This document shows positions 1 through 64,000 of a stretch of 64,000 nt of DNA, piece by piece. Positions within the stretch are counted from its first letter, which is position 1; the number at the start of each line of letters is the position of its first letter. This DNA is from an uncultured virus (IMG/VR IMGVR_UViG_3300035130_000204) (taxonomy: Duplodnaviria > Heunggongvirae > Uroviricota > Caudoviricetes). The position numbers and the translations under genes were made by a program. The notes beneath the pieces are model-generated. The model had not been told where the DNA came from. It was given only the letters and a program-made list of their open reading frames with translations, and ran no database searches. The DNA is taken from the IMG/VR virus record IMGVR_UViG_3300035130_000204; one strand, 5' to 3'.

Positions 1-200
1 CCCTTCTTGCGATTTTTGCCCGCCTGCTCTTCCCACTGACGCATGAGAGTCGCAGCCTCTCGCTCGATCTTCTTCTTGTCCCGCACTTCCTGCTTGTGCT
101 TGTCCCTGCACTTCGGCTTGCAGTATCCGTACGTCACCTGCGCTTCGGTCTCGAGGAGCTTGCCGCAATGCGGACAGACATAGAGGTGCTCGTCGTTCAT
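1..200 (-). CDS. Small Cys-rich (zinc-finger-like) hypothetical protein, 3' end outside window
   Basis: ATG at 200 overlaps the upstream stop; reads MNDEHLYVCPHCGK...YCKPKCR and stays open to the window edge. Confidence 0.6.
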   Translation of the reverse strand, partial: MNDEHLYVCPHCGKLLETEAQVTYGYCKPKCRDKHKQEVRDKKKIEREAATLMRQWEEQAGKNRKK

Positions 201-484
201 GGCTTAAGCATCTCGTGCTTCGCTTTGCCGACCATTTCACGCACGGCCTCGATGTGCTGCGCCAACACCTGCCTGATATCGAGGTCCTGGGCTTGGCTCA
301 GATCGTCTTCCCACCGAGCAAGCAGCTTGGCGATGACGACCTCTTGCACCGTTATGCACGGTTGCCAGCTCGTGCCGTCGTAGACCTTCAACACCGGGAT
401 GCGGTCATCGCCTTGCTCAACGTAAAGGTCGCCGTGCTTTGGCCCAACTCTTTCATCCATGGTAAACATCACTCCCCTGATCAT
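197..484 (-). CDS. Hypothetical protein
   Basis: Part of ORF 197..628; start placed at ATG 484, which overlaps the upstream stop (ATGA) and has AGGAGG upstream. Confidence 0.6.
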   Translation of the reverse strand: MIRGVMFTMDERVGPKHGDLYVEQGDDRIPVLKVYDGTSWQPCITVQEVVIAKLLARWEDDLSQAQDLDIRQVLAQHIEAVREMVGKAKHEMLKP

Positions 485-852
485 CGCTTCCACCCCTCCT
501 TGGCGGCCAACAGCCTGCGCACATGCTGAGCATTGCGCTTGGCCTCCTCGGTCCCCTCTTCGCGCCTGTTGTGAAAAGCTCCTTCGGTGAACTGCACCCA
601 GGTCGCCTCGCACTCCGCCTCGAACCACCCGAACGTCTCACCCTTCATGTAATCGCGCAGCAGCCGCAGCGTTGCAGACACAGGCCCACCGGCTCCTGGA
701 ATCTCGATATTCGCTACCGCGTGAGGAACGCTGTTTTCGTTGACTTCGTAGGCGTCGATAAAGTTGTCGTATACCAGCATGATGGCTAACGCAATCGACA
801 TCGGGTGGCCGGGATAGGTCTTCGCGACAAGATGAGGGGGCTCGAGGTTCAT
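481..852 (-). CDS. Hypothetical protein
   Basis: Fits the tightly packed minus-strand operon. Confidence 0.6.
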   Translation of the reverse strand: MNLEPPHLVAKTYPGHPMSIALAIMLVYDNFIDAYEVNENSVPHAVANIEIPGAGGPVSATLRLLRDYMKGETFGWFEAECEATWVQFTEGAFHNRREEGTEEAKRNAQHVRRLLAAKEGWKR

Positions 853-856
853 CGTA

Positions 857-1243
857 CTACCTCATAGACAAAGCCAAAACAAAAATCGGGCCACTGTTTT
901 TGTCGCTTGCACATTGCTGTTGAGCAATGGTTTGCATCGCTTCTTCGACCGACATTTGCTTCTCGATGTACATCTGTACGAGCTTGTCGATGTCGTAAAC
1001 CACGCGCGATACGATCCGACCGTCTCCGTCAGGGAGCTGCGTCACGCCAGTGATGCACAGGTCGAACCTTGGCTCAAGCAACGTGGCTTCTGGAGCAAAA
1101 CGCTGAAGTAGCTGCCGTACCTTCTTCGACTGCCGTGCGCGCCACAAGCCTACCTGAATAACCCCGGCCTGGTCGCTAACCTCGGCCAGGCTCTGGCGCA
1201 GCTCGTCCAGCAGCTGCCTCATCTCATTAAAGTGATCGCTCAC
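857..1243 (-). CDS. Hypothetical protein
   Basis: GTG start overlapping the upstream stop (GTGA). Confidence 0.55.
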   Translation of the reverse strand: MSDHFNEMRQLLDELRQSLAEVSDQAGVIQVGLWRARQSKKVRQLLQRFAPEATLLEPRFDLCITGVTQLPDGDGRIVSRVVYDIDKLVQMYIEKQMSVEEAMQTIAQQQCASDKNSGPIFVLALSMR

Positions 1244-1842
1244 TCTTCGTCCGCCACGACACACCACCCGCCATCGGTGCGCTTCACCGTGCCGTCCTTT
1301 TGTAGCTGCACAAGTGCCTTCTCGATCTCGGCCGGCGTCTCGTAGCTTTGGAAAAAGTTGCTCAGGTGGTATGCGAAGTCCTTCGGCCACCACAAAGGAA
1401 AGTTCTCAGGACGCTCTGCCGCACCCCAGTTTTTAGCACGCAACATGATGTGCAGCAGCCGCTGATCGAGCGGAGCTTCCTTGCTCTCGTAGCACGGTAG
1501 GTCCTTGAGCTTCCCAACAGCCTTCGGCAAAACTCCAGCATTCGGCCGCTCGGGCAAGTCACCGAAGCCGTTCTGGCTAACGTCGAACGTGAACATGTGC
1601 GGGCAGCGTTGGCACTTGACGAGCAGCATCCCCATGTAGATGGTGGTCATCTGCTCGTTGCGAAACTTTGCGAAGACCGCATCGATAGGCGCCGATGTCA
1701 TTAGCGGCGTTCCGCACGCAGGGCACACCACAGGCCGCGAATAGCCTCGTAGTACCTCTATGCGACGAATCATTTCCCGCGCACGCAGCTCCGGGTCCAA
1801 CGTTGGACGACCTTGCTCGTCCAGCCATGGCTTGGTAGTCAC
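1240..1842 (-). CDS. Zinc-ribbon protein with possible C-terminal winged helix
   Basis: CPAC...CQRC pairs; C-terminal EIEKALVQLQKDGTVKRTDGGW. Confidence 0.6.
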   Translation of the reverse strand: MTTKPWLDEQGRPTLDPELRAREMIRRIEVLRGYSRPVVCPACGTPLMTSAPIDAVFAKFRNEQMTTIYMGMLLVKCQRCPHMFTFDVSQNGFGDLPERPNAGVLPKAVGKLKDLPCYESKEAPLDQRLLHIMLRAKNWGAAERPENFPLWWPKDFAYHLSNFFQSYETPAEIEKALVQLQKDGTVKRTDGGWCVVADEE

Positions 1843-2330
1843 GCCGTCCTACCAGGAAGCAGGTTGCCAGCACCGCCGGACAGCAGCACCGGAAGACGGT
1901 CGGCAACAGCCTCGCTTACGGTCTTGCCGTCGCGGCCCACCAGGTACGGCAGGAACACCTGCTCGGCCTCGATGATGCCTGCGTCGACAGCTTCGAGGGC
2001 ACCCTGAAGGAAGAGTCTGAGCAGCCGGTGCTCACGCTTGCCTCGCTGCGCCATCAGCCGATCCAGTTTTTTCTCACTGACCTTACCCGAGCGACCGTCG
2101 ATGGCCTCGTCCTCTAGGTCTTCGGCCGTCGGCAAGCTCAGGTCGATCCTGGCGAGGTAGTCGTTTCCTTCGTGGTTCCAGACGAACTGCAGCTGGATAC
2201 GGTCTTCCTTGAAGTGGTCCGTCCACTGGATTCCGTCGACGCCCCAGTCGCGCAGCAACGCGTCGATCTGACCGCGGCTGCGTCCAACCGAAACGTTAGT
2301 GTCCTGCGCGTACTTCCTCCTTGGTGCCAT
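1839..2330 (-). CDS. Conserved phage hypothetical protein
   Basis: N-terminal YAQDTNVSVGRSRGQID and C-terminal EQVFLPYLVGRDGKTV resemble a family I recall from phage proteins. Confidence 0.65.
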   Translation of the reverse strand: MAPRRKYAQDTNVSVGRSRGQIDALLRDWGVDGIQWTDHFKEDRIQLQFVWNHEGNDYLARIDLSLPTAEDLEDEAIDGRSGKVSEKKLDRLMAQRGKREHRLLRLFLQGALEAVDAGIIEAEQVFLPYLVGRDGKTVSEAVADRLPVLLSGGAGNLLPGRTA

Positions 2331-2340
2331 GCTGGTGCTC

Positions 2341-2625
2341 CTAGGATTGATTGTGAATGGCCTTCTGCACGGCCTCGTAGATATGGTCCGGTGTGCGCCG
2401 GATGATGACGGGCGTGCTCTCGAGCGGACAATCGCTGCCTATCTCTACATCAAGAGCACACGGAATCGCCTTGGCAAGACTCTTATTCGGATGACGGCAG
2501 ACACCTTCTTCGTAAAACGTGCATCCGCCCGGCGTGCGGACATCGATCTCCCAGGATTTCCAGGGTGTGTTCATGGCAGAGATTTTTGGCATCTGATTTA
2601 CTCCTGCTCGTCGCGTTTCCTGCAC
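2341..2625 (-). CDS. Small Cys-containing hypothetical protein
   Basis: ORF in operon; start uncertain. Confidence 0.5.
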   Translation of the reverse strand: MQETRRAGVNQMPKISAMNTPWKSWEIDVRTPGGCTFYEEGVCRHPNKSLAKAIPCALDVEIGSDCPLESTPVIIRRTPDHIYEAVQKAIHNQS

Positions 2626-2828
2626 CGACTGAAGTAGCTCTCACCACCCGTCCAGCGCGGACCATAATCGTCCACCAGGCTCTCACATTGCAGGCATACG
2701 GAACCTGCGAGACGTCCAAGTCGGTTGCCCTCAAAGACGGCACCGTGCGGCTCGCGGTCGCCGCCGTAGGGGAGATAGAACCGCGTGCCGCACACGCACT
2801 TGCCGCCAACGCCGCGCAGACAAGGCAT
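2598..2828 (-). CDS. Small Cys-rich hypothetical protein
   Basis: MPCLRGVGGKCVCG...CLQC...CRK; GGAGG upstream. Confidence 0.5.
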   Translation of the reverse strand: MPCLRGVGGKCVCGTRFYLPYGGDREPHGAVFEGNRLGRLAGSVCLQCESLVDDYGPRWTGGESYFSRCRKRDEQE

Positions 2829-2829
2829 C

Positions 2830-3537
2830 TCAACCCTCCACCTCGGGCTCCTCGGAAAGCAGCAAGTCCAGCTTGTCGACCTCGGCGTGGCTGAGCCCCG
2901 TTTGCCGCATGGTCTGAACAAAAACTCGTGCCTGAGCTGCAACGGCCTCGAGCCACACCATGCGCTGCTCGCGGTAGCTCAGCCGACCGTCCGTGGTCTT
3001 GAGGTAGGCCCTGCGCCAGACGCTGAGGTTATGAGCCATGACGCGCATGTTCTCGACGACGTTTCGCACAAGGCATGTCGCGAGCGTCACCCGAGCACTG
3101 CTGTAGTCGCCATCGCACTGCTCGATGATGTGCTTCAGGTCGTCCTCGGTGACTGCGTCACATGTCGGCTCCAGGAAGCCTAGCTCGGGTTGGCCGCCCT
3201 CCCATACCTGCTTAGCCTGGAGGTAACCCTCGAAGCTGCGAAAGGGCTTTACGATGTCGCGCCAGTCCCCGCCCTTTTCAGCAACGTGAATCGCCTTGAG
3301 CGCCGTGACATCCGCACGAAGATCGTTCTGCCAGTCCTGCTGGATTCCATCGACGTTCTCGAGAAACAAGATCTGCTCCTGCTGCCACTCACAGATCTCC
3401 AACAGCGCCTGCAGCGTTTCGTCGGCCTTGCGATTCAGCCGCTCCCGGAGTGTAGCCAGGTGCGCAGCGACTTTCTTGCCTCGCTCCTTGCACGAGCCTG
3501 CGACCAGATCCACCGTCGCGCCATCATGTGCCATCAC
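2830..3537 (-). CDS. Hypothetical helical protein
   Basis: 235-aa ORF coupled to its neighbours. Confidence 0.65.
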   Translation of the reverse strand: MMAHDGATVDLVAGSCKERGKKVAAHLATLRERLNRKADETLQALLEICEWQQEQILFLENVDGIQQDWQNDLRADVTALKAIHVAEKGGDWRDIVKPFRSFEGYLQAKQVWEGGQPELGFLEPTCDAVTEDDLKHIIEQCDGDYSSARVTLATCLVRNVVENMRVMAHNLSVWRRAYLKTTDGRLSYREQRMVWLEAVAAQARVFVQTMRQTGLSHAEVDKLDLLLSEEPEVEG

Positions 3538-4109
3538 TCACTCCCATCGCACGTCTCCACGTCCGCAACGGCCACCCCAAGCGCCGTCGGCTGGTATTGG
3601 TCTCGCTCGCCCTTTGGCGTCGGCATCCTTGTGAGCAGACCCCGATCGACGAGGGCATCAAAGTAACCCTCGATTTCGTCACCAGGGCTGTAGCCCTCTC
3701 GATCGAGAAGCGCGGCGACAACTTTCGTCCCGCAGCTTGGGCACGTCACAGCAGGAAGCTCCACCTGAGCATCCGCGGGGTGCATCAGCGCCCACCTATC
3801 CTCGGCGAAGTGATCCTCTTGGCCCTCGATGGGCTCAAGGCGAATGAGGTAGACCATCTCGAACGGGCTCGAGCTGAAGATGTGACCGAGCTTGACATCG
3901 TCTTCTTCGTTGAGGATGTAGTCGGCCAGACTGTTGACCATGTGCCCCGCCGCAGCCTGAAAGAGCAGTGGAACATCGCGAATCTCAAGCTCTGGCTTGC
4001 CTAGCTTGACCATGCCGTGGGTATGCACCCAGACGTGACGTTCATCGCTGGCCGGGCTCAGATGGATCTCGATCAGCTCGTTGACATCGAACTTCTGCTC
4101 GTCGCCCAC
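3534..4109 (-). CDS. DUF4261/DUF4262-like protein with zinc ribbon
   Basis: WVHTHGMVKLGKPELEIRD motif; CPSC; AGGAG before GTG 4109. Confidence 0.55.
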   Translation of the reverse strand: MGDEQKFDVNELIEIHLSPASDERHVWVHTHGMVKLGKPELEIRDVPLLFQAAAGHMVNSLADYILNEEDDVKLGHIFSSSPFEMVYLIRLEPIEGQEDHFAEDRWALMHPADAQVELPAVTCPSCGTKVVAALLDREGYSPGDEIEGYFDALVDRGLLTRMPTPKGERDQYQPTALGVAVADVETCDGSE

Positions 4110-4119
4110 TTCGCATCTC

Positions 4120-5019
4120 CTAGTTCTTGCTGCCGAGCACCGAGTTCCACGCGGCGAGAGCCGTGCCGAAGCCGCTGACGAACGAGGCGTCCCAAACACC
4201 GTCCTGCATCTGCTTGTCCTGCGACATGAACGGGTCCGGGTACAGCTCGGTGCTCTTGCGACCACCCTTGCCGTCGAATATGGCGTCGTCGACGTAGCCC
4301 AACGTGTACATGCCCGAGGCGTTGCGAATCCAGTGCTCGCGGTGCTCGAGGGTCAGCTTGATGGCGAGAGCCTCCTCGGGCGGAGGCACCGACCAGTCAT
4401 AGCAGTGCACCACGTGGTCGTCGTGCAGGTCCCAGCAGATCTTCTTCTGCTCCGCGGCGAGCGGGCTGTGGCGGTGAGCGATGCGGTAGGAGTGCCCCGT
4501 CAGGTTGCCGGAGCAGTGGAGGTAGCCCTTGTCGACCCACTCCTCCCACTGCTTGCGTGTGCAAAAAGTCCTGAGTACTTCGCTGGCCCTGACCTCCCGC
4601 TCCACCTGGGGCGTGGGACAGCAGAGCGTCGGACGCCGCGTCGTGACCGCTTTGTCGGCCTCGGGCTTGTCCACGGCCTCAGCGACCTCATCGCTCTCGG
4701 CATCGCCCGTAACCACCTCGAGCTTGCCGTCGACGCTCTTGACGGCCGTGAGCAGGCCCTTGCGCGGCGCCTTGCGGCCGAGGAGCAGCTTGCCAGCCTC
4801 AGCCACTGGCGCCTTGATGGTCAGCGTGCTCTCGCCCTTGTTGGCAACGCCAGCGATGTCCGGCACGTAGCCTTTCAAGCGCGCCTTGACCAGGAACTTG
4901 CCAAGCTGGTCGACCTCGGCAGGTGTCGGGTTGACCACGATGAGTTGGCTCTGCTCCTCGCCCTCGGCCTCGAGACGAAAGTCGCCAGACCAAGAAGGGA
5001 TAAACCATCTACTCAGCAT
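4120..5019 (-). CDS. Phage hypothetical protein
   Basis: Start MLSRWFIPSW; C-terminal region GNLTGHSYRI...PPPEEALAIKLTLE. Confidence 0.65.
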   Translation of the reverse strand: MLSRWFIPSWSGDFRLEAEGEEQSQLIVVNPTPAEVDQLGKFLVKARLKGYVPDIAGVANKGESTLTIKAPVAEAGKLLLGRKAPRKGLLTAVKSVDGKLEVVTGDAESDEVAEAVDKPEADKAVTTRRPTLCCPTPQVEREVRASEVLRTFCTRKQWEEWVDKGYLHCSGNLTGHSYRIAHRHSPLAAEQKKICWDLHDDHVVHCYDWSVPPPEEALAIKLTLEHREHWIRNASGMYTLGYVDDAIFDGKGGRKSTELYPDPFMSQDKQMQDGVWDASFVSGFGTALAAWNSVLGSKN

Positions 5020-5653
5020 CGGCGTGCCTCTCAAGGTCCTCGTCACCCTCCGGCGGTGCACCAGAATCAAGCAGCCCATCGAGCTTCGCGCGGATGGCAT
5101 CGATCAGATCGGCGTCCAGCTCGCTATCCTTGGCCGTCGCCAACGCGTTGACGAGGCTCTCGACGTTCCGACCTTCGTAGGGCTTGCCGAGCGCACCGTT
5201 GAGCGTCGAGCTGATCTGCTGCACCGCCTGGGCCCCAAAGGTCTCCGAGTCGCTCAGGCCCGCGCCGCTCTCGTACATCGACAGCGGATCGCCGGCCCAC
5301 GACGGCACCTTCTTCTTGCGGCGGTTGAGGATGTCCTTGCCGAGACCGAGGCTCGCAACCATCTCGCGATGGTGCTCCGCGATGGTCTCGATCATCCTAA
5401 GGACGCGCGCAGAGTTGCCCGGCGTGATCTCGCGGACGAGCGACAGGATCGTCGTCTTCGCCTGACCGACGATATCTTCGGCCAGCTTCTGCTCGATCTC
5501 CTCCATCGTGTCCTTGACGAAGTCGTCATCGTCCTTGCCCAACAACAGCTCCTTGGCGAAGTCCTCGTCCTTGCCAAACAACTTGGCCGCCACCACTGCG
5601 GTCGCCGGTGTGATCTCAGATTTCACTTTGTCCCCGTGCTCGTTAGCATCCAT
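5009..5653 (-). CDS. Hypothetical protein
   Basis: 214-aa ORF with RBS-like sequence. Confidence 0.65.
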   Translation of the reverse strand: MDANEHGDKVKSEITPATAVVAAKLFGKDEDFAKELLLGKDDDDFVKDTMEEIEQKLAEDIVGQAKTTILSLVREITPGNSARVLRMIETIAEHHREMVASLGLGKDILNRRKKKVPSWAGDPLSMYESGAGLSDSETFGAQAVQQISSTLNGALGKPYEGRNVESLVNALATAKDSELDADLIDAIRAKLDGLLDSGAPPEGDEDLERHADAE

Positions 5654-5673
5654 AGCTCACCCCTTTCCCTCGG

Positions 5674-6024
5674 CTAGCTCTTCTTCCTTTGCGTCAACGA
5701 CGCCATCCACTCATAGACGCGCGCAGAAAGCCGCTTGTGATCTTCGCGTGCCTTTGCTTTACGCTCTTGCCGCTCCTTCTTGCGCCGCTCGGCCGCGTCG
5801 TGCTTCTCCTGCTCCACTGCACGGCGCTGCTCCGGCGACGGCTTTGCAATTGGTTCGAAGGCGCCCACGTCACCAACACGGCGACCTCGACGAACATCAC
5901 TCTCTGCTTCTTTCGCTCGCCGATCTCGAACCTGGCGTGCCTGTACGCGCGCTGCCTCGCGCCGAATCCATCGGGTCTTCTTACGTGACCTCAATGGCTT
6001 CTTTTTTCCCTTTGGCTTCTTCAT
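5674..6024 (-). CDS. Highly basic Lys/Arg-rich protein
   Basis: MKKPKGKKKPLRSRKK... Confidence 0.6.
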   Translation of the reverse strand: MKKPKGKKKPLRSRKKTRWIRREAARVQARQVRDRRAKEAESDVRRGRRVGDVGAFEPIAKPSPEQRRAVEQEKHDAAERRKKERQERKAKAREDHKRLSARVYEWMASLTQRKKS

Positions 6025-6028
6025 GGTG

Positions 6029-6970
6029 TTAATCCCCACACAGGTTGACATCGTCAGTCAACACGCCGTGCCTGGACAGCAACTGGATGATGGTCGCGCC
6101 GCAGCCACGTTTGGCCAGGTCGGCCGCCATGGAGCTATCGCCACCCGCGAGCCACTCGTGGGCCAGCTCCTCAACCTCCTTGAGGGCCTTGGCTCTGTCG
6201 CGACCATCGACCGCGACGACGCCGACGACGTCTTCCTCGCCTTGCTTCGTCACTTCCTTAGCAGCCATGCCGAGGATCTCTTCCAGAATAGTAACCCTTT
6301 CCTCGGATTGCCTCTCGATCCTGTCCACACGCCGCTCGAGCCTCCTGTAGTCCGCCGCGTCGAACTTGAAGCGGTTCGCGCTTTCCTTGTCGGCTCGGAG
6401 CTTGTTCTTGAAGTGCTCCTGCATGGTTCCGACAAGATTGTTGAGAGTCTGCATGACCTCTTCCATGTTGTCGGCTCTCTGCACAACGCTGCGGACAACT
6501 GCCTCGATCCCTTCGATGCGCGAACTCAGGGCGTCGCCTTCCGCAGAGCCTGTCGCAGATGCCTCGGCAGAGCCCATCCGCTGCGGTTCGCGCTTCTCAC
6601 TCTCTTTTGGTCCCACAACTACCTCCTTTTGCCCACTGGTATCGCAGCCGAAGAGCATATCTGCCTGAACTCGCATCACCTCCTCGAATGGCGACCTTTC
6701 CATGTGCTCTGGCGTTTCTATCTTCACCACGCGGACCCATCGCGCCGCCTTCTTGCCTGGCTCACCTGGGTCGACGCACTTGACCACACCGAACCTTTCG
6801 AGCTGCTTGAGCGCAAGGTCGACGCCTTCTGGCCTGACCCCTGGCGCCACATTCTTGAGTCCATGGACGATCTGATTAACGGTCCACATGGCGTAGGCTC
6901 CACCCTCGGTGCCCGCCATCGCCATCAGCTTGCCAACCTTGTCCCGAAGCTCTACCTCGGAAATTGCCAC
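6029..6970 (-). CDS. Hypothetical coiled-coil protein
   Basis: 313 aa; AGGAGG RBS. Confidence 0.7.
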   Translation of the reverse strand: MAISEVELRDKVGKLMAMAGTEGGAYAMWTVNQIVHGLKNVAPGVRPEGVDLALKQLERFGVVKCVDPGEPGKKAARWVRVVKIETPEHMERSPFEEVMRVQADMLFGCDTSGQKEVVVGPKESEKREPQRMGSAEASATGSAEGDALSSRIEGIEAVVRSVVQRADNMEEVMQTLNNLVGTMQEHFKNKLRADKESANRFKFDAADYRRLERRVDRIERQSEERVTILEEILGMAAKEVTKQGEEDVVGVVAVDGRDRAKALKEVEELAHEWLAGGDSSMAADLAKRGCGATIIQLLSRHGVLTDDVNLCGD

Positions 6971-6979
6971 GTGCGCCTC

Positions 6980-7300
6980 CTAGTCCAGGTGTTTACGCCC
7001 GCAAGACGGGCAAGCAATGCAAAGACTTTGATCACAGGCAGGACAACTCTCTGGCAGCTCCTTGCCATGAAGAAAAGCCTCGGTGTCGGCCGTGAGCGTT
7101 TTTTCGGGCGAAACATCACAGAACGCCCACCGCTCGAGCAAGCGATGGGCGGCCGTAAGCGAAGCGCAGCGGCCGTACTTGCACAGGCCCTCGCCCTTGA
7201 GCGCATCGAGAGCGTCCTGAGGACGATGCTGCTCGAGCAAGGTAATGGCTCTGCAAATACGGGCCCGTGCAAGATCGCGTTCGCGTTCGAAGTCCGACAT
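6980..7300 (-). CDS. Zinc-finger protein
   Basis: C-terminal CPAC...CIACPSC. Confidence 0.6.
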   Translation of the reverse strand: MSDFERERDLARARICRAITLLEQHRPQDALDALKGEGLCKYGRCASLTAAHRLLERWAFCDVSPEKTLTADTEAFLHGKELPESCPACDQSLCIACPSCGRKHLD

Positions 7301-7306
7301 CGCTGC

Positions 7307-7693
7307 CTAGAAGCCCAGGTACTCGAGGGCCGAGAAAGACAGCTTGAACTTCTCGGACGTGTCGATGTTGCGGATGACCATCTGGAGGCTGTCGATCTCC
7401 TCGCGCTTGTCCCGCAGGCTGCCGACAGCCTGATGCAGCTTTGCCTTGACTGGCGACTCGGCCCTGGCGTTGGAGACCAAATCATCCAGGTCGTCCATGT
7501 GCAAGAGCACGTCGGCGGCCGTCTTCAGGCCCATCTGCTTGGTCAGATCGTCAATGAGCTTTTCGCGCTCGGTGGCCGACTCGAGCACCTTGTCGACGCG
7601 CAGCTCACACTTGCTCTTGATCTCTGCGCCGGTCTTGTAGAAGTGCAGGTCCGAGAACATCGAACGACCCATGTGTGCGTGAATCCGTGGCAT
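7307..7693 (-). CDS. Hypothetical protein
   Basis: AGGAGGG RBS before ATG 7693. Confidence 0.65.
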   Translation of the reverse strand: MPRIHAHMGRSMFSDLHFYKTGAEIKSKCELRVDKVLESATEREKLIDDLTKQMGLKTAADVLLHMDDLDDLVSNARAESPVKAKLHQAVGSLRDKREEIDSLQMVIRNIDTSEKFKLSFSALEYLGF

Positions 7694-7708
7694 GCTGCCC
7701 TCCTCTCC

Positions 7709-8131
7709 TCAGAGGTCGGCAGGGTCGACGCCCTGCCAGTCATAAAGGAAGTACCTGTTAAAGGGGTCGTACTCGTAGGTGTACCCCGTCATGCGCTCGT
7801 AGCGGTCGAGATCCTCGTAGAGCTGGTCACGTTCACGACTGCAGCCTTCGAGCGCCCACATGCACCTCGACCAGTCGAGGCCCCCGCGACGCGGCGCCGA
7901 GTGCCGCCAGTAATCCAGCTCCTCGCGGCAGTCGCGCATCTGACCGTTCTGCAGGTCCAGCGCTGTATTGAGAAGCCTTGATTCTTCGACTCTGGGGCCA
8001 ACGAGAGCTACCGTGACGCCCATGCCGAGCAGACAGCCTGCCGCAAAGGCCATCAAAACGTGTCTGCCGTGCCGCTTCTTCAACTCCCGCTCGCGCTTGC
8101 GTATCATCTGGTCTGCCAGGTTGCCCGCCAT
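7709..8131 (-). CDS. Membrane-anchored hypothetical protein
   Basis: Hydrophobic VLMAFAAGCLLGMGVTVALV followed by coiled coil. Confidence 0.6.
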   Translation of the reverse strand: MAGNLADQMIRKRERELKKRHGRHVLMAFAAGCLLGMGVTVALVGPRVEESRLLNTALDLQNGQMRDCREELDYWRHSAPRRGGLDWSRCMWALEGCSRERDQLYEDLDRYERMTGYTYEYDPFNRYFLYDWQGVDPADL

Positions 8132-8175
8132 CCCCTTACCCTCCTGCACCTACCTCTAGCTTATGCTTGATCAGG

Positions 8176-8304
8176 TCACTCATCCTCGCCCCCCTCGCGC
8201 CACCCGCACGACGGGCACTCGTACCATCCGTACTCGCGCTCACCCAGTGTCCAGATGCACCGCTCCCCACAGCACGGGCAGTAGGGTACCCAGATAGGGC
8301 CCAT
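8176..8304 (-). CDS. 42-aa zinc-ribbon microprotein
   Basis: CPCCG...WYECPSCGWRE; similar to 50942..51079. Confidence 0.55.
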   Translation of the reverse strand: MGPIWVPYCPCCGERCIWTLGEREYGWYECPSCGWREGGEDE

Positions 8305-8636
8305 CACTCGCCCCCCTCGCCCTCGGTCAGGGCCGCGCGGGCCTCGCTGCAATCCGGGCATGCTCGCGGCTCGCGTCTGTCGTACGGCCCCTGCAAAGCC
8401 AATGATCCAAGTCGTATCTCTCCCGTGCCTTTGCAGCGGCGGCACCGATTGATCATGCGCCGCACCAGCGCGCCCCTGCGCTCCACCTCGGCGCGGAGGG
8501 CTGCGTTTTCATCAGCCAAAACGTTCCTAACCTTTTCGATCTCGTAGTTGTCCTTTTCGATCTCGTCCCGCTCCCGGCGCAGGCGGATCGCTTCCTCGCG
8601 CCAGCTAGCTGCACTGCGCCCCTGTGCGTCAGACAT
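8304..8636 (-). CDS. Coiled-coil protein with CxxCxGxG-type zinc motif
   Basis: CRRCKGTG...CPDC. Confidence 0.6.
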   Translation of the reverse strand: MSDAQGRSAASWREEAIRLRRERDEIEKDNYEIEKVRNVLADENAALRAEVERRGALVRRMINRCRRCKGTGEIRLGSLALQGPYDRREPRACPDCSEARAALTEGEGGE

Positions 8637-9097
8637 CACTTTTCCCTCGCCTCGGCCTCGATCATCAAGACGTCGATCATCGCATCGAATTCGGCATCCG
8701 TTCCACCAAGCTCTCGAAAAATCCTGCGGCGTTCGTCCATGGTGAGCATTACGCTCCGCTCCATGACTCTCACGACACGCAGTGCCCTGGCGCGCACCGT
8801 CGGAATCTGATCCTCCGTCGATACCTCGACCGGTCCTATCGGCTCCACGGCGTAGAGCGTGCCCAGGACGGCACGCGACGCATAATAACGCGCGTAGAGC
8901 AGGTGGCGTGTCGCGTAGACCCAATCCGGAGGTGTCGGAGGGTCGATGGTCATCTCTCCACGCCGCTGCGCCTCGCAGTGCGGGCAACCAGGAACATAGC
9001 GATGCTCTGCCATGCCTGGCAGAATCAAATCACCCCGAAGCAGTCCAGGGACTCCTCCGTGATAGAGTTTTCGCGGCCTCTTTTTGCGACGACTCAC
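8636..9097 (-). CDS. Arr-like (rifampin ADP-ribosyltransferase fold) ADP-ribosyltransferase
   Basis: LYHGGVPGLLRGDLILPG, WVYAT and LYAVEPIGPVEVSTED follow the Arr H-Y-acidic pattern. Confidence 0.55.
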   Translation of the reverse strand: MSRRKKRPRKLYHGGVPGLLRGDLILPGMAEHRYVPGCPHCEAQRRGEMTIDPPTPPDWVYATRHLLYARYYASRAVLGTLYAVEPIGPVEVSTEDQIPTVRARALRVVRVMERSVMLTMDERRRIFRELGGTDAEFDAMIDVLMIEAEAREK

Positions 9098-9100
9098 TTT

Positions 9101-9418
9101 TTACACCTTGACACCACCAAAGTGCGGATCAGTCATGATCCACCACCGACCCGAAATATCGTTCTGAAAGGCTTTCAGCTTTCCGCTACGGCATCTCGAA
9201 CGGACTGTGGACTCGTTGACGTCGAGGTACTCGGCCGTCGTGCTAACTGAAATTACGAGCCCAAGATCGATAGCGCACCGCTCGCAATACCTGTAAATAC
9301 CTTTATTCGGGCCGTCCAGCAGCTCGTACTCGACCTCCGTTGGCCCCTGTCCGCACTCGGAACAATAGAGCCGCAAGCGCAGCATGCGCATTTCGTACGG
9401 ATATATACCCTCAGTCAC
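9101..9418 (-). CDS. Zinc finger plus excisionase-like HTH protein
   Basis: CSEC...CERC, then ISVSTTAEYLDVNESTVRSRCRSGKLKA. Confidence 0.65.
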   Translation of the reverse strand: MTEGIYPYEMRMLRLRLYCSECGQGPTEVEYELLDGPNKGIYRYCERCAIDLGLVISVSTTAEYLDVNESTVRSRCRSGKLKAFQNDISGRWWIMTDPHFGGVKV

Positions 9419-9434
9419 GAAAACACCTCCATGG

Positions 9435-9797
9435 TCACTGCCCAGACCTTCCCACCCAACTGCTCCACTGCGTAACCGCAACGGAAAGACGCAACGCACT
9501 CGAATGCTGCTCGAGCCACGACTCGCGTCCCAGGGCTTCGCGCAAGCACAGCACGGTCTTGAGCGACGGGTCCTTGTCTGCCTCATCGGCGCCGCGTCGA
9601 AGCATAAGCAGGTCAGATAATTTCGGTCCGCACTCTGGACAGAACGCGATCGGCCAATTTTCGATACCGTCGACCTTGAACTCGTGCTCCCAGCGCGGCT
9701 CGAGATCCACCTTGCGCGTCTGCCCGCAGCCGAAGCAGATCTCGACCATCCCATTGACGTCGCCTCGTAGACCCAGCTCGACCGCGGTCTTTGACAT
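9435..9797 (-). CDS. Zinc-finger protein
   Basis: CFGC...CPEC. Confidence 0.6.
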   Translation of the reverse strand: MSKTAVELGLRGDVNGMVEICFGCGQTRKVDLEPRWEHEFKVDGIENWPIAFCPECGPKLSDLLMLRRGADEADKDPSLKTVLCLREALGRESWLEQHSSALRLSVAVTQWSSWVGRSGQ

Positions 9798-9798
9798 C

Positions 9799-10452
9799 TC
9801 AAAGCCCCTTCTTCGGTGACGCTTTCTCGGCCCGCACGGCCGCCTCGACCACGAGCATGCTCGTATGCCGAATGCCCTGCGCCTTGCCCTCGAGAAAAGC
9901 GGCCTTACGCTGAATCGACGCGACGTCATCTGGGTGAAGATCAGGATGTAGCGCCCGCTGCTTGTCCTGTTGCGCCTCGGCCTCAAGCAGCGTGGCTCGC
10001 TCGTCTTGCATAGCAAGCAAGGTTACGGCGCCGTTACTGATGGAGTCCCAGTCAACGCTCGTCTCGACTTGTCTGTCTTCCGCCCACGCGCTGATCAGCT
10101 CGCCGTTCTCGGTTGGGTCATGACGCATCCTGAAGACGGCGATCTGGATGCCAATTTTCAACCCGCTCATCAGTCGGTCGCGAACGGTCGTTCCAGCTAG
10201 TGTCTCCTCGGTCAGCAAGTTGATCTCGTAAGACGACAGCCCCGCATCGCGCAACCATTCGACAAGGAGAGGGTTGGTCACGAGCATCGTCGTCGGAGAG
10301 TACCTCGAGACCCCCATGGGCATCCGGTGCTTACTGCGCGCCTTCACCTCTTCGCAAGTAACGGGGTCTTTTTTTTGAACTTGTTCGATGACGTCGCTGA
10401 CCTGGTCCCGGATATCGACCAGCCTTCTCAGGATACTCGCGTCCATCTCCAT
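9799..10452 (-). CDS. Hypothetical protein
   Basis: Start placed at MEMDASIL after GGAGGG, downstream of a promoter-like element. Confidence 0.65.
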   Translation of the reverse strand: MEMDASILRRLVDIRDQVSDVIEQVQKKDPVTCEEVKARSKHRMPMGVSRYSPTTMLVTNPLLVEWLRDAGLSSYEINLLTEETLAGTTVRDRLMSGLKIGIQIAVFRMRHDPTENGELISAWAEDRQVETSVDWDSISNGAVTLLAMQDERATLLEAEAQQDKQRALHPDLHPDDVASIQRKAAFLEGKAQGIRHTSMLVVEAAVRAEKASPKKGL

Positions 10453-10475
10453 CCCTCCCCAGTAGAGGCCAGATG

Positions 10476-10500
10476 TAACATATGCTATGTCTGACGACAA
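10476..10500 (-). promoter_or_regulatory. Promoter with TAGCAYRTGYTA operator-like palindrome
   Basis: Minus strand TTGTCG-N7-TAGCATATGTTA-CATC; weaker -35 than the other copies. Confidence 0.45.
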
Positions 10501-10513
10501 GAGGAAAAGTTTG

Positions 10514-10789
10514 TCACTCGGAACGTTCGAGGGGACGCCACACCGAGTCCAGCTCATGCCAATCGGCACACGCCTCGGTTGGCTTCATGCCCATCAGATC
10601 AGAGCTGATGGCACAGCAGCGACGGCCACGGTACATGATCCAGAACGAACAGGTCTGGCACTGCTCTTCGACCTCGACCTGTTCCCAGGCGTCACAGCTG
10701 TCCGACCACTTGGTCTCCTCGCCGTCGCAGTCACCCACCCAACACTTGCCGCAATCGTAGTGATTACAGCTGGCACAACACTGTCGCAT
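10514..10789 (-). CDS. Small Cys-rich repeat protein
   Basis: Two CxxC...C...C repeats. Confidence 0.55.
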   Translation of the reverse strand: MRQCCASCNHYDCGKCWVGDCDGEETKWSDSCDAWEQVEVEEQCQTCSFWIMYRGRRCCAISSDLMGMKPTEACADWHELDSVWRPLERSE

Positions 10790-10956
10790 TACACCCCCCA
10801 GTCAGACCGCTGGCCTGCCTTGGCGCCTGGGAAGGCCAGCACGCGCTTGACTTTGCCGCTCTTGCACTTTGGGCACAAAGGGACCTCCTTGCCGCGCACC
10901 AGCTCCTCGAACCTGTGGCCGCAGTCCTCACACTTGAAGTCGCGCAGCATCTCCAT
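10789..10956 (-). CDS. FmdB-family zinc-ribbon protein
   Basis: RDFKCEDCGHRFEELV...CPKCKSGKVKRV. Confidence 0.75.
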   Translation of the reverse strand: MEMLRDFKCEDCGHRFEELVRGKEVPLCPKCKSGKVKRVLAFPGAKAGQRSDWGV

Positions 10957-10967
10957 CACGCACCTCC

Positions 10968-11456
10968 TCAAACAGGAAGATCGCCGTCTTCTTCGTCCTG
11001 AGGATTCTCTTCGCCAGCTGACACGTCAAGCTCTAGCTGCTCGACCGGCTTGTATTTGATGGACACGCGGTAGTAGCTCGTAGCACGCAAGAGCGCAGCT
11101 GCGCTGTTGAGCCCTGCGCGGAGCTGCCTCTTGACGTGATCGGGCTCCGCCTCATTGCTTGGCACGATAACGATGGACCCGAAGTGTTCTTGGCCATTCG
11201 GAAGCGCAAAAGGTCCCCGGGCGGTGAGCGACACGGCCCGTGCCCACTCGCTGGCGCCGTCGACGTCCGCAGACAGGGAAAAGGTGTCCAGGGCGCGGCC
11301 TAGGTCTCGCAAGCATCGCGAGATGTTCGTCGGATCGTCATCCTTAGGACGTAGCCTAGCCGTGAAGCAGTAGGCCGTCTCTCTTTCCTCGCCAAGCTCG
11401 GCCGTCCCTATCGCGAGCAGCACATTGTTGTTCTTGAGCTTCGCCATCTGCCTCAT
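10968..11456 (-). CDS. Hypothetical protein
   Basis: GGAGG RBS; acidic C-terminus. Confidence 0.6.
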   Translation of the reverse strand: MRQMAKLKNNNVLLAIGTAELGEERETAYCFTARLRPKDDDPTNISRCLRDLGRALDTFSLSADVDGASEWARAVSLTARGPFALPNGQEHFGSIVIVPSNEAEPDHVKRQLRAGLNSAAALLRATSYYRVSIKYKPVEQLELDVSAGEENPQDEEDGDLPV

Positions 11457-11716
11457 GCCTCCCTGTGTTGCATGGCTACATAGACTTTCCGAATAGGGAC
11501 CTGCCCCTCGGAAGGGTTGTGCTTCCATGGGCGGAGGATATTCGTTGCGCGCAACCTGCCCGCATCAGCCAGGCTGCATATGTGATCATGAACCATCCTT
11601 ACCGGGAGCAAGATCTCGTCAGCAACCTCCGAAGCGCTTGCTCCTACCTGCTCGTACTGCGCGATGCAGCTCATGACCTGATCGACTACTGGAACCGTCG
11701 TCTTCTTCTTGGTCAT
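11453..11716 (-). CDS. Winged-helix DNA-binding protein
   Basis: GASASEVADEI...VHDHICSLADAGRLR; resembles 47506..48072. Confidence 0.55.
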   Translation of the reverse strand: MTKKKTTVPVVDQVMSCIAQYEQVGASASEVADEILLPVRMVHDHICSLADAGRLRATNILRPWKHNPSEGQVPIRKVYVAMQHREA

Positions 11717-11725
11717 CGCCCTACC

Positions 11726-12211
11726 TCAGAATGGAACGTCGTCATCGTACGTTTCCATCCCGCCGTCAGATGCCGCCTCATCATCGTGCTGCTGCGGCTC
11801 TGGTGCAGCAACATCTGCCTGTACTCCATCCGACGTCGACTTGTTTTTTTCCTCTTCCTGTTCTGCAACGCCTTGAGCAGCCTTGAGACCCTTGGGAAAC
11901 AGGATGATCGTCGCGCCCACTTCAACCTCCGTGACGTATCGCTTCACGCCATCTTTACCGACATAGCTCCGATTATTGAGGCGCCCCTCGATATAGACAG
12001 GAACACCCGATTTGAGCTTCTTCTCGAGGTACGGCACGCGCTTGCCCCGAAGGACACAGTTGTGCCAGCTCGTCGCGGTTTTGTAGCCGTTCGGTGTCCA
12101 TCGCCTCTCGTTGACGGCAAGCGTAAACTTGAGCAACGGAAACTCGACAGGCGCACGTTGAGCGTCTCGGCCGACATGACCGACAAGAGTGACTTTGTTG
12201 ACACCTTCCAC
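11726..12211 (-). CDS. ssb: Single-stranded DNA-binding protein
   Basis: VNKVTLVGHVGRD, SWHNCV, VYIEGRL, C-terminal DDDVPF. Confidence 0.95.
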   Translation of the reverse strand: MEGVNKVTLVGHVGRDAQRAPVEFPLLKFTLAVNERRWTPNGYKTATSWHNCVLRGKRVPYLEKKLKSGVPVYIEGRLNNRSYVGKDGVKRYVTEVEVGATIILFPKGLKAAQGVAEQEEEKNKSTSDGVQADVAAPEPQQHDDEAASDGGMETYDDDVPF

Positions 12212-12240
12212 CTATTCCCCTGAGACGAATCTTCAGGATT

Positions 12241-12507
12241 TCAGGTGGCATCAACGATCTGCAGCTGCATTCTCGCTGCTTCTTTGGCTTCATGCGGCAA
12301 CTTTGCCTGGCACTTGCTGCGAGGGCACGTTATGATTGTTCGGCTGGGCGGCTTGTCGGATGGCCATTTTTCACCCGGCCTCGGCAGAGGCCATTCTCTT
12401 GAGTGCTTGCCGCAAACCTGACGTCCACAGTAATCGCAGGTCATCTCAGCCCACGCCCCGCAGACCAGACAGACGTCGTTGCAGCCGCACTTCCGCTTCT
12501 TCCCCAT
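12241..12507 (-). CDS. Cys-rich zinc-finger protein
   Basis: CLVC..CDYC..CGKH. Confidence 0.6.
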   Translation of the reverse strand: MGKKRKCGCNDVCLVCGAWAEMTCDYCGRQVCGKHSREWPLPRPGEKWPSDKPPSRTIITCPRSKCQAKLPHEAKEAARMQLQIVDAT

Positions 12508-12528
12508 TGCTATCCCCTCACATCGGAC

Positions 12529-12574
12529 TTGACGCCAGACGCCCGATGTAGCATATGCTAGATTTCTGTGTCAA
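12529..12574. promoter_or_regulatory. Divergent promoter region with central palindrome TAGCATATGCTA
   Basis: Minus: TTGACA(12574-12569)-N8-TAGCATATGCTA; plus: TTGACG at 12529-12534; lies at a strand switch. Confidence 0.65.
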
Positions 12575-12617
12575 CAATGAAGAGCCTAGGCGGATCGGCT
12601 GATGGACGGACAGGCTG

Positions 12618-13448
12618 ATGGACGGACAGAAGGTATTGAAGTACGCTCTGAACCTCGCCGACCTGATGCGCAAGGCCTCGGTTCTGCTGGGGGAAGCATC
12701 GCGGCAGACGGAGCCCCTTTTGGTACCTGTACAAGCCTCAGCTCGAACCGATGAGGATCACTTCGACTCTGACAACCTGTACACCATCGGGTTGGATGAC
12801 ACGGGCATCATGGCGATCATCATCGAGCTGAGCCAGGACCGCACCAACTTCAAGGTCTGGACTCCATACGACGAAGGTTACGTCGACGCGCTCAAGCATA
12901 GCGTACCGAAGGCAGCTCGCGAATTCGACTGGGACGAGCGCTGCTGGCGCGTCGACGTCGAGTGGTTCGGCAACGTGCAGCACCTGCTGCTCGACCACTT
13001 CCCTAATGTAGACCGCCGCTACACCGACCGCGCGGTTCGGATGCTCGAAGCCATCGCCGAGCAGGACCTCGAGGACGAAGAGCGGGCCAAGCGAGAACAC
13101 GAAGCCAGCCGCCAACGCGTCCACGATCGCCGTGCCCAGCGCGCCTACGATCAGTACCGCGAGACTGCACAGCGGGCTCGCGACCGTGCCAACCGCGACT
13201 ACGAAAGGGCTAGGCGGCGCACCCACAGCTCGTACACTGGCGACCCTGACGAATGGCAGGAGACCGACGGCGAGGACCCCTACAAAATCCTCGGCGTCCA
13301 GCATGACGCTCCTGACGAAGTCGTCCGAGCCGCTTATAAGGCGCAAGCGCGCAAGCACCACACCGACCTCGGCGGCGATCATGAGTCCATGGCGCGCATT
13401 AACGCCGCTTTCGAGGCCATCGGGAGGGCACGAGGATGGAAGAGCTGA
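12618..13448 (+). CDS. Protein with HARP-like segment and C-terminal J-domain (HTD instead of HPD)
   Basis: DPYKILGV...VRAAYKAQARKHHTDLGGD...MARINAAF; PYDEGYVDALK...FDWDERCWRV. Confidence 0.75.
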   Translation: MDGQKVLKYALNLADLMRKASVLLGEASRQTEPLLVPVQASARTDEDHFDSDNLYTIGLDDTGIMAIIIELSQDRTNFKVWTPYDEGYVDALKHSVPKAAREFDWDERCWRVDVEWFGNVQHLLLDHFPNVDRRYTDRAVRMLEAIAEQDLEDEERAKREHEASRQRVHDRRAQRAYDQYRETAQRARDRANRDYERARRRTHSSYTGDPDEWQETDGEDPYKILGVQHDAPDEVVRAAYKAQARKHHTDLGGDHESMARINAAFEAIGRARGWKS

Positions 13449-14002
13449 ATCTGAGCACCGTCGACCGCGAAGAGCTGGAGGCCTTCACGGCCCAGGCACT
13501 CGCCAGGCTGGGCAACCTCGAAGGAACCATTCAGAATCTGGAGGAGCAGCTGCAGGTCGACCCTGGCGTCATCGACAGCTGGCGCGACTGGTGCGCGACC
13601 GTCGAAGAGGAGCGCAAGAAGTGGGCAGACACCGCCACCGAGCTGGAACGTAAGCTCCAGGCCGAGCGCAAGGAGAACTCCAGGCTGTTCCAGGCCGTCA
13701 AGGACCTGACAGTCGGCATGGAGCGCATTCACGACGCTGCCAGGCGCGTCAAAAACCCCAAGGCTCGTACTCTGGACCTGAAGCGCGCCATAGACAGTAT
13801 CCACGAGCAGGCCGGCGCGGCCATGGCAGATGCCTACAATGAGGTCCTCGGATATCCTCAGGACATCGACGACCAAAAGATTCGCCAGGCGTATCGCCCG
13901 GATCGCGTACAGATTGTCACGAACAAAGCAGGTATTTGGGTGTCGCCCGAAGACGAGGCGGCGCTGGAAGAACACAAGCCGCGTCCTGAGGACGCAAAGT
14001 AA
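13436..14002 (+). CDS. Coiled-coil hypothetical protein
   Basis: Heptad-rich 188 aa. Confidence 0.65.
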   Translation: MEELNLSTVDREELEAFTAQALARLGNLEGTIQNLEEQLQVDPGVIDSWRDWCATVEEERKKWADTATELERKLQAERKENSRLFQAVKDLTVGMERIHDAARRVKNPKARTLDLKRAIDSIHEQAGAAMADAYNEVLGYPQDIDDQKIRQAYRPDRVQIVTNKAGIWVSPEDEAALEEHKPRPEDAK

Positions 14003-14013
14003 CAGGAGGCCCC

Positions 14014-14418
14014 ATGAGCAAAACGACCGAGATGGAGGAGAAGGCCCAGAAGCTCCTCAACGAGTGCATCGGCATCATCTGCGACCTGCCCGTCAGCGAC
14101 CCGAAGTTCGTCGCCGAGGCCACTGGCGGCAAGATCGAATTCAGCGACGGCACCCTGATGGATTCCAGCCAAGGCGAGCTGTACGCCAAGGCCCTCGTGC
14201 CGACGCTCAAGTGGCTGCTCGAGCCCACCGACACAAAGCCGACCCGTAGACGCAGGGCCGTCAGCAAGCCCGCCCAGAAGCCAGACAAGGGCAATGGTGC
14301 GGACGCTTCAGGCTCGACCACCAAGGGCGCAACCACGCCGCGCAAGAAGAAGAACACCAGCAACAAGACCGATGGCGACACGACCACCGACAGCGACCAG
14401 AGCGACCTGCCCGTCTAG
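14014..14418 (+). CDS. Hypothetical protein with basic disordered tail
   Basis: AGGAGG RBS. Confidence 0.65.
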   Translation: MSKTTEMEEKAQKLLNECIGIICDLPVSDPKFVAEATGGKIEFSDGTLMDSSQGELYAKALVPTLKWLLEPTDTKPTRRRRAVSKPAQKPDKGNGADASGSTTKGATTPRKKKNTSNKTDGDTTTDSDQSDLPV

Positions 14419-14456
14419 CTTGGCCCTCAAAGCCCTATCGTAGTACCATCTCACCA

Positions 14457-14939
14457 GTGCCCGTAATGCTCAAAACCATTGACGGAAGAGATGCTATCGT
14501 CGTCGACGACGCGGTGCCGCGGGGGTTTTTGCCATACCTGCTGCAGACCTTTGGCAAGGCCGAACAGCGCTGCGGTTTCCCGCTTCCAACAGTGAACGTC
14601 TTCGTAGACTGCTCCCACGCCCGAAGCGACCGCAATTTCGCTGGCATCATCGTGGGGCGCCCGACAGAGCTATACCTGTGCGAAGACCTGCTTGAACAGC
14701 CGCCAAGTCGCATCCGAGGTGTACTCTGGCACGAGGTGGGGCACGTCATCGACAAGTTCGCTCCAGGGTCTTGGAGAAGGTACTCAGGACTCAAAGGTCT
14801 TGACGAGGAGCAATGGACCGACGCCGCAGCAGAAACCTTCTGCGGTGTGAAGATTTTTTACGACGAGGGCTGGGTGCAACGGGTGGGACCAGGTCACTCA
14901 CAGAGCTGGACGAGGCCACGTCCAAGAGGGTTGAGGTAG
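14457..14939 (+). CDS. HExxH zinc metallopeptidase-like protein
   Basis: VLWHEVGHVID...EEQWTDAAAE. Confidence 0.6.
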   Translation: MPVMLKTIDGRDAIVVDDAVPRGFLPYLLQTFGKAEQRCGFPLPTVNVFVDCSHARSDRNFAGIIVGRPTELYLCEDLLEQPPSRIRGVLWHEVGHVIDKFAPGSWRRYSGLKGLDEEQWTDAAAETFCGVKIFYDEGWVQRVGPGHSQSWTRPRPRGLR

Positions 14940-14942
14940 CTC

Positions 14943-15710
14943 ATGTCGACAATTCACGTTCGCAACGTCATTGGTACCGGTCCGTTCCTGCTGCCGACCA
15001 GCGGCGCCATGCTTGATGCAGCAAGCGCTCAATGGCGCACGATTCTCGATGGCCTCGCCGACTTCCAGTACGAGTCTGCTTACTCCATGGTGATCAACCA
15101 GCCCGGCACCTCGATAGAAGAGCAAGTCCTCGTCGTAGAGACGTGGGACTACGAGCACGACATCTGCAAGCCTGGTTCGACTGTCGAGCAGCTGCGAGCA
15201 GCAATCGAGGGCTCGCTTACGGCTCACACCAACATCACAAGCTTCGGCAATGTAGACATCCAGATGTGGCGTCAGGGCGCGTTCTACGAGCAAGCACCAC
15301 GCATCGAGCGTGTCGATCGCCAGACGGGCACAGTATACTTTGCGGACCGCGTTCCGCCTGGAGCACAAATCGAGGTCTACAAGTTCACCAGGCACCCGCC
15401 GAAGAGCGACCACGAGGGCTCTGGCGGCTACCCTGCACGGATCGGCAACCGCTACCGACCTGACCGTATGCTCGCTGTTGGAGCTACCTCCTGGACCGTC
15501 CCTGGGTCGCTACAGAATCTTCAGCACGGGCGACAGCAATTCAAGTTTGCCTACCGTTGGCCCATGCCCCCGAACACGCCAGCACCTGCGCCAGGAATCA
15601 GAGGGCCGCTCTCGCCGACTGGCATCTCGACAGCCACGCTTGGTGAACGAGCTTGGGGCAGCACCATCTTCATCTTCCCATCCCCGCGTAGCCCCAAAGG
15701 CAGCGAGTAG
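14943..15710 (+). CDS. Probable virion protein sharing the N-terminal domain of the fibre proteins
   Basis: MSTIHVRNVIGTGPFLLPT...AAIEGSLTAHTNITS aligns with MSNIFVTDIIGTSTYAVPT...AAIEAALEADANITS. Confidence 0.65.
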   Translation: MSTIHVRNVIGTGPFLLPTSGAMLDAASAQWRTILDGLADFQYESAYSMVINQPGTSIEEQVLVVETWDYEHDICKPGSTVEQLRAAIEGSLTAHTNITSFGNVDIQMWRQGAFYEQAPRIERVDRQTGTVYFADRVPPGAQIEVYKFTRHPPKSDHEGSGGYPARIGNRYRPDRMLAVGATSWTVPGSLQNLQHGRQQFKFAYRWPMPPNTPAPAPGIRGPLSPTGISTATLGERAWGSTIFIFPSPRSPKGSE

Positions 15711-15715
15711 CATGC

Positions 15716-15744
15716 TTGACAGGTTGTTCTGAGTAGGCCACCAT
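15716..15744 (+). promoter_or_regulatory. Putative sigma70-type promoter for the intergenic RNA
   Basis: TTGACA-N17-CACCAT. Confidence 0.5.
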
Positions 15745-15750
15745 CGTTGA

Positions 15751-16060
15751 TGGATATGGTGACCTCGGTCATCATATCTGGCGCGAGGGGACCTTGAGAG
15801 GACCTCTAGCCTTCGGGCAAGGAGACTTTGACGGTTCCTCTAGCCTCCGGGCAAGGGAACGTTGAGGGTTCCTCTGGCGTCTCGAGTGCCCGTCCTTAAG
15901 ACGGACCCTGGAGACGCCAGACATCGCGCCAGTTGCTCGCCCTGTTTGCGCGGCGCCCGATGCGTCGCTTGCGTGCAGCGACCTGGACGTCGCGCAAGCA
16001 CGGCGACAGCAGATAGCCAAGCCTAAGACGAGGCGCCCCGCGGGGCGCCTCGTCGCTTTA
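15751..16060 (+). ncRNA. Unclassified highly structured non-coding RNA
   Basis: Several long nested helices with G-U pairs on the plus strand, a duplicated UUCG-type hairpin, and flanking promoter and terminator; no credible ORF. Confidence 0.65.
16027..16059. terminator. GC-rich hairpin, probable terminator between convergent transcripts
   Basis: Perfect 28-bp palindrome GACGAGGCGCCCCGCGGGGCGCCTCGTC followed by GCTTT. Confidence 0.6.
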
Positions 16061-16071
16061 TGGTGGGGAGA

Positions 16072-18747
16072 TCAGGTGTCGATCAGGCCGTGCGTACGAA
16101 GCATCGCCAATATGTCGTTGACCTTATTCCGACACGTCGTGTCCACACCAGTCTGAGCAGGCGTGCCAACGTCAGCAATAGCCGACTGCTGTGCGGTTAC
16201 CACCTGCGTTCCATTCACGCGATAAACATATCCTGAACCCAGGTTGATGTCATCGCCCGCGTCAATAGCGTAGTTTACGCTCGGGGAAGCATTCTTGCAT
16301 CCCAGCACTCCGTCGAACCTGTTCTTCATCGTACTGCCAAGCTGATATACACCCCAACCCGCAGTCACGTCAGTATCGGTGCGCAAATCCTCTACGTACA
16401 GACCATATGCGTCACCGATTCCCCCCGCTGCAGAGGTTGGAGCGTTGACGTACACCCCAGCAGCGTCGGAGATATCGTTTGTTGTGCTCGTGTTGCTAAT
16501 GTCTATGTCAACGCCTCTGAAGTCGTTTATTCCGGTACCTGTTGCACCACTGTATTCCAGCTCAACGTGCACACCTGCAGCCGAAGCCACGGAGCCCGTC
16601 TCTGCCCGCTCCACCCTGAGTTGTACATTCGACTCGGGATCTGCACCGACCCCTGTTCTTCCTGCAAAAAAGTTCAAGTCGTTAAGCGACGCGTTAAAGA
16701 AAGCGTAGGTTGTCGCCCCAGAGGCAGGCCCCGTTGCCAGAGTCGAACAGTTAAAACCGATGTATGTGTTAACTGTTCCAGTGCCAGACGGCGATGCCGC
16801 GTCGAACGCGTACAAAGTGCTGACCGTGTTGGTATCAATTTCGGCATCAACTGCTACGCCACGCCAAAGCGTTTTTGCCGCCGCTGTGTCTAGCAGGACC
16901 TGTACACCACTGCTTCCACCAGCAATAGTACGTGTGTCTTCGACGTGCAAAATCGAGGTGCCTACTTCCAAAGATCCGACGGAAGTCCTCCCTCTTAGGT
17001 AGTTTTGATCATCTGCGCCAGATTGATAAATACCGTACGGCGTGATGCCGCTCGCAGAACCCGTCTTCAGCGACGGGATGAAGATTGCGGTGAGGCCGCC
17101 GATGCTTCCACCGGCACCAGGTGCGTTGAACGACAGCCCGATGCACTGAGTGACCGTGCCGGCAGTAACGTCGGGATCGATGGTGATGCCGTTCCAAGAA
17201 GTCTTCGTCCCTGCTCCTGTCTTGTCTAGCTTGACCGTGATGTTCGCTCGCGAGGTAGTGTCTGTTTCGTCGGTGAACAGCGTCTCGCCATTGAAGTAGT
17301 TCTCGTCGCCCGAGCCATCTTGGTATATTCCGTACGACGTCGTTGCAGCGGACTGGTCACCGATGAGCACCCCGTAGGCAGCTGTCACCGTTCCGGTCGC
17401 CGTCAAATCACGGACGTAGAGCCCGGCAGTAGCGGACAACGTGTCGCCCGAGCTGGCCACCGCTTCGGTGTCAAAACCTACGTAGTTGTTCACGTTGCCA
17501 TTGGTCACTAGCTCAGCTCGAACGCCTATCTCATCGGAGTCGCTGAACACCTGCACGCGATACGCCGAGGTTGGTGAGATTCCATACCCAGTCCGTCCGT
17601 TGAAGCGGTTTTTTGCGTTTTGGCTGTTCTGATATATGCCCCAGTTATTTGTGATCGAAGGCTCCGCATCCGCGTCACCCAAATAGATTTGGTAGACAGT
17701 ATTGATTTGGCCCGAGCCTTCCCAGTCATCGATGATGATGCCGTATGCTGTCGTACAGTCGTCGTTGAAGTCGGCGACGACCTCAAGGCCCTTCCAGCTC
17801 GTGATGGCTCCGCCTCCTGTTTCAAGCTCGGTCCTGATGCCGACGGGCGATCCGCTCGACTCGCCGCAGTAGACCCGCAGATGCTCGGCACCCGAGATCG
17901 TCGTCGTGCCGACGGCCGTGTCACCCAGAAAGACGTTTACGTCGTCCGTGCCGTCCTGGTAGATGCCGTACGACGTCGAGCCCCCCTGGTCGCGGACGCG
18001 AAGTCCATAGACCGTAGTGGAACCCTGGTCCTGATCCTCGATGTCGATGCCGTAGGCCGTCGTCACCGTGCCGACGGTGCTCGTGTTCTCTAGATGTACG
18101 CCACGGTAGGTGCCAATAGAAGCTCCAGAGAATCCAATGCTGACGTCGCCATGAAAGCTCGCGGCCTCAGTCAGTGTGCCGGCTGCAACAGTGAGTGAAA
18201 GATCCGAGTCGAAGCCGATCACGTCAGTGATTGTGCCAGCACTGGCCAAGCTCAGCCTGGAGACGTACCCCTGCCAACTCGCCTTCGTTGCGGTAACGGC
18301 CGCGTCGCCGGTAACAAATACGCCAGCCGTAGCTGCTGTAGTGCTCAGGTCATCGCCAATGTTCACGACTATGGCAGACCCAGGAGCCCTCCTCACGCCC
18401 AGGGTCCCACTATCGATCAGTGCGTCGCCAGCAACACGAAATCTCTCAGTACCCGACATCGCGTTGGCGCCAACGACCACGTCGTCAGTACTGAAAGTGC
18501 TCGGATACAGAACTCCAGCAGCCTCGCTCCAAGGGCTAGAGCCGCCGCTACCGCCTACGGCAATCCACGACGTGCCATCCCACATCTTGAGCTGGCTGTT
18601 TGCGCTGTCGTAGTACAGGTAACCCCGTGCCTGATTGTATGTTCCCGAGGTGAAGAACAAATTGGCATCGCCGTCTGGCGTTCCACCTCCTCCAGTCCCG
18701 TCGTATGCGCCAATATAGTGCTGAAGGTCTCCGCCTGCCGTTGCCAT
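16072..18747 (-). CDS. Fibre/spike-like virion protein with beta-repeat shaft
   Basis: 891 aa, G/T/S-rich, repeated YGIYQ.G.D.N.F units; C-terminal YRVNGTQVVTAQQSAI...ILAMLRTHGLI typical of fibre ends. Confidence 0.75.
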   Translation of the reverse strand: MATAGGDLQHYIGAYDGTGGGGTPDGDANLFFTSGTYNQARGYLYYDSANSQLKMWDGTSWIAVGGSGGSSPWSEAAGVLYPSTFSTDDVVVGANAMSGTERFRVAGDALIDSGTLGVRRAPGSAIVVNIGDDLSTTAATAGVFVTGDAAVTATKASWQGYVSRLSLASAGTITDVIGFDSDLSLTVAAGTLTEAASFHGDVSIGFSGASIGTYRGVHLENTSTVGTVTTAYGIDIEDQDQGSTTVYGLRVRDQGGSTSYGIYQDGTDDVNVFLGDTAVGTTTISGAEHLRVYCGESSGSPVGIRTELETGGGAITSWKGLEVVADFNDDCTTAYGIIIDDWEGSGQINTVYQIYLGDADAEPSITNNWGIYQNSQNAKNRFNGRTGYGISPTSAYRVQVFSDSDEIGVRAELVTNGNVNNYVGFDTEAVASSGDTLSATAGLYVRDLTATGTVTAAYGVLIGDQSAATTSYGIYQDGSGDENYFNGETLFTDETDTTSRANITVKLDKTGAGTKTSWNGITIDPDVTAGTVTQCIGLSFNAPGAGGSIGGLTAIFIPSLKTGSASGITPYGIYQSGADDQNYLRGRTSVGSLEVGTSILHVEDTRTIAGGSSGVQVLLDTAAAKTLWRGVAVDAEIDTNTVSTLYAFDAASPSGTGTVNTYIGFNCSTLATGPASGATTYAFFNASLNDLNFFAGRTGVGADPESNVQLRVERAETGSVASAAGVHVELEYSGATGTGINDFRGVDIDISNTSTTNDISDAAGVYVNAPTSAAGGIGDAYGLYVEDLRTDTDVTAGWGVYQLGSTMKNRFDGVLGCKNASPSVNYAIDAGDDINLGSGYVYRVNGTQVVTAQQSAIADVGTPAQTGVDTTCRNKVNDILAMLRTHGLIDT

Positions 18748-18759
18748 GACTCACCTCTC

Positions 18760-21222
18760 CTAGAGGGCCCTGAAGTCGAAGTCACCATCTACATCGATGG
18801 TATTGAAACGCTGCGCAGGATCGATCGTGTTATTCCACTTGGTGGAATCTACGATCATAGGCTCTTGATTCATCGTGCAATGGTGCACAGCGTAATCGAT
18901 ATCTCCCGAAGTTGGTGGATTTCCGAACGGGTTGTTCGAGCCCAGCTGCCCGTGCATCAGCGTCGAGTGCTCCGCCTTAAAGTTGTCGTTATCCGTCAGG
19001 TTGAAGTCCACAGCATACCCCGAACTGCTGTTGTACCCCTTCAGGTAGCTGTGCGACACGATGATTGTAGGCAAACTTGAGCTTATGCCAAGAGCTTCCG
19101 GTATAGCAGATACTCCATCGTTATACACGCTACTTCCATGTATTACAGTTTTCGTATCAGCATCGTCGCCAACTCCGCGCTGCGATACGTTACCCCTGAT
19201 GTCGCAGTTGTCGATGTAAAGCTTTGTTGCCGAGCCCTGACAACCGATGCTTGCATCTACAAAGTTGATTCGCTTCAATACGTTTTTGCCTGTCGTCGCA
19301 AGGAACGTGAACCCGCTTGCTGGAACCGTGTCTGTCCAGGTGCACTCTTGACCGTCGATAGTTACTGTTATGTTCTGATCTTGCTGAACTTGCGCACTTG
19401 ATGAGTAATCGGCCATCATGTAAATGATGCAGCCATCGTCATTGGACGGAGCTACCACTGAAAGCGAATTTACCGCTTCTTCTATATCGGTATACCAATC
19501 CAAGTTGCCAGCTTGACCGCCTGCGTACTTTACGCGATTGGCTGTCCGTACTGTTTCGGCCATACCCTTTGACATGCTATTTCCCGATACGGTTACTTTC
19601 TGCAGGTAGTTTCCTCCGTCAATATCGCTTGTGGGCGTGCTAACTACAAAATCACATCCCTCTAGCAGCCAACCTGTGCTGTTCAAAGCGTTATTGTAAA
19701 TCGCCCACCCCGTACCGGTGTTTTCTACGCGACAGCCATGCAACCGACACAGCTGTGTTGTGTTACCATTGAATAGCGTTGCAAACCAAACACCGTTTGC
19801 CGCCGATGAGACCATCGTACAATCGTAGAAGTCTATCGTATCCTGACCGTTCAGCCGTACCGCGCCTTCGAATTCGCAATCATAAAACCTTTGGTATTCT
19901 CCTGCGCCACTACCCACTTCTGACAAGAATACGCGCAAGTCTGTTGAGCTTTGCAAGAACCTACAAGCGTGAAACTCGAAACTACCGCGGTCTGTATAGA
20001 AAAAGTTGTTCGCGTTTCCGTTAGTGCCGAGGAAGTCGCAGTTATCGAAGCGCACCAGGTCTGTTCCGATGTCGTTTCGATAGACGATGTTAGCAGTGCA
20101 ACCGCTCGCGCACTCGAACGTCAGGTTGCGGAACGCCATGTTCCGCGCACCGATGGTCAGCGGCCTCGACGTGCTCGACTGCTGGATGATCGTCGTGTGC
20201 TTGTCGAAGCCAACCAGGTCCACGTAGTCGTCCGTGGTCACCACGGCTTCGGCATAGATGCCGGGCATGATGAAGATGACCCAGCGGTTGGTTGCGCTCG
20301 GCGTACCTGGTACTGCTGCGATTGCGCTGTTGATGCTGTTGTATGGTGCCTGGATCGAACCATCTGGAGTGTAAGAGCCTGATGTCTTGTCGACCCAAAG
20401 AACCTGGCTAATATCCGGCAACGATTTGACGTCACTCAGGTATGCGAGCGTGTAATCCGTGTCAGTTTCATCCGTGAACTTTGGGATGGTCGGGTCCACG
20501 GAGTCGTCCACCCAGAAAAGACCTTTGTCTGCCCCAGGAGACGCTGGTGCCACAGCCTGGCCGTCGAGCAGCACGCCCGTCGGGTCGATCAGCCCCGTGA
20601 CAGTTAGCTTTCCACCGACGGACAGGTCGTTGCCGACTTCCAGATCGTTGGCGATTGCAACATCGCCTGTTCCGTCTTCCATGACGACGGAGAAATCCGA
20701 ATCCGCGTCATCACGGTAACGCAAAACCACTGGGTCAACTGAATCATCGACCCAAATCAGCCCCTTGTCTGCTCCGGGTGAGGCAGGCGCCCCCGTTTGC
20801 CCGTTAAGTATCAAGCCTGTAGGATCGATCAGCCCTGTGACGGTCAGCTTGCCCTCGACACGCGCATCGCCGACAACGCGCAGCACCTCGGTGCCCGACA
20901 TCGCTGCAGCGCCCAGCACCATGTCGCCATCATCGAACCAGACACCATTCGGCGTCGAGCCTCCGATGTAGAGGTCGTCGGTGGCCGTCCCAGCGTAGAT
21001 GAAGCCACCCGCGTCTCTCGTCCAGGGACCCGAACCTGTTGCGGCAGCCGTGAGGTTCAGCCAGCTGGAGCCATCCCAGATCTTCAAGCCGCTGGCCACC
21101 GTGTCGTAGTACAGGTAGCCCCGTGCCTGATTGTAGGTTTTCCCAGTAAAGTAACCGGTCGCATTGGCGTCGCTTGTCTCTTCGCCAATATAGTGCTCGA
21201 GGTCTCCGCCTGCCGCTGCCAT
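18760..21222 (-). CDS. Spike-like protein with beta-helix (pectin-lyase-like) domain
   Basis: DGSIQAPYNSINSAI...IMPGIYAE beta-helix cap; internal duplication of GKLTVTGLIDPTG...WVDDSVDP. Confidence 0.75.
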   Translation of the reverse strand: MAAAGGDLEHYIGEETSDANATGYFTGKTYNQARGYLYYDTVASGLKIWDGSSWLNLTAAATGSGPWTRDAGGFIYAGTATDDLYIGGSTPNGVWFDDGDMVLGAAAMSGTEVLRVVGDARVEGKLTVTGLIDPTGLILNGQTGAPASPGADKGLIWVDDSVDPVVLRYRDDADSDFSVVMEDGTGDVAIANDLEVGNDLSVGGKLTVTGLIDPTGVLLDGQAVAPASPGADKGLFWVDDSVDPTIPKFTDETDTDYTLAYLSDVKSLPDISQVLWVDKTSGSYTPDGSIQAPYNSINSAIAAVPGTPSATNRWVIFIMPGIYAEAVVTTDDYVDLVGFDKHTTIIQQSSTSRPLTIGARNMAFRNLTFECASGCTANIVYRNDIGTDLVRFDNCDFLGTNGNANNFFYTDRGSFEFHACRFLQSSTDLRVFLSEVGSGAGEYQRFYDCEFEGAVRLNGQDTIDFYDCTMVSSAANGVWFATLFNGNTTQLCRLHGCRVENTGTGWAIYNNALNSTGWLLEGCDFVVSTPTSDIDGGNYLQKVTVSGNSMSKGMAETVRTANRVKYAGGQAGNLDWYTDIEEAVNSLSVVAPSNDDGCIIYMMADYSSSAQVQQDQNITVTIDGQECTWTDTVPASGFTFLATTGKNVLKRINFVDASIGCQGSATKLYIDNCDIRGNVSQRGVGDDADTKTVIHGSSVYNDGVSAIPEALGISSSLPTIIVSHSYLKGYNSSSGYAVDFNLTDNDNFKAEHSTLMHGQLGSNNPFGNPPTSGDIDYAVHHCTMNQEPMIVDSTKWNNTIDPAQRFNTIDVDGDFDFRAL
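20012..20233. repeat. Near-identical direct repeat shared by two spike genes (copy 1)
   Basis: Matches 22533-22754, including 74 bp of perfect identity (20093-20166 vs 22614-22687). Confidence 0.9.
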
Positions 21223-21295
21223 GGCTATCTCCTCAGGACGTTACCGCCCTCGCTGCAAAAAAGGTTTTTCTCGGGCTAAACACCGGGGCGTTTCC

Positions 21296-23623
21296 TTATA
21301 CGTATTTCCGCCAGCCGTAATCCCCGTCTGGATCGATCGTGTTCTGCCGCTGCGCAAGATCGATGACGTTGTTGTAACCAGCCGGATCGCTCACGTCTGG
21401 CTCTACGTTGAATGTCGTGTGGTGCGCAGCGTAGTCGACCTGCGATGGCTCATTTCCGAACGGGTTGTTCGACCCCAACTGCCCGTGCATCAACGTGGAG
21501 TGCTCGATCTGCACGTTGTCGTTGGCCACAGAGTTGTAGTCAATGGCGTAGCCTGCAGCATCGTTGTACCCCTTCAGGTAGCTCTGTGAAATTACGACCG
21601 TCGGGTCTGCATCCAGAAGCTCCACCGGAGAGTAAAGCGTGGCGGCGTCGGAAATTCCTACAATGGAGCTGTCGTGAATGACGACCTTTCCATCTGTGTC
21701 GGTCGTCGTAGTGCTAACAGCCCCTTCGATGTTGCAGTTGTCTATGACCAGAACTGCTGCATTTCCCGTATGCCTGATAGCCGCGTCGACGAAGTTTATG
21801 TTCCGCAAAATGCAAACCTGCGAAGCAGCTGTCAAAAACGTGAAACCACTCGCTGGCGCTGTGTCTGTCCAGAAGTGGTCATGCCCGTCAATTGTGTATT
21901 GAATTGTCAGAGAAGCACGTGAAACTTGTGCGCCACTCGTAAAATCCGCCAACATATGGATTGTGCAACCGTCGTCGTTCGATGTCAGCGCTGCAACCGC
22001 GTCTTCCAGGTCTGTATACCAGTCAAGCTCTCCGGCCCTACCACCGGCGTACTTATCGTTGTGAATTGTCCAGACAGCATTCGTCATACCCTTTGACATG
22101 CTATTGCCCGACATACGCACCGACTGCAAAAAGTTTGTCCCATCGATATCGTTAGCTGCAGAGTTGACCACCATCTCACAGCCTTCGAAAACCCAGCTCT
22201 GGCTGTTCGATGCCGTGTTGTAGACCGCCCAGCCTGTTCCAGTGTTTTCCAAATAGCACGCGAAGAACTTGCACTTCTGACTTCCGCTTTGGTTTCTTAC
22301 GGTTCCAAACCAAACTCCGTTGGCAGCCGAAGAGCTAATGTTACAACCGTAAAACTCCATCGTGTCGCTGCCAAACATCCGAATACAACCTTCGAACTCG
22401 CAATTGTAGAAGCGCTGGAATCCCGTAGATGTAGAGTTTGGCGAGTAGTAAACGATTTCATCAGTTGAACCCTGAATGAAACGACACGCGTGAAATTCGA
22501 AGTTTCCTCGGTCCGTGTGGACATAGTTGGCGGCGTTTCCGTTAGTGCCGAGGAAGTCGCAGTTATCGAAGCGCACCAGGTCCGTGCCTGCGTCATTTCG
22601 GTAAACGATGTTGGCAGTGCAACCGCTCGCGCACTCGAACGTCAGGTTGCGGAACGCCATGTTCCGCGCACCGATGGTCAGCGGCCTGGACGTGCTCGAC
22701 TGCTGGATGATCGTAGTGTGCTTGTCGAAGCCGACCAGGTCCACGTAGTCGTCCTGAGTGACGACGGCCTCAGCATAGATGCCGGGGTAGATCGCGATCC
22801 AAATCCTGTTCGTCGAAGTCGGAGACAGACCATTCGCCGCCGTGATCGCAGCGCCGATCGTGTTGTACGGCTTCTGCGGACTGCCGTCCGCACCCACTGT
22901 GGCCGGCGATGCCTTGTCGACAAAGAGCACCTGGTCAATATTCGGAAAGCTGAACAGCGGCCTGTCCGTGCTCGCATCGTCAGTGAACATCGGCAAGTTC
23001 GGAGTGTCGTTGCGCACCCAAAAGACGCCCTCTGTGGCCGCAGGGGCGATCGGGACCGCCGCCTCCTCGACCATCAGCAGGCCGCCCTCGAGCCTGGCGT
23101 CGCCGATGACTCGAAGGACCTCGGTACCCGACATGGTGTTGCCGCCTAGCACCAGGTCGCCGTCGTCAAACCACTTGCCGTTCGGGCTCGCGAAGGGTCC
23201 CACGGCTACATCGTCGGTAGCTGTATTCGGGTACAGGAAGCCACCCGCGGCGTCCCGCTGCCACAGGAAGTAGGCGCCGGCCTGGAAGATGTGGACCTGC
23301 TGCTGGTTGACGCTAGTGATGTTTGCGTCAGCTTCCAGCGCGGCCTCGATGGCCGCCGTCATCGTGTCCACTTCGGTCTCGGACGGACACTCCTTCGTGA
23401 GGTACGTAAACTTCTCGATCAAGCAGTTGAGCGTACGCGTACCTTCGGCTCCACCCGGCCCACCAGCATCCTCAACCCAGGCCAGAACACGGTCATAGGC
23501 GAGGTTCGCAACACCACTGATGAGCGTATCCAGACCACTCGTCGCCGCAGCCAGCTCGGTGTCGTCGGTAGGAACCGCATATGTGCTGGTTCCGATGATG
23601 TCCGTCACGAAGATGTTGCTCAT
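21296..23623 (-). CDS. Spike-like protein with beta-helix domain, paralogue of 18760..21222
   Basis: DGSPQKPYNTIGAAI...IYPGIYAE; shared C-terminal HSTLMHGQLGSNNPFGN. Confidence 0.75.
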   Translation of the reverse strand: MSNIFVTDIIGTSTYAVPTDDTELAAATSGLDTLISGVANLAYDRVLAWVEDAGGPGGAEGTRTLNCLIEKFTYLTKECPSETEVDTMTAAIEAALEADANITSVNQQQVHIFQAGAYFLWQRDAAGGFLYPNTATDDVAVGPFASPNGKWFDDGDLVLGGNTMSGTEVLRVIGDARLEGGLLMVEEAAVPIAPAATEGVFWVRNDTPNLPMFTDDASTDRPLFSFPNIDQVLFVDKASPATVGADGSPQKPYNTIGAAITAANGLSPTSTNRIWIAIYPGIYAEAVVTQDDYVDLVGFDKHTTIIQQSSTSRPLTIGARNMAFRNLTFECASGCTANIVYRNDAGTDLVRFDNCDFLGTNGNAANYVHTDRGNFEFHACRFIQGSTDEIVYYSPNSTSTGFQRFYNCEFEGCIRMFGSDTMEFYGCNISSSAANGVWFGTVRNQSGSQKCKFFACYLENTGTGWAVYNTASNSQSWVFEGCEMVVNSAANDIDGTNFLQSVRMSGNSMSKGMTNAVWTIHNDKYAGGRAGELDWYTDLEDAVAALTSNDDGCTIHMLADFTSGAQVSRASLTIQYTIDGHDHFWTDTAPASGFTFLTAASQVCILRNINFVDAAIRHTGNAAVLVIDNCNIEGAVSTTTTDTDGKVVIHDSSIVGISDAATLYSPVELLDADPTVVISQSYLKGYNDAAGYAIDYNSVANDNVQIEHSTLMHGQLGSNNPFGNEPSQVDYAAHHTTFNVEPDVSDPAGYNNVIDLAQRQNTIDPDGDYGWRKYV
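22533..22754. repeat. Near-identical direct repeat shared by two spike genes (copy 2)
   Basis: Matches 20012-20233. Confidence 0.9.
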
Positions 23624-23632
23624 GATCCTCTC

Positions 23633-25642
23633 CTAGTAAACCGCCGCCGGACCGTAGGTATCGTAAGCGTTTGTCGTCACAGCGTTGGCAAACACACCGC
23701 CCGTCTGCGGGTTCGCGTTGTAAACGCTGTGGTGACTACTGTACTGAATAGCCGGGCCAACTACCGTGGTCATGAATGGATTGCTGCCGACACCAATGCT
23801 GCCGTGAGTCAAGGTCGAGTACTTGACCTGAAGGTTTTTGTTGTCGACCTCATAGCGGAGCGCCTCCGCGCCAGCTCCACCGGCGTATCCAGTCAAATAC
23901 GAGTTTCCTTCTACGAGCACTCGCGGGTCAGGACTCCTGAAAATGATTGCGTACGGGTGTGATACGGTCCCGGCGACACGCGCATGATCCAGCGTCGCCA
24001 CCGTGTCCGAGTCCCCACCGTCGATATTCAGCGTTCCGTACAAGGCGACGTTGTGCCCCAAGCCCAACGTCGCATCGTTTCCGTTCAGATCGATCGTTCC
24101 GCTCAGCTCGATGTTCTCGAACTCGAGCCTGTGAGAGTCGCGCAATGCGACGATGAGATCTGAAAACCCTCCAGCACCACGGAGAGTGTGCTTTCCGTCG
24201 GCCTCGATTTTTTGGCGGTAGTTATTGACCACCAGCGGCGTGCTCAGAGCAACATCTTCTCGCAACCGGATGACCGTGTCGTGTGCGATCACCGAGGTGC
24301 AGGCGTCTTGCAAGCTCATGTACCGATCGACCTGGTCCCCACCGACAGCACGTTCCTTCGACGGAATCGCAATAGCGCCAGCAAGGCCGCGGTACTGCGA
24401 GTTGCCGGAATAACGGCTCAAGGTTATCTGGGCAGGTGCACCGACATCAATATCAACGTCTCCACGTTGACCAGGCACAAGGTTGAATACGTTGTTCACA
24501 ATCTCTACGCTGCCAGGGTCCGATGCGAAGACGATTCCACCGTCGAGGTAATTCAGAAACAGACTCAGGCTGCTTGTGCTCTCGAACCTAAGTCCACCGC
24601 TAGCACCACCGATCCACGAGGCACCTGCAGCAAAGGCCCAGTCTCCGCCAACGGTCCAGCTGACATTCGTATCTCCAGGACGCGTCGCATTGAAGCAAAT
24701 GATCTGCGTGCCCCCAGCTCCGTGCGTCGAGGTGAAGATCGGCGAGCAGTCCATCTTGTGCTCGCTGAACCGAATCTGGATTTGCCGGCCCGTCGTCTGG
24801 TCTCCAGTGAGATTGAAGCCGTTCGTGTCTCCCGTGCTGCGACATCTCAGGAACAGCGCCTTGGTCATCGACCTGTGCGGCGTCTCCTGGAACTGGCCTC
24901 CTGTGAAGTGGCAGTCTACGAACTCATGGCTCAGCTCGAGCGGAGCGTTGTTGCCGAACCTATGGATGATGGAGCCGTCGCCGCCTGTGGCGCGGATGGT
25001 CATGTTCTCAATGTGCCACTCGCCGACCGGCGTATCCCCGAGTGGTGCCGTCGAAGCATCAGCACCCGTGTTCTCGAGAACGGTCGTGAGCTGGTCGACA
25101 CCGCGTACGGTCACGCCAGCCTTGGCGGTCACCTGCTCTGTGTATACCCCAGGATAGACGAGCACCAGGTCGCCATCGCTCGCGGCATCGATACCGTCCT
25201 GAATACTGTGAAAGGGTTCCTGCACAGACCCGTCGGAAGACGTGTTCGAACCCTTGTCCACGAAGTAGATGTTTTCCACCCCAGGCAGGCTTAGACCTCC
25301 CCCGCCGCTCTGATCGACGAGGTTTGCTTGCTGCACATCCACAGCGCTGATGTTCGCGCTCGCGAGCAGCGCCGCCTTGATTGCTGCCAGCATCGTCTGC
25401 GTGTCAGCTGCCGACGGGCATATGGAGCCACCGTGAGTGACTCCAGTCAGCAAGCAGTTGAGCGAACGCCCTGCACCAGAATCGTCGTCACGGACGAACG
25501 CCAAGCACGAGTCGTAAGAGAGGCTAGCTACGCTACCGAGCAGGCCGTCCAGTGCTGAACTTGCCGCCGCTAGCGAAGCATCACTCGACGGAACCGCGAA
25601 AACCCCGGTGCCCTCGATAATCGCAGAAAAAGTGTTGCTCAT
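23633..25642 (-). CDS. Spike-like beta-helix protein, diverged third paralogue
   Basis: DGSVQEPFHSIQDGIDAASDGDLVLVYPGVYTE; C-terminal YSTLTHGSIGVGSNPF. Confidence 0.75.
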   Translation of the reverse strand: MSNTFSAIIEGTGVFAVPSSDASLAAASSALDGLLGSVASLSYDSCLAFVRDDDSGAGRSLNCLLTGVTHGGSICPSAADTQTMLAAIKAALLASANISAVDVQQANLVDQSGGGGLSLPGVENIYFVDKGSNTSSDGSVQEPFHSIQDGIDAASDGDLVLVYPGVYTEQVTAKAGVTVRGVDQLTTVLENTGADASTAPLGDTPVGEWHIENMTIRATGGDGSIIHRFGNNAPLELSHEFVDCHFTGGQFQETPHRSMTKALFLRCRSTGDTNGFNLTGDQTTGRQIQIRFSEHKMDCSPIFTSTHGAGGTQIICFNATRPGDTNVSWTVGGDWAFAAGASWIGGASGGLRFESTSSLSLFLNYLDGGIVFASDPGSVEIVNNVFNLVPGQRGDVDIDVGAPAQITLSRYSGNSQYRGLAGAIAIPSKERAVGGDQVDRYMSLQDACTSVIAHDTVIRLREDVALSTPLVVNNYRQKIEADGKHTLRGAGGFSDLIVALRDSHRLEFENIELSGTIDLNGNDATLGLGHNVALYGTLNIDGGDSDTVATLDHARVAGTVSHPYAIIFRSPDPRVLVEGNSYLTGYAGGAGAEALRYEVDNKNLQVKYSTLTHGSIGVGSNPFMTTVVGPAIQYSSHHSVYNANPQTGGVFANAVTTNAYDTYGPAAVY

Positions 25643-25650
25643 GACCTGCC

Positions 25651-26127
25651 CTATTCGTTCGTCGCTACAAAGATCACCCTAAACAAACCTGCGTCTGGAG
25701 CGATGCGCACAGCTCCTGAGCCGTATTTCACCCCAGCTAGCACCCTGATTCTGTCGCCAACTCCAACCCGCAACGCTGCCGAAGCTCTGGCCGTTTGATA
25801 GTTGCCATCATTGCTGTTGCGTGTATAGACGAAGCCGTAGCTACCGCCGACCAAAGCGTAGCTATCACCCTGCGGCTGATGCTCGATGTAGATCTCGGTG
25901 ATCGTCCTGCCGTTGCCGCTGTACTGTTCGATGCCGATGCTCGACTCTATGATCAGCGTGCCCTCGACGAGTACTTCAATTTCCGACTGATCGTGAAATA
26001 CACATCGTTCACACCCCTGCAGGCGAACGGTGTCGAACTCCAAGGTCACTGGCCCTGGAGAAACGACCTGTCCGCCTGCAGAGACGAAGGCCTCAAACGG
26101 TACAGCGTAGATATGCTCGGCTCCCAA
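25651..26127 (-). CDS. Small all-beta (C1q/BclA-like) virion-associated protein
   Basis: Beta-strand pattern with VGDRIRV motif; inside the fibre cluster. Confidence 0.5.
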   Translation of the reverse strand: MGAEHIYAVPFEAFVSAGGQVVSPGPVTLEFDTVRLQGCERCVFHDQSEIEVLVEGTLIIESSIGIEQYSGNGRTITEIYIEHQPQGDSYALVGGSYGFVYTRNSNDGNYQTARASAALRVGVGDRIRVLAGVKYGSGAVRIAPDAGLFRVIFVATNE

Positions 26128-26136
26128 ATGCGCCTC

Positions 26137-27030
26137 CTAGAGAAGCCCCTCAAATACCGAAGCCACCGCATCCGCGATGGCCTGACCGTAGTCACGTCTG
26201 GCTCCGTAGGGCTGCTCGATCTGCACGCCGTTGCCCGCAGAGGTTAGCCAGTTGACAAAGTTGTCAGGACTGACGCCACCGTAGGGCCCGTCGTTGACGA
26301 CCGTCACGTCGTAGGCCGATCCGACGGCAGCCTGAATGGCGTTGGCAACCTGCGTCTTGAAGGCTACCGAAGCGCCGCCACCTACGGCGATGTCCTCCTC
26401 GCCGTAGCCGTGGAAACTGACAGCGTAGCTGAACCCACGACTCTCGATCTGCTCGAGGTAGGGGAATGACTCTGTGTCGATCTCGGTCGACGTGATGTGC
26501 CAGGCGTCGTAGGCGCCGATCTCGCCCTGCCAGCCCTTGCACCGCCAACAGGACACATCCTTGCTCGCGGCCTCGAGCTGCGAGTAGACGCGCTCGGCCT
26601 GCTCGTCGGTGTAGTTCTCGATGACGCCGCCGTGCGGCGCGCAGGCGACGAGCCCCGTGTGGTTTGCACCCGTCTCGTCAAGAAACTCGCCAAACTCGTT
26701 GTTGTCCTGAAGCCACTGTTCGTCGTGGCCATGATCGACAACAGCGTCGCAGCCCTCGAGGTAGGCCGAGAAGCTGTCCGTGTAATCGAGCCTCTTGCGT
26801 CCGTCGAGCGCCATCCGGACATCGTTGTTGTCGGTGCCGTCCTCCATGAACTGGTGGACGGTGTAAGCGGCGTACCTGTCGGTTGCCTTTTTCGGCTTGA
26901 TCCTGACCTGCTGACCGACGACGACGCCATTCGCAGCAGCCAGCTGCGGGTCCATGGAGATGCGCTCTCCGTATCCGATCAGGTAGCTTTGCTCGCTCTT
27001 CGCCTTGAGAACGTCGACTTTGACTGCCAT
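26137..27030 (-). CDS. Poly-gamma-glutamate hydrolase family (PghP-like) zinc peptidase
   Basis: APHGGVIE, HITST, AVSFHG, NFVN and GVQIEQ motifs. Confidence 0.85.
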   Translation of the reverse strand: MAVKVDVLKAKSEQSYLIGYGERISMDPQLAAANGVVVGQQVRIKPKKATDRYAAYTVHQFMEDGTDNNDVRMALDGRKRLDYTDSFSAYLEGCDAVVDHGHDEQWLQDNNEFGEFLDETGANHTGLVACAPHGGVIENYTDEQAERVYSQLEAASKDVSCWRCKGWQGEIGAYDAWHITSTEIDTESFPYLEQIESRGFSYAVSFHGYGEEDIAVGGGASVAFKTQVANAIQAAVGSAYDVTVVNDGPYGGVSPDNFVNWLTSAGNGVQIEQPYGARRDYGQAIADAVASVFEGLL

Positions 27031-27049
27031 ATCCCTATCTCCACCCGGG

Positions 27050-28483
27050 CTACTGCCCGGCGTAACGAAACCCAGTGAAACGCAGCTCCAATCCGTGCAT
27101 GTAGATGTGGACGCCGCAGTCATCCGCAGCGTCCGTTCCGAGGCGTGTCATCTTCAGCGCCATCAGGTCCGCATCCTTGTCGAACTCAGACGCCGCGATC
27201 GTGAAGTCGATCGTGAAGACCTGGTCCAACGGCTGACTCGAGATGTCGTAGGTGAACTCGTCCGAGTAGTCCCATGACCCGAGAGCTTCTCCGATGTCAA
27301 AGTTCGACCACTCGAGCTTCCAACGGGTTCCTCTGCTTGCAGCCACCGTCGACGGCACAGAGCAGTAAAGCCTGAACGTCAGGTCGCCCGTCGTGTAGCG
27401 CGTCGGCGGCTTGATGTTGACGCGGTTCCAGCCGTCTCCGGCGTTGTCAAATCGAATGGCTGCCACGTCGTTGTTTGTGCTTCCAGTCGTTGTCCCGCCG
27501 CGGATTCCTCCGTCGACCGGGAGCATATCGATGCACGTCGCCTCGTCGATGACGGTCGTGCCATCGACGACGATGCTGCCGTCAGCTTTGACACGGAAAC
27601 GCTCGACCGTATCGCTGCCACCGTCGCGCAACATGACGCGAAAGTCGCAGTCGAGATCTGCGGCGTCCGGGTCGTCCCACAGAAAGTGCAAAGAGCCAGC
27701 AGCGCGTAGCACGTCCGTCGCGTCCTCAAGACGCACGTAGATGCCGGTACCGAATCCAGCAAGAACTGTGTTCGTTGACTTTCTCGTGATGGCCAACAGG
27801 CTGGTGACCGTCGAGTCGTCTGTTGTCTCTTCGACGAGATCCAGGACTTTGCCAGCGCCGATGCTTCCATTGTTCCCGATGATGACGGCGCCCGAGCGGT
27901 CCTCGCTCGGTTCGCTGCCCGAAGCAGTCTGACCGGTGTCGTCGAACTGCGTGCCATCGACCTCGGTGATCTTGCCCGTCGACGACGGCGTGCCGCCGGA
28001 CGTCGTTCTGTAGACTCCATACCTCGAGGCGCCATCGACCTCTGCCCACGCCAGCCTGTTGAAGTTCGTTCCGTCGAGAGTCGCGGCGCCGGTGGTCGTC
28101 TGACCCTCGGTCGACGCCATCGTCTCGCCGGACTCGCTGAAGGCCGTCACCTTGTAGCCCCACGTCGTGGAGCCTGGCGTGCCTTGCGGCGTCACCGTTG
28201 GTGCGTCTGGCGTGTCGAGCGGAATGATAATGAGGCCGCCCTGCTCAGGGCTGGAAACCGGCTCTCCGGTGTGGGCCGCGACGAGGCCGTTGAGCGTCGT
28301 CTGGTCACCTGACGAAAGAGGATCGTCGAACCAGATGTCGCAGTCGTCACCTGCCGTGTCGATGCGGAGCAGAGCAGCCGAGCTGATACTGCTGTCATCG
28401 ATCTCCTCAGTCAGCGCACCGGAGTTGACCTGGTGGTTCGGAAAGTCCGAAGAGATGCTGTATGTGTACTTGGTAGCAGCCAT
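27050..28483 (-). CDS. Fibre-like protein with Ig/FN3-like domain and C-terminal beta-sandwich
   Basis: YKVTAFSESGET...LAWAEVDGASRYGVYR. Confidence 0.7.
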   Translation of the reverse strand: MAATKYTYSISSDFPNHQVNSGALTEEIDDSSISSAALLRIDTAGDDCDIWFDDPLSSGDQTTLNGLVAAHTGEPVSSPEQGGLIIIPLDTPDAPTVTPQGTPGSTTWGYKVTAFSESGETMASTEGQTTTGAATLDGTNFNRLAWAEVDGASRYGVYRTTSGGTPSSTGKITEVDGTQFDDTGQTASGSEPSEDRSGAVIIGNNGSIGAGKVLDLVEETTDDSTVTSLLAITRKSTNTVLAGFGTGIYVRLEDATDVLRAAGSLHFLWDDPDAADLDCDFRVMLRDGGSDTVERFRVKADGSIVVDGTTVIDEATCIDMLPVDGGIRGGTTTGSTNNDVAAIRFDNAGDGWNRVNIKPPTRYTTGDLTFRLYCSVPSTVAASRGTRWKLEWSNFDIGEALGSWDYSDEFTYDISSQPLDQVFTIDFTIAASEFDKDADLMALKMTRLGTDAADDCGVHIYMHGLELRFTGFRYAGQ

Positions 28484-29508
28484 CAGGAAACCCTCATCAC
28501 GCCGATCGCTCGGTTGTTAGCGGTCGCGGTGCCCGTGTTGGTTCTCCACCTCAGCTCGATCGCTTCGGTGCCGTCGACCGTCACCAACGCCTGGGTGAAA
28601 CCTTCCCAACTGGCGTTGGTCCACCTTGGGTTCTCGATCATTCGCTCCGAGTGGGCTATCTGAACCCCGTCCACGTAGATCGAGATGTAGATCTCGGCCC
28701 CGTTATTCGAATGAAGCAGGTCGGTTGAAGCGATGACCCAGTACGTCCCTGCCGGCGGCGTGAGTGTCAGACCAGAGAGGAGGACGTCAGTTCCCGACGT
28801 CGTAGTTGTCGTCGTTGTTGACGTCGCCTCGTCAGCGTAGGAGCCAGGCAGATCGTTGAGATCGGTAGGCTGCCACTCCGAGTCCGTGTTGTTCCACGCG
28901 AGCACATACTGGTCGGTGGGTGCCACAGTGTCGACGGCGTAGCCCTGCAGACTGATGGCGTCACGCACGGGGACGCTCTCAGCGCTGCGGCGGAACCTCA
29001 GCTCCTCGGTCGTTGAGTCGTACCAGAGATCACCCTCGGACGGGCCAGACGGGTCTGCCGTCCTCGCCGTCCCGAAGGCGATGTCGCCTCGGCTGTTGCC
29101 GGTGATTGGCTGGAGGTTGATAAGCGGATAGGCCGTCGCTTCGCTGTCGATGTCGAGTGCTGTGCCGTCGACATCCATATCGAGCTGCAGACACCCGTAG
29201 CCGGTCGGGTGACCCGTCGAGCACTGCATCGTGAGCGCTGGAACCGCCTCGGCGCTCGACTTCTCGACGCGAGCAGCCCCGATGACGCGCTCCATCTCGT
29301 CGCCGACACCGTCAAGACCACCGAGAATTCCCTGGCCGTCCGACTCTGCAACGAGGACGATGAGCTTCGTTTGAAACTCAGCGGCGCTGTCCGCCCTGAC
29401 CGTGTGAGCCGGGTTGTTCGGGCACACCGTCGGCGGTGTGTCAGCCCACTCTGGGACCCACTGAGCCTCGGTCTCGCAGTAGATGCGATAGTGCTTGAAG
29501 TCAGCCAT
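28483..29508 (-). CDS. Fibre-like protein
   Basis: Start MADFKHYRIYCETE (TGATG coupling); shares LDIDSEAT..PLINLQPI...RGDIAFGT.RT.DP..P.EGD.WY with 29508..30626. Confidence 0.7.
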   Translation of the reverse strand: MADFKHYRIYCETEAQWVPEWADTPPTVCPNNPAHTVRADSAAEFQTKLIVLVAESDGQGILGGLDGVGDEMERVIGAARVEKSSAEAVPALTMQCSTGHPTGYGCLQLDMDVDGTALDIDSEATAYPLINLQPITGNSRGDIAFGTARTADPSGPSEGDLWYDSTTEELRFRRSAESVPVRDAISLQGYAVDTVAPTDQYVLAWNNTDSEWQPTDLNDLPGSYADEATSTTTTTTTSGTDVLLSGLTLTPPAGTYWVIASTDLLHSNNGAEIYISIYVDGVQIAHSERMIENPRWTNASWEGFTQALVTVDGTEAIELRWRTNTGTATANNRAIGVMRVS

Positions 29509-30626
29509 CAGTAGAACTCCCAGTAATGCAGGTAGCCGTTCGAGGCTCCGCCGGTGCTCTTCATTCCCTGAACCTCGAAGATGGCACCTGCAGCGGGAAG
29601 GTTCGACAACGTTACGTCTGTGTAAGTCGTTTTGCCGCTGGCGGAGACAGTCACCCGCGCGATCTCGAGGGCGTTCGTGAAGTCGTAGAGCCGGACGTCG
29701 ATAGTCCCGGTCGTTCCGGCCCGACTCATGATGATGCGGAAGAGGTTGGGCGTGGAAATGTTTGTGCCCGGGAAGTAGCAGCTCCCGTAGACCTTCCAGC
29801 CCGTGCCGCTGATGCGAGCGTAGTCGTTGTTCCCGTCGTAGTAACCCTGGTTGGCTCCGGCAAGAAGCCCCGGCGAATTGAGGCAGCGCCGGTACGTGCC
29901 GTCCCAGTAGGAGAGGCACTTGTTCGTCGAGTTGTACCAGACGTCTCCTTCGTCCGGGTTGGCTGGGTCGGAGGTCCGAACGGTTCCGAAGGCGATGTCA
30001 CCGCGGTCATTCGTGACGATGGGCTGCAGGTTGATGAGCGGGCTGTCAGTTGCCTCGCTGTCGATGTCGAGACCGACAGCATCACTGTCCTGATCGATGA
30101 GAGCCGTACCGACGACCTTGAGCTGCTCGGTCCCCGTCATCGTGTTGCCGCCGAGGACCAGGTCGCCGTCGTCGAACCACTTGCCGTTCGGACTCGCGAA
30201 TGGACCGACCGCCACGTCGTCCGTCGCGACGTTTGGGTAGAGGAACCCGGAGGAGTCACGGTTCCACAGGAAGTACGCACCGGCCTGGAAGAGGTGGCAC
30301 TGCTGTTCGCCGATCGAAGTGATGTTCGCGTCGGCTTCGAGCGCAACCTCGATGGCCGCCGTCATGGTGTCGACCTCGGTCTCCGAGGGACACTCCTTTG
30401 ACAAGTAGGTAAACTTTTCGACCAAGCAGTTTAGCGTACGAACACCCTCGGCTCCGCCTGGCCCCCCTGCGTCCTCGACCCAAGCCAAGACGCGGTCGTA
30501 GGCGAGGTTGGCAACGCCGCTCAGTATCCCATCGAAACCAGTTGTCGCATTTGCAAGCTGCGTGTCATTCGAAGGGATCGCATAGGTGCCCGTACCGATG
30601 ACGTCAGTGATGAAGATGTTGCTCAT
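29508..30626 (-). CDS. Fibre-like protein, mosaic of modules in 21296..23623 and 28483..29508
   Basis: First ~170 aa closely match 21296..23623. Confidence 0.75.
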   Translation of the reverse strand: MSNIFITDVIGTGTYAIPSNDTQLANATTGFDGILSGVANLAYDRVLAWVEDAGGPGGAEGVRTLNCLVEKFTYLSKECPSETEVDTMTAAIEVALEADANITSIGEQQCHLFQAGAYFLWNRDSSGFLYPNVATDDVAVGPFASPNGKWFDDGDLVLGGNTMTGTEQLKVVGTALIDQDSDAVGLDIDSEATDSPLINLQPIVTNDRGDIAFGTVRTSDPANPDEGDVWYNSTNKCLSYWDGTYRRCLNSPGLLAGANQGYYDGNNDYARISGTGWKVYGSCYFPGTNISTPNLFRIIMSRAGTTGTIDVRLYDFTNALEIARVTVSASGKTTYTDVTLSNLPAAGAIFEVQGMKSTGGASNGYLHYWEFY

Positions 30627-30804
30627 GGAGCCCCTGCGACATAATCCTAAGGACGAACGAACACTTCAGCCGTCCCATCACATCTGCATGCTGAACGGCA
30701 TGTACGACGGGGCCAACCGCACAGGCCTTCGGACCCTATCCTTTCATGATCGTACTCTTAAAGGCAAGAATCCTGAGAACGTCACGGTTGGCAACATCTG
30801 CTAG

Positions 30805-31329
30805 GTGCGTTACGCTCGGGTTGAGACCAAACACATGAAGCTCTGGTACCAGCTTCTCCAGCACCCGTCAGGCTACGAAAACCTCGATGTCGTTGCAGAA
30901 TTCTTAGAGGTGTGGTTCAAGACCAGACGCCTTCATGCCATCGACCCTGGCGAGCTAGCAGGCGTGATCGACGTGCTGTACGACTGCGCACCCGCAAGCA
31001 CCGAATGGGTGACGATTCTGCTTCGTCCCCAGGAGCTTGCCAGGTACATCACGGTCTACATGAAGGACGAGTACGACGGCGGCGCGATGATGAAGGGTCG
31101 CGACACCAAGCTGTCAACCAAGTACAAGGAGTGGCTCCAGCGCGGGCACGAGCCCCCGCCGATCCTGGTTGCTGGCGCAGAGAACGACGATGGCACCGAG
31201 CGCGGGATCATGCTCATCGACGGACGACACCGCATCTACGCGTCCATTGCGGCGGGTCTGAAAACGATAAAAGCCTACATACCGAAGAACCACCTTTCGT
31301 ATCTTCGCGACGCTGAGCTAGTCTCCTAG
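30805..31329 (+). CDS. ParB/Sulfiredoxin-like domain protein
   Basis: PPPILV...LIDGRHRIYASIAAGLKTIKAYI. Confidence 0.8.
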   Translation: MRYARVETKHMKLWYQLLQHPSGYENLDVVAEFLEVWFKTRRLHAIDPGELAGVIDVLYDCAPASTEWVTILLRPQELARYITVYMKDEYDGGAMMKGRDTKLSTKYKEWLQRGHEPPPILVAGAENDDGTERGIMLIDGRHRIYASIAAGLKTIKAYIPKNHLSYLRDAELVS

Positions 31330-31787
31330 GCCAGCCTCTTGGCACGAACATACTCGATGGCTCGAACGAAAGATTCGTTCGACAGCGTACACGGATGACG
31401 ACGCCGAATCGCCCTGATCGCACTTCTGGGCGATGAACCAAGATGCAGCATGGTCAGCGCTGTCATCAAGCCAGATCGGTTCATGCCCATGTTGCAAAAG
31501 ATGAAAACCTTGTCGCCTCGGCGCACACGAGCTGCTATAGCCTCGGCCGTATCGACCAGACTCCACAGCTCGTGTGGGTAACGCCGAAAGTCGAACGGCA
31601 CGTCCCTGAGCGGGATGTACATCGTGGTGATGCCGCGCTTCGGCTCGGCTTTCCACTCCTCAGCGGCGCTGACCACCATATCGAAATGACCGCTCTCGAC
31701 GCCGTCCTTCGAGCCCATGTAGAGCCCTCTTCGAATGCGCGTCGCCGGCTCGGCGTCCTTCATGACGTCGTAGCTACAAACCGGCAT
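31326..31787 (-). CDS. Dual-specificity/tyrosine phosphatase-family protein
   Basis: GLYMGS, IPLRD acid loop, CX5R P-loop FCNMGMNRSG, IRRRHP...NESF. Confidence 0.85.
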   Translation of the reverse strand: MPVCSYDVMKDAEPATRIRRGLYMGSKDGVESGHFDMVVSAAEEWKAEPKRGITTMYIPLRDVPFDFRRYPHELWSLVDTAEAIAARVRRGDKVFIFCNMGMNRSGLMTALTMLHLGSSPRSAIRAIRRRHPCTLSNESFVRAIEYVRAKRLA

Positions 31788-31791
31788 GGGG

Positions 31792-32235
31792 TTACCCGCG
31801 GCCGAAAATTAGGTAGCCGCCGACAAGCGCCGCCGCCGCCACACCAAGCACGTTTGCAGGCGACCACTCGATGGCGCCGAGCTGCTGAACGTTCGCCTTC
31901 TCTATCTGACCGACTCCCAGCTGCTCTACGTTGGCCTTCTCGATCTGGCCCATCGGCACGACACCGACAAGCTGCGGCTGCTCTGCACGGCAGGTCATCG
32001 AGCACATGTACGACAGGCCACCTGCGATGGCCGCGCCCAGCGCTGCACCCTTGAGCACGGTGTCGCCGCTGAACCCGCCGACGACCGCGCCCCCGATCAT
32101 CCAGGTTGGCCGAACGCCTTTTTCGAGCATCCACTTCTTCATGCGCTCGAGCGAAGCTCCAGCCTCACCGTTCCCGTTTTCTGCCAGACCGTTCATTGGT
32201 CCCTCCACGACTGCAAGATGCTCAACAGGCATCAT
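31792..32235 (-). CDS. Small Gly-rich membrane protein with internal repeat
   Basis: Glycine-zipper-like hydrophobic segments; GQIEKANV(E/Q)QLG twice; C-terminal TM. Confidence 0.65.
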   Translation of the reverse strand: MMPVEHLAVVEGPMNGLAENGNGEAGASLERMKKWMLEKGVRPTWMIGGAVVGGFSGDTVLKGAALGAAIAGGLSYMCSMTCRAEQPQLVGVVPMGQIEKANVEQLGVGQIEKANVQQLGAIEWSPANVLGVAAAALVGGYLIFGRG

Positions 32236-32491
32236 GCTCCTCCTTGGATTGTGGCGGGACCTGGGGCCGGGGACAGTCCCTATCTCACGATTTCTACAGT
32301 TCGCATCGCAACAAACCCGTGCGTAGGACAGGCGTATCCCCAGTTACCAGATTGGCAACATTGCCGCCTGACGGCCCTTCGGCCGCAGGTAGCACAGACG
32401 AGGACTTTGACTGTCCTGACAGGCGGGAGTTGTCGACGACGATCGAACATGTCGCCGATGATAATACTTCGTCCTCAGGATTTATGTCCAG

Positions 32492-32812
32492 CTATCGACC
32501 TGTGTTGGCCATGCGCTGCTGCGCAGCGAGCTGCTGGTCCGCGACACGCTCCAGCTCGTCCTGATCGATGCCATAACGCACGCGCTGGCCGCACTGGCCA
32601 TTCGGACACTCTGCTGCGGTGGTCCACCCCTCAGAGGTGTTCTGCACCCCAGGCACATTCTGGCCTTGAAGCATCATGCGCACCTCCTGCCAGGAGTGCT
32701 TCACCGCGAACTCCATCTCGCAGAACGGACAGATGCACTTGACGAATGCACCTTCCTGACGACGGTACATCGGAAATTTATGATCGCTGTCCGAGAAGAT
32801 CTGGTTGCCCAT
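32492..32812 (-). CDS. Zinc-ribbon hypothetical protein
   Basis: CPFC...CPNGQC; GGAGG RBS. Confidence 0.6.
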   Translation of the reverse strand: MGNQIFSDSDHKFPMYRRQEGAFVKCICPFCEMEFAVKHSWQEVRMMLQGQNVPGVQNTSEGWTTAAECPNGQCGQRVRYGIDQDELERVADQQLAAQQRMANTGR

Positions 32813-32833
32813 CAGTGCCTCCGACGAGTGATC

Positions 32834-32859
32834 TAACACGTGCTATACAGCAAGGTCAA
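32834..32859 (-). promoter_or_regulatory. Promoter with TAGCAYRTGYTA operator-like palindrome
   Basis: TTGACC-N8-TAGCACGTGTTA-GATC. Confidence 0.55.
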
Positions 32860-33422
32860 CCGCCTTGGCTCGAGGCGGCCTCTGTCGGCAAGCGTTTTTC
32901 CAGCTGTTGCAAGATCACGTCCTGCCTGTCCTGCCGTTCCATTGTCTTGACCACAAAAGCCGTAGCTGCGAACAAGAACGTGAGCAGTGCGATGATGGAG
33001 GAGACCAGCTTTAGCCAGTAAGCAAAGTCACGCTGCGACTTTATGGCAGGCTGCTGTTGTGTCTTTGTCGGATCGCTAGTTGCCTCTTGTGCTATCCGTG
33101 CTTTTTCCCACAACTCCGGAAGCGTCATGTTGACGCCAGTGATTTCGCGCTTGCCGTCCATGCGATCCTTGAGGGCCCGCGCTTCTTCGGATCTTGCGGT
33201 CGCGCAGCTTTCCTTCGTAACCAAGTGAGGCATCAAGGCGGCCATCTCCGTGACCGCCCTGGAAACCTCCTTCATGTCCTTCTTGATCTCACCGATCTCT
33301 CGACCTTGTGTGCGCATCTCCTGGCGCACCTCAGCGATAAAGGCTGTACTGATCGCGCTTGGCGCAGGAGTTTCTCGCAGCCCTCTGGATGTATATTTTC
33401 CACTTCCGCTGGAGTCAGTCAT
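32856..33422 (-). CDS. Coiled-coil plus single-TM membrane protein (possibly holin-like)
   Basis: LVSSIIALLTFLFAATAFVV TM; near the M23 gene. Confidence 0.55.
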   Translation of the reverse strand: MTDSSGSGKYTSRGLRETPAPSAISTAFIAEVRQEMRTQGREIGEIKKDMKEVSRAVTEMAALMPHLVTKESCATARSEEARALKDRMDGKREITGVNMTLPELWEKARIAQEATSDPTKTQQQPAIKSQRDFAYWLKLVSSIIALLTFLFAATAFVVKTMERQDRQDVILQQLEKRLPTEAASSQGG

Positions 33423-34098
33423 CGAAATCCACCAACCCCCTCCCGCGCATGAACACGTAGAGCAGTAGCTGGACCTTGGTCAGCTCGCCCGATCGTATCT
33501 TCGACTCGAGCTTGGCCAACCGCTTGAGCACGTCGTTGCGAAACGGCCACATGAAGTAGTAGTCCGCGCTGGTGTACATGCTCACGCGACCATCGCGCCA
33601 CTTGCTAGAGACGTTTCCTCGATACCAAATCCAAAAAGCCATGCCTGCGCCATTCGCACGAGTCTCGATGATCATTCGACCTACCGAGGGCAAAGGCGTT
33701 AGCAGCAGCAAAAAGAGCACTGCGATGAACCAGTAGGGACTCAGCACGATGGACACAAGCGACAGCAGAGCTAACAGCGCCGACACCTGAGGGTTGATGT
33801 AAGCCAGCTCGTAGAGCAAAGGCAGCCGCTTAGCGTCCATCGAATGCTGAGCTTCGTGTACCAGCGTCGCTGCGTCACCAGGTGGGTCGTCGCCAAACTT
33901 CTTGTCCACGTCCGGCCAGTAGACCGTCTTGCCGATCGTCGTGACGTAATCGGTCATGAAGCGCTTGTTGAAGAACAGAAGATACGAAAGCAGCTTCATG
34001 AAGCGGCTAGTATTTTTTTCGACGACGCGTATCCCTACCTCACGCTCGAGCATCTCACGAAGCTGGAGGAGGTCGGTTTTGGTGAACGGGCGATTCAT
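33415..34098 (-). CDS. Membrane protein with HExxH metallopeptidase motif
   Basis: VTTIGKTVY...LVHEAQH; two TM helices. Confidence 0.65.
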   Translation of the reverse strand: MNRPFTKTDLLQLREMLEREVGIRVVEKNTSRFMKLLSYLLFFNKRFMTDYVTTIGKTVYWPDVDKKFGDDPPGDAATLVHEAQHSMDAKRLPLLYELAYINPQVSALLALLSLVSIVLSPYWFIAVLFLLLLTPLPSVGRMIIETRANGAGMAFWIWYRGNVSSKWRDGRVSMYTSADYYFMWPFRNDVLKRLAKLESKIRSGELTKVQLLLYVFMRGRGLVDFDD

Positions 34099-34650
34099 TT
34101 ACCGGCGCTGAAACGGGAAGGGCTGGCGGCGCGGGGGCTCGAACTGCATCAGGTCCAGGTTGACCATCCAACCGTCGGGAACCTTGTTGCGCTTGGCGAT
34201 GCTCTTGACCGTTGCGTTCAGCTCGGTCTGCGCCGTCTTGCGCTTATCGATCAGGTCGTCCTCGGTCTGACGATACTGGATTCGTGCAGAAGCCAGCTGC
34301 GCCTCGAAGTCGCGCATGGACTGAAGCGCTTCACGAATCTGCTCGGCATCGTCGTCGTCGAGCGGCACCGGCTGCGGTACGTCCGGCGCCTTCGGCGCCT
34401 CGGCGGCTTCCTTCTTTTCGGTTTTCTCCGAGACCAACTCCCTCGGTCCTTCTTCGGTTTTGGCAGCGCCGTTGCCTCCACCGTCTGCCCCGTTGTCCTT
34501 TGACTCATCCTCCTTGTCGGTCGAGCCAACGACTTTCGGCTCTCCGCCCCGCTCGACCACCCCGACCTTGCCGTCGACAGATCGCTTCATGACCTCATCG
34601 ATGCCGCCAACGGGCGCCTTGGCCTCAGGACGATTTTTTTGCTTTGCCAT
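34099..34650 (-). CDS. Hypothetical protein (disordered N-terminus, coiled-coil C-terminus)
   Basis: AGGAG before ATG 34650. Confidence 0.65.
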   Translation of the reverse strand: MAKQKNRPEAKAPVGGIDEVMKRSVDGKVGVVERGGEPKVVGSTDKEDESKDNGADGGGNGAAKTEEGPRELVSEKTEKKEAAEAPKAPDVPQPVPLDDDDAEQIREALQSMRDFEAQLASARIQYRQTEDDLIDKRKTAQTELNATVKSIAKRNKVPDGWMVNLDLMQFEPPRRQPFPFQRR

Positions 34651-34694
34651 GTCTTCGTGCTCCTGGTGCTCAATGATGGATACGGATTGCCCCA

Positions 34695-34779
34695 AGTATG
34701 TTCGAAGAAGTTCTTGCCCGTCAAGAAAGCATCCTGAGTACTTGAACTTGTAAAATTTAAGCGCTAGCATCCTCAGGAC
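34695..34779 (-). promoter_or_regulatory. Putative promoter with two upstream TCCT/AGGA-type boxes
   Basis: TTGACG-N18-CATACT; ATCCTGAGTAC 34731-34741 and ATCCTCAGGAC 34769-34779. Confidence 0.5.
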
Positions 34780-34820
34780 AACGGCTCTCAGAGTAGAGCC
34801 ACCCCGGGGCGGGGAACGTC

Positions 34821-34860
34821 AACCGCGGCAGCACCGAGGAGGGGCTGCCGCGGTTTTTTT
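34821..34860 (+). terminator. Rho-independent terminator
   Basis: AACCGCGGCAGC-N11-GCTGCCGCGGTT ending in a 7-T run. Confidence 0.75.
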
Positions 34861-35122
34861 GTGTCTTCGCGCGCGGAGCCTATGCTCGAGGACGTAGCAG
34901 ATTACGAATTTTGGGGGCATGTGACCACAAGGAGAGATGTCTGGGCACAGCTCCTGCTGATCACTATTGTTCTTAGCTCTGCCCCCTTAAGGTTAATCCT
35001 TACTCAAGGTTAAGGCCCAAAGACATAAGATCCCTGCTATAGCTTAAAGCATAGGATCGAATACGTTGTGGCCTGGGGCCTGGCGCCCCCACTTCTAGCG
35101 TCAGCAGTGATCTCTGCCGATG

Positions 35123-35845
35123 CTATCGTGGAGCTGCAGAGTAGCGGACACCGTGAGAGCCCAGGTACTGCACAGGGTCGACGCCGAACCTGCCCTCGTA
35201 AGGCGTGGAGATGGTGAAGCGCACGTTCGCGGGCATCTTGCGCGGCCCGGTGCCATGGATGCTCATGTGCAGATGTGGTCCCATCTGCGCGAAGTGCCGA
35301 CAGCGTGGGTCTCGACCAGTGCCTTGCTGCGCAGGGTCTGCTGGCTTGCGCCCCGTGCCGCTGGTTCTGCCCATGCGACCGATGATCGAGCCGCCCTGAA
35401 CGAGCGCTCCGCGCTCGACCAGACGGTCGTTCAGGTGAGCGTAGAGCGAAGACGATCCATCGCTATGACGAAGAAGGATCGCTTCTCCGTAGCCACGCTT
35501 CTGTCCTGAGTGCTCCACCACCCCCGAGCGCATGGCGCGTACGCTCACTCCCTGCTCTGCGCCGATGTCGATGCCAGGATGCAGCAGATCGCGGCCGTCG
35601 CTGGTCACGCGCATGCCCCATCCTCGGACGAAATTTCCGCGGTCACAGATGTGGCTCGCCCAGACGTCCGGAATGCGCATCGAAGCTAGATTTTCCCGAA
35701 CAAATTCGCCACTCTCTAGGTCTTGACTGCGGCCCTCCATCATCGCTGCGATGAGCGCTGTAGCACCTGTACCAGCAGCACCGATGACGCCTGCAACTTG
35801 CCCTGCTCCCACGGTTTTCCTCCGGTTCGCGAAAAATTCTATCAC
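35123..35845 (-). CDS. M23 family peptidase (probable peptidoglycan hydrolase)
   Basis: HPGIDIGA, GYGEAILLRH, SLYAHL, GPHLH; start uncertain. Confidence 0.9.
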   Translation of the reverse strand: MIEFFANRRKTVGAGQVAGVIGAAGTGATALIAAMMEGRSQDLESGEFVRENLASMRIPDVWASHICDRGNFVRGWGMRVTSDGRDLLHPGIDIGAEQGVSVRAMRSGVVEHSGQKRGYGEAILLRHSDGSSSLYAHLNDRLVERGALVQGGSIIGRMGRTSGTGRKPADPAQQGTGRDPRCRHFAQMGPHLHMSIHGTGPRKMPANVRFTISTPYEGRFGVDPVQYLGSHGVRYSAAPR

Positions 35846-35996
35846 AAGGTGTCCTCAGGATGCAGGTTCTAGGCGCGAGCCAGAGAGAGATCTGATCTGC
35901 TGCGTCCCAGGGATTATGGGCGCTTCGGAGAAAAGTGATCGCCCGATGCAGATCGATGCTTGACACGAGGGCGTCACTCGGACGACTGTGGTCAGC

Positions 35997-36193
35997 ACGG
36001 TTGAGTTGATGAGTTTTCTCTCGTTGCAAGTGAGGTAGTCATCGAGTAGCATAGTCAGAGCTACCCCGGTCCCCATCGCTAAGGTGGGACCTCCCTTTTT
36101 GCCTCGCTTGCAAGATGGGAACTCATCAACCGTACCGCCATCTTGGCGGTGGGGACGGGGGTAGCTCTCGCTCTGTGCTCGGGGGAGCGAGGG
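35997..36193 (+). promoter_or_regulatory. Structured 5' leader (crossing long helices) of the replication operon
   Basis: Two ~30-nt complementary pairs with G-U wobble on the plus strand; upstream TTGACA 35960-35965. Confidence 0.6.
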
Positions 36194-36196
36194 GAC

Positions 36197-37621
36197 ATGG
36201 GGGCCACGCGGCGTAGCGAGAAGGTCGAGCAGGTTGAGGTCTCCAGCCTCAAAGCCCACCCGAAAAACCAGTCACTCTACCAGGATGAACCTGACGCCGC
36301 GTTCATAGAGGACGTCCGTCAGGCTGGTATCCGCGTACCCATTATCGCCGACCGCGAAAGCCGCGCGGTCATCTCGGGCCGGCGCCGCGTCAAGGCAGCC
36401 GAGGCCGTCGGCCTCGAGCGAGTGCCCGTCATCTTCCGCGACTACGAGTCGCGCGACGACATCGTCGAGTCGATCATCAAGGCGAACTGGTACCGGCACA
36501 AGACCCAAGCCCAGGTGCTGCGCGAGGTCGAGGCGCTCATGGTCATCGAGCGCCGCAAGGCCAAGGAGCGGCAGATAGACGGCCGCCGTCGCGGCACGGA
36601 GAGGTCGGCGGGCAAGTACGTCAAAGGCCCTGCAAAAAAGGGCGCAGGCATCGATAGACCCAAGGCTTCTGGGCAGCTTACCCCGCGTAAGGCCCCCGAG
36701 GCTGACACTGCCCGAGATCGCATCGGCAAGAAGATCGGCATGACGGGCCGCAACGTCCAGCGTGCGATCAAGGTCATCGAGGCCGCAAAGAAGAAGCACG
36801 GCAAGAAGTGGCAGTCGGATGAGCACGTGCAAGAAGTGCTGGCCGGCAAAAAGTCGATCGTTCAGGCATCGAAGGAAATTCTCAGGACAGAAAGAGAAGA
36901 GGGCATCAAGAAGAAGGCGGCAAAGATCAAGGACCCCGTCGGTGACATCCGGTGCAAGGACAACATCGACGACATCCTCGACGAGACGGTCGACCACGTC
37001 TGCGTCGACCCACCCTACGGTGTCGCCACCAACTTCAATGCACAATTCAATGACCGCGCGGCCATGGACTCGTCCTTCGAGGACTGGGACGAGGGCAAGC
37101 TCTCGCTGGCCGAGATTGGCCAGTGGTGCGCCGAGTGGGTGCGCGTGGTCAAGACGGGCGGCAACGTGATCGTCTTCTGCTCGGACGACTACGTTTCGTT
37201 CATCAAGGAGGCGCTGCGCCGCTGCGGTTGCGAGCGCATCCAGACCATCACCTGGCACAAGTCCAATCCCGAGCCGTCGCTGCGCCAGGTCGAGTTCTCC
37301 AGCTCCTGCGAGTACGTCGTCATCGCTTGCAAGGGCGACAAGCGAAGCGTCTTCAACTGGAAGGGCCAGAAGGAGATGCACAACTTCGTCGAGGGTCCGA
37401 TCTGTTCTGGAAAGGAGAGGGCGGGCCATCCGACGCAGAAGCCGCTGTGGCTGATCAAGTGGCTGCTCGAGCGCCTTACGAACAAGGGGGACCTGGTGCT
37501 CGACAACTTCGCTGGTGTGGGCACGACGGCCGTCGCGTGCAAGCGCTTGGGCCGTCAGTTCATCGCGGTGGAGAAAAACAAGAAGTACGTCAACGCCATC
37601 AAGGTCCGGCTGGCGTCGTGA
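36197..37621 (+). CDS. ParB-domain plus N4/N6 DNA methyltransferase (beta class) fusion
   Basis: VISGRRRVKAA ParB box; DPPY, HPTQKP, VLDNFAGVGTT. Confidence 0.92.
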   Translation: MGATRRSEKVEQVEVSSLKAHPKNQSLYQDEPDAAFIEDVRQAGIRVPIIADRESRAVISGRRRVKAAEAVGLERVPVIFRDYESRDDIVESIIKANWYRHKTQAQVLREVEALMVIERRKAKERQIDGRRRGTERSAGKYVKGPAKKGAGIDRPKASGQLTPRKAPEADTARDRIGKKIGMTGRNVQRAIKVIEAAKKKHGKKWQSDEHVQEVLAGKKSIVQASKEILRTEREEGIKKKAAKIKDPVGDIRCKDNIDDILDETVDHVCVDPPYGVATNFNAQFNDRAAMDSSFEDWDEGKLSLAEIGQWCAEWVRVVKTGGNVIVFCSDDYVSFIKEALRRCGCERIQTITWHKSNPEPSLRQVEFSSSCEYVVIACKGDKRSVFNWKGQKEMHNFVEGPICSGKERAGHPTQKPLWLIKWLLERLTNKGDLVLDNFAGVGTTAVACKRLGRQFIAVEKNKKYVNAIKVRLAS

Positions 37622-38802
37622 CGCCATTCAGCGCAGAGTGGAAGCTCGATACCTTCCGTCGCTTTTTCACTACACGCAGCGACGTCTGGGCTTTTCGAAC
37701 CAAAATCCAGGGCAAGCCTGGGTACGTCCCGATCTGGAAGCCTCTGACTGATCGCGTGCTCGTCGATCACATGCGTGGCGACATCATGATCGGCAGCTAC
37801 ACGCCGTTACGTGATGGGACAACGCCTTGGGTAGCCGCAGACCTTGACGGCAAAGGTGGCGACGTGTGGGCCGACGCGGCAGAGCTGGCGTCGTTGCTGC
37901 GCGACTACAAGTGCAGCCCTCTTTGCAACACCTCGCAGTCGGGCAGGGGTATTCATGTCCGCGTCATATTCGATGAGCCCATAGAGGCGTGGCTAGCCAG
38001 GCGCTTCATGCTCGGCTTCGTCGAGGAGGCTGGGTTGGATCACATGCGCGACGGCGGAAGCTTCGACCGAGTTTTTCCTGCTGCTGACCGACTGCGCAAC
38101 AACGACCGCGCTATCGGAAACCAGATCGCCGCGCCGCTTCACGCGCAGCGGGCCCGCGATACGCGCGGCTGCCTCATCCTCGACAGTCAGTTCTGTCCTG
38201 TGCCGCTTGGTGAGCCAACGTGGGACTACCTCGATCTGTACGAGTCGGTCTGCAAGGACCACGTGCTTGAGGTCTGCGAGGAGATGGAAACGATGGATGG
38301 CGTCGTTGACCATGGCTTCGACGGCGATATTCGTCACGGGGACGACGATGGCTACGATAAGCACAGCGGCAAGCCGCAAAACGGAGGCGGTACGACACGG
38401 CCTCGCACGCAGCATCAGCTCGACGTCGTTATGCGCGAGTGCGAGCTGTTTCATTACGTGCGACAGAACCCGGTGCTGCCCTACGAGCTTTGGTTCGCCA
38501 TCGGTGCGAACCTGAAATTCTTCGAGCAGGGCGGTCGAGCGGCCTTCCATGAAATCAGCGCACTGGACGGATCACGCGATTCGCGTGGGGCGCCTCGATA
38601 TGACCGCGATGCTACGAACGCGAAGTTCGACAACATTCTGGAGACGGTCGAGTCACCCTACAGCTGCGCACGTATCGCTGAGGAAGTGTGGCGCTGCCCT
38701 GAGCTGGCAGAGGACGGCACCTGCAATCGGTTTCGGAATCAACGGACAGGTAAGGCCCCGAGGTCTTTGGCTAGCATCCCGTACTTCGTGAAGGTGGCCT
38801 AA
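37618..38802 (+). CDS. Archaeo-eukaryotic primase (TOTE-type AEP domain) with PriCT-like and Cys-rich C-terminus
   Basis: AADLD, SQSGRGIHV, DRVFP, GNQIAAPL; YELWFAIG; GTG start overlaps the MTase stop. Confidence 0.85.
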   Translation: MTPFSAEWKLDTFRRFFTTRSDVWAFRTKIQGKPGYVPIWKPLTDRVLVDHMRGDIMIGSYTPLRDGTTPWVAADLDGKGGDVWADAAELASLLRDYKCSPLCNTSQSGRGIHVRVIFDEPIEAWLARRFMLGFVEEAGLDHMRDGGSFDRVFPAADRLRNNDRAIGNQIAAPLHAQRARDTRGCLILDSQFCPVPLGEPTWDYLDLYESVCKDHVLEVCEEMETMDGVVDHGFDGDIRHGDDDGYDKHSGKPQNGGGTTRPRTQHQLDVVMRECELFHYVRQNPVLPYELWFAIGANLKFFEQGGRAAFHEISALDGSRDSRGAPRYDRDATNAKFDNILETVESPYSCARIAEEVWRCPELAEDGTCNRFRNQRTGKAPRSLASIPYFVKVA

Positions 38803-38804
38803 AG

Positions 38805-41800
38805 ATGGCATTGGACGAGCCCAAGCCCAGCAACGTTCATGACCACGATCACCATGATGAAGACGAGCACGCATACTACGTGCCGGGCTTGCCCGAGGGG
38901 GAGCCCGTCGTCTACGCCAACCACGCGGAGGCCTACGCAGCGCTAGAGAAATCGCTGATGCCTTACAGGACGAATGACCCGATCGCTGGCACGTGTGTGC
39001 TGGCGAAGGCCACTCCGGGCGTTGGCAAGACGAAGGTCGCCCTGCATATGGCGGCCATGAAGTGCGTCGACAACAAGCGGGGCATGTGGGCCGCTCCGAC
39101 GCGCAACATCGCGTGGCAGGCCCACGACAGGCTGAAGAGCGACGAGTACGGAACCAAGGTTCTCATGCTCGAGGGGCGGCACAACGGCTATGTAGCGGTG
39201 CGCACAGACAAGTACGGCGTCGAGACCGAGCAAGAGGTTCTGCCCAACTGCGTGCGCTACGATCGTATCGCCCTAGCGCGTAAGCGTGGCTATCCAGCTC
39301 GGACCTACGTGTGCAACGGCTGCCCGCACTGTCCCACGTTTCGCAACAGCAAGGGTGAGAAGCCGCTGAGCGATCAGTGGTGCCGCTACTTCAAGGTGCT
39401 CTACGAGGCCAACAATCTACCGAACGGCGAGAAGCAGTCGACTTTCTCGGGCTACATCAGCTCCGAGGAAGCCCAGAGCATCAAGAACAGCAAGATGGAA
39501 AAGATCATCGTCACCACGCATCACATGGCGGCGGCGATGATCGCTGACGGCGAGATGCTCAGCCCTGATTGGGTCATCTTCGACGAGGACCCCATCAGCG
39601 CTCTGCGCGAGACGTATGTTTGGAACGAAGACGAGCTGGACCGCGACATCGACGGCGACAACTTCATCGTCTTCAGGGCGCTCCTGAAACGCACCATCTA
39701 CCTTGCCAAGAAGCACCTGGCTGAGCCTCTCGATACGCCGGACGACAAGAAGGTCCGTGTTCAGCTTCGATACAGCGTGCACCAAGCGACCGAGTACGGT
39801 CACACGACGCTGTGGGGCAAGGACATGGCGAGGTTCATGGTCATCGCGGCTCGGCAGCTCAATGTCGACCTGAAGACCGTCCTCGAGACGACGGCGAACA
39901 CCATGCCTCCCGTCAACCCTGGACAGCTTTCCTACATGCCGAACGACGAGGTCGAAAGGCTTCCGCACTACAAAGAGGTCGACCTGGCTGGAGAGCTGCT
40001 GCGAGTCCTTGAGGCAGCAGAGGATCAGAAGGAGACGGCCTACAAGGTCAGCTTGCGCAACGAACCCGGCAAGGGGTGGGCCTTCGTCTGGGACCACGTC
40101 AGACGCATTAGCTACGAAGGCCCCCTGTTCTTCCTCGACGCCTACGGTTCGCCAGAGATCGTCAAGCGCTACACGAACCGCGAGGTGACGCTCATCGACG
40201 TCAAGTGCCAGGTGCGAGACAACGTCACGGTGCGGCTATACCCAGAGGTGTCGACGAATCGGTCCGATATGGACGAGGCAGGGGAGCGCGAGTGCATCTT
40301 CGACGACTGGCTGCTTCCAGAGCTGCGCAAGCACAACGGAAAGCGAGTGCTCATCTACACGCAGAAGCGTTACGTGAGCTGGCTCGAGCAGAAGATCGCT
40401 GACGAGGAGGACACCCTAGACTTCGCCTCGATCAACTTCAAATGGTTCTGGCAGGACCGCGGCGACGACTCCTTCGGCGACTTCGACACCGTTATCGTTT
40501 TCGGGACACCGATCCCCAACGTCATCGCCGAGCGGCAGTTCGCCAACGCGCTGTACGCTGGTGAGGAGCCCCTCAGCTGGAAGACAAACGGAAAGAACGA
40601 GTACCTGGACGTCCGTGCTGCAGAGCACACCAAGGCTAGACAGCAAAACGAGCTTCTCCAATGCGTCTACCGGGTTCGCCCGGCGCTACCAAACTCGAAA
40701 CCACAGGCGATTGTGATATTTTCCAGGATGAAGCTGCCCGTGGAGTTTGAGTTGAAGGGCGCTAAGCAAGAGAAGATGCACGATAGGCACGACGAGAAAT
40801 CGCGGTATGCCATCGGCATCTGGCATATGTACCGCGATCTTGGCTGTTACGCCGACGCCTTCGCGCCGTTCATCGGGGTAGATAAGCACTTCGTCGAGTG
40901 GGCGCGCGGAGAGCGCGACGACTTCCCGATGGACTACGAGACCATGTGCCGTCGGCACAATCGTGTCCTCAGGACTAGGTCCTACCGTAACGGTCGAACC
41001 TTCGCCATGAAGTACTTCTGCAACCCCAGGCCCAACGAACCGGTGCCGGTTCGTCAGACGCTCTACCGAGGAAAGGTCCTCAACTTCTTCGGAAACGAGG
41101 AGACGGTCCACAAGATTCTCGATCGGATGTTCGAGGCCACGCGCGAGCCTGGTGTGGACAACGAGTCGGTAGAGGATCAAGGGCGCGCAGGCCCTGAGCC
41201 TGGAAGCTGGCAGCAGTACCTGCCGCTCGCGGCCTGGCGCAAGGGGTTGGTCATCGAGAACGTCATCCGTTCGCTCCAAGGGGAGCTGTTCTTCAGCGGC
41301 AAGTGGCGTCCCGATGAGTGGCTTCCGACGGAGGTGCAGTATCTGATCGACGACCTACACATGGAGCATCCGTGCCTGATCGGGGTGCACCGGATGCTGT
41401 CCATGAAGTGCTACTTCGAGGAGAAGGGCTTTACCAATGTCCCGGACCCTCTCGAAGACCAAGTGAAGTTCTGGGCCTTCATCCGTGGTCACATGGACAT
41501 CTACTACGAGATCATGGAGAAGACCAAGGGTATGACCGAGGCCAAGACCATCGATGAGTTCGTCGTCGAAGAGGACCCCGATCCTGGAGATGGCGGCGAC
41601 AAAAAGGCCCCGGTACCCAAAAACGTCTATGATATTGGCATCGGAACAGCGGAAGTGAGTGTAGGTGGTCAAGACGAGGTCAAGTCGACCTCGTCCGAGG
41701 GTGGTCAGGTTGGGTTGGTGATTCCGCTCATCGTTTCCTCGCCAAGCTCGGGCTCGGATGGCGTCTCAGAAGGAGGGGGCTCTGTCGGCGACGAAGAGGA

Positions 41801-41888
41801 CCCCTCTGCTGAGCCCTCAGGGGGCTCCTCAGGCCCCGACGGTGGTCCTGCCTCCGGACCAGGCCCCCCTGACGAAGACACGTCCTGA
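38805..41888 (+). CDS. Large SF2-like helicase/origin-binding protein with Cys cluster
   Basis: TPGVGKT Walker A, MWAAPTRN, IFDED Walker B, LLQCVYRVRP motif VI-like; C..CNGCPHC..C. Confidence 0.75.
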   Translation: MALDEPKPSNVHDHDHHDEDEHAYYVPGLPEGEPVVYANHAEAYAALEKSLMPYRTNDPIAGTCVLAKATPGVGKTKVALHMAAMKCVDNKRGMWAAPTRNIAWQAHDRLKSDEYGTKVLMLEGRHNGYVAVRTDKYGVETEQEVLPNCVRYDRIALARKRGYPARTYVCNGCPHCPTFRNSKGEKPLSDQWCRYFKVLYEANNLPNGEKQSTFSGYISSEEAQSIKNSKMEKIIVTTHHMAAAMIADGEMLSPDWVIFDEDPISALRETYVWNEDELDRDIDGDNFIVFRALLKRTIYLAKKHLAEPLDTPDDKKVRVQLRYSVHQATEYGHTTLWGKDMARFMVIAARQLNVDLKTVLETTANTMPPVNPGQLSYMPNDEVERLPHYKEVDLAGELLRVLEAAEDQKETAYKVSLRNEPGKGWAFVWDHVRRISYEGPLFFLDAYGSPEIVKRYTNREVTLIDVKCQVRDNVTVRLYPEVSTNRSDMDEAGERECIFDDWLLPELRKHNGKRVLIYTQKRYVSWLEQKIADEEDTLDFASINFKWFWQDRGDDSFGDFDTVIVFGTPIPNVIAERQFANALYAGEEPLSWKTNGKNEYLDVRAAEHTKARQQNELLQCVYRVRPALPNSKPQAIVIFSRMKLPVEFELKGAKQEKMHDRHDEKSRYAIGIWHMYRDLGCYADAFAPFIGVDKHFVEWARGERDDFPMDYETMCRRHNRVLRTRSYRNGRTFAMKYFCNPRPNEPVPVRQTLYRGKVLNFFGNEETVHKILDRMFEATREPGVDNESVEDQGRAGPEPGSWQQYLPLAAWRKGLVIENVIRSLQGELFFSGKWRPDEWLPTEVQYLIDDLHMEHPCLIGVHRMLSMKCYFEEKGFTNVPDPLEDQVKFWAFIRGHMDIYYEIMEKTKGMTEAKTIDEFVVEEDPDPGDGGDKKAPVPKNVYDIGIGTAEVSVGGQDEVKSTSSEGGQVGLVIPLIVSSPSSGSDGVSEGGGSVGDEEDPSAEPSGGSSGPDGGPASGPGPPDEDTS

Positions 41889-42583
41889 GCCGGCTCAGGC
41901 GCAGCGCTGAGGCATTCGGGGCAGAGCCCTCGAGGCTCCTCCCCGAAGCCCGTGTCGCCGGTATAGCAGGTCCAGCACAGCGGCTTGTGGCAGCCCTTGC
42001 AGTAGGTATCGGCAGAGCTGCCACAGCCAGTGCTGCAATCGCCCTCTGGCGGTGGCTCGACAGCCTTGACGCGCATGGCGCCTCCGCCCTTGAGCGGCGC
42101 CAGAGAGCCCACTGGGTTGGTTGGGTACGGCAGAAGAGCGTCCTGAGGATTGTTTAGCGCCTCGATGGCTGCCTCGGCAGCCAGCTTGTCGCCTAGAGCA
42201 TCCTCGAGCACCTTGATGCGGCCGACGAGTTGGCTTTTCTCTCGGTTGAGCGTCGCGATGCGTGCGTCCAGCTTCGCGATGTGCTCTTCCATCCTCAGGA
42301 CGTCGGCATCCGAGACCGGCGAGATGCCGGCGTGGTGACATGCCTGTCTGGCAATGGATTCCAGGGCGCCTCTGAGGTGTCGCGCTTTTTGCTCGAGCTT
42401 GGACAGGCGTCGCAGTGATGCACCGTGATCGATCACTTCGCCGATGCCTTCGTTTTCAAGCCTCCACTCGAGGGCCTCGCGGCACAGACGCGAGACGTTG
42501 ACGCCGGGCTTGTCGACGAGGGCTTCAACAAGCTCGGCTGGAAGGTAGACGGAAACTCGTTTTCCCTTCTTCTTGGTGCTCAC
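41705..42583 (-). CDS. Ribbon-helix-helix regulator with coiled coil and zinc finger
   Basis: KRVSVYLPAELVEAL...NVSRLCREAL; CKGCHKPLCWTC...CPEC. Confidence 0.7.
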   Translation of the reverse strand: MSTKKKGKRVSVYLPAELVEALVDKPGVNVSRLCREALEWRLENEGIGEVIDHGASLRRLSKLEQKARHLRGALESIARQACHHAGISPVSDADVLRMEEHIAKLDARIATLNREKSQLVGRIKVLEDALGDKLAAEAAIEALNNPQDALLPYPTNPVGSLAPLKGGGAMRVKAVEPPPEGDCSTGCGSSADTYCKGCHKPLCWTCYTGDTGFGEEPRGLCPECLSAAPEPAQDVSSSGGPGPEAGPPSGPEEPPEGSAEGSSSSPTEPPPSETPSEPELGEETMSGITNPT

Positions 42584-44007
42584 CTAGATGCCGCCTTCCG
42601 ATTGAGCTGTGCTGTCATGACAGTGACCTGCCAGGTCTTGAGCTTTGCCGTTGACTCGACATTCCAAAGCTGCTTGATCCAGCCACGAAGCTCCATGTCG
42701 GTATAGCCAGCGGTGTGGCCAGCGTCGATGAAGGCCTTTCGAATCTCCTTCGGAGCTGGTGTGTCATCGGCGTAAGCAGGAGCGGAAGTTTCGACGACGG
42801 GGAACTTGCCAGAGGCGTCCATCTCAGGTGGTGGCTGCCGATCCTGTCGATGCTGGTCCGCCGGAGCCGACGGTTTGGCTTTGCTGTCATCGGGCGGTGG
42901 AGCGTCGTCATCGGTCGGAGGTGGAGGTGCGTCGTCGGCCGGTGGGTAATGATCGGGCACCCACTTGTCGCCGTCGAACGTGCATGGGACGCCGTCGACC
43001 TCGGACTTGTCGCCACGCTTGGGTGCTGGAGGCTTTGTCTGCTGTTTGGGTTGCGGCTCCGACTCTTGCTTCGGAGGTGCGACCTCCTCGCCCTGGCCGT
43101 CGATGACGCTGCCGTCCTCTTCGAGCGCGTCAGTCGCGAGGTACTCTTCGGCGATGTCTCGTTGCTCCTCCGGGTCCTCGAAGCCAGGGGCAGGAAGAAC
43201 GGCGATCTCCTTGGCAGCGATGCGCTGGCGCATCGTTGCGCGGAGCTGCGCCTGCTTGGCCACGTCGTTGAGGAAATCTATGGGCGCAGCGGAGTAGGTC
43301 AGGTCCACGACGTAGACAGTCTGGTAGCCCTGGCTTGCCTCGGGCTTGACCCGCTTGGGCTTTATGGAAAGCTCGAGCGGTACGTAGGCCAGAGCGCCGC
43401 CTGTCAGCTCCTGGATGTGAGCCATCGAGGCAAGCAGCTGTCGAATGGAGTTGGAGCTGGTGGTGCGGTATATGTGAACTCCGCCCATGATCTTGGCCTC
43501 GGCGATCATCACGCGAAGCAGTCCGTGGGTCTTGCAGACTTGACCGCGTTGGATGTCGGGTACCAGGTATTCATGGTTGGGACGATCTTCGACGCGCGAG
43601 CCGTCGAGCCCGATGCGGAGCATGCGGCACGGGCACTGGACCTTCTTGGTCTCACCTGTCTTGGGGTCGATGTACTCGGCTGACTCGCCGTCGCCACGGC
43701 AGCGCACGCCGTTGCCGTCGTAGACGGCAAGGGTGGTCAGCAGGTTCTCGTCGATGTCGTCGAAGGGAAGGAAGACGACAATTCGCCGGAGCTTGTTGTC
43801 GGACTGCTTGTCGTACCTGACGAGCTTGGCCATCAGCTCGTCGTCGATGACGAAGTTCATGTCATCGCGCTCGCTCTTGGTGATGATGAAGTGGTCGTAC
43901 TTTTCAGGGATGCGTCGCTCCTGGTTGCGAACCGTGACCAGCTTGCGGCCACCGCTCTTGATGTGGCCGAGAATCGAAAAACGTGGCTTGAGTCCCTTGA
44001 TAGGCAT
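42580..44007 (-). CDS. Gp3-like (recombination directionality factor-like) phage recombination protein
   Basis: MPIKGLKPR...GHIKSG...PEKYDHFIIT...GGVHIYRTTSSNSIRQL. Confidence 0.7.
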   Translation of the reverse strand: MPIKGLKPRFSILGHIKSGGRKLVTVRNQERRIPEKYDHFIITKSERDDMNFVIDDELMAKLVRYDKQSDNKLRRIVVFLPFDDIDENLLTTLAVYDGNGVRCRGDGESAEYIDPKTGETKKVQCPCRMLRIGLDGSRVEDRPNHEYLVPDIQRGQVCKTHGLLRVMIAEAKIMGGVHIYRTTSSNSIRQLLASMAHIQELTGGALAYVPLELSIKPKRVKPEASQGYQTVYVVDLTYSAAPIDFLNDVAKQAQLRATMRQRIAAKEIAVLPAPGFEDPEEQRDIAEEYLATDALEEDGSVIDGQGEEVAPPKQESEPQPKQQTKPPAPKRGDKSEVDGVPCTFDGDKWVPDHYPPADDAPPPPTDDDAPPPDDSKAKPSAPADQHRQDRQPPPEMDASGKFPVVETSAPAYADDTPAPKEIRKAFIDAGHTAGYTDMELRGWIKQLWNVESTAKLKTWQVTVMTAQLNRKAASR

Positions 44008-44040
44008 GATTTTATTCTCCTTGATACTTCGCTGTAGTCC

Positions 44041-44358
44041 TCAGGACTTTTTCGATGTTGTCTTGTCAGCCTGCAACCAGCATTTTTCTGCCAGCTCTGG
44101 CGTCAGGTGAAGGACGGTTCCGAAGTGAACACCATCAAGGCATACCGCGGCACCGTCGTAGCCGACGTCGCGGGGCCACCTGTGTGGAGTGAAGCGAGCC
44201 ACAACGATGCGCCAATCGCCTTGACTGGAGACACCAGCGAAACCAGATGCTTTGGGATCGCGGTTGGCGTTTAGGTCTTGGCGCGTCCACTCGAAGTCGT
44301 CATTGTCGACGATCTCTGTTACGGAGCGCAGGACCTCCTCCATTAGTTGTTTGCTCAT
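44041..44358 (-). CDS. Hypothetical protein
   Basis: ATGA coupling with the upstream gene. Confidence 0.6.
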   Translation of the reverse strand: MSKQLMEEVLRSVTEIVDNDDFEWTRQDLNANRDPKASGFAGVSSQGDWRIVVARFTPHRWPRDVGYDGAAVCLDGVHFGTVLHLTPELAEKCWLQADKTTSKKS

Positions 44359-44834
44359 GCCCTTGCTCGCTTGCGTGCTGAGCGCGCGGCCTTGCGCTTG
44401 GCCTTGCGCTTGTTCTTGGGGAGCCTTGCCTTGGTGGAGGCCGGGTTCGACTTGACCTTCATGTCGGGATGGCTCTTGAAGACCTCCGCCTTGTGGCCAG
44501 CCTCGAAGAGCGAGAGCACGAGCGATTTGGTCATGTCGTACCATGCCTTGTCGTGCCAGAGCGTGGCGGCGTAGAAGACCTTGACGCTCGCAAGCTGTTC
44601 GGGGTCCTTGCAGCCTTCGACGCCCTGGTCGGCCAGCTGAAGCCGCTTACCGAGGAAGTCAGCCATCTGCTCGAGGACCTTTGTTGACTGCTGGCAAAGC
44701 GGGCAGCCGTCGTAGGCGCCTTGCTGACTGCGGATTTGCTCCTCGAGCGATGCACCTTCGTCTACCAGCTCGTTGTAGATCGCCTCGAAGTCTGGGGCCT
44801 TGACGCCTTCGGTCGCGGTGTTGTTTTCGGTCAC
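44355..44834 (-). CDS. Hypothetical protein with basic C-terminus
   Basis: CPLC; KR-rich tail. Confidence 0.65.
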   Translation of the reverse strand: MTENNTATEGVKAPDFEAIYNELVDEGASLEEQIRSQQGAYDGCPLCQQSTKVLEQMADFLGKRLQLADQGVEGCKDPEQLASVKVFYAATLWHDKAWYDMTKSLVLSLFEAGHKAEVFKSHPDMKVKSNPASTKARLPKNKRKAKRKAARSARKRARA

Positions 44835-44903
44835 GATCTCTCTGTCCTTTCTTGACCCATCGTGTGGTCACGTATGATACTCGAGCCACCTGTCGAGGTG
44901 GTT

Positions 44904-45491
44904 ATGTCAGATGCAAGCGGATTCCTGAACCCAAGCGATCCAGTTGAGATCTTCCGCCACCCAGGTGGCGCTCTTCCGGATTGGACCCAGTTCAACAACA
45001 ACGTTGCTCTCATCGAGCCCGGTGCTGGCAACGTTTTGTACATCGAGCTGGCAGAGACGATCTATCTGGCTCCTGGAGCCCTGACGGAGTTCGGAATCTT
45101 TTTTCTGTGGGGGTCGAGTCCGAGGATCGAGGGCGAGACTCCTGTAAACGGTGTCTACCAAGACGCGCAGGCACCATTCGGTGGTCGACTGCCGGCGGTG
45201 TTGGGCAACCTGAAGAGGTCGACGCCAGGCCCGTTGGGTGCTGGTTCCATGGTCTACGACTGGGAGGAGCCCATCATTCGATTTCCGACGCCGTTCATCG
45301 GTGCGGGTGGCCTCTACGGTCAGAATTCGATACGGGGGTATGGCGTGCGGCTGGTTGCACCCCGCGACGCTTGCAGGGTCTACATCTACACGCAGCCCAA
45401 TCCCTACTCGGTGGTCGGAGCAGCTCTCTACATGAGGGCTGCGTTCGGGAGCAACTGCCAGGGTGCTTTGCAGCCGGAATTCGGCGTCTAG
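44904..45491 (+). CDS. Hypothetical beta-rich protein, isolated on the plus strand
   Basis: GAGGTG RBS before ATG 44904; TTGACC...TATGAT upstream. Confidence 0.6.
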   Translation: MSDASGFLNPSDPVEIFRHPGGALPDWTQFNNNVALIEPGAGNVLYIELAETIYLAPGALTEFGIFFLWGSSPRIEGETPVNGVYQDAQAPFGGRLPAVLGNLKRSTPGPLGAGSMVYDWEEPIIRFPTPFIGAGGLYGQNSIRGYGVRLVAPRDACRVYIYTQPNPYSVVGAALYMRAAFGSNCQGALQPEFGV

Positions 45492-47497
45492 CCAAAAGCC
45501 TCGTCGTCCTCCATTATCTCGATGCCCTTGTGGCCGCACGCCAGGCACCGATGTGACCGGCGCTCGCTGATGAAGTAGAGCTGGCGCTTGCAGTGGTCGC
45601 ACCAGTAGTCGACCTCGAACAGCTCGTCACCGTCTTCAAGACTTATAGGGTCAGGGACCTGCTCGTTGTTGCGCTTGTTCTCGGCGATGAGTCGGCTGGC
45701 CCCTGCTTTGGTGAGGTGGTCTGGGTGATGTGGGATAAGCCGGCCTCTCAGGTAGCGAAGCTGCTTGCGCGTGGCCATCTCACGAGACCGGACGATCCGA
45801 TCGACGATCATGGCCGTGATCATGTCCGAGGCTTCGGCTTTGGTTTTGGGGACGCGCTTGGCTTTGGCCAAGACCTGAAGCTGCTTTGCAGAAGGAGGGC
45901 GATCGTGCCACTTCGCGTCACGGTCGATGACGCGAGTCTCTCGCGCCATGTTGCCGTCCTTGGAGCGAGCCCGAAGTAGCTCGCGAACAGCATCCTCGGC
46001 GTGACCAAAGGCGAAGTCGAAGGGCATTGGCTCGCTGGTGAGCTTGTGCTCGATGTACTGGTCCGGCTTCGGTCTGACGTGCTCCTCGTCGTCGTGCCTC
46101 TGGTCGGGTTCTGCGTAGTGGTAGACGTGGAAGTTCTCGCCGCCGGCCTCGGATGCAGGACGAATGAGCAGGTAGCCGTGGCTTCCGCCGATGGATAGAC
46201 AGAAGCCGCTGTCTGCCTGGGCCCAGCGGAACCCTGCGCGGGGAGGAGGCTGTCGAGGGTCGACGTCCTTGGCTTCGCGGACTAGCGCTAGGACCGACTG
46301 AAACTCGTCGGGAACCTCGGTCTGTCCCTGCTCTCGAGGCTCGCCTTTCTTTTGGCCAGGCAGCGGCTCGAACCCGAAGAGGTGAGGCAGCTGGACGAGG
46401 TGGTGGCGCTTGGTGTTGTAGCCGAAATCGAGCACCAGGCAGTTCTGCTTGCCTGGTCCTGGTCTGACTCCGCGTCCCACCATCTGTATGAAGAGCGACT
46501 GGCTCAGCGTGGGCCTGGCGAGCATGATGCACTCCAGCGGGTCGGCCCACTGGTCCTCGAAGACCTTGACAGCTTCGTCGTCGAAGCCTTCGGTGAGGAC
46601 GCCAACATTCAGCATGACACGGAATTGGCCGCGCTTGAATCTCTCGAGAAGCTCGCGACGTTCGTTCTGGGGAGTTTTGGCGTGGACGTACTCGGCCGAA
46701 ACGCCTGAGCGGCGGAATGTGTCACGCATTTGCCTGGCGTGCTCGACGTCCACACAGAAGACCAGCGTGCGGCGAGGGTGAGCGTAGTCCTTCCAGGCGC
46801 CGACCATGACGTCCATGACGTTGTCCTGGATGAGGACCTTGCGAAGGTCGGAGGCCTTCAGCTCGCCGTGGCTGCGACGGACCTTGTCGAGGTTGATCTC
46901 CAGCTCGACACGCTTCATGGCTATGTCGGACAGATACCCGCCCTCGATGAGGTCAATCATCGACTTGTGGAAGGTCACCGTGTCGAAGACGTCGCCCAGC
47001 TTGGTGGCGTCTGAGCGCACCGGCGTGGCCGTCAGGCCGACGACGATGATGTCGGGGTTCGCCGCGGTGACCGCGTCGATGACTTTGCGGTAGGTCGGCG
47101 CTGCCGCATGGTGAGCCTCGTCGATGTAGAGCACGGCGTAGGGATGGCGCACGACATCCTCAAGACGGTGATCTCGGTGGATGGTCTGCACGGAGGCGAC
47201 GGTGATCTCCTGGCCAAGCTCGTTGTCGGAGGCCTTGACTCGGCCGATGGTCGCCTCGGGCCAGACGCGGCCGATCTTGTCGGCTGCCTGGCTGATCAGC
47301 TCGTCGCGGTGCGCCATGAACAGTGCTCCGCCAAGCTCCGTCTCCAGGATCTCCTTGATGTCAAAGGCGGCGACGATGGTCTTGCCGGCGCCGGTTGGCA
47401 GGGCGACGAGCTGGCGGCGTGCGCCGACAGCACGGCCCGAATCGAGGGCATCGAGCGCCGCGAGCTGGTAGTCTCGCGGCTTGATCTGCGTCGGCAT
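45488..47497 (-). CDS. DEAH-box SF2 helicase (YejH/Irc3-like)
   Basis: PRDYQ, LPTGAGKT, IDEAHH, GLTATP, LTEGFD, QMVGRGVR. Confidence 0.93.
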   Translation of the reverse strand: MPTQIKPRDYQLAALDALDSGRAVGARRQLVALPTGAGKTIVAAFDIKEILETELGGALFMAHRDELISQAADKIGRVWPEATIGRVKASDNELGQEITVASVQTIHRDHRLEDVVRHPYAVLYIDEAHHAAAPTYRKVIDAVTAANPDIIVVGLTATPVRSDATKLGDVFDTVTFHKSMIDLIEGGYLSDIAMKRVELEINLDKVRRSHGELKASDLRKVLIQDNVMDVMVGAWKDYAHPRRTLVFCVDVEHARQMRDTFRRSGVSAEYVHAKTPQNERRELLERFKRGQFRVMLNVGVLTEGFDDEAVKVFEDQWADPLECIMLARPTLSQSLFIQMVGRGVRPGPGKQNCLVLDFGYNTKRHHLVQLPHLFGFEPLPGQKKGEPREQGQTEVPDEFQSVLALVREAKDVDPRQPPPRAGFRWAQADSGFCLSIGGSHGYLLIRPASEAGGENFHVYHYAEPDQRHDDEEHVRPKPDQYIEHKLTSEPMPFDFAFGHAEDAVRELLRARSKDGNMARETRVIDRDAKWHDRPPSAKQLQVLAKAKRVPKTKAEASDMITAMIVDRIVRSREMATRKQLRYLRGRLIPHHPDHLTKAGASRLIAENKRNNEQVPDPISLEDGDELFEVDYWCDHCKRQLYFISERRSHRCLACGHKGIEIMEDDEAFG

Positions 47498-47505
47498 GGT
47501 GGACC

Positions 47506-48072
47506 TCAGGGTTTGGTCATCTCGAGGGCGAGCTGACCGATCAGCTCGAGCACCTCGAGATGGCTGGACTTGACGCGGTAGGTGTCGCCCGCGATCAGAG
47601 CGAAGCCAGGTTGTACGTGCTCGATCTCGAACCCGTCCTGTCCGAATGCTGCTGCGACTTCGCCCAGCGTGACCTTGTGCCACGGCTTCTCCTTTTTCGG
47701 CTGCGCTGCTTCGGCCACTAGGGCCTGCGGCGCGTTGACGGTTGCGATGTAGACGGCGGCGTTGCGACCGCTGCGGGTCGGGCGTCGCCGCCCTGAGTCG
47801 ATGATGCGTCCCTCGCTGACAAGCTCTCGAATGCGGGGGCTGATGGTCTGGTGGCGACCCTCCATGATGACTTCCACCTCGTCGCAGGTCACGCCCACCT
47901 CGCCAGCGGAGAGGACGTGGACGTAGCAGGCGGCGCGCAGGTGCTTGGCGTCGTGCTTGACGCTCTCGGCTGCTGCTTCGGAGGTGTCGGAGCCTTTGAC
48001 GGACGGTGGCTTGCCGCCGTAGTGCTCCACGTCGCTTGTCGCGAAAAGGTCGCGTTGGTCTTTCGAATTCAT
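47506..48072 (-). CDS. Phage winged-helix DNA-binding protein
   Basis: GVTCDEVE...HQTISPRIREL...GRIIDSGRRRPTRSGRNAAVY. Confidence 0.7.
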   Translation of the reverse strand: MNSKDQRDLFATSDVEHYGGKPPSVKGSDTSEAAAESVKHDAKHLRAACYVHVLSAGEVGVTCDEVEVIMEGRHQTISPRIRELVSEGRIIDSGRRRPTRSGRNAAVYIATVNAPQALVAEAAQPKKEKPWHKVTLGEVAAAFGQDGFEIEHVQPGFALIAGDTYRVKSSHLEVLELIGQLALEMTKP

Positions 48073-48100
48073 TTTGTACTCTTCCTGGGTGAAAGGGCGA

Positions 48101-49417
48101 TCACTCGAAGTCATCGGGCTCGGCAATCTGCATAATCGGCCCAGAGGGGACCGTCTCGACAGCCTCGACGGGCTCGTCGCAGGCGCGGACCGTGGCATCG
48201 CCTGAGGCTACAATTGCGGCCTCCTTGCGCTTCTTTGGCCGACGGTTGTTGCGTAGCTTGCGAGCCGTGGTCGAATATTGACGATGGATCGAAGCAACGT
48301 CGGCTGTGTTGAGTGCTTCGATGTTGTGCTTGATGTCGGAGCCGACGTCGCCTGCGAGGCCAGAGCCTGTCGGCAGGTGCTTTTCGAGATTGGCAGGCGC
48401 GAGCAGGCCACCGGGCGCTGAGGTGTCCTCGTCACTTACCCAAGTCATGCAGTCTTTGACGGCAAGCTCGGCCCACCACGTTCGTGTGCTGAGGGATGGC
48501 CTTGCGTCGTTGTGCTGCAAGAGTTTGCAGCAGCTCTGGATGTTGTTGGCGAAAACCTGACGCTGAAGGATCAGGCTGGCGACCGAGATAGCATGCTTGC
48601 GTTGCCCCTGATTGCTCATGTCGAGCGGGCTGGCGAGCCCCTCGTCCTGGTAGTCCAGTGCGTCCATGTCAGTGCCGGTACCGACAAAGAAATACTCAGG
48701 AATATCCGAATGCTCGTAAGCAAGCTTGTACCAGGCGGGGAGGTCTTCGAGCAGGATGAGCGCGTTGGCGATGATCACGCACTGGCCCGGGGTAAGCCCT
48801 GTTTCGAGCTTCCAGTCTAGCGGGAGCTGCTTGTACATGGATTGCATGGCGGGGTCAGTCCATGTTGGCAGGTGCATGCCGTCCAGCTCGGGCAGCGGCA
48901 GCTTTGGCAGCTGCAGCTCGCTGTCCTTCTCGGAGTCCAGCTCGCCGTATGGGTCCAACTCGGCTTCGGTGACGCCATCGTATTGCTCGTAGTACGCGGC
49001 GTCCTCTTCTTCTTCCAGATCCTGCTCGGCCATCTTGTCACCGATGGCTTGTAGGATGGCTCTGGAAATCTCTGGCGAGCAGAGGCGCATCTTCCCAGAG
49101 TCGACGTTCTTGGCGGAAGCGAAGCTGACGGTTTCGTCGCCGAAGTTGAAGACGAATTTGTAGGACGGCGTCACGTGTGCTGCGACAGGCTCTTTGTAGA
49201 GGTAGTAAATGCCGTTATCCGTTGGTTCTCGCTCAAGGTGCCCCGCCATGATGATCTTGCGGAAGCAGTTGGCGGTCGAAGCGGCGTTGTCGGCGCCAGG
49301 GTGATCGATCGTTTGACCGTGGTGGTAAGTGGTCTTTGAGATGTTGGAAATTGTCGAGTTGCTTTCCCCCATTGCTTCGCTGATGGCGTCGAGTGGCCAC
49401 ATATCTTTCTTCGTCAT
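48101..49417 (-). CDS. Hypothetical protein
   Basis: 438 aa; GGAGG RBS. Confidence 0.7.
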   Translation of the reverse strand: MTKKDMWPLDAISEAMGESNSTISNISKTTYHHGQTIDHPGADNAASTANCFRKIIMAGHLEREPTDNGIYYLYKEPVAAHVTPSYKFVFNFGDETVSFASAKNVDSGKMRLCSPEISRAILQAIGDKMAEQDLEEEEDAAYYEQYDGVTEAELDPYGELDSEKDSELQLPKLPLPELDGMHLPTWTDPAMQSMYKQLPLDWKLETGLTPGQCVIIANALILLEDLPAWYKLAYEHSDIPEYFFVGTGTDMDALDYQDEGLASPLDMSNQGQRKHAISVASLILQRQVFANNIQSCCKLLQHNDARPSLSTRTWWAELAVKDCMTWVSDEDTSAPGGLLAPANLEKHLPTGSGLAGDVGSDIKHNIEALNTADVASIHRQYSTTARKLRNNRRPKKRKEAAIVASGDATVRACDEPVEAVETVPSGPIMQIAEPDDFE

Positions 49418-49419
49418 GG

Positions 49420-50676
49420 CTAACCTCCATCTTCGTGGAGGGCCTGTACGAAGTCGGAAAGCGCTCGCTGGAGCACCTGGGCGGCTTTGATGAGCTGCGT
49501 GCGCTCGGGGGGGCGCTTGCCGTTCGTCTTGGACTTGGGAGTGAAGCTGGTCTGTGCTCGGGTGCCTGGCTCTACGAAGTCATCGTCCTCAGGATCATCT
49601 TCATCCAGCATGTCGTGGAGGACGTCGGCCTCTTCGTCGCCTTCGGCGTCGACTACGCGGCCATAGGCGCGCTCACGCACTTCCTCGGCCTCGTCCTCAC
49701 CAAGGTCGGCTTCGTCCAGGATCGCGGCCGGTATGTCGACTTCCTCGAGCCCCTTGACCAGCCGCAGCAGGTCGAGGTTGAGGTCGCTCCACACGCCGTT
49801 GTGCCCGCTGCCCAACGCGGCGTAGAAGGCTTGCTTGACCGTGTAGACGTTGCGCTCGCCGCGTCGCTCCTTGCAGCTGTTGAAGCGTTCGAAGGCCTGC
49901 TCGGTTGAGTATGCTCGGCGCTTGTCGGCCTTGGCGACAGGGAGCTTGCTCTGGCTGATGATCGCCTTGTTCGCGGAGTCCTTGCGGAAAATTGTCCAGG
50001 CGGACATCTTGCTCGTCCAAGGCACGTCGTCGAGCGCATCGCGCCTGCCAAGGATAGGCTCGGCGAACTCCTCCTCTTGAGGTTCGACAGGAAGCTCGTC
50101 GGGAACATCCTCGTCCATGACGACCCAGACCTCGTGACCGCAGCGTCCGCACAGACGCTCGGCGTCTTCCAGGACGTGCATGGCGCAGTTGTCCGGATCG
50201 GAGACCGCGGCGATCAGGTCGTGCTGGTAGGGCGTGAATGGCGACCCCCACCAGGGGACCTCGCCAGCGTGGATGCGCTCGGTGGTCACTGGCTCCAGGT
50301 CGCCGCCCTGCATGACGCAACAGCAGCGCCCCCAGGGGTGAATCCACATATTTTCGTTACGGATCGAACGGACGTTGGACCCTGCGATGCGATCAGGCGG
50401 AGCCATGGGGGCGTCTTCTGGTACTTCCACCAGCTGCAGCTCGTCACGGTCGGATTCGAGAACGCAGCCCATGGCGGTTTCGATGTCCTGGATCTGGCAC
50501 ATGCTCTGGTGGTCGTCGGCGTCCATCGAGACGGGATAGATCACGCCGCGGTCCTTGCCTCGCTCGGAGCGGCAGATCATGACCACGTCGTCAGAGTCCT
50601 CAGGACTAGGGATGACCAGCTCGACGCGACCCATCTCAGGACCTAGGGGATGGCGGTACAGCTCGATCTGGCTCAT
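49420..50676 (-). CDS. Acidic hypothetical protein
   Basis: Start MSQIELY after GGAG; CGRC. Confidence 0.7.
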   Translation of the reverse strand: MSQIELYRHPLGPEMGRVELVIPSPEDSDDVVMICRSERGKDRGVIYPVSMDADDHQSMCQIQDIETAMGCVLESDRDELQLVEVPEDAPMAPPDRIAGSNVRSIRNENMWIHPWGRCCCVMQGGDLEPVTTERIHAGEVPWWGSPFTPYQHDLIAAVSDPDNCAMHVLEDAERLCGRCGHEVWVVMDEDVPDELPVEPQEEEFAEPILGRRDALDDVPWTSKMSAWTIFRKDSANKAIISQSKLPVAKADKRRAYSTEQAFERFNSCKERRGERNVYTVKQAFYAALGSGHNGVWSDLNLDLLRLVKGLEEVDIPAAILDEADLGEDEAEEVRERAYGRVVDAEGDEEADVLHDMLDEDDPEDDDFVEPGTRAQTSFTPKSKTNGKRPPERTQLIKAAQVLQRALSDFVQALHEDGG

Positions 50677-50960
50677 GAGATACTCTCCGTGTTTCCGTGT
50701 TCTCGGCGCCATTGCCGAAGCCACTGCTCTACCTCTTCGTTGCAGCGATAGGTCTCCGCGGCGTTGTGGTCGAGGACCACGTTGCCAGATTCGTCCGTCA
50801 CGACGAGACGGTTACCCGCGCGCCCCTTGCCCGGCCATCGCAGGCGCGTCCCGGGGATCTTTCGGTCAGTGTCGCAGTAGCCCCGCACGATTTTCGCTGC
50901 GAGGCCGGGGTAGTTTTCGTTGATGTCCTTCGCGATGGTCTTCAGGCGTCGTCGTACCAT
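50673..50960 (-). CDS. Hypothetical protein
   Basis: GGAGGG before ATG 50960. Confidence 0.6.
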   Translation of the reverse strand: MVRRRLKTIAKDINENYPGLAAKIVRGYCDTDRKIPGTRLRWPGKGRAGNRLVVTDESGNVVLDHNAAETYRCNEEVEQWLRQWRREHGNTESIS

Positions 50961-51079
50961 GATTCCCTCCAGCCGCACCTCGGGCACTCGTACCACTTGT
51001 CAGGCTGCCACTCGCCCATCGTTAGGACCAAGGCGCTGCCGCATGCTGGGCACGAGGTCATCGGGGTCGAGTTCGACAT
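50942..51079 (-). CDS. Zinc-ribbon microprotein
   Basis: CPACG...WYECPRCGWRE; start uncertain. Confidence 0.5.
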   Translation of the reverse strand: MSNSTPMTSCPACGSALVLTMGEWQPDKWYECPRCGWRESWYDDA

Positions 51080-51114
51080 GGAGCCGTGCAAGGCGCGAGC
51101 GAGACCCTCTGCGG

Positions 51115-51930
51115 TTACTCGCATGGCGTCTTCACCTGATGCCGGCGGTCGTGCATGCGCAGACCGCGGTGAATGCTGCTGATGCGTTCCGCCATGGATT
51201 TGATGGTGTCCTGTATGGCGCTCGCTCTGCCCAGCTGCTCGTTGTAATACGCGAAGGCGTCCGATGGCCACTGGGGATGGATGTTGCCGTCCTCGTCGGC
51301 GATGGCGTCCATCTCGTCTGCCACCATGGCGCTCATCTCGCCGAGGGCCTCGCAGGCGCAGGCCAGGTTCTCCGTAACCTCGATGGCCTGCGTGTAAGCC
51401 TCCATGAGGTGAGCAAGTGCCTGCCGGTGGCTATTGCGGAAGGCGACGTCCTGCCGTGCGAAGCGCCCTGTCAGGCCTCGGGGCGGCCCGTTCTGCTCGG
51501 CCTCTGCGGTGCCTTCTGCGCCGATCATGAGGCAGTCGCCGTCGCAGCTTGGGCATTGACAGATGACGCCTTCAGCCTCGGAAGTGACGTCGCTGGCGGT
51601 CAGGTAGTAGATGTCCCACCAGAACCACGTCTCGCCGCATTGCTCGCAGATGACGTCCATCTCCACGAAGACGGGGCCAGAGCAGTGAGGGCAGGAGCCC
51701 AGGCGTACGCCGTCCTCGATGAAGTTGCGAGGGTCCTTCGACTCCTCGGTGCGGTAGGAGACGTCGCACGGGGCGACGCGACGTCGGCACTCGCGGCAGC
51801 GGCCGACCTTGACGAACCCGTCCTCGAAGAGCGCCTGGTGCCCCTCGCCGATCTTGGATTCGTCGGTGCGGCAGTCGTCGGCCATGCACTCGTGCTGGCT
51901 CGGATGCTTGTCGTTGGAGGTAGCAGACAT
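51115..51930 (-). CDS. Multi-zinc-ribbon protein with helical C-terminus
   Basis: CREC, CPHC, CEQC, CPSC. Confidence 0.7.
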   Translation of the reverse strand: MSATSNDKHPSQHECMADDCRTDESKIGEGHQALFEDGFVKVGRCRECRRRVAPCDVSYRTEESKDPRNFIEDGVRLGSCPHCSGPVFVEMDVICEQCGETWFWWDIYYLTASDVTSEAEGVICQCPSCDGDCLMIGAEGTAEAEQNGPPRGLTGRFARQDVAFRNSHRQALAHLMEAYTQAIEVTENLACACEALGEMSAMVADEMDAIADEDGNIHPQWPSDAFAYYNEQLGRASAIQDTIKSMAERISSIHRGLRMHDRRHQVKTPCE

Positions 51931-51978
51931 GTTGTCCCTCCTGTTTTACGTCCTGAGGACGGAAATAGGACGAGGCCT

Positions 51979-52016
51979 GCAGGTGAGGCCAACCGTTGGA
52001 AGTCGGCCTCACCTGC
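51979..52016 (-). other. Intergenic hairpin
   Basis: GCAGGTGAGGCCAAC / GTCGGCCTCACCTGC; the single mismatch is G-U on the minus strand. Confidence 0.6.
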
Positions 52017-52041
52017 CCCGTCCTCGTCGCATGGGTGACCT

Positions 52042-52908
52042 CTAGTCGAGGTCGCTCAGGAACTTGATCATGCCGTCGACTTCCTCATCGGAGATGTCGC
52101 CGATGGCCCACTGGATTCCGTGCAGGAAATCCTCGCTGACGAAGTCGGCAACGCCTTCGACGTGGGCGTTGACGACCTTGCGGGCCACCCGCTTGCCAGG
52201 AGCGAGCGACGGCTTTGTGCCCTTGGCGGCGGCGCGAGCGGCCTTCTTGCCGCTGGGCCTCTTGCCGTTCGAGCTGGCGAGAAGCTCCTTGAGCTTTTCT
52301 GTCTGCTCGGACTTGTCGAGCTTGTGGAGCTGCAGCGCCGTGGAAGGCGCGATCTTCTCTTCGTCGACCGCCTTGAGCACGGGCGCGGACAGGTCCAGGA
52401 GCTTCTGCCAGTTGGAGACGGTCTGGGCCGAGACGCCGATGTAGTCGGCGACCTCGGGCACAGACATACCACGGTCGATCAGGCGCTGCGCCTTGCGCGC
52501 CTTGGTCGACATGGAGTCCTCCTGGGTGAAGCTGTTGGTCGACAGTGACAGGCCCATCAGGGCGTCCTCGCTGCCTCGCTGCGGGATCACCTTGATGCGC
52601 AGCTCGGGCTCGCCTTGTTCCTTGAGGATCTTATTCGCCTGGCGAGCGCCGCGGACACGCTGACGTCCGTCAACCACTACGGCACGGTCAACCCCGTCGA
52701 CCTGCAGCTTGGTGCAGGTGACGGCCTTGATGACGCCGACCTTCGAGATGTTCTGGACGAAGCTGCCCGGCACGGGCAGCTTGATGCGCTCATCCCACAG
52801 GAAGTGCTCAGGGCCGTCCTTGGTGTCCAGCCCGATGATGACCACGTCCTCGGGGGCCATGTAGTAACCGTCGAAACGCTTTCCGTCCTTGAAGAAGCTC
52901 GTACCCAT
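52042..52908 (-). CDS. ParB-like protein (ParB N domain plus HTH)
   Basis: VVVDGRQRVRGA; GMSVPEVADYIGVSAQTVSNW. Confidence 0.85.
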   Translation of the reverse strand: MGTSFFKDGKRFDGYYMAPEDVVIIGLDTKDGPEHFLWDERIKLPVPGSFVQNISKVGVIKAVTCTKLQVDGVDRAVVVDGRQRVRGARQANKILKEQGEPELRIKVIPQRGSEDALMGLSLSTNSFTQEDSMSTKARKAQRLIDRGMSVPEVADYIGVSAQTVSNWQKLLDLSAPVLKAVDEEKIAPSTALQLHKLDKSEQTEKLKELLASSNGKRPSGKKAARAAAKGTKPSLAPGKRVARKVVNAHVEGVADFVSEDFLHGIQWAIGDISDEEVDGMIKFLSDLD

Positions 52909-52932
52909 GATGTCCCTCTTTCTGCGTCCTCC

Positions 52933-54147
52933 TCAGGACGCCTTGTTCTTGCCCCTCCGCTTTCGTGGCCTCAGGGCGGTGGTTGCAGTCCGCTCCGCGA
53001 CGTTCTCTAGCGCCGCGCGGACCAATGTTGTGGTTTCGATGCCCCGCTCTTTTCCATAGCGCTGGAGCAGGGCGTTGAGCTTACGGGTCGAGACGTCGCA
53101 GACCTCGCTGACTACGTCGTCGAAGGGCAGGTCGGTGCCCTCGGATATGATCCTGAGGGACTCGGCTGTCGGGTAGCTGACTCCGCGTCGACGAGACAGG
53201 CTGTAGAGCGTCTCGCCCATCTCGGCGCGCCCGCCGCTCGCTTCGAGAAAACTCTTGATTGCGGCGGTCAGCTCCTTCTTCCGACTCTCGAGAATTCTCA
53301 GGATACCGTTGATGTCCTCGCGCTCGCGGGAGACGGCGTCGAGGTCTTCCAGGCTCTCGGCGATGATCTTTCGCTCGCCTGTCAAGGCGCGTGCGTACTC
53401 AGGACATTGGTCTTGTCCTGGGCAGTATGGGCATCCGACGTTGAGCTGCGGACGCCATGTCGTGTCGGCCTCCATCTGGTGAGCCGTCACTAGGATGTAC
53501 TCGCGCCACTCGTCCAGCTCCAAGGCTGTGTGGGTAATCAGGAGTGGCTCGCCAGTGCGGAGCATCCAGTAACCGGAACGAATGTGCGTCGCCGTAGGCT
53601 CGATCTCGTGTTGGGCCGTTATGGCGTAGCTGGCGATCTGGACCGAATCCCGGACGTCGGTGGTCGTCAGAAACTGCCGCGTGCTCTTGTAGTCGAACAC
53701 CGTCAGATTGACGAAAAGCTCGCCCGTATCCTCGTCCATCTCCTCAGTACGGTCGACCCTGTCGATGCGCTCACGAAGCATGACCTTGTCGTCAATGACC
53801 AGCTCGAAGGGGTGCTCCAGCGCGAAAAGCTGCGCTGGGTCGACAGGCCCTTGCTTTTCGCACAGCGTCTGGACCATGGACCAGCCATCGGTGAAAAGCT
53901 CTTTGCCCTTGGCGCCGTGCCGCTGCCACTCCTCGTTGTAGAGATTCTCGGCCAGGGCAGCGTCGAAGTGCCTGGGCTTGTCGAGCGCAAGGTGCGCGCG
54001 TGCCACGCGTTCCAGCACGTCGTGGACGATGCGCCCCAGAAGCGCCGAGGGGTTGGTCGGCGACCGCAGCTTCAGGTGTCGCGTGAAGTGATGGAGTAGT
54101 GGGCAGCGGTCGTACTCTTCAAGTGCGGTTGGCGACGTAATGATCAT
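52933..54147 (-). CDS. PD-(D/E)XK (RecB/Cas4-like) exonuclease
   Basis: SPTALEEYDRCP, LGRIVHDVLE, IDRVD, DYKS, QIASY, CPYCPGQDQCP. Confidence 0.88.
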   Translation of the reverse strand: MIITSPTALEEYDRCPLLHHFTRHLKLRSPTNPSALLGRIVHDVLERVARAHLALDKPRHFDAALAENLYNEEWQRHGAKGKELFTDGWSMVQTLCEKQGPVDPAQLFALEHPFELVIDDKVMLRERIDRVDRTEEMDEDTGELFVNLTVFDYKSTRQFLTTTDVRDSVQIASYAITAQHEIEPTATHIRSGYWMLRTGEPLLITHTALELDEWREYILVTAHQMEADTTWRPQLNVGCPYCPGQDQCPEYARALTGERKIIAESLEDLDAVSREREDINGILRILESRKKELTAAIKSFLEASGGRAEMGETLYSLSRRRGVSYPTAESLRIISEGTDLPFDDVVSEVCDVSTRKLNALLQRYGKERGIETTTLVRAALENVAERTATTALRPRKRRGKNKAS

Positions 54148-54155
54148 GATGGCCT

Positions 54156-54803
54156 CTAGCTGGCACGGTGTTGCACGATGAGCGCTGCTACCAGTATGGC
54201 AGTTGTGGTGACCGCCAAAATGACAGAGCATGTGACGCTCGCATAGTAGCGGTGTACGGATTCGTCGGAGTGGGCAAAATGGTCAAAGGCGTAGTAGTAC
54301 GCGAGGCCGGTAAGGACGCTGGCAGTAACAGTGAGCGGGACGAGAACCGACAACGAGTAGGTGCCCCATACGGGGAATGTGCGACGAGTGGCGGGTTCGA
54401 CCATGAGTATTCGTAGCAGCTGCGGATTATCAGATGGAGGTGCGGAGGTGCTACGAGGTCGGTCGCTGCTAGCTAGTAGCCGGATGGTGCTGTACCGCTC
54501 GCGGGCTCGTGCGAGCGCGGAGCCCTCGCCGCCGCTGTAGATGTAGCTGTGGTAATAGTCGGCGGCCTCGCGAAAGTGGTCAGCCATGTCATAGCAAACG
54601 GCGATGTTGTACAGGCGGGTGTTGTAAGGCATCAGGTCTTGCGCTTCGAGGAGAAGATCGACGGCAGCCAGGTACTCATGGGCCTGGAAAGCCTCGCCTG
54701 CTGCCTGGTCCAGTGCGACGACGCGCTCGAAGTCGGTCGTCTCCTCTGCTGCGGCGGGGAGAGCCACGCAGCAAAGGGCGATCGTCATCGCTGCCCGGCA
54801 CAT
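54156..54803 (-). CDS. Exported TPR-like membrane protein
   Basis: Signal peptide; TPR-like LYNIAVCYD...EAADYYHSY; two C-terminal hydrophobic helices. Confidence 0.7.
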   Translation of the reverse strand: MCRAAMTIALCCVALPAAAEETTDFERVVALDQAAGEAFQAHEYLAAVDLLLEAQDLMPYNTRLYNIAVCYDMADHFREAADYYHSYIYSGGEGSALARARERYSTIRLLASSDRPRSTSAPPSDNPQLLRILMVEPATRRTFPVWGTYSLSVLVPLTVTASVLTGLAYYYAFDHFAHSDESVHRYYASVTCSVILAVTTTAILVAALIVQHRAS

Positions 54804-55186
54804 CAGTTCCAGCCCTTGGGCATCGGCTGCGTCGGCGACGGGGTGTCGACGGCGCCCATGCCGGAGAGGGTGTTTATACTCAGGATGTTGTAGGCGCGGT
54901 GCGCTTCGTCGCTGAGCTTCTCCATTAGCTCGGCCGTCGTAACGTATCCGCCGAAAATGCCAATGGCGCCAGCGGCGATAAGCGGTGCCGCGCCCTCGGG
55001 GTCGCCGAGGGTCAGTTCGGTTAGCTCGGATCGCTGTTCTGCCATGTTCCGCTTGGCAGCCTCCATGGTCGCTGCGATCATCTCGCAGACTGGGCACTCG
55101 CAGCCTTCAAGGTTGGCGATCGTCTTGTCGATCTGAGCTTCGGCGATCTCGGCCAACCTGATGGCCTCTTCGTACATCGAACTCAT
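54803..55186 (-). CDS. Hypothetical protein
   Basis: AGGAGGGACA RBS; CECPVC. Confidence 0.65.
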   Translation of the reverse strand: MSSMYEEAIRLAEIAEAQIDKTIANLEGCECPVCEMIAATMEAAKRNMAEQRSELTELTLGDPEGAAPLIAAGAIGIFGGYVTTAELMEKLSDEAHRAYNILSINTLSGMGAVDTPSPTQPMPKGWN

Positions 55187-55401
55187 TTTCTGTCCCTCCT
55201 CAGGCGTTGTGGTGACGCCCACGAGTCGACGCCCCCGGGCATGGAGGAACCCGGAGGGACAGTCTAGGCACGCCGCCGCCGGGGGCGCCGACTCGTGAAC
55301 ATCAGCGGAAATTGTTTGCCTCGTCCCCCCGGCGACGGCTTGCACGCTGGAGCCGCCGCCGGGGGGTGTGCCAAGGTGGAGGAGCGCGAGCACCGGATTA
55401 T

Positions 55402-55434
55402 CCCGACGTAGCATGTGCTAGGTCGGGGTGTCAA
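55402..55434 (-). promoter_or_regulatory. Promoter with TAGCAYRTGYTA operator-like palindrome
   Basis: TTGACA-N8-TAGCACATGCTA-CGTCGGG. Confidence 0.65.
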
Positions 55435-55676
55435 CGATTTTTTCGCTCTTGCCAGTGCTCGCGCACCTTGCGCTTGGCGCCGTCGAGACTGCGGGACTCC
55501 AAGATGTACCGTTCTTGGTCGTGAGGTTCGACCAGGCACACCTCGAAGTCCCAGCGTATGAGGTTGCCGTCTGCGTAAACGGCAATGTTTTGGCTGACGA
55601 GGTAATCCTCCCACCGCCAGATCGACATGGGCTTGCCCTCGTTGTCGCGGACGGTGGTGCGTTTCCAGTTGGCCAT
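55431..55676 (-). CDS. Hypothetical protein
   Basis: 81-aa ORF in operon. Confidence 0.55.
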   Translation of the reverse strand: MANWKRTTVRDNEGKPMSIWRWEDYLVSQNIAVYADGNLIRWDFEVCLVEPHDQERYILESRSLDGAKRKVREHWQERKNR

Positions 55677-55685
55677 CTTTTCTGC

Positions 55686-56048
55686 CTATAGCAGATTTTT
55701 GTCCAGGCTGTCAGCGGCCTGTAGTGTTGTGCGGATCTTTTCAGAGAGCTTGGCTCGCATGACGGTGACGGGTTCGATGGGCTCGGGCCAGACGGTAATT
55801 TGGCTCGGCGTCATGCAAAGCGGGCTCTTGTGCCCCGTCCAACCTCGACGACGCATTTCGGCTACGAGCATCTCGTGGCGCCTCGCGAGCGCGGGAAGGT
55901 GTCCCTTCCAGCGCTTCGTCTCGGGGTGGTTGCGGTAGCCTTTGCGCCCCTCGGTGAGCACGGTCCAGATACAGTGAAGCTCGTTGTGCTCACCGAGGAG
56001 ACGTCGGTCGTCGAGGCAGAACGGTGGGATCGGGTGCCAGATGCGCAT
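55686..56048 (-). CDS. Pyrimidine-dimer DNA glycosylase (DenV/endonuclease V-like)
   Basis: MRIW...LDDRRLLGEHNELH...NHPETKRW...LVAEMRRRG. Confidence 0.85.
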   Translation of the reverse strand: MRIWHPIPPFCLDDRRLLGEHNELHCIWTVLTEGRKGYRNHPETKRWKGHLPALARRHEMLVAEMRRRGWTGHKSPLCMTPSQITVWPEPIEPVTVMRAKLSEKIRTTLQAADSLDKNLL

Positions 56049-56050
56049 AA

Positions 56051-56419
56051 TCAATCCTTTTGGGTGTACTTGTCCCAGACGGCTTGCGTGTCGACGATGT
56101 CCTCGGCCAGGCTGTAGAGCCTCTGCGAACGCTGTCGGTGCTGCTCCAGGATCGTCTCGACGCGACCAAGCATTCTCCTGAGGACGTCAAGCAGCTCTGG
56201 CGGGAATTCCGGGTCGCTCTCTGCCGTGTAGACGTAGTCGACGTAGAGCTGTGCGACGCCGTTGTACGTCAGTGGCAGGTCGGAGTTGTTGATGATGTGC
56301 ATGGAGTTCTGAATGGCTGCCATGCGCGTGGCGGTGTCACCATCCCAGGCAGGCTGCAGGGCCTTGGCGGCGTTGTTGAAAGTGGCGCGCCAAGCGGCGC
56401 GCCGCTCCTTGCGGCTCAT
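56051..56419 (-). CDS. Hypothetical protein
   Basis: AGGAGGAG RBS. Confidence 0.65.
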   Translation of the reverse strand: MSRKERRAAWRATFNNAAKALQPAWDGDTATRMAAIQNSMHIINNSDLPLTYNGVAQLYVDYVYTAESDPEFPPELLDVLRRMLGRVETILEQHRQRSQRLYSLAEDIVDTQAVWDKYTQKD

Positions 56420-57600
56420 GTCTCCTCCTTGGCTACGGAGTATTCGTGCCCGCGCAGGGCAGTGGCTACGTCCTTGCCACGAATGTGCGGGGCGATCCAG
56501 ATGAGCTTGCGCTCGGAGTGACGAGGTCCGCACGCCTGGCGTCGGTAATGCCCACGCACGACGGTGCGCACGGTGATCTTGCGATCGGTCGCACGGCCAG
56601 AGCGATACGCCTCACGGATTCCTGGTGCGATCTTCACGTTGCTCCGTACCAGCGTGAGGTTGTGTGGCGGCAGCCCGCCGTGACGTGCAGCACGACGACC
56701 CTTCTTGGTGCTCTTGAGTTGCACTCGCTCAGTGGCGGCCTGGTCGCTCGTCAGAAACAGAAGCATGTTGAGCACGAAGCGCTGCAGTAGCTCCATGCCG
56801 GCACGTTTTGGCACTACGGAGCCAAGGATCTTGGCGCTGGTCGCTTCGACGTAGGACTCGTAGATGGTGCCCGCAAGCTCGTTGTGTTTGGCGTCGAGCT
56901 GCGAGCAGAGAGTCTCCACGCTCTTGTGTGGGTCTGACAGTGGCACAGTCCAGTGTACGAAGTTGTTGTCGAGCACGTCGGAGGAGTTTGCGTTTGGCTC
57001 GGTGTCCGCGACGATCAGCAGGCGACGGCCGCACAGATCCAGATATGGCGAGTTGTAGTAGCCCTCACAGACGTACAGGGCCCGCGTATCGTGCCAGCCG
57101 GTCAGACGATGGTAGAGCGACAGGACTCCGCGCGGAAATTCGACGTAAATGGCAGGCAAAGGCATACGCACGTCCTCAGGACGAAGACCCTGTGCGTCTG
57201 TCGCCAGAAGCGCGTGAACGAGCGCGTCCTCAAGACGAAACCAGCACTTGCCGTACTCACGCCAGCGCGCGGAGCACCAGGCGAGCACGCTGTCTGTGCG
57301 GCAGCGGTCCTGAAGCTCGATGTCCATCTCGTCCTGGGGCAGGTACAGCAAGCTGCCCGGTGCTGCTGCGACGTCATCGCTCCAGACGCGCAGCCAGTCG
57401 GCTCCAACGTCTGTGTGGGGGTCAAGCAGCTCGGAGTACCAGCCGCAGTCCTTCGCGGCTTCTGGGCAGCGCTCCTCGGCGAGGGCGTTGACGATCTCGG
57501 CCCGGTGCCGAAAGGTTGGTTTGCCGCGCTTGATGGCGTCCTGGGAGGCGATGTACATGCCTTCCAGTCGCGGCCATGCGCGGACGACGGCCGGTTGCAT
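56416..57600 (-). CDS. Phage protein with C-terminal VRGH..RQ..GP...LIWIAPH..G motif
   Basis: VVRGHYRRQACGPRHSERKLIWIAPHIRG, a motif I recall from phage proteins of unknown function. Confidence 0.7.
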   Translation of the reverse strand: MQPAVVRAWPRLEGMYIASQDAIKRGKPTFRHRAEIVNALAEERCPEAAKDCGWYSELLDPHTDVGADWLRVWSDDVAAAPGSLLYLPQDEMDIELQDRCRTDSVLAWCSARWREYGKCWFRLEDALVHALLATDAQGLRPEDVRMPLPAIYVEFPRGVLSLYHRLTGWHDTRALYVCEGYYNSPYLDLCGRRLLIVADTEPNANSSDVLDNNFVHWTVPLSDPHKSVETLCSQLDAKHNELAGTIYESYVEATSAKILGSVVPKRAGMELLQRFVLNMLLFLTSDQAATERVQLKSTKKGRRAARHGGLPPHNLTLVRSNVKIAPGIREAYRSGRATDRKITVRTVVRGHYRRQACGPRHSERKLIWIAPHIRGKDVATALRGHEYSVAKEET

Positions 57601-57708
57601 GGTGTCCCTCCTTGGCCGTCCTGAAGACGGCAGATGGCGCGCCTGGCGGGGGATGCTCCCACAGTGGTCTTTACCCCACCGTTGCGGCGGGCAGGCGCGT
57701 ACTCAGGA

Positions 57709-58089
57709 TTACTTGGTGACGACGCTCGCGGCGAGGTCGTGGGCGAGCGATAGGATGGCGTCGCGAGCTTGCGGGTCGGCGGCGTCGCAGGCGTCGGCCG
57801 CCTCGCGCAGCAGCTCGACGGCGTTGGCGAGCGCCTTGTCCTCCTCGGAGAAATACTCGACGTAGCCACCGTAGTGCGGGGTCGCCTCTATGCCGCCCTC
57901 GCGCAACGCAAAGACGTGATCTGCGTCTGAGTCGCACACGCGACAGTAGGCATCCAACGAGTCGTCCCAGTCGGCATCGTCGACAGGGCCTAGCTGGTGC
58001 GTGGTGCCGTCGAAGGCCTGCCACACCATGCGTCGCAGCATCAGCAGCTGCGAGCCGCAGCGTGGGCACTTGTAGAAGGTGCGTGGCAT
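57709..58089 (-). CDS. Zinc-ribbon protein
   Basis: YKCPRCG...W..S..AYCRVC; similar to the N-terminus of the next gene. Confidence 0.6.
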   Translation of the reverse strand: MPRTFYKCPRCGSQLLMLRRMVWQAFDGTTHQLGPVDDADWDDSLDAYCRVCDSDADHVFALREGGIEATPHYGGYVEYFSEEDKALANAVELLREAADACDAADPQARDAILSLAHDLAASVVTK

Positions 58090-58598
58090 CAGTCGTCCTC
58101 GGGCTCTGGAATGCCCGTAAAGCCCTCGGGCACGACGTGGAAGTCGATCCACTCCGTGTCGTCGCGGACGGCGACGGTGCGGCCGATGACGGAGTCCAAG
58201 TCGGTGAAAATGGCGTCGCCGCCCTTGGACAGCGAGATGGCCAGTCGGCCCTCGTCGAGCGCGGCCTGAACGGCCTTGGCCTCGGCCTCGATCTCGTCAG
58301 TGTCGCCCGACAGCTCGATGGTCACGCGCATGTGGCCCGTGACGTTGAGGTGAACGTCGAAGCGGCGCGGCTGCGGCGTGTTGGGGTCGCGACCGGCGAC
58401 GGCCTCGTCGAGGACGAACTCGGCACCGCAGTGGCGGCAACGCGCTTCGGTGCTGCCGTCCCACTCGACGCCGATGCCGACGTCGGTGGTCTGATCGTCG
58501 CCGTCGAAGTTGAACTCGGCCGGCGCGATGATGGTCAGCAGCTGGTGCCCGCACTCGGGGCAGGCGTATTTGGTGTTTGGGTTGTCGTGCTCGCTCAT
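58089..58598 (-). CDS. Zinc-ribbon protein
   Basis: YACPECG...WDGSTEARCRHC. Confidence 0.65.
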   Translation of the reverse strand: MSEHDNPNTKYACPECGHQLLTIIAPAEFNFDGDDQTTDVGIGVEWDGSTEARCRHCGAEFVLDEAVAGRDPNTPQPRRFDVHLNVTGHMRVTIELSGDTDEIEAEAKAVQAALDEGRLAISLSKGGDAIFTDLDSVIGRTVAVRDDTEWIDFHVVPEGFTGIPEPEDD

Positions 58599-58602
58599 GG
58601 CG

Positions 58603-58878
58603 TCAGCCCTCCTTCCTGGTCACGTCGCCGTCGCATCCGATGGCGAAGGCGGGAAGCGCCTCGACCTGCAGACCCGGGTAGGTGCCGTCCGTGTCGACCT
58701 TGCCCAGCACGCCGTGCTGACCCTCTTCGGCGTACTCAGGATCTTCGTACCACTGCGCGTCGTCATACTCGCTGTAGACCTCGCGCAGGTCGCCGCGCGT
58801 GGGCTCGTACTCGCTGTCGATGACGACCAGCGCGGTGTGACGTGTGAGCAATGACAGCTCACAAACGTACTTTGGCAT
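58603..58878 (-). CDS. Hypothetical protein
   Basis: AGGAGGGACAACATG start. Confidence 0.65.
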   Translation of the reverse strand: MPKYVCELSLLTRHTALVVIDSEYEPTRGDLREVYSEYDDAQWYEDPEYAEEGQHGVLGKVDTDGTYPGLQVEALPAFAIGCDGDVTRKEG

Positions 58879-58888
58879 GTTGTCCCTC

Positions 58889-59149
58889 CTAGCGTCCTGA
58901 GGACAGTTTGATGACGGTCATTTCTGGTGGTAGCGGTGTTTTGTGCAGAACAAGGCGCCCAGCTGCAGTGACGGTGATGTCGGTGAGCAGTCCGTCGCAG
59001 TCGTTGCCGGTGATTAGACCGCGACGAAAAAGCGATGCGACCGTTCTCCAGTCGCGACGGCCTGCGCATTCCCAGCACAGCATTCCGTCAGCGACCCGTT
59101 GCAGTATTGCGATCTGCCGTTGCGACAGGCGCGGCGTTTTAGCGCCCAT
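58889..59149 (-). CDS. Small winged-helix-like protein
   Basis: LSQRQIAIL...TVASLFRRGLI...VTAAGR. Confidence 0.5.
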   Translation of the reverse strand: MGAKTPRLSQRQIAILQRVADGMLCWECAGRRDWRTVASLFRRGLITGNDCDGLLTDITVTAAGRLVLHKTPLPPEMTVIKLSSGR

Positions 59150-59697
59150 CAGGACGCCTTTCTTGGGTTCTTGGCCTTCTCCAGCTCCAGCTCGCGCTGC
59201 AGCTCCTCGGCCTCCCACTCGGCCTCCATCGCGCGGCGCACGGCGGCGATGGTGACGCGCACGGTGTCCTCGGCAAGGACCCCGGCTGCGACCAGCTGCA
59301 GCAGGACGTCCTGACCGCTGACGTGGCGCTCCTGGTTGGCGTAGACGAGCGCCCCCTCCAGGCTGTCGTCGCGCACGAAGTGCTCGGCGAGCGCCGTGGC
59401 GTGGCCACTCGGGTCGCTCTCCTCGATTTTCACGTTGTCGTCGACCTCGACGGTCGTAAATCGCACGGTGGCGCCGACGTGGCTGTAGCTCGGCTCCCTG
59501 GCGGGCCTGACGTGGATGTCCCGCAGCGTGACGGGCACGGCCGTGTAATCCAGCTCCTGCTCGTAGGTCACGACGACGTACCGACCGGCTAGCAGCGTCT
59601 GCTTCGCGTGCCAGTCGTTCTTGCGCTTGTCGGGTCTAGGGTTGGGGATGGGCTCGGGCAGCGTGTAGCAGCCCGACTCTAGATCGCGCAGGTTCAT
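59149..59697 (-). CDS. Hypothetical protein
   Basis: AGGAGGGACACCATG start. Confidence 0.65.
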   Translation of the reverse strand: MNLRDLESGCYTLPEPIPNPRPDKRKNDWHAKQTLLAGRYVVVTYEQELDYTAVPVTLRDIHVRPAREPSYSHVGATVRFTTVEVDDNVKIEESDPSGHATALAEHFVRDDSLEGALVYANQERHVSGQDVLLQLVAAGVLAEDTVRVTIAAVRRAMEAEWEAEELQRELELEKAKNPRKAS

Positions 59698-59812
59698 GGT
59701 GTCCCTCCTTCCGGCGTCATTGCCGGCTTCCAAGCGACCGACGTCCCGCAGGACGTCGGCCCCTTGCGAGCCGGCAGGCTCGCGTTGTCTTGTGTGTCGC
59801 CGTCCTGAGGAT

Positions 59813-60739
59813 TCAGGCGGCGTCCTCGTCGGAGTTATTGGCGGGAACCTCGGGGTCGGGCCCCGCGTCTTCGATGATGAGGCGCGCGGGGTCGAGCGGG
59901 ACGTTGGGCTCGGGGTTGGGTCGGCGCTCGGCGCAGTAGTTGGCGAGCATGTGCGAGACGACGCCGGCCCGCGTCCTGGCGGCCACGTACCGTGGCTTGT
60001 CGTCCTCCTCCTTGGTGTCGCCGTACCAGACCTTCCAGAGCGGCATGGGCTTGGCCGGCGGCCGTGCCACGGTGCCGCCGAGGGCCTCGGCGACGCGAGC
60101 CGCCGTGGCGAGGTCCATTCGGATCGTGAAGTCGCTTGCCTCGCGGCGGTCGCCCGGAAAACAAGTGCCGTCGCGGCTGCTCGCTTCGACGTCGAGCGTC
60201 TTCAGGATGGCGACAAGCTGCTCGCCAAAAGCGCTTGCCTCGTCAACCGACGCTTTGCGCCGCGCCTCGGTGCGCTGCTTGAGGTCGCGCTCGGCGTGAA
60301 CGGCAGCCACAGCGTCGGCGTCGGCCGCGATGTGCGCCTCCGCGCCGGGACCGTGGAGCCGGAAGGTGTCAGGGAGTTGGCAGAGGTGCTCGCTGTCGGC
60401 TCGGCTGGAGTCCAGGTTGCCGACGAGCAGGTGCCGCTGGTAGAACCGCTGGCGCGGCTCGCTGTCGTCCCAGCGGTCCCAGGTGTTGACGGATAGCGAG
60501 AGCCTGTGCTCGGACTTCCAGATGATCGGGCGCTTGCCTGTCAGCGGCTCCTGGCGATAGGTGGCCTTGTCGTTAAGGCGCACCGTGGTGTCGCGAGCGA
60601 GCACGAGGTCGTTCATCTCGCGGTCGAATGGGTCACGCATGTGCAGGGCCTGCACATGGCGCGCGTCCTTGCTTTCGGGCACGAGATAGCCTGCGGCTCT
60701 CGCCATGCATCCCTCGCACCACACAATTTTGGTCCTCAT
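59813..60739 (-). CDS. Hypothetical protein
   Basis: AGGAGGGACAACCCATG start. Confidence 0.7.
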   Translation of the reverse strand: MRTKIVWCEGCMARAAGYLVPESKDARHVQALHMRDPFDREMNDLVLARDTTVRLNDKATYRQEPLTGKRPIIWKSEHRLSLSVNTWDRWDDSEPRQRFYQRHLLVGNLDSSRADSEHLCQLPDTFRLHGPGAEAHIAADADAVAAVHAERDLKQRTEARRKASVDEASAFGEQLVAILKTLDVEASSRDGTCFPGDRREASDFTIRMDLATAARVAEALGGTVARPPAKPMPLWKVWYGDTKEEDDKPRYVAARTRAGVVSHMLANYCAERRPNPEPNVPLDPARLIIEDAGPDPEVPANNSDEDAA

Positions 60740-60853
60740 GGGTTGTCCCTCCTGGTTGCTGACCTAGCACGGGCCGCCGTCCGCGGGGACGACGGCCCGT
60801 GGCGGGCCAGCAGCCCGCGTTGCGTTTGGTTAGAATCCTGAGGATGTTGCCCG

Positions 60854-61174
60854 CTAGTCGCGGGCCTCGATGTCATCGGGTGGGACCAGCTCTTCATCGC
60901 CGGTGAGCAGTACGGCAATGGGCTCGATGCACTCCTCGCCCTCCTCGTCCTCGCACACGCCGCAGAGAACCACGCGGCGCTCGCCGTTGACCGTCCAGGC
61001 CATGCCCTGCAGGCCGTCCTCGAAGGCCCCGCAGTGTGCCAGGAGGTCCAGGGCCTCGATCTCCTCCTCGGTGAGGTCGCCGGCCTCCGGTGGAGCCTCC
61101 GGTGCGTCCCGTCGAGCCTCCCGCTGGGCCTGGCGCACGGCCTCCAGGCTCACCACTCCAGCTGCTTCTGCCAT
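60854..61174 (-). CDS. Acidic hypothetical protein
   Basis: 106-aa ORF. Confidence 0.6.
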   Translation of the reverse strand: MAEAAGVVSLEAVRQAQREARRDAPEAPPEAGDLTEEEIEALDLLAHCGAFEDGLQGMAWTVNGERRVVLCGVCEDEEGEECIEPIAVLLTGDEELVPPDDIEARD

Positions 61175-61327
61175 GATTCACCCCTGGTTCATGGGCGCCC
61201 ACCCCTGGGCGCCGTGTTTTGGGGGCTGGCGCGGGGGTCGCACCCGCACGCGCCCGATGCCCTGGGCGCGTTCTAGCTTTGCCAGCCGGCCCTGCGACGT
61301 CCTCAGGACGTAGCCGGGGCGCGCGGC

Positions 61328-62539
61328 CTACTTGGCCGCAGCCATCATCTCGGGATCGGGCGCGGAGCCCTTGTCGGGCTCGGAGTCTCCCTTCGGCGCG
61401 GGGCGGAACAGCGGCGCCAGCTCGAGCTGGGCCTCGTCAACCAGACCGGCCTCCTCGATGGCCGCGTTCGTGGCCTCGTCGCGCTTGCTGGAGGCGGCGG
61501 CCACGAGGTACTCCTGCTGCTGCGACAGACCCGACAGGTCCGTCTCGGCGAGCGCGGCCTGGTAGGCCTTCTCATCCTGGGCGGCGCCGGCCACCCAGGA
61601 CTTCGTGGCGCACTTGACCATGTCGACGGTCTGCGCGAGCGAGACGCTGACCTCCTCGGGGAGGATAAGGTCGGCGCCCGCGATGTCCGCGAGCGCGTTA
61701 CGGGCCAGCGAGGCCCGCGCTTTGGCCACGATGGGGACGCGCTTGGCGCGCGGCAGCTTCATGGCCTCGGCGCTCGTCATGCCCTTGGGAAGGGCGCTGG
61801 ATGGGGCCCGCGCGAGGACCTCCGCTTCGTCGTCGTGCTGGGCGCGCTCGACGCGCTCGAACACGGAGCCGATCTGGTCGAGCAGGGCCGCCACGGCGGC
61901 CTTGCTGTCACCGCTCGACTCGTAGAGCGCCCAGTCGAAGACGATCTCGCAAGAGCGGCGGCGCAGCTTGTCGCTGCCCTCCGCGACGGGGATCTCTTGC
62001 TGGTTGAACTTGCGGCAGTTGACGGCGCACGCGGCGAGTGCCCTGGCCAGGTCGTGCCGGTTGGCGCCGGGAATTACGGTCCCCAGTTTGGTCTGGACGC
62101 CCAGCTTGCGTACAGCGCGGTAGCACCACTGCTTGAGTGCGTCGGCGTCCTTGATGTCCTGAGTATTCTCGATGATCGACTCGCCGCGATAGCGGGTGAT
62201 CTGCCGGCCGTCGGCGTCCACCTCCACGCCGTCGACCGTCCGCTCGTTGTGCCTGCCACCTCGGATGCCGATCGAGGTCTGAGCGATCAGGCCGACCACC
62301 TTTGTTACTCGCCCCTCGATGTCCTCGTAGCTCGGCCCGTCGCCCACGCCCTTCACCTGGCGGAACTGCTCCAGGAGCAGCTCCACCCGGGTCGGAGTCT
62401 TGGGCTCGGCGCTCTTTTTTTTGGGCTTTGCCTTGGGCTTTGCCTTGGGCTTGGCGCTGTTCTTCTTGGCCTTCCCGTGCTGGCGCTTGGCCGTAGGAGT
62501 GGGAGACTTGCCCGATCCCTTCGCCGTCGTGCTGCTCAT
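61328..62539 (-). CDS. Hypothetical protein with Lys/Pro/Ala-rich N-terminal tail
   Basis: AGGAGGGACACCATG start; KPKA repeats encoded by a 12-bp tandem repeat at 62421-62455. Confidence 0.75.
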   Translation of the reverse strand: MSSTTAKGSGKSPTPTAKRQHGKAKKNSAKPKAKPKAKPKKKSAEPKTPTRVELLLEQFRQVKGVGDGPSYEDIEGRVTKVVGLIAQTSIGIRGGRHNERTVDGVEVDADGRQITRYRGESIIENTQDIKDADALKQWCYRAVRKLGVQTKLGTVIPGANRHDLARALAACAVNCRKFNQQEIPVAEGSDKLRRRSCEIVFDWALYESSGDSKAAVAALLDQIGSVFERVERAQHDDEAEVLARAPSSALPKGMTSAEAMKLPRAKRVPIVAKARASLARNALADIAGADLILPEEVSVSLAQTVDMVKCATKSWVAGAAQDEKAYQAALAETDLSGLSQQQEYLVAAASSKRDEATNAAIEEAGLVDEAQLELAPLFRPAPKGDSEPDKGSAPDPEMMAAAK

Positions 62540-62558
62540 GGTGTCCCTCCTTTGCAGC

Positions 62559-62633
62559 GGTGCGCTATGCGGGAATCGAACCCGCTGACCAAATCCTCAG
62601 GATTGTGATCACTGATACCAAATCAGATAACGC
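62559..62633 (-). ncRNA. tRNA-like element with non-canonical D and anticodon arms
   Basis: Acceptor GCGTTAT/ATAGCGC, T-arm GCGGG-TTCGATT-CCCGC, discriminator A then CC; 73 nt to the discriminator. Confidence 0.75.
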
Positions 62634-62636
62634 ATG

Positions 62637-62667
62637 CCCAGGCAACATCCTCAGGATGTTGCCTGGG
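62637..62667. repeat. 31-bp palindrome centred on the TCCTCAGGA box
   Basis: CCCAGGCAACATCCT-C-AGGATGTTGCCTGGG. Confidence 0.9.
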
Positions 62668-62685
62668 GTTAGAGCCCGGCGACCC

Positions 62686-64000
62686 TCAGGCCTCCGGGGC
62701 TTCGCGGACCATTGGCGCCGTCAGGTCCGGGGCGTCAACCTCGGCCTTCGGGCGCCGTGCCTGGCGACGCTTGCCCTTGCCGCGCTTCGGCTCCTTCGTC
62801 GATGCGAGCAGGGCACCCGTCTCGTTGGCCCAGGTCTTCAGAGCCTCGATCTGGGGCGTGTTGGACTGCGGCGTGATGAGCTTGAGCTGGTCGGCCACGT
62901 CCTTGGCCGTCAACTCGCGGCGGTCCTGCTTGAAGCAGCGCCGCACCGCGCGGCTGACAGCCACCTCCAGCTCGGCGCCCGTGTAGCCCTTCGACTTGGC
63001 GGCCAGGTCGGCCACCTCGTCGTCGGTGAGCGTGCGCTTGCGCTTGCGGAGGTGAACGCGCAGGATGGCGGCGCGCTCGGTCGGCGTTGGAAGGTCCACG
63101 AAAAACGAGTAGTCCCACCGGCCGAGGCGCTTCAGCTCAGGCGGCAGGGCGCTCACGTCGTTGGCCGTCGCGAGCACGAGCACCTCCGAGGTGCGGTCCT
63201 GCAGCCAGATCAGCAGAGCGCGCCTGAGCTGGTCCTTGGAACCGGAGTCCAGCTCGCCGCCGGACCCTAGCGCCTTTTCGATTTCGTCGATGGCTAGGAC
63301 GCACGGCGCGAGAGCATCGACAACCCGAAGGGCCGCCATGATCTTGCTGTACGTCTCGCCCACCAGTGAACCCTCGCAGGCACTGGGGTCGAGCATGACC
63401 AGCGGCAGCCCGACCGCAGAGCTGATAGCTCTGCAGCTGAGGCTCTTGCCGCAGCCCGGCACGCCCACGAGCATGATGCCCTTGGGCGCGTCGCAGCCGA
63501 AGTCGCGAGCCTCCTGGCTGAAGGCGTCGCGGTAGTCCTCGGCTGTCGCCTGGAGCACGTCCAGGCCGCCCACGTCGGACATGGACTCGGCCTTGGACAC
63601 GAACTGCACCCCGTCGACCTTGGCAAGCTCCTTGGCCTTGTGGGCCGCGAGCCGCTCCGCGCTAACGGAGCCGCGCTCGGACCGTGCCAGGTCGATCAAA
63701 ATGGCGTCCTTGGCCTCGCGCGCACCGAGGCCCCGGAGGGCATCGGCGCACGCCTCAACGTCGTCGAGCTTGACGGCGCTGTTGGCCGAGTGGATGGCGT
63801 GGAAGGAGTCGCGCACGAGCCGCCGCAGCAGCTCGCGGTCGGGCAAGCCCGGCTCGATGATCGGCACGTCGGCCTTGATGTCGTCGGGCAGGTGCGACTC
63901 GCAGCTCAGGAGCACGAGCCGGCCCCTGGTGCCTCGTAGCCGCCGCGTAGCGTCCTTGATGGCGCGGCGGAAGAAGTCGGAGCGCAGGTGGGTATGGGCA
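62686..64000 (-). CDS. Ycf46-like AAA+ ATPase, 5' end outside window
   Basis: DVGGLDVL, GVPGCGKS, IDEIEK, LATAND, LPPELKRLGRWD, FFVDLPT; frame is open to the window edge. Confidence 0.88.
   Translation of the reverse strand, partial: AHTHLRSDFFRRAIKDATRRLRGTRGRLVLLSCESHLPDDIKADVPIIEPGLPDRELLRRLVRDSFHAIHSANSAVKLDDVEACADALRGLGAREAKDAILIDLARSERGSVSAERLAAHKAKELAKVDGVQFVSKAESMSDVGGLDVLQATAEDYRDAFSQEARDFGCDAPKGIMLVGVPGCGKSLSCRAISSAVGLPLVMLDPSACEGSLVGETYSKIMAALRVVDALAPCVLAIDEIEKALGSGGELDSGSKDQLRRALLIWLQDRTSEVLVLATANDVSALPPELKRLGRWDYSFFVDLPTPTERAAILRVHLRKRKRTLTDDEVADLAAKSKGYTGAELEVAVSRAVRRCFKQDRRELTAKDVADQLKLITPQSNTPQIEALKTWANETGALLASTKEPKRGKGKRRQARRPKAEVDAPDLTAPMVREAPEA

Follow-up and report, generated by a model that had tools for sequence, protein, structure and literature searches.

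What reads an 11-bp word scattered through the genome of an uncultured wetland phage, and to what end? The DNA analysed here (the window) is a 64-kb stretch of a 150.8-kb contig, with 85 ORFs and 60.7% GC. It was originally predicted to carry a strongly enriched palindromic box, RTCCTNAGGAY, as the target of a dimeric virus-encoded protein, with parS-like loading, stoperator-like repression, selected methylation, or recombination between cassettes as possible roles.

A selected, oriented box

The enrichment is as large as predicted. Specifically, i) all 24 exact copies were found, against 0.24 expected, and none of 100 shuffles reached 24; ii) the centre is C or G in 21 of the 24 and A or T in the other 3; iii) three further TCCTSAGGA cores lie at 21230, 52930, and 56176; iv) the symmetry extends to 15 bp around 13984 and 61300, and to 31 bp around 62648; v) in an order-3 Markov comparison TCCTSAGGA is the most enriched 9-mer of all (24 copies against 0.83 expected); and vi) codon-aware shuffling leaves 13 strict coding copies against 0.59 expected, and 20 against 0.71 for a broad motif, with a maximum of 4 in 500 shuffles. 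The box is under selection both inside genes and between genes.

The recurrent one-off variants also proved real: RTCCTGAG[T/A]AY occurs 12 times (8 copies against 0.06 expected and 4 against 0.08), and its mirror forms do not occur in the window. We use two counts, the narrower RTCCTGAGDAY (n = 33 in the window) and the fuller, widest motif RTCYTGRRDAY (n = 45 against 2.5 expected), with boxes about 1.5 kb apart (about 0.7 copies per kb). The box is better described as an oriented pseudo-palindrome than as a palindrome: taking the central G as reference, most tolerated substitutions fall in a single half. In both the window and a relative, G050, the variant spectrum is graded and the fixed half is tied to the central base. 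Repressor dimers on odd-length operators, such as those of lambda, have a comparable fixed-half pattern, and we counted the graded spectrum with its fixed half toward a repressor-dimer operator.

The same box in a distant relative

G050 is a syntenic phage of 183 kb whose proteins have a median identity of 39% to those of the window phage. It has 121 copies of the widest motif against 11 expected, again about 1.5 kb apart, 41 of them non-coding (p = 9e-8), 37 RTCCTGAGDAY copies against 1 of the reversed control, and 28 coding copies against 1.9 expected; boxes occupy 14 of 23 gaps in its early region, and two orthologous divergent gaps have boxes in both phages. That one word is common to two such distant phages makes a comparative test possible. 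RTCCTGAGDAY has no copies in three relatives more distant than G050, and because only two of the genomes compared (the window phage and G050) carry the box, co-occurrence cannot separate candidate reader genes.

Taken together, these sequence comparisons lead us to favour, at a probability of roughly 0.6, the box as the site bound by a single lineage-specific protein of repressor type, sequence-specific and probably a dimer. Intragenic selection, graded variants, and the same box in G050 uphold the predicted dimeric target, and an operator- or stoperator-like role fits best among the four first proposed; the ParB, methylation, and recombination roles fared worse (below). One protein on dozens of sites would damp early transcription genome-wide, acting as an operator at boxes that overlie promoters or leaders and as a roadblock at the others, the purpose probably being a silent state; since boxes and adjoining leaders are repeated, genes would also be gained and lost through them as short homologies. 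Some observations count against parts of this reading. A sigma-70 scan of 44101-64000 gave no promoter excess (3 hits against 2.0 expected), so promoter overlap is unsupported; terminator-like hits there are not in excess either (14 against 13.8). A tyrosine recombinase is encoded by G050 and by 19 of 24 other related records, but the window has no integrase at the place syntenic to that of G050, and among the 120 of 130 homologs listed none is on a 150,791-base contig, so a silent state is conjectural for the window phage.

Position and orientation

Concentration at gene boundaries was confirmed in part: 11 of the 24 strict copies are non-coding or touch the edge of a gene, where 9% would be expected (p = 3e-6), and the other 13 are intragenic, as are about two thirds of sites under the broader motifs, replication genes included. 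Density peaks at early and accessory gene junctions, either just past a stop or 10-35 nt before the next start; widest-motif boxes lie near stops in 7 of 45 cases in the window and 17 of 121 in G050, and before starts in 6 of 45 and 14 of 121 (each p<0.01). Beyond 50960, 6 of the 8 window gaps of at least 40 bp have a box. The fibre genes, said to be box-free, contain none of the 33 RTCCTGAGDAY copies (16072-30626) but 3 of the 45 widest-motif copies, a depletion of p = 0.004 for a region picked post hoc. Orientation in the window is 17:14 overall, coding sites of the two phages have no strand bias (18:12 and 40:40), and early-region polarity is opposite in the two, 30:6 one way in G050 and 17:6 the other way in the window.

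Table 1. Boxes, variants, and associated features in the window
Feature	Coordinates	Strand	Context
Box, A/T centre	5394..5404		inside gene 5009-5653
Box	7214..7224	+	coding
Box	10995..11005	+	3' end of gene 10968-11447, next start ~44 nt on
Box, A/T centre	11340..11350		coding
Box	13854..13864	-	coding
Box	13983..13993	+	3' end of gene 13436-14002, ahead of 14014 ribosome site; G050 integrase in syntenic stretch
Core-only box	21229..21239	-	overlaps ribosome site of 18760-21222
Box, A/T centre	30644..30654		divergent gap ahead of fibre operon; orthologous place in G050 has box (114086)
Box	32471..32481	-	stop codon 11 nt earlier
Box	34769..34779	-	intergenic
Box	35851..35861	-	divergent gap, M23 peptidase / ParB-MTase; two boxes in orthologous G050 gap
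Box	40965..40975	-	coding, within 38805-41888
Box	42140..42150	+	within RHH-like gene
Box	42291..42301	-	within RHH-like gene
Box	44037..44047	-	includes TGA stop; Gp3-like start ~35 nt on
Box	49585..49595	-	coding
Box	50596..50606	-	coding
Box	51950..51960	+	ahead of ribosome site
Core-only box	52929..52939	-	includes exonuclease gene stop; directly upstream of parB
Core-only box	56175..56185	+	coding
Box	57172..57182	-	coding
Box	58894..58904	+	gene 3' end, ahead of ribosome site
Box	59802..59812	+	immediately past stop of 59813-60739
Box	60835..60845	+	stop 9 nt earlier; one end of X8 indel inside
Box, 15-bp symmetry	61299..61309	-	stop 19 nt earlier
Box	62593..62603	-	apex of middle arm of tRNA-like element
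31-bp perfect palindrome	62637..62667		centre is box 62647-62657
One-off RTCCTGAG[T/A]AY (12)	starts 1402, 4568, 14780, 30770, 34731, 36878, 53294, 53395, 54876, 57699, 58732, 62156
Weaker RTCYTGRRDAY variants (12)	10127, 12229, 24671, 25196, 27722, 41581, 45632, 47156, 47340, 57226, 57618, 60198		some are chance
Small DGRHR-motif protein	30835..31329	+	G050 homolog 50% identical
ParB-N6/N4 methyltransferase fusion	36197..37621	+	G050 ortholog 43% identical, catalytic motif altered
Candidate reader, RHH-like	41705..42583	-	weak ribbon-helix-helix N-terminus, coiled coil, B-box-like zinc finger
Orphan ParB-fold protein	52042..52908	-	GxxR motif and HTH
Box-flanked gene, 308 aa	59813..60739	-	absent from one contig of run X8
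tRNA-like element	62561..62634	-	8-bp acceptor-like stem, D-like arm, canonical T arm

Candidate readers

The obvious suspect was the orphan ParB 52042-52908, which would clamp at parS-like or KorB-like loading sites, slide, and silence or organise the genome. Its fold, GxxR motif, and HTH suit that role, and boxes flank the gene. A dispersed palindrome occurs in 9 of 21 ParB-bearing relatives as against 1 of 15 ParB-less controls (Fisher p = 0.019, with non-independent genomes, unmatched controls, and at least one of the 9 apparently compositional), and within Corndog gp76-121 the sole homologs of window proteins are the ParB-like gp90 (E 1e-4) and the AAA ATPase gp96. Comparison nevertheless told against ParB, which we consider an unlikely reader: G050 has the box, yet its ParB is 30% identical with a different recognition helix and ranks 37th of 49 by similarity to the window ParB, whereas phages with closer ParBs (42-45%) have other words, none of 16 having more than one RTCCTGAGDAY. 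Similarly, one motif is common to G019 and G021 despite distant ParBs, and is missing from G001 and G020, whose ParBs are close to that of G021. No ParA was found among the 85 window ORFs or in any of the 21 ParB-bearing relatives, and non-palindromic 8-mers are not in excess (p = 0.49). Because the box is kept in G050 despite a diverged ParB and is absent with closer ParBs, and so does not change in step with the DNA-binding domain of ParB, a parS role is improbable. The GERR glutamate (E93 of the M. xanthus entry) is not conserved in the window ParB. The box also differs from parABS, with its few clustered 16-bp parS, in being dozens of dispersed 11-bp sites with no ParA. KorB/OB of RK2 (PMC11790492) and BisD/bisS of ICEclc (PMC12409273) likewise pair a ParB-fold protein with palindromic sites on a mobile element, in the service of long-range transcription control; however, the box here does not track ParB, no KorA, BisC, or ParA was seen, and the two sites described for bisS compare with dozens of boxes.

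Selected methylation by the ParB-MTase 36197-37621 is the least credible role. Only in the two phages with boxes did we see the full-length protein, but the G050 ortholog has DPDY in place of DPPY, an altered motif IV, and lacks HPTQKP while the boxes are kept, G050 has no excess of the shorter cores (CTCAG, 500 against 484), and the regional and junction bias is unlike the spread of a modification site.

The box might instead bind a host regulator that is exploited by the phage, which we think unlikely. Conservation of the box spans a long distance despite the turnover of many genes; the window yielded no conserved classical repressor; and two other groups of relatives (some genomes partly covered) share a motif without sharing any small DNA-binding gene besides ParB. 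Against this, nine other related genomes and four loci totally avoid GAGCTC, as here, which hints at a similar host group, and all lack the box; moreover, 0.7 copies per kb far exceeds the 4-31 RTCCTGAGDAY per 4-6.5 Mb of three unrelated bacteria, which are not known hosts.

The comparative removal of ParB leaves a short list of genes. We tentatively place the reader outside the window; among the window ORFs, none is annotated as an L5-type immunity repressor. The best candidate inside, albeit a doubtful one, is the RHH-like protein 41705-42583, which has an ortholog in G050; its RHH matches (E 0.005-0.055) fall below the cut-off, and another comparison gave E 0.25. Even jointly, the ParB-MTase and 30835-31329 are poor prospects, and we give equally little credence to a box with no DNA reader.

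Possible gene gain and loss at boxes

One indel bears on whether the primary role of the boxes is as junctions where accessory-region gene cassettes recombine. Gene 59813-60739 is missing from one X8 contig; the joint has one end within box 60835 and its opposite end 14 nt away from box 59802. Of the 21 G050 genes that separate the AAA ATPase from ParB, only 3 are matched by a homolog in the window, while a box-linked 26-nt leader, from the 3' half of box 51950..51960 to the start codon, is identical in the two phages, and no homology was detected for the G050 gene behind it. However, this is a single event, the only box-linked joint among 9 listed, and it left 15 unrelated letters and a broken box; two thirds of sites lie within genes, those for replication included; and the variant spectrum is graded. 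For a tyrosine recombinase site 11 bp is short. The proposed recombination role thus has one indel to its credit but looks secondary, and as the primary role it is quite improbable. PeSL cassettes of T4-type phages (PMC2839356) similarly place repeats between accessory genes, with indels that the one box-linked joint here may parallel, but combine a sigma-70 promoter with a stem-loop in hyperplastic regions, unlike an 11-bp word that is two thirds intragenic with no promoter consensus found.

Comparison with known repeats

To call the box an undescribed system was too strong, as Cluster O repeats and stoperators already have this arrangement. In the 2015 description of the Corndog and Cluster O repeats (PMC4351075), i) 34 17-bp repeats occur in 70 kb, close to our 33 in 64 kb (~0.5 copies per kb); ii) 14 of 34 are intergenic, as are 13 of 33 here (~40%); iii) as here, the dyad is centred on 3 asymmetric bp and is not strictly oriented; iv) as here, repeats are most crowded in one arm, where small genes run leftward, and deletions occur between them; and v) as here, an orphan ParB-like gene and a related AAA ATPase (36% identity) lie nearby. 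Reader and function were then unknown. The resemblance, more than 30 unoriented dyad sites of which part are intergenic and which crowd among small accessory genes, is one of pattern only: our word is different and shorter with many graded variants, the 17-bp sequence itself is absent, and the box is common to two phages at 39% protein identity and sits in tRNA-like elements; Cluster O, moreover, is devoid of an integrase, whereas most relatives here encode a tyrosine recombinase. Cluster A stoperators (PMC6550527) are likewise dozens of genome-wide sites (20-30 or more; compare 33-45 in 64 kb and 121 in 183 kb), mostly away from promoters and served by one regulator, but are asymmetric and oriented with transcription, whereas the box is a pseudo-palindrome that has no orientation within genes and whose early-region polarity is reversed between the two phages.

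Box-bearing tRNA-like elements

The middle arm of tRNA-like element 62561-62634 bears a box and has a 3-nt loop (folding z -3.7). We rejected it as a tRNA gene: it has no canonical anticodon arm, ARAGORN found none, and Rfam gave 22.6 bits against a cut-off of 47. Our literature search found no precedent for box-bearing tRNA-like elements.

Could the box then act in RNA, by folding into a hairpin of 4 bp closed by a 3-nt loop or as a CAGGAY word for an RNA-binding protein, the tRNA-like elements being processing signals or decoys? The box caps the middle arm in 3 of 4 such elements, G050 early sites are co-oriented, and the pairing-restoring double variant CTTGAAG is enriched in G050 (6 against 0.8). 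Against this stand the unbiased strands of coding sites, the opposite early-region polarity of the window, and the frequency of pairing-breaking single variants (13 against 0.7), which make an RNA role very improbable.

A broader scheme, to which we assign a low probability, would make the box the hub of a new early-gene module system: a new reader (possibly the RHH/coiled-coil/B-box protein) would silence dozens of accessory genes, box-plus-leader units would swap genes, and box-bearing tRNA-like RNAs, with the box replacing the anticodon arm, would cut the early transcript into units or titrate the reader. Should the favoured repressor reading itself be confirmed, a large group of uncultured phages would have a silencing scheme that spans the genome, possibly linking regulation with accessory-gene exchange. 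G050 has two equivalent tRNA-like elements with boxes, an added feature common to both phages.

Selection on the box

The box is a genuine, selected, and conserved feature of this phage. The window is 60.7% GC and holds 24 exact copies of the strict form RTCCTNAGGAY versus 0.24 expected (at most 2 in 100 shuffles), bearing out the original prediction of at least 24 copies where chance would give fewer than one; under an order-3 Markov model the top 9-mer of the window is TCCTSAGGA (24 versus 0.83). Alignment of all 48 TCCTGAG words in the window gives the oriented consensus RTCCTGAG[G/T/A]AY (RTCCTGAGDAY), with 33 sites, and a single-substitution scan places the variants mainly in the half after the central G (T variant, 8 versus 0.06; A variant, 4 versus 0.08; mirror forms, 0). 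Forty-five sites, versus 2.5 expected, fit the most permissive form, RTCYTGRRDAY; because this form was set after inspection of both genomes, the window and its relative G050, the expectation flatters it slightly. Window genes were called with a codon-score script and then edited by hand, giving 80 genes and 92% coding sequence, and the enrichment withstands a codon-aware null: 20 of the 33 sites are coding versus 0.71 in 500 synonymous-codon shuffles, so that the box is under selection inside genes as well. Coding sites show no strand bias.

The predicted concentration at gene boundaries holds as an excess (13/33 sites non-coding or at a gene edge; 9% expected, p=3e-6), but does not extend to the other 20. 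Boxes near stops (window, 7/45; G050, 17/121) and boxes 10-35 nt upstream of starts (6/45 and 14/121) are enriched in both phages, and several window boxes hold or directly follow a stop codon (see table). Box orientation relative to transcription is 17:14 in the window. GC-rich strong hairpins lie between boxes and a recurring ribosome site, AGGAGGGACA (51960-52030 and the gaps of 57600-61330).

Density in the 33-site set is 0.85 per kb across 44-64 kb and zero across 16-30.6 kb, where fibre genes had indeed been reported to lack the box. GAGCTC is also missing from 16-30.6 kb (0 versus 5.8), as elsewhere in the window, and recent import is thus no obvious cause of the gap. Both GAGCTC (0 versus 40 expected) and GGATCC are absent across the whole window, and GAGCTC avoidance, which is common to ten related genomes, probably reflects host restriction. 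A protein of the host may conceivably read the box, but GAGCTC avoidance also occurs in nine further genomes and four loci that have no box.

A syntenic relative carrying the box

The window belongs to a contig of 150.8 kb, and the runs that contain it are wetland metagenomes. Its genes include fibre-like genes and those for a primase, helicases, SSB, an exonuclease, a Gp3-like protein, an AAA ATPase, a ParB-MTase, and an orphan ParB. A search based on a primase alignment identified G050 (L422/L391; 182,770 bases, 95% complete), in which 43 of 258 called genes have largely syntenic window homologs, with a median protein identity of 39% across 34 long matches. When viral contigs were scanned with one protein at a time, neither ParB nor the AAA ATPase gave a close relative; the 118 stretches that fit a box-plus-ribosome-site pattern are unrelated and apparently due to chance. 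Of 40 loci that fit a paired-box pattern, none showed dispersed boxes in the stretch examined, a misleading blank, since one of them (L391) is an end of G050.

Specifically, i) RTCCTGAGDAY occurs 37 times in G050 versus once for the reversed control, and not at all in three more distant primase relatives; ii) strict coding sites number 28 versus 1.9; iii) G050 has extra variants, RTCCTGGGGAY (35 versus 0.55), RTCTTGAGGAY (13 versus 0.74), and RTCCTGAAGAY (13 versus 0.83); and iv) the wide motif has 121 sites versus 11, 41 of them non-coding (p=9e-8), and 0-11 sites in each of the other 36 records examined. A 42-kb stretch of G050 that had seemed free of boxes disappeared once variants were counted. 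Of the 23 gaps in the G050 early region, 14 contain a box, which in most cases lies 0-22 nt past a stop or 15-23 nt ahead of a start. Two boxes occupy orthologous divergent gaps in both phages, and the remaining positions have turned over. The boxes of the early region are polarized 30:6 in G050 and 17:6 in the opposite direction in the window, which counts against a simple stoperator model.

G050 also carries many glycosyltransferases (1.5-24 kb) and a tmRNA with 31 tRNA genes (166145-182765). In its early region (82410-85000, L436), at least 10 CRISPR-like repeats come after a 578-aa protein that has a Cas12f/TnpB-type zinc domain; nine CRISPR spacers of G050 have no match in the window or in 21 relatives.

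Candidate readers of the box

That the orphan ParB (52042-52908) reads the box is unlikely. Its predicted structure resembles those of ParB, Noc, and KorB, and the protein retains GxxR, although the GERR glutamate is not conserved. The original proposal of a parS-like loading site probably does not hold, since this ParB does not track the box: the G050 ParB has a different recognition helix and 30% identity, and by pairwise identities (the ParB tree being a quick one) ranks 37th of 49 ParBs in similarity to that of the window. As 30% lies within the ortholog spread here, the argument rests on rank and helix, not on the percentage. Moreover, RTCCTGAGDAY occurs no more than once in any of sixteen relatives with a ParB, and a ParA gene is found in 0/21 relatives. 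In favour of ParB, Corndog, a Cluster O mycobacteriophage, has a ParB-like gene, and some dispersed palindrome occurs in 9/21 ParB-bearing genomes versus 1/15 controls (at most 60 kb per genome, several relatives in part, rerun with CCGG-N5-CCGG excluded), but the ParB-bearing genomes fall into a few clusters, the controls are unmatched, and within one cluster dispersed motifs do not follow ParB.

CCGG-N5-CCGG (G001, G020) was rejected as a clustered coding repeat with 0 non-coding copies, and the palindromes of three loci as local arrays of 60-75 bp repeats, possibly CRISPR-like or iteron-like (L147, 18800-20640; L198, 1686-2600; L131, 15100-15430). Related large phages have dispersed words of their own (G010-G013; G002, G004, G005; G006-G008; G019, G021; L227), across which we find TGTC-N-GACA (mostly intergenic), AAAG-N3-CTTT, GAAARCTC and variants, AAACGTTT, and GAAA-N3-TTTC. 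Three of these (G002, G004, L227) have a paralogous ParB gene pair a few kb apart.

Among the phages compared, an RHH-like gene (41705-42583; weak RHH signal, coiled coil, B-box-like finger) is found only in the two that bear the box, as are about 40 other genes; between the two, the putative recognition strand is conserved in part (RVSVYL in the window, HKSVYL in G050). At its 3′ end the window gene shares 184 bases with the convergent gene 38805-41888. Further HTH genes of G050 sit beyond the regions matching the window (Pfam scan of 110/258 proteins). The DNA-binding genes of G050 include one for a 62-aa XRE protein at 15419 and those for tandem-HTH proteins at 18407 and 180341. The G050 ParB-MTase has DPDY in place of DPPY, and the analysis did not bear out a ParB/Srx label for 30835-31329.

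A box-linked indel and possible gene exchange

Gene 59813-60739 is missing from one contig of sequencing run X8, one event among 9 joints in a comparison of contigs from 4 of 22 runs; the joint connects 59788 to 60839 across 15 other letters, has one end within box 60835, and leaves a disrupted box. Between the AAA ATPase and ParB, 3 of 21 G050 genes have window homologs. A box-linked 26-nt leader is identical in both phages, and the 72-75% identity with G050 of the poly-gamma-glutamate hydrolase and its neighbour (26137-28483), against the 39% median, suggests recent exchange. Most relatives have a tyrosine recombinase (16/21, and 4/4 in a second set), which fits a silent state; that of G050 (in the stretch 133480-135933) is missing at the syntenic window place, 13436-14939, where box 13983 lies at the junction.

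Proposed mechanism and known systems

The box is selected and conserved, and is biased toward gene junctions and the early region. We give a probability of roughly 0.6 to the reading that a predicted dimeric repressor-type protein occupies the boxes and damps early transcription; the repeated boxes would then provide homology for gene exchange.

In its working the array appears most like the Cluster O repeats, which PMC4351075 describes and leaves unexplained; the two agree in density, intergenic share, absent orientation, and the occasional loss of sequence between repeats. Cluster A stoperators, in the description of PMC6550527, resemble the box, but the box fails the stoperator orientation test. 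KorB/OB (PMC11790492) and BisD/bisS (PMC12409273), as portrayed there, are alike solely via ParB, which does not track the box, and PeSLs, as characterized in PMC2839356, have the indel link in common but differ in anatomy. Orphan ParBs are common on mobile elements, and the account of them in PMC12704722 names no such site. The array is a new variation of a kind already known but unexplained. An atlas search with 61328-62539 returned no family, and Corndog gp95 shows no clear relationship to it.

tRNA-like elements

The window element failed tRNA detection tests. The orthologous place in G050 has the same order, box then tRNA-like element; of two further elements in G050, one bears a box and the other lacks the arm box. 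In both phages these elements lie in early-gene gaps and have an acceptor-like stem, a canonical T arm, and no anticodon loop.

Boxes at stop codons and tRNA-like elements in the two phages
Feature	Genome	Position	Strand	Remarks
Box	Window	44037		Holds or directly follows stop codon
Box	Window	52929		Holds or directly follows stop codon
Box	Window	57699		Holds or directly follows stop codon
Box	Window	59802		Holds or directly follows stop codon
tRNA-like element	Window	62561-62634	(-)	Follows 31-bp palindrome; box 62593 is middle-arm apex; z -3.7
tRNA-like element	G050	68136-68203		
tRNA-like element	G050	69327-69395		
tRNA-like element	G050	about 79988-80051

Follow-up and report, generated by a model that had tools for sequence, protein, structure and literature searches.

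The window (the whole stretch of 64,000 nt that was analysed, which is the start of the 150.8-kb virus record G000) contains two long crossing helices that make up a structured leader that is real, conserved and not yet catalogued, situated at the replication locus in a group of large uncultured viruses. We read this element as the transcribed 5' leader of a methyltransferase-primase-helicase operon and as a folding switch gated by topology that may control those genes, a reading that we favor tentatively and would place a little short of an even chance.

Both helices lie on the plus strand. Helix A pairs its 5' arm A1 (35997..36038) with A2 (36099..36133) over 34 bp, and helix B, whose 5' arm B1 (36049..36087) sits within the loop of helix A, pairs with B2 (36138..36178) over 37 bp. 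The crossing order A1-B1-A2-B2 is therefore as originally predicted, and every pairing named in that prediction was found at its claimed position, both helices being slightly longer than first described. In helix A, 36005-36018 pairs with 36117-36130 (14 bp, with a perfect 11-mer inside) and 36024-36038 with 36099-36113 (15 bp, with two G-U pairs within the 14 bp claimed before). Helix B consists of 36057-36067/36158-36168 (11 bp) and 36069-36087/36138-36156 (19 bp, including three G-U), separated by one G.A mismatch. The local hairpins proposed for each B arm also fold in prediction, that of B1 at 36068-36091, with a GCUAA pentaloop, and that of B2 at 36134-36150, overlapping a CTTGGCG motif (36142-36148) that is invariant in all three loci described below.

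The 251-nt region folds with a z-score of -4.5, and none of 200 shuffles was equally stable; its minus strand gives -4.6, though with a weaker energy. Measured against shuffled 3' arms, helix A of the window has a z-score of -6.3 and helix B of -9.0 (0/500 shuffles each). By raw duplex energy the element came only 13th in the genome, outranked by GC-rich windows, and we dropped this measure of significance. A composition-normalised ranking against shuffled arms, applied to the 819 of 18,824 G000 scan windows that passed the energy cut, places the element first. The second-best crossing-helix stretch after normalisation, at G000 123157-123357 (plus strand), has z-scores of -5.1 and -4.5. An attC-like reading of the element was rejected, as the GTT/AAC order of the attC consensus is reversed in it.

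The element fills the intergenic space between a divergent M23 peptidase gene (35123..35845, minus strand; PF01551), which is syntenic in the relative L161, and the operon, which is on the plus strand. The first gene of the operon (36197..37621) codes for a fusion of a ParB-N domain and an N6/N4 DNA methyltransferase (MTase; PF02195, PF01555); its ATG (36197) and the G-rich ribosome-binding region occupy 36181..36199, and this start agrees with the MTase alignment. The stop of the MTase gene is overlapped by the gene of an archaeo-eukaryotic primase (AEP-TOTE; 37618..38802; PF22548, E 1e-31), followed by that of a large protein (38805..41888) that we call helicase-like from a weak DEAD match only (PF00270, E 5e-6); it had no PHROG match, and the relative G001 encodes an orthologue (E 1e-167). 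In the same MTase alignment, one branch of ParB-MTase proteins (P0013-P0024) has the DPPY motif replaced by DPDY, QPDF, EPDV or similar, which suggests that in this branch methyltransferase activity may be changed or lost with the fusion retained.

All conservation counts rest on three independent loci. Besides the window, these are L161, in the 182.8-kb viral record G001, with the same gene order and a primase 44% identical, and L081, a metagenome contig with an MTase 43% identical and an adjoining primase. The three share the layout promoter-A1-B1-A2-B2-start ahead of orthologous ParB-MTase and primase genes, with 34-35 bp in helix A, 24-37 bp in helix B and linkers of 10-18, 11-19 and 2-4 nt. 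All six helices have z-scores between -6.2 and -9.0, with no shuffle out of 500 reaching any of them, and only 83 of the 272 alignment columns are invariant. Sequence conservation is concentrated in the B core (CGCyAwGGTGG with CTTGGCG), the base of helix A and the promoter. Both sides change in 21 of the 71 window pairs, against 10.8 in shuffles (0/500 reach the real value) and 2-7 in slid-partner controls; since there are three sequences and the alignment is imperfect, this count is indicative, and the z-scores of each locus weigh more. With both helices kept in two diverged loci, the original prediction is borne out where it looked to relatives and covariation.

MTase alignment searches covered 7 of 64 viral parts and 4 of 64 metagenome parts, and among the 160 loci listed from them one, L081, is a full-length relative; further metagenome relatives beyond those listed probably exist. 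The primase alignment search returned one close viral locus out of three, and only distant matches in seven genome contigs. A relaxed DNA pattern retrieved 10 loci, of which one is real (the record of L161) and nine have no comparable helix pairs. No match came from single-protein locus searches of viral contigs or from the exact B-arm pattern, and no additional relatives from an N-terminal MTase alignment. The phage and plasmid collections held no DNA similar to the element and no full-length primase relative. The element is single-copy in its genome, and searching 197 loci and G000 with a profile built from the three elements gave no additional copy. The original prediction recognised no family for it, and the element matches none in Rfam, which gave no match at gathering score in the window, only two upstream (E 8-10) and none at E<=1 in L161 and L081. 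We found no description of it in the main texts of the open-access literature.

Helices A and B have 0, 0 and 2 bases in common in the three loci. Since there is next to no competition for bases, the element is not a classical switch of the attenuator kind, and any exclusivity between the helices must be topological or kinetic. The original proposal of a two-state leader thus needs amending. In computed stepwise folding, no structure beats helix A in any of the three loci before most of B2 has been made, and the ensemble energies of A-only and B-only folds (-101.3/-104.7, -87.6/-86.0 and -93.4/-90.3) differ by just 3.4, 1.6 and 3.1 kcal/mol. A fold switch is predicted because both helices formed at once would tie a true knot. 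In a schematic 3D polyline with direct linkers and real lengths, the full A+B structure is knotted in every variant, and unknotted variants become possible with the B core shortened to 8-12 bp. Linkers L2+L3 reach 110-150 Å against 95-98 Å for helix A, and L1+L2 span B; coexistence is thus geometrically possible, but it needs threading.

The sequence of events that we propose would begin with helix A closing first, which would trap B1 with its pentaloop kept open. As B2 emerges from the polymerase, its UUGGCG core could pair with the B1 loop over about one turn; full zipping of B would then require either that A unwinds from the free 5' end or that the chain knots. Free B2 would cover the ribosome site, and B2 within helix B would leave it more open. 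The slow change from A to B might act as a timer or as the target of a factor, and the switch would in this way delay or limit expression of the MTase, primase and helicase-like genes.

A pair of interleaved helices, each 10 bp or longer, has been given as the recipe, or criterion, for RNA knot candidates (Burton 2016; PMC4829277), and the element exceeds these lengths by a wide margin in all three loci (34-35 and 24-37 bp). Natural RNA knotting is an open question, with one case reported (PMC13725558). The candidate list within PMC4829277 has no RNA whose shorter helix is longer than 13 bp, whereas here the shorter helix has 24-37 bp, covaries and belongs to an element whose ~180 nt are accessible to in vitro synthesis. 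Something would be learned either way, whether the result is a knot or a switch that only topology gates. As treated in sections of the same two papers, designed X-Y-X'-Y' nucleic acid knots and the RydC trefoil have the same pairing order and helices longer than one turn; unlike them, the element is natural and conserved with about three turns per helix, and its knotting is that of a schematic model.

The conserved core of helix B deserves separate consideration. UUGGCG is kept in B2 in all three loci and is predicted to be paired, in the hairpin stem, in the window and L161, being only transiently open in L081. The pentaloop of B1 is GCUAA in the window and L161 and GCCAU in L081 (GCyAw), and its predicted probability of being unpaired is ~1.0 in the window, 0.6-1.0 in L081 and 0.3-0.7 in L161. 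A UUGGCG hexamer reportedly figures in the title of a 1998 paper by Asano. The order of the partners in ColIb-P9 is the opposite of the element's, which has its CGC-bearing partner upstream and UUGGCG downstream, outside the predicted loop, unlike plasmid rep leaders. According to a passage of PMC3753616, TTGGCG is the shared loop of the pMU720, R1 and ColIb-P9 fusions; the likeness to a plasmid antisense-target hexamer is a resemblance that we noticed post hoc.

The leaders of the I-complex (ColIb-P9 repZ, IncB pMU720) and IncL/M rep genes also place crossing helices ahead of a replication gene (parts of PMC10286972, PMC10724649 and PMC8125031), and in one of these accounts the pseudoknot is proposed to open the ribosome site (PMC8125031, in part). 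Their helices are much shorter, 18/10 and 19/8 (PMC4829277, Table 2) against 34-35 and 24-37 bp, and the genes that follow the element code for an MTase, an AEP primase and a helicase-like protein, with no RepA or RepZ. The plasmid copy-number likeness of the original prediction holds for the crossing helices, UUGGCG and the position before replication genes; a leader peptide and a looped hexamer were not seen. As to an antisense RNA, the scan covered sigma-70-type promoters and gave none on the minus strand over the ~380 nt that follow B2 in either the window or L161; L081 has one distant weak site. By eye, the three loci contain no conserved leader peptide, as the short ORFs of A1 differ in frame and length, have no upstream SD and end far before the gene. 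By analogy of outline, the element would resemble the I-complex and IncL/M pseudoknot leaders, yet it does not appear to be a member of them. If the proposed control exists, plasmid-style RNA control of replication would reach a group of 150-180 kb viruses and the element would mark their likely origin region.

A promoter-like site on the plus strand, TTGACA-N18-GACTGT (35960..35989), with a predicted start at ~35996, was present as originally claimed. The pattern TTGAC(A/G)-N18-(G/C)AnnnT stands at the equal position in L161 (2711-2740) and L081 (231-260), and in all three loci the predicted transcript enters helix A at +1 to +3. Sites of this pattern class number 15 in G000 and 18 in G001. 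A generic sigma-70 scan missed the site (0 sites). Across the three loci the helices contain 187 Watson-Crick oppositions, 20 G.T, 3 A.C and 9 others, a G.T count that is biased toward the folding strand because the registers came from plus-strand folds; the plus strand is stabler in five of the six helices and equal in one. The G-U pairs and the conserved promoter-like site that ends just before A1 indicate a plus-strand RNA, which is the form in which the element likely works, judging from the sequence. That it is a leader placed ahead of the replication operon has good support from the relatives, the covariation and the promoter position, with transcription probable. Among the matches listed, no RNA dataset carried the stretch. 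A DNA contig of run X19 spans it with 115 differing letters and 22 gaps over ~800 nt, the listed substitutions being upstream of the element.

With regard to output, opening the ribosome site (-16 to +3) in the A-only state costs 9.2, 7.5 and 15.3 kcal/mol for the three loci; once B has formed, the cost is 4.6, 5.4 and 10.7. Opening is thus 2.1-4.6 kcal/mol cheaper in B-only in every one of them, the right direction for a pseudoknot that frees the Shine-Dalgarno. The pairing of CTCGCTC with the ribosome-binding region that had been claimed is present in the window, 36165-36174 with 36184-36193. However, the real blocking value was reached by 161, 208 and 42 of 300 B2 shuffles, and since shuffled B2 blocks the site as well, no evolved anti-SD is demonstrated. 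Mean unpaired probabilities of the start region change in inconsistent directions across the loci. Translational gating is, then, a prediction of the folding models. Delayed folding from a first metastable structure is also described for the maturation gene's 5' UTR in the levivirus MS2 (part of PMC4615214), where the folds contend for bases they have in common and the late one is the off state; the element's folds share no bases, and its late fold is predicted to be more open.

More ties the element to replication than the original prediction could know, because the GC-skew switch sits here in two genomes. Cumulative GC skew turns once in each of the long genomes. In G000 it does so at 35,750 (95% 34.0-37.75 kb; change-point interval 34000..38640 for the predicted bidirectional origin), the element being at 36.0-36.2 kb; in G001 the turn is at 102,750 (101-104 kb) and the element at 102.45-102.64 kb. 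Skew of this kind has been taken as bidirectional replication in large phages (a portion of PMC7162821). With gene strand as a covariate, the G000 estimate is unchanged and that of G001 moves to 103,750 (102.2-106.0 kb), on an AT-rich gap beyond the M23 gene that holds the AT-richest 150-mer found in G001. The element lies within the skew interval in both genomes, at a resolution of ~2 kb either side, and is origin-proximal; the estimates also take in the AT-rich gap, ~1 kb away, and to call the element the origin itself goes beyond what the skew shows. The gap (window 34771-35122, L161 1224-1800) contains short palindromes rich in TTAA/TAAG and, at ~34821-34863, a terminator-like hairpin, with no iterons or sequence conservation, and is a candidate rival site of origin unwinding.

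This position raises the alternative of an origin RNA whose folding would free or position its 3' part for an R-loop, a pre-primer or transcription-coupled opening, which we regard as unlikely, though with an appreciable chance. In G000 and G001 the single sign change of the skew has an interval that includes the element, a pattern that holds against gene strand, and ColE1 RNA II and lambda transcriptional activation offer precedents; ColE1 RNA II/RNA I is likewise a structured transcript close to an origin, with a fold that could determine whether initiation occurs (sections of PMC5043065). The element differs from it in being ~200 nt long, continuing into a protein gene and having its own primase adjacent, with no counter-transcript found. 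G-richness just after B (31 G and 11 C per 60 nt in the window) would speak for it but is only slight in L161 and lacking in L081, and the covariate shift of G001 onto the AT-rich gap, the virus-encoded primase and the lack of an RNA I-like promoter all count against this role. The single-stranded DNA origin offered as the alternative in the original prediction, in which the helices would form in the opened origin strand and be recognised by primase or helicase, is the weaker reading and seems very improbable to us. It would explain the origin-proximal position and the conserved sequence of the B core, and the helices persist under DNA parameters (-25 to -37 kcal/mol). Nevertheless, the beginning of helix A falls at the predicted transcription start in all three loci, ~180 nt of unwound DNA would be needed, a closed bubble tethers both ends, and one strand is favored, yet the skew is bidirectional.

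A stable true-knot pseudoknot, with A and B together, threaded via the free 5' end after B has formed and serving as a nuclease-resistant cap, scaffold or binding platform, appears improbable. It draws on the lack of base competition, the sufficient linker reach and the helix lengths, which lie far above the knot-candidate recipe in the cited part of PMC4829277; there is no tail to pull through because A1 starts at the predicted 5' end, and in five of six settings A+B leaves the ribosome site at least as open as B alone does. Against this, about three turns would have to be threaded, the account in PMC13725558 reports a single natural RNA knot, the knot model is a schematic polyline, and alternative states are a better fit both to the local hairpins of B1 and B2 and to A-only and B-only energies that are nearly equal. 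Only a slim chance goes to an attenuator or an RNase III-type processing or stability leader, in which B with a U-tract would stop transcription, or cleavage of A would release B. RNase III typically acts on long helices with bulges, and a U5 tract follows helix B in L161 and L081; it is absent in the window, where the scan found no intrinsic terminator before the first gene. B moreover closes a loop of 50-60 nt, and attenuator folds usually overlap in sequence, which A and B do not. The zipper-type attenuator cATT of pLS20 is close in having a long-stem leader with two folds of near-equal energy ahead of a mobile-element operon, but it is nested and ends in an intrinsic terminator (excerpted from PMC13401043), while the element is crossed. 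A bolder version, that of a topology-controlled viral origin RNA, either a deep knot with two three-turn helices or a pair of states exclusive solely via knotting, in which the upstream inverted repeat would replace the UUGGCG-targeting antisense RNA, is in our view also unlikely, with a modest chance of being right.

Several other repeats and hairpins were seen in these genomes. An intergenic hairpin at G000 86026-86155, with a 24-bp near-perfect stem and a structured loop, lies just before a start codon and has GTTGATGAG/CTCATCAAC in common with helix A but no crossing partner; the sharing of GTTGATGAG is probably due to chance, because it is not kept in L161 and is unpaired in G001. The palindrome TCCTNAGGA occurs in 53 copies in G000 (~2.3 expected under a third-order model) and 40 in G001, for example at window positions 34770, 35852, 40966 and 42141; one copy lies upstream of the promoter of the element and two do so in L161. 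In G000, 35 of the 53 copies fall within crudely called ORFs, against 86% coding, and TCCTNAGGA is a candidate for an operator, late-promoter or methyltransferase/ParB site used virus-wide. Long hairpins that GTCC-N4-GGAC closes occur three times in the GC-rich 58-65 kb region (window 59720-59777 and 60754-60815; G000 64380-64439), each followed ~30-60 nt on by a TCCTSAGGA site, and may be a repeated cassette or recombination site. Last, a cluster of GC-rich inverted repeats, several of them overlapping, occupies window positions 55213-55480 in a minus-strand region.
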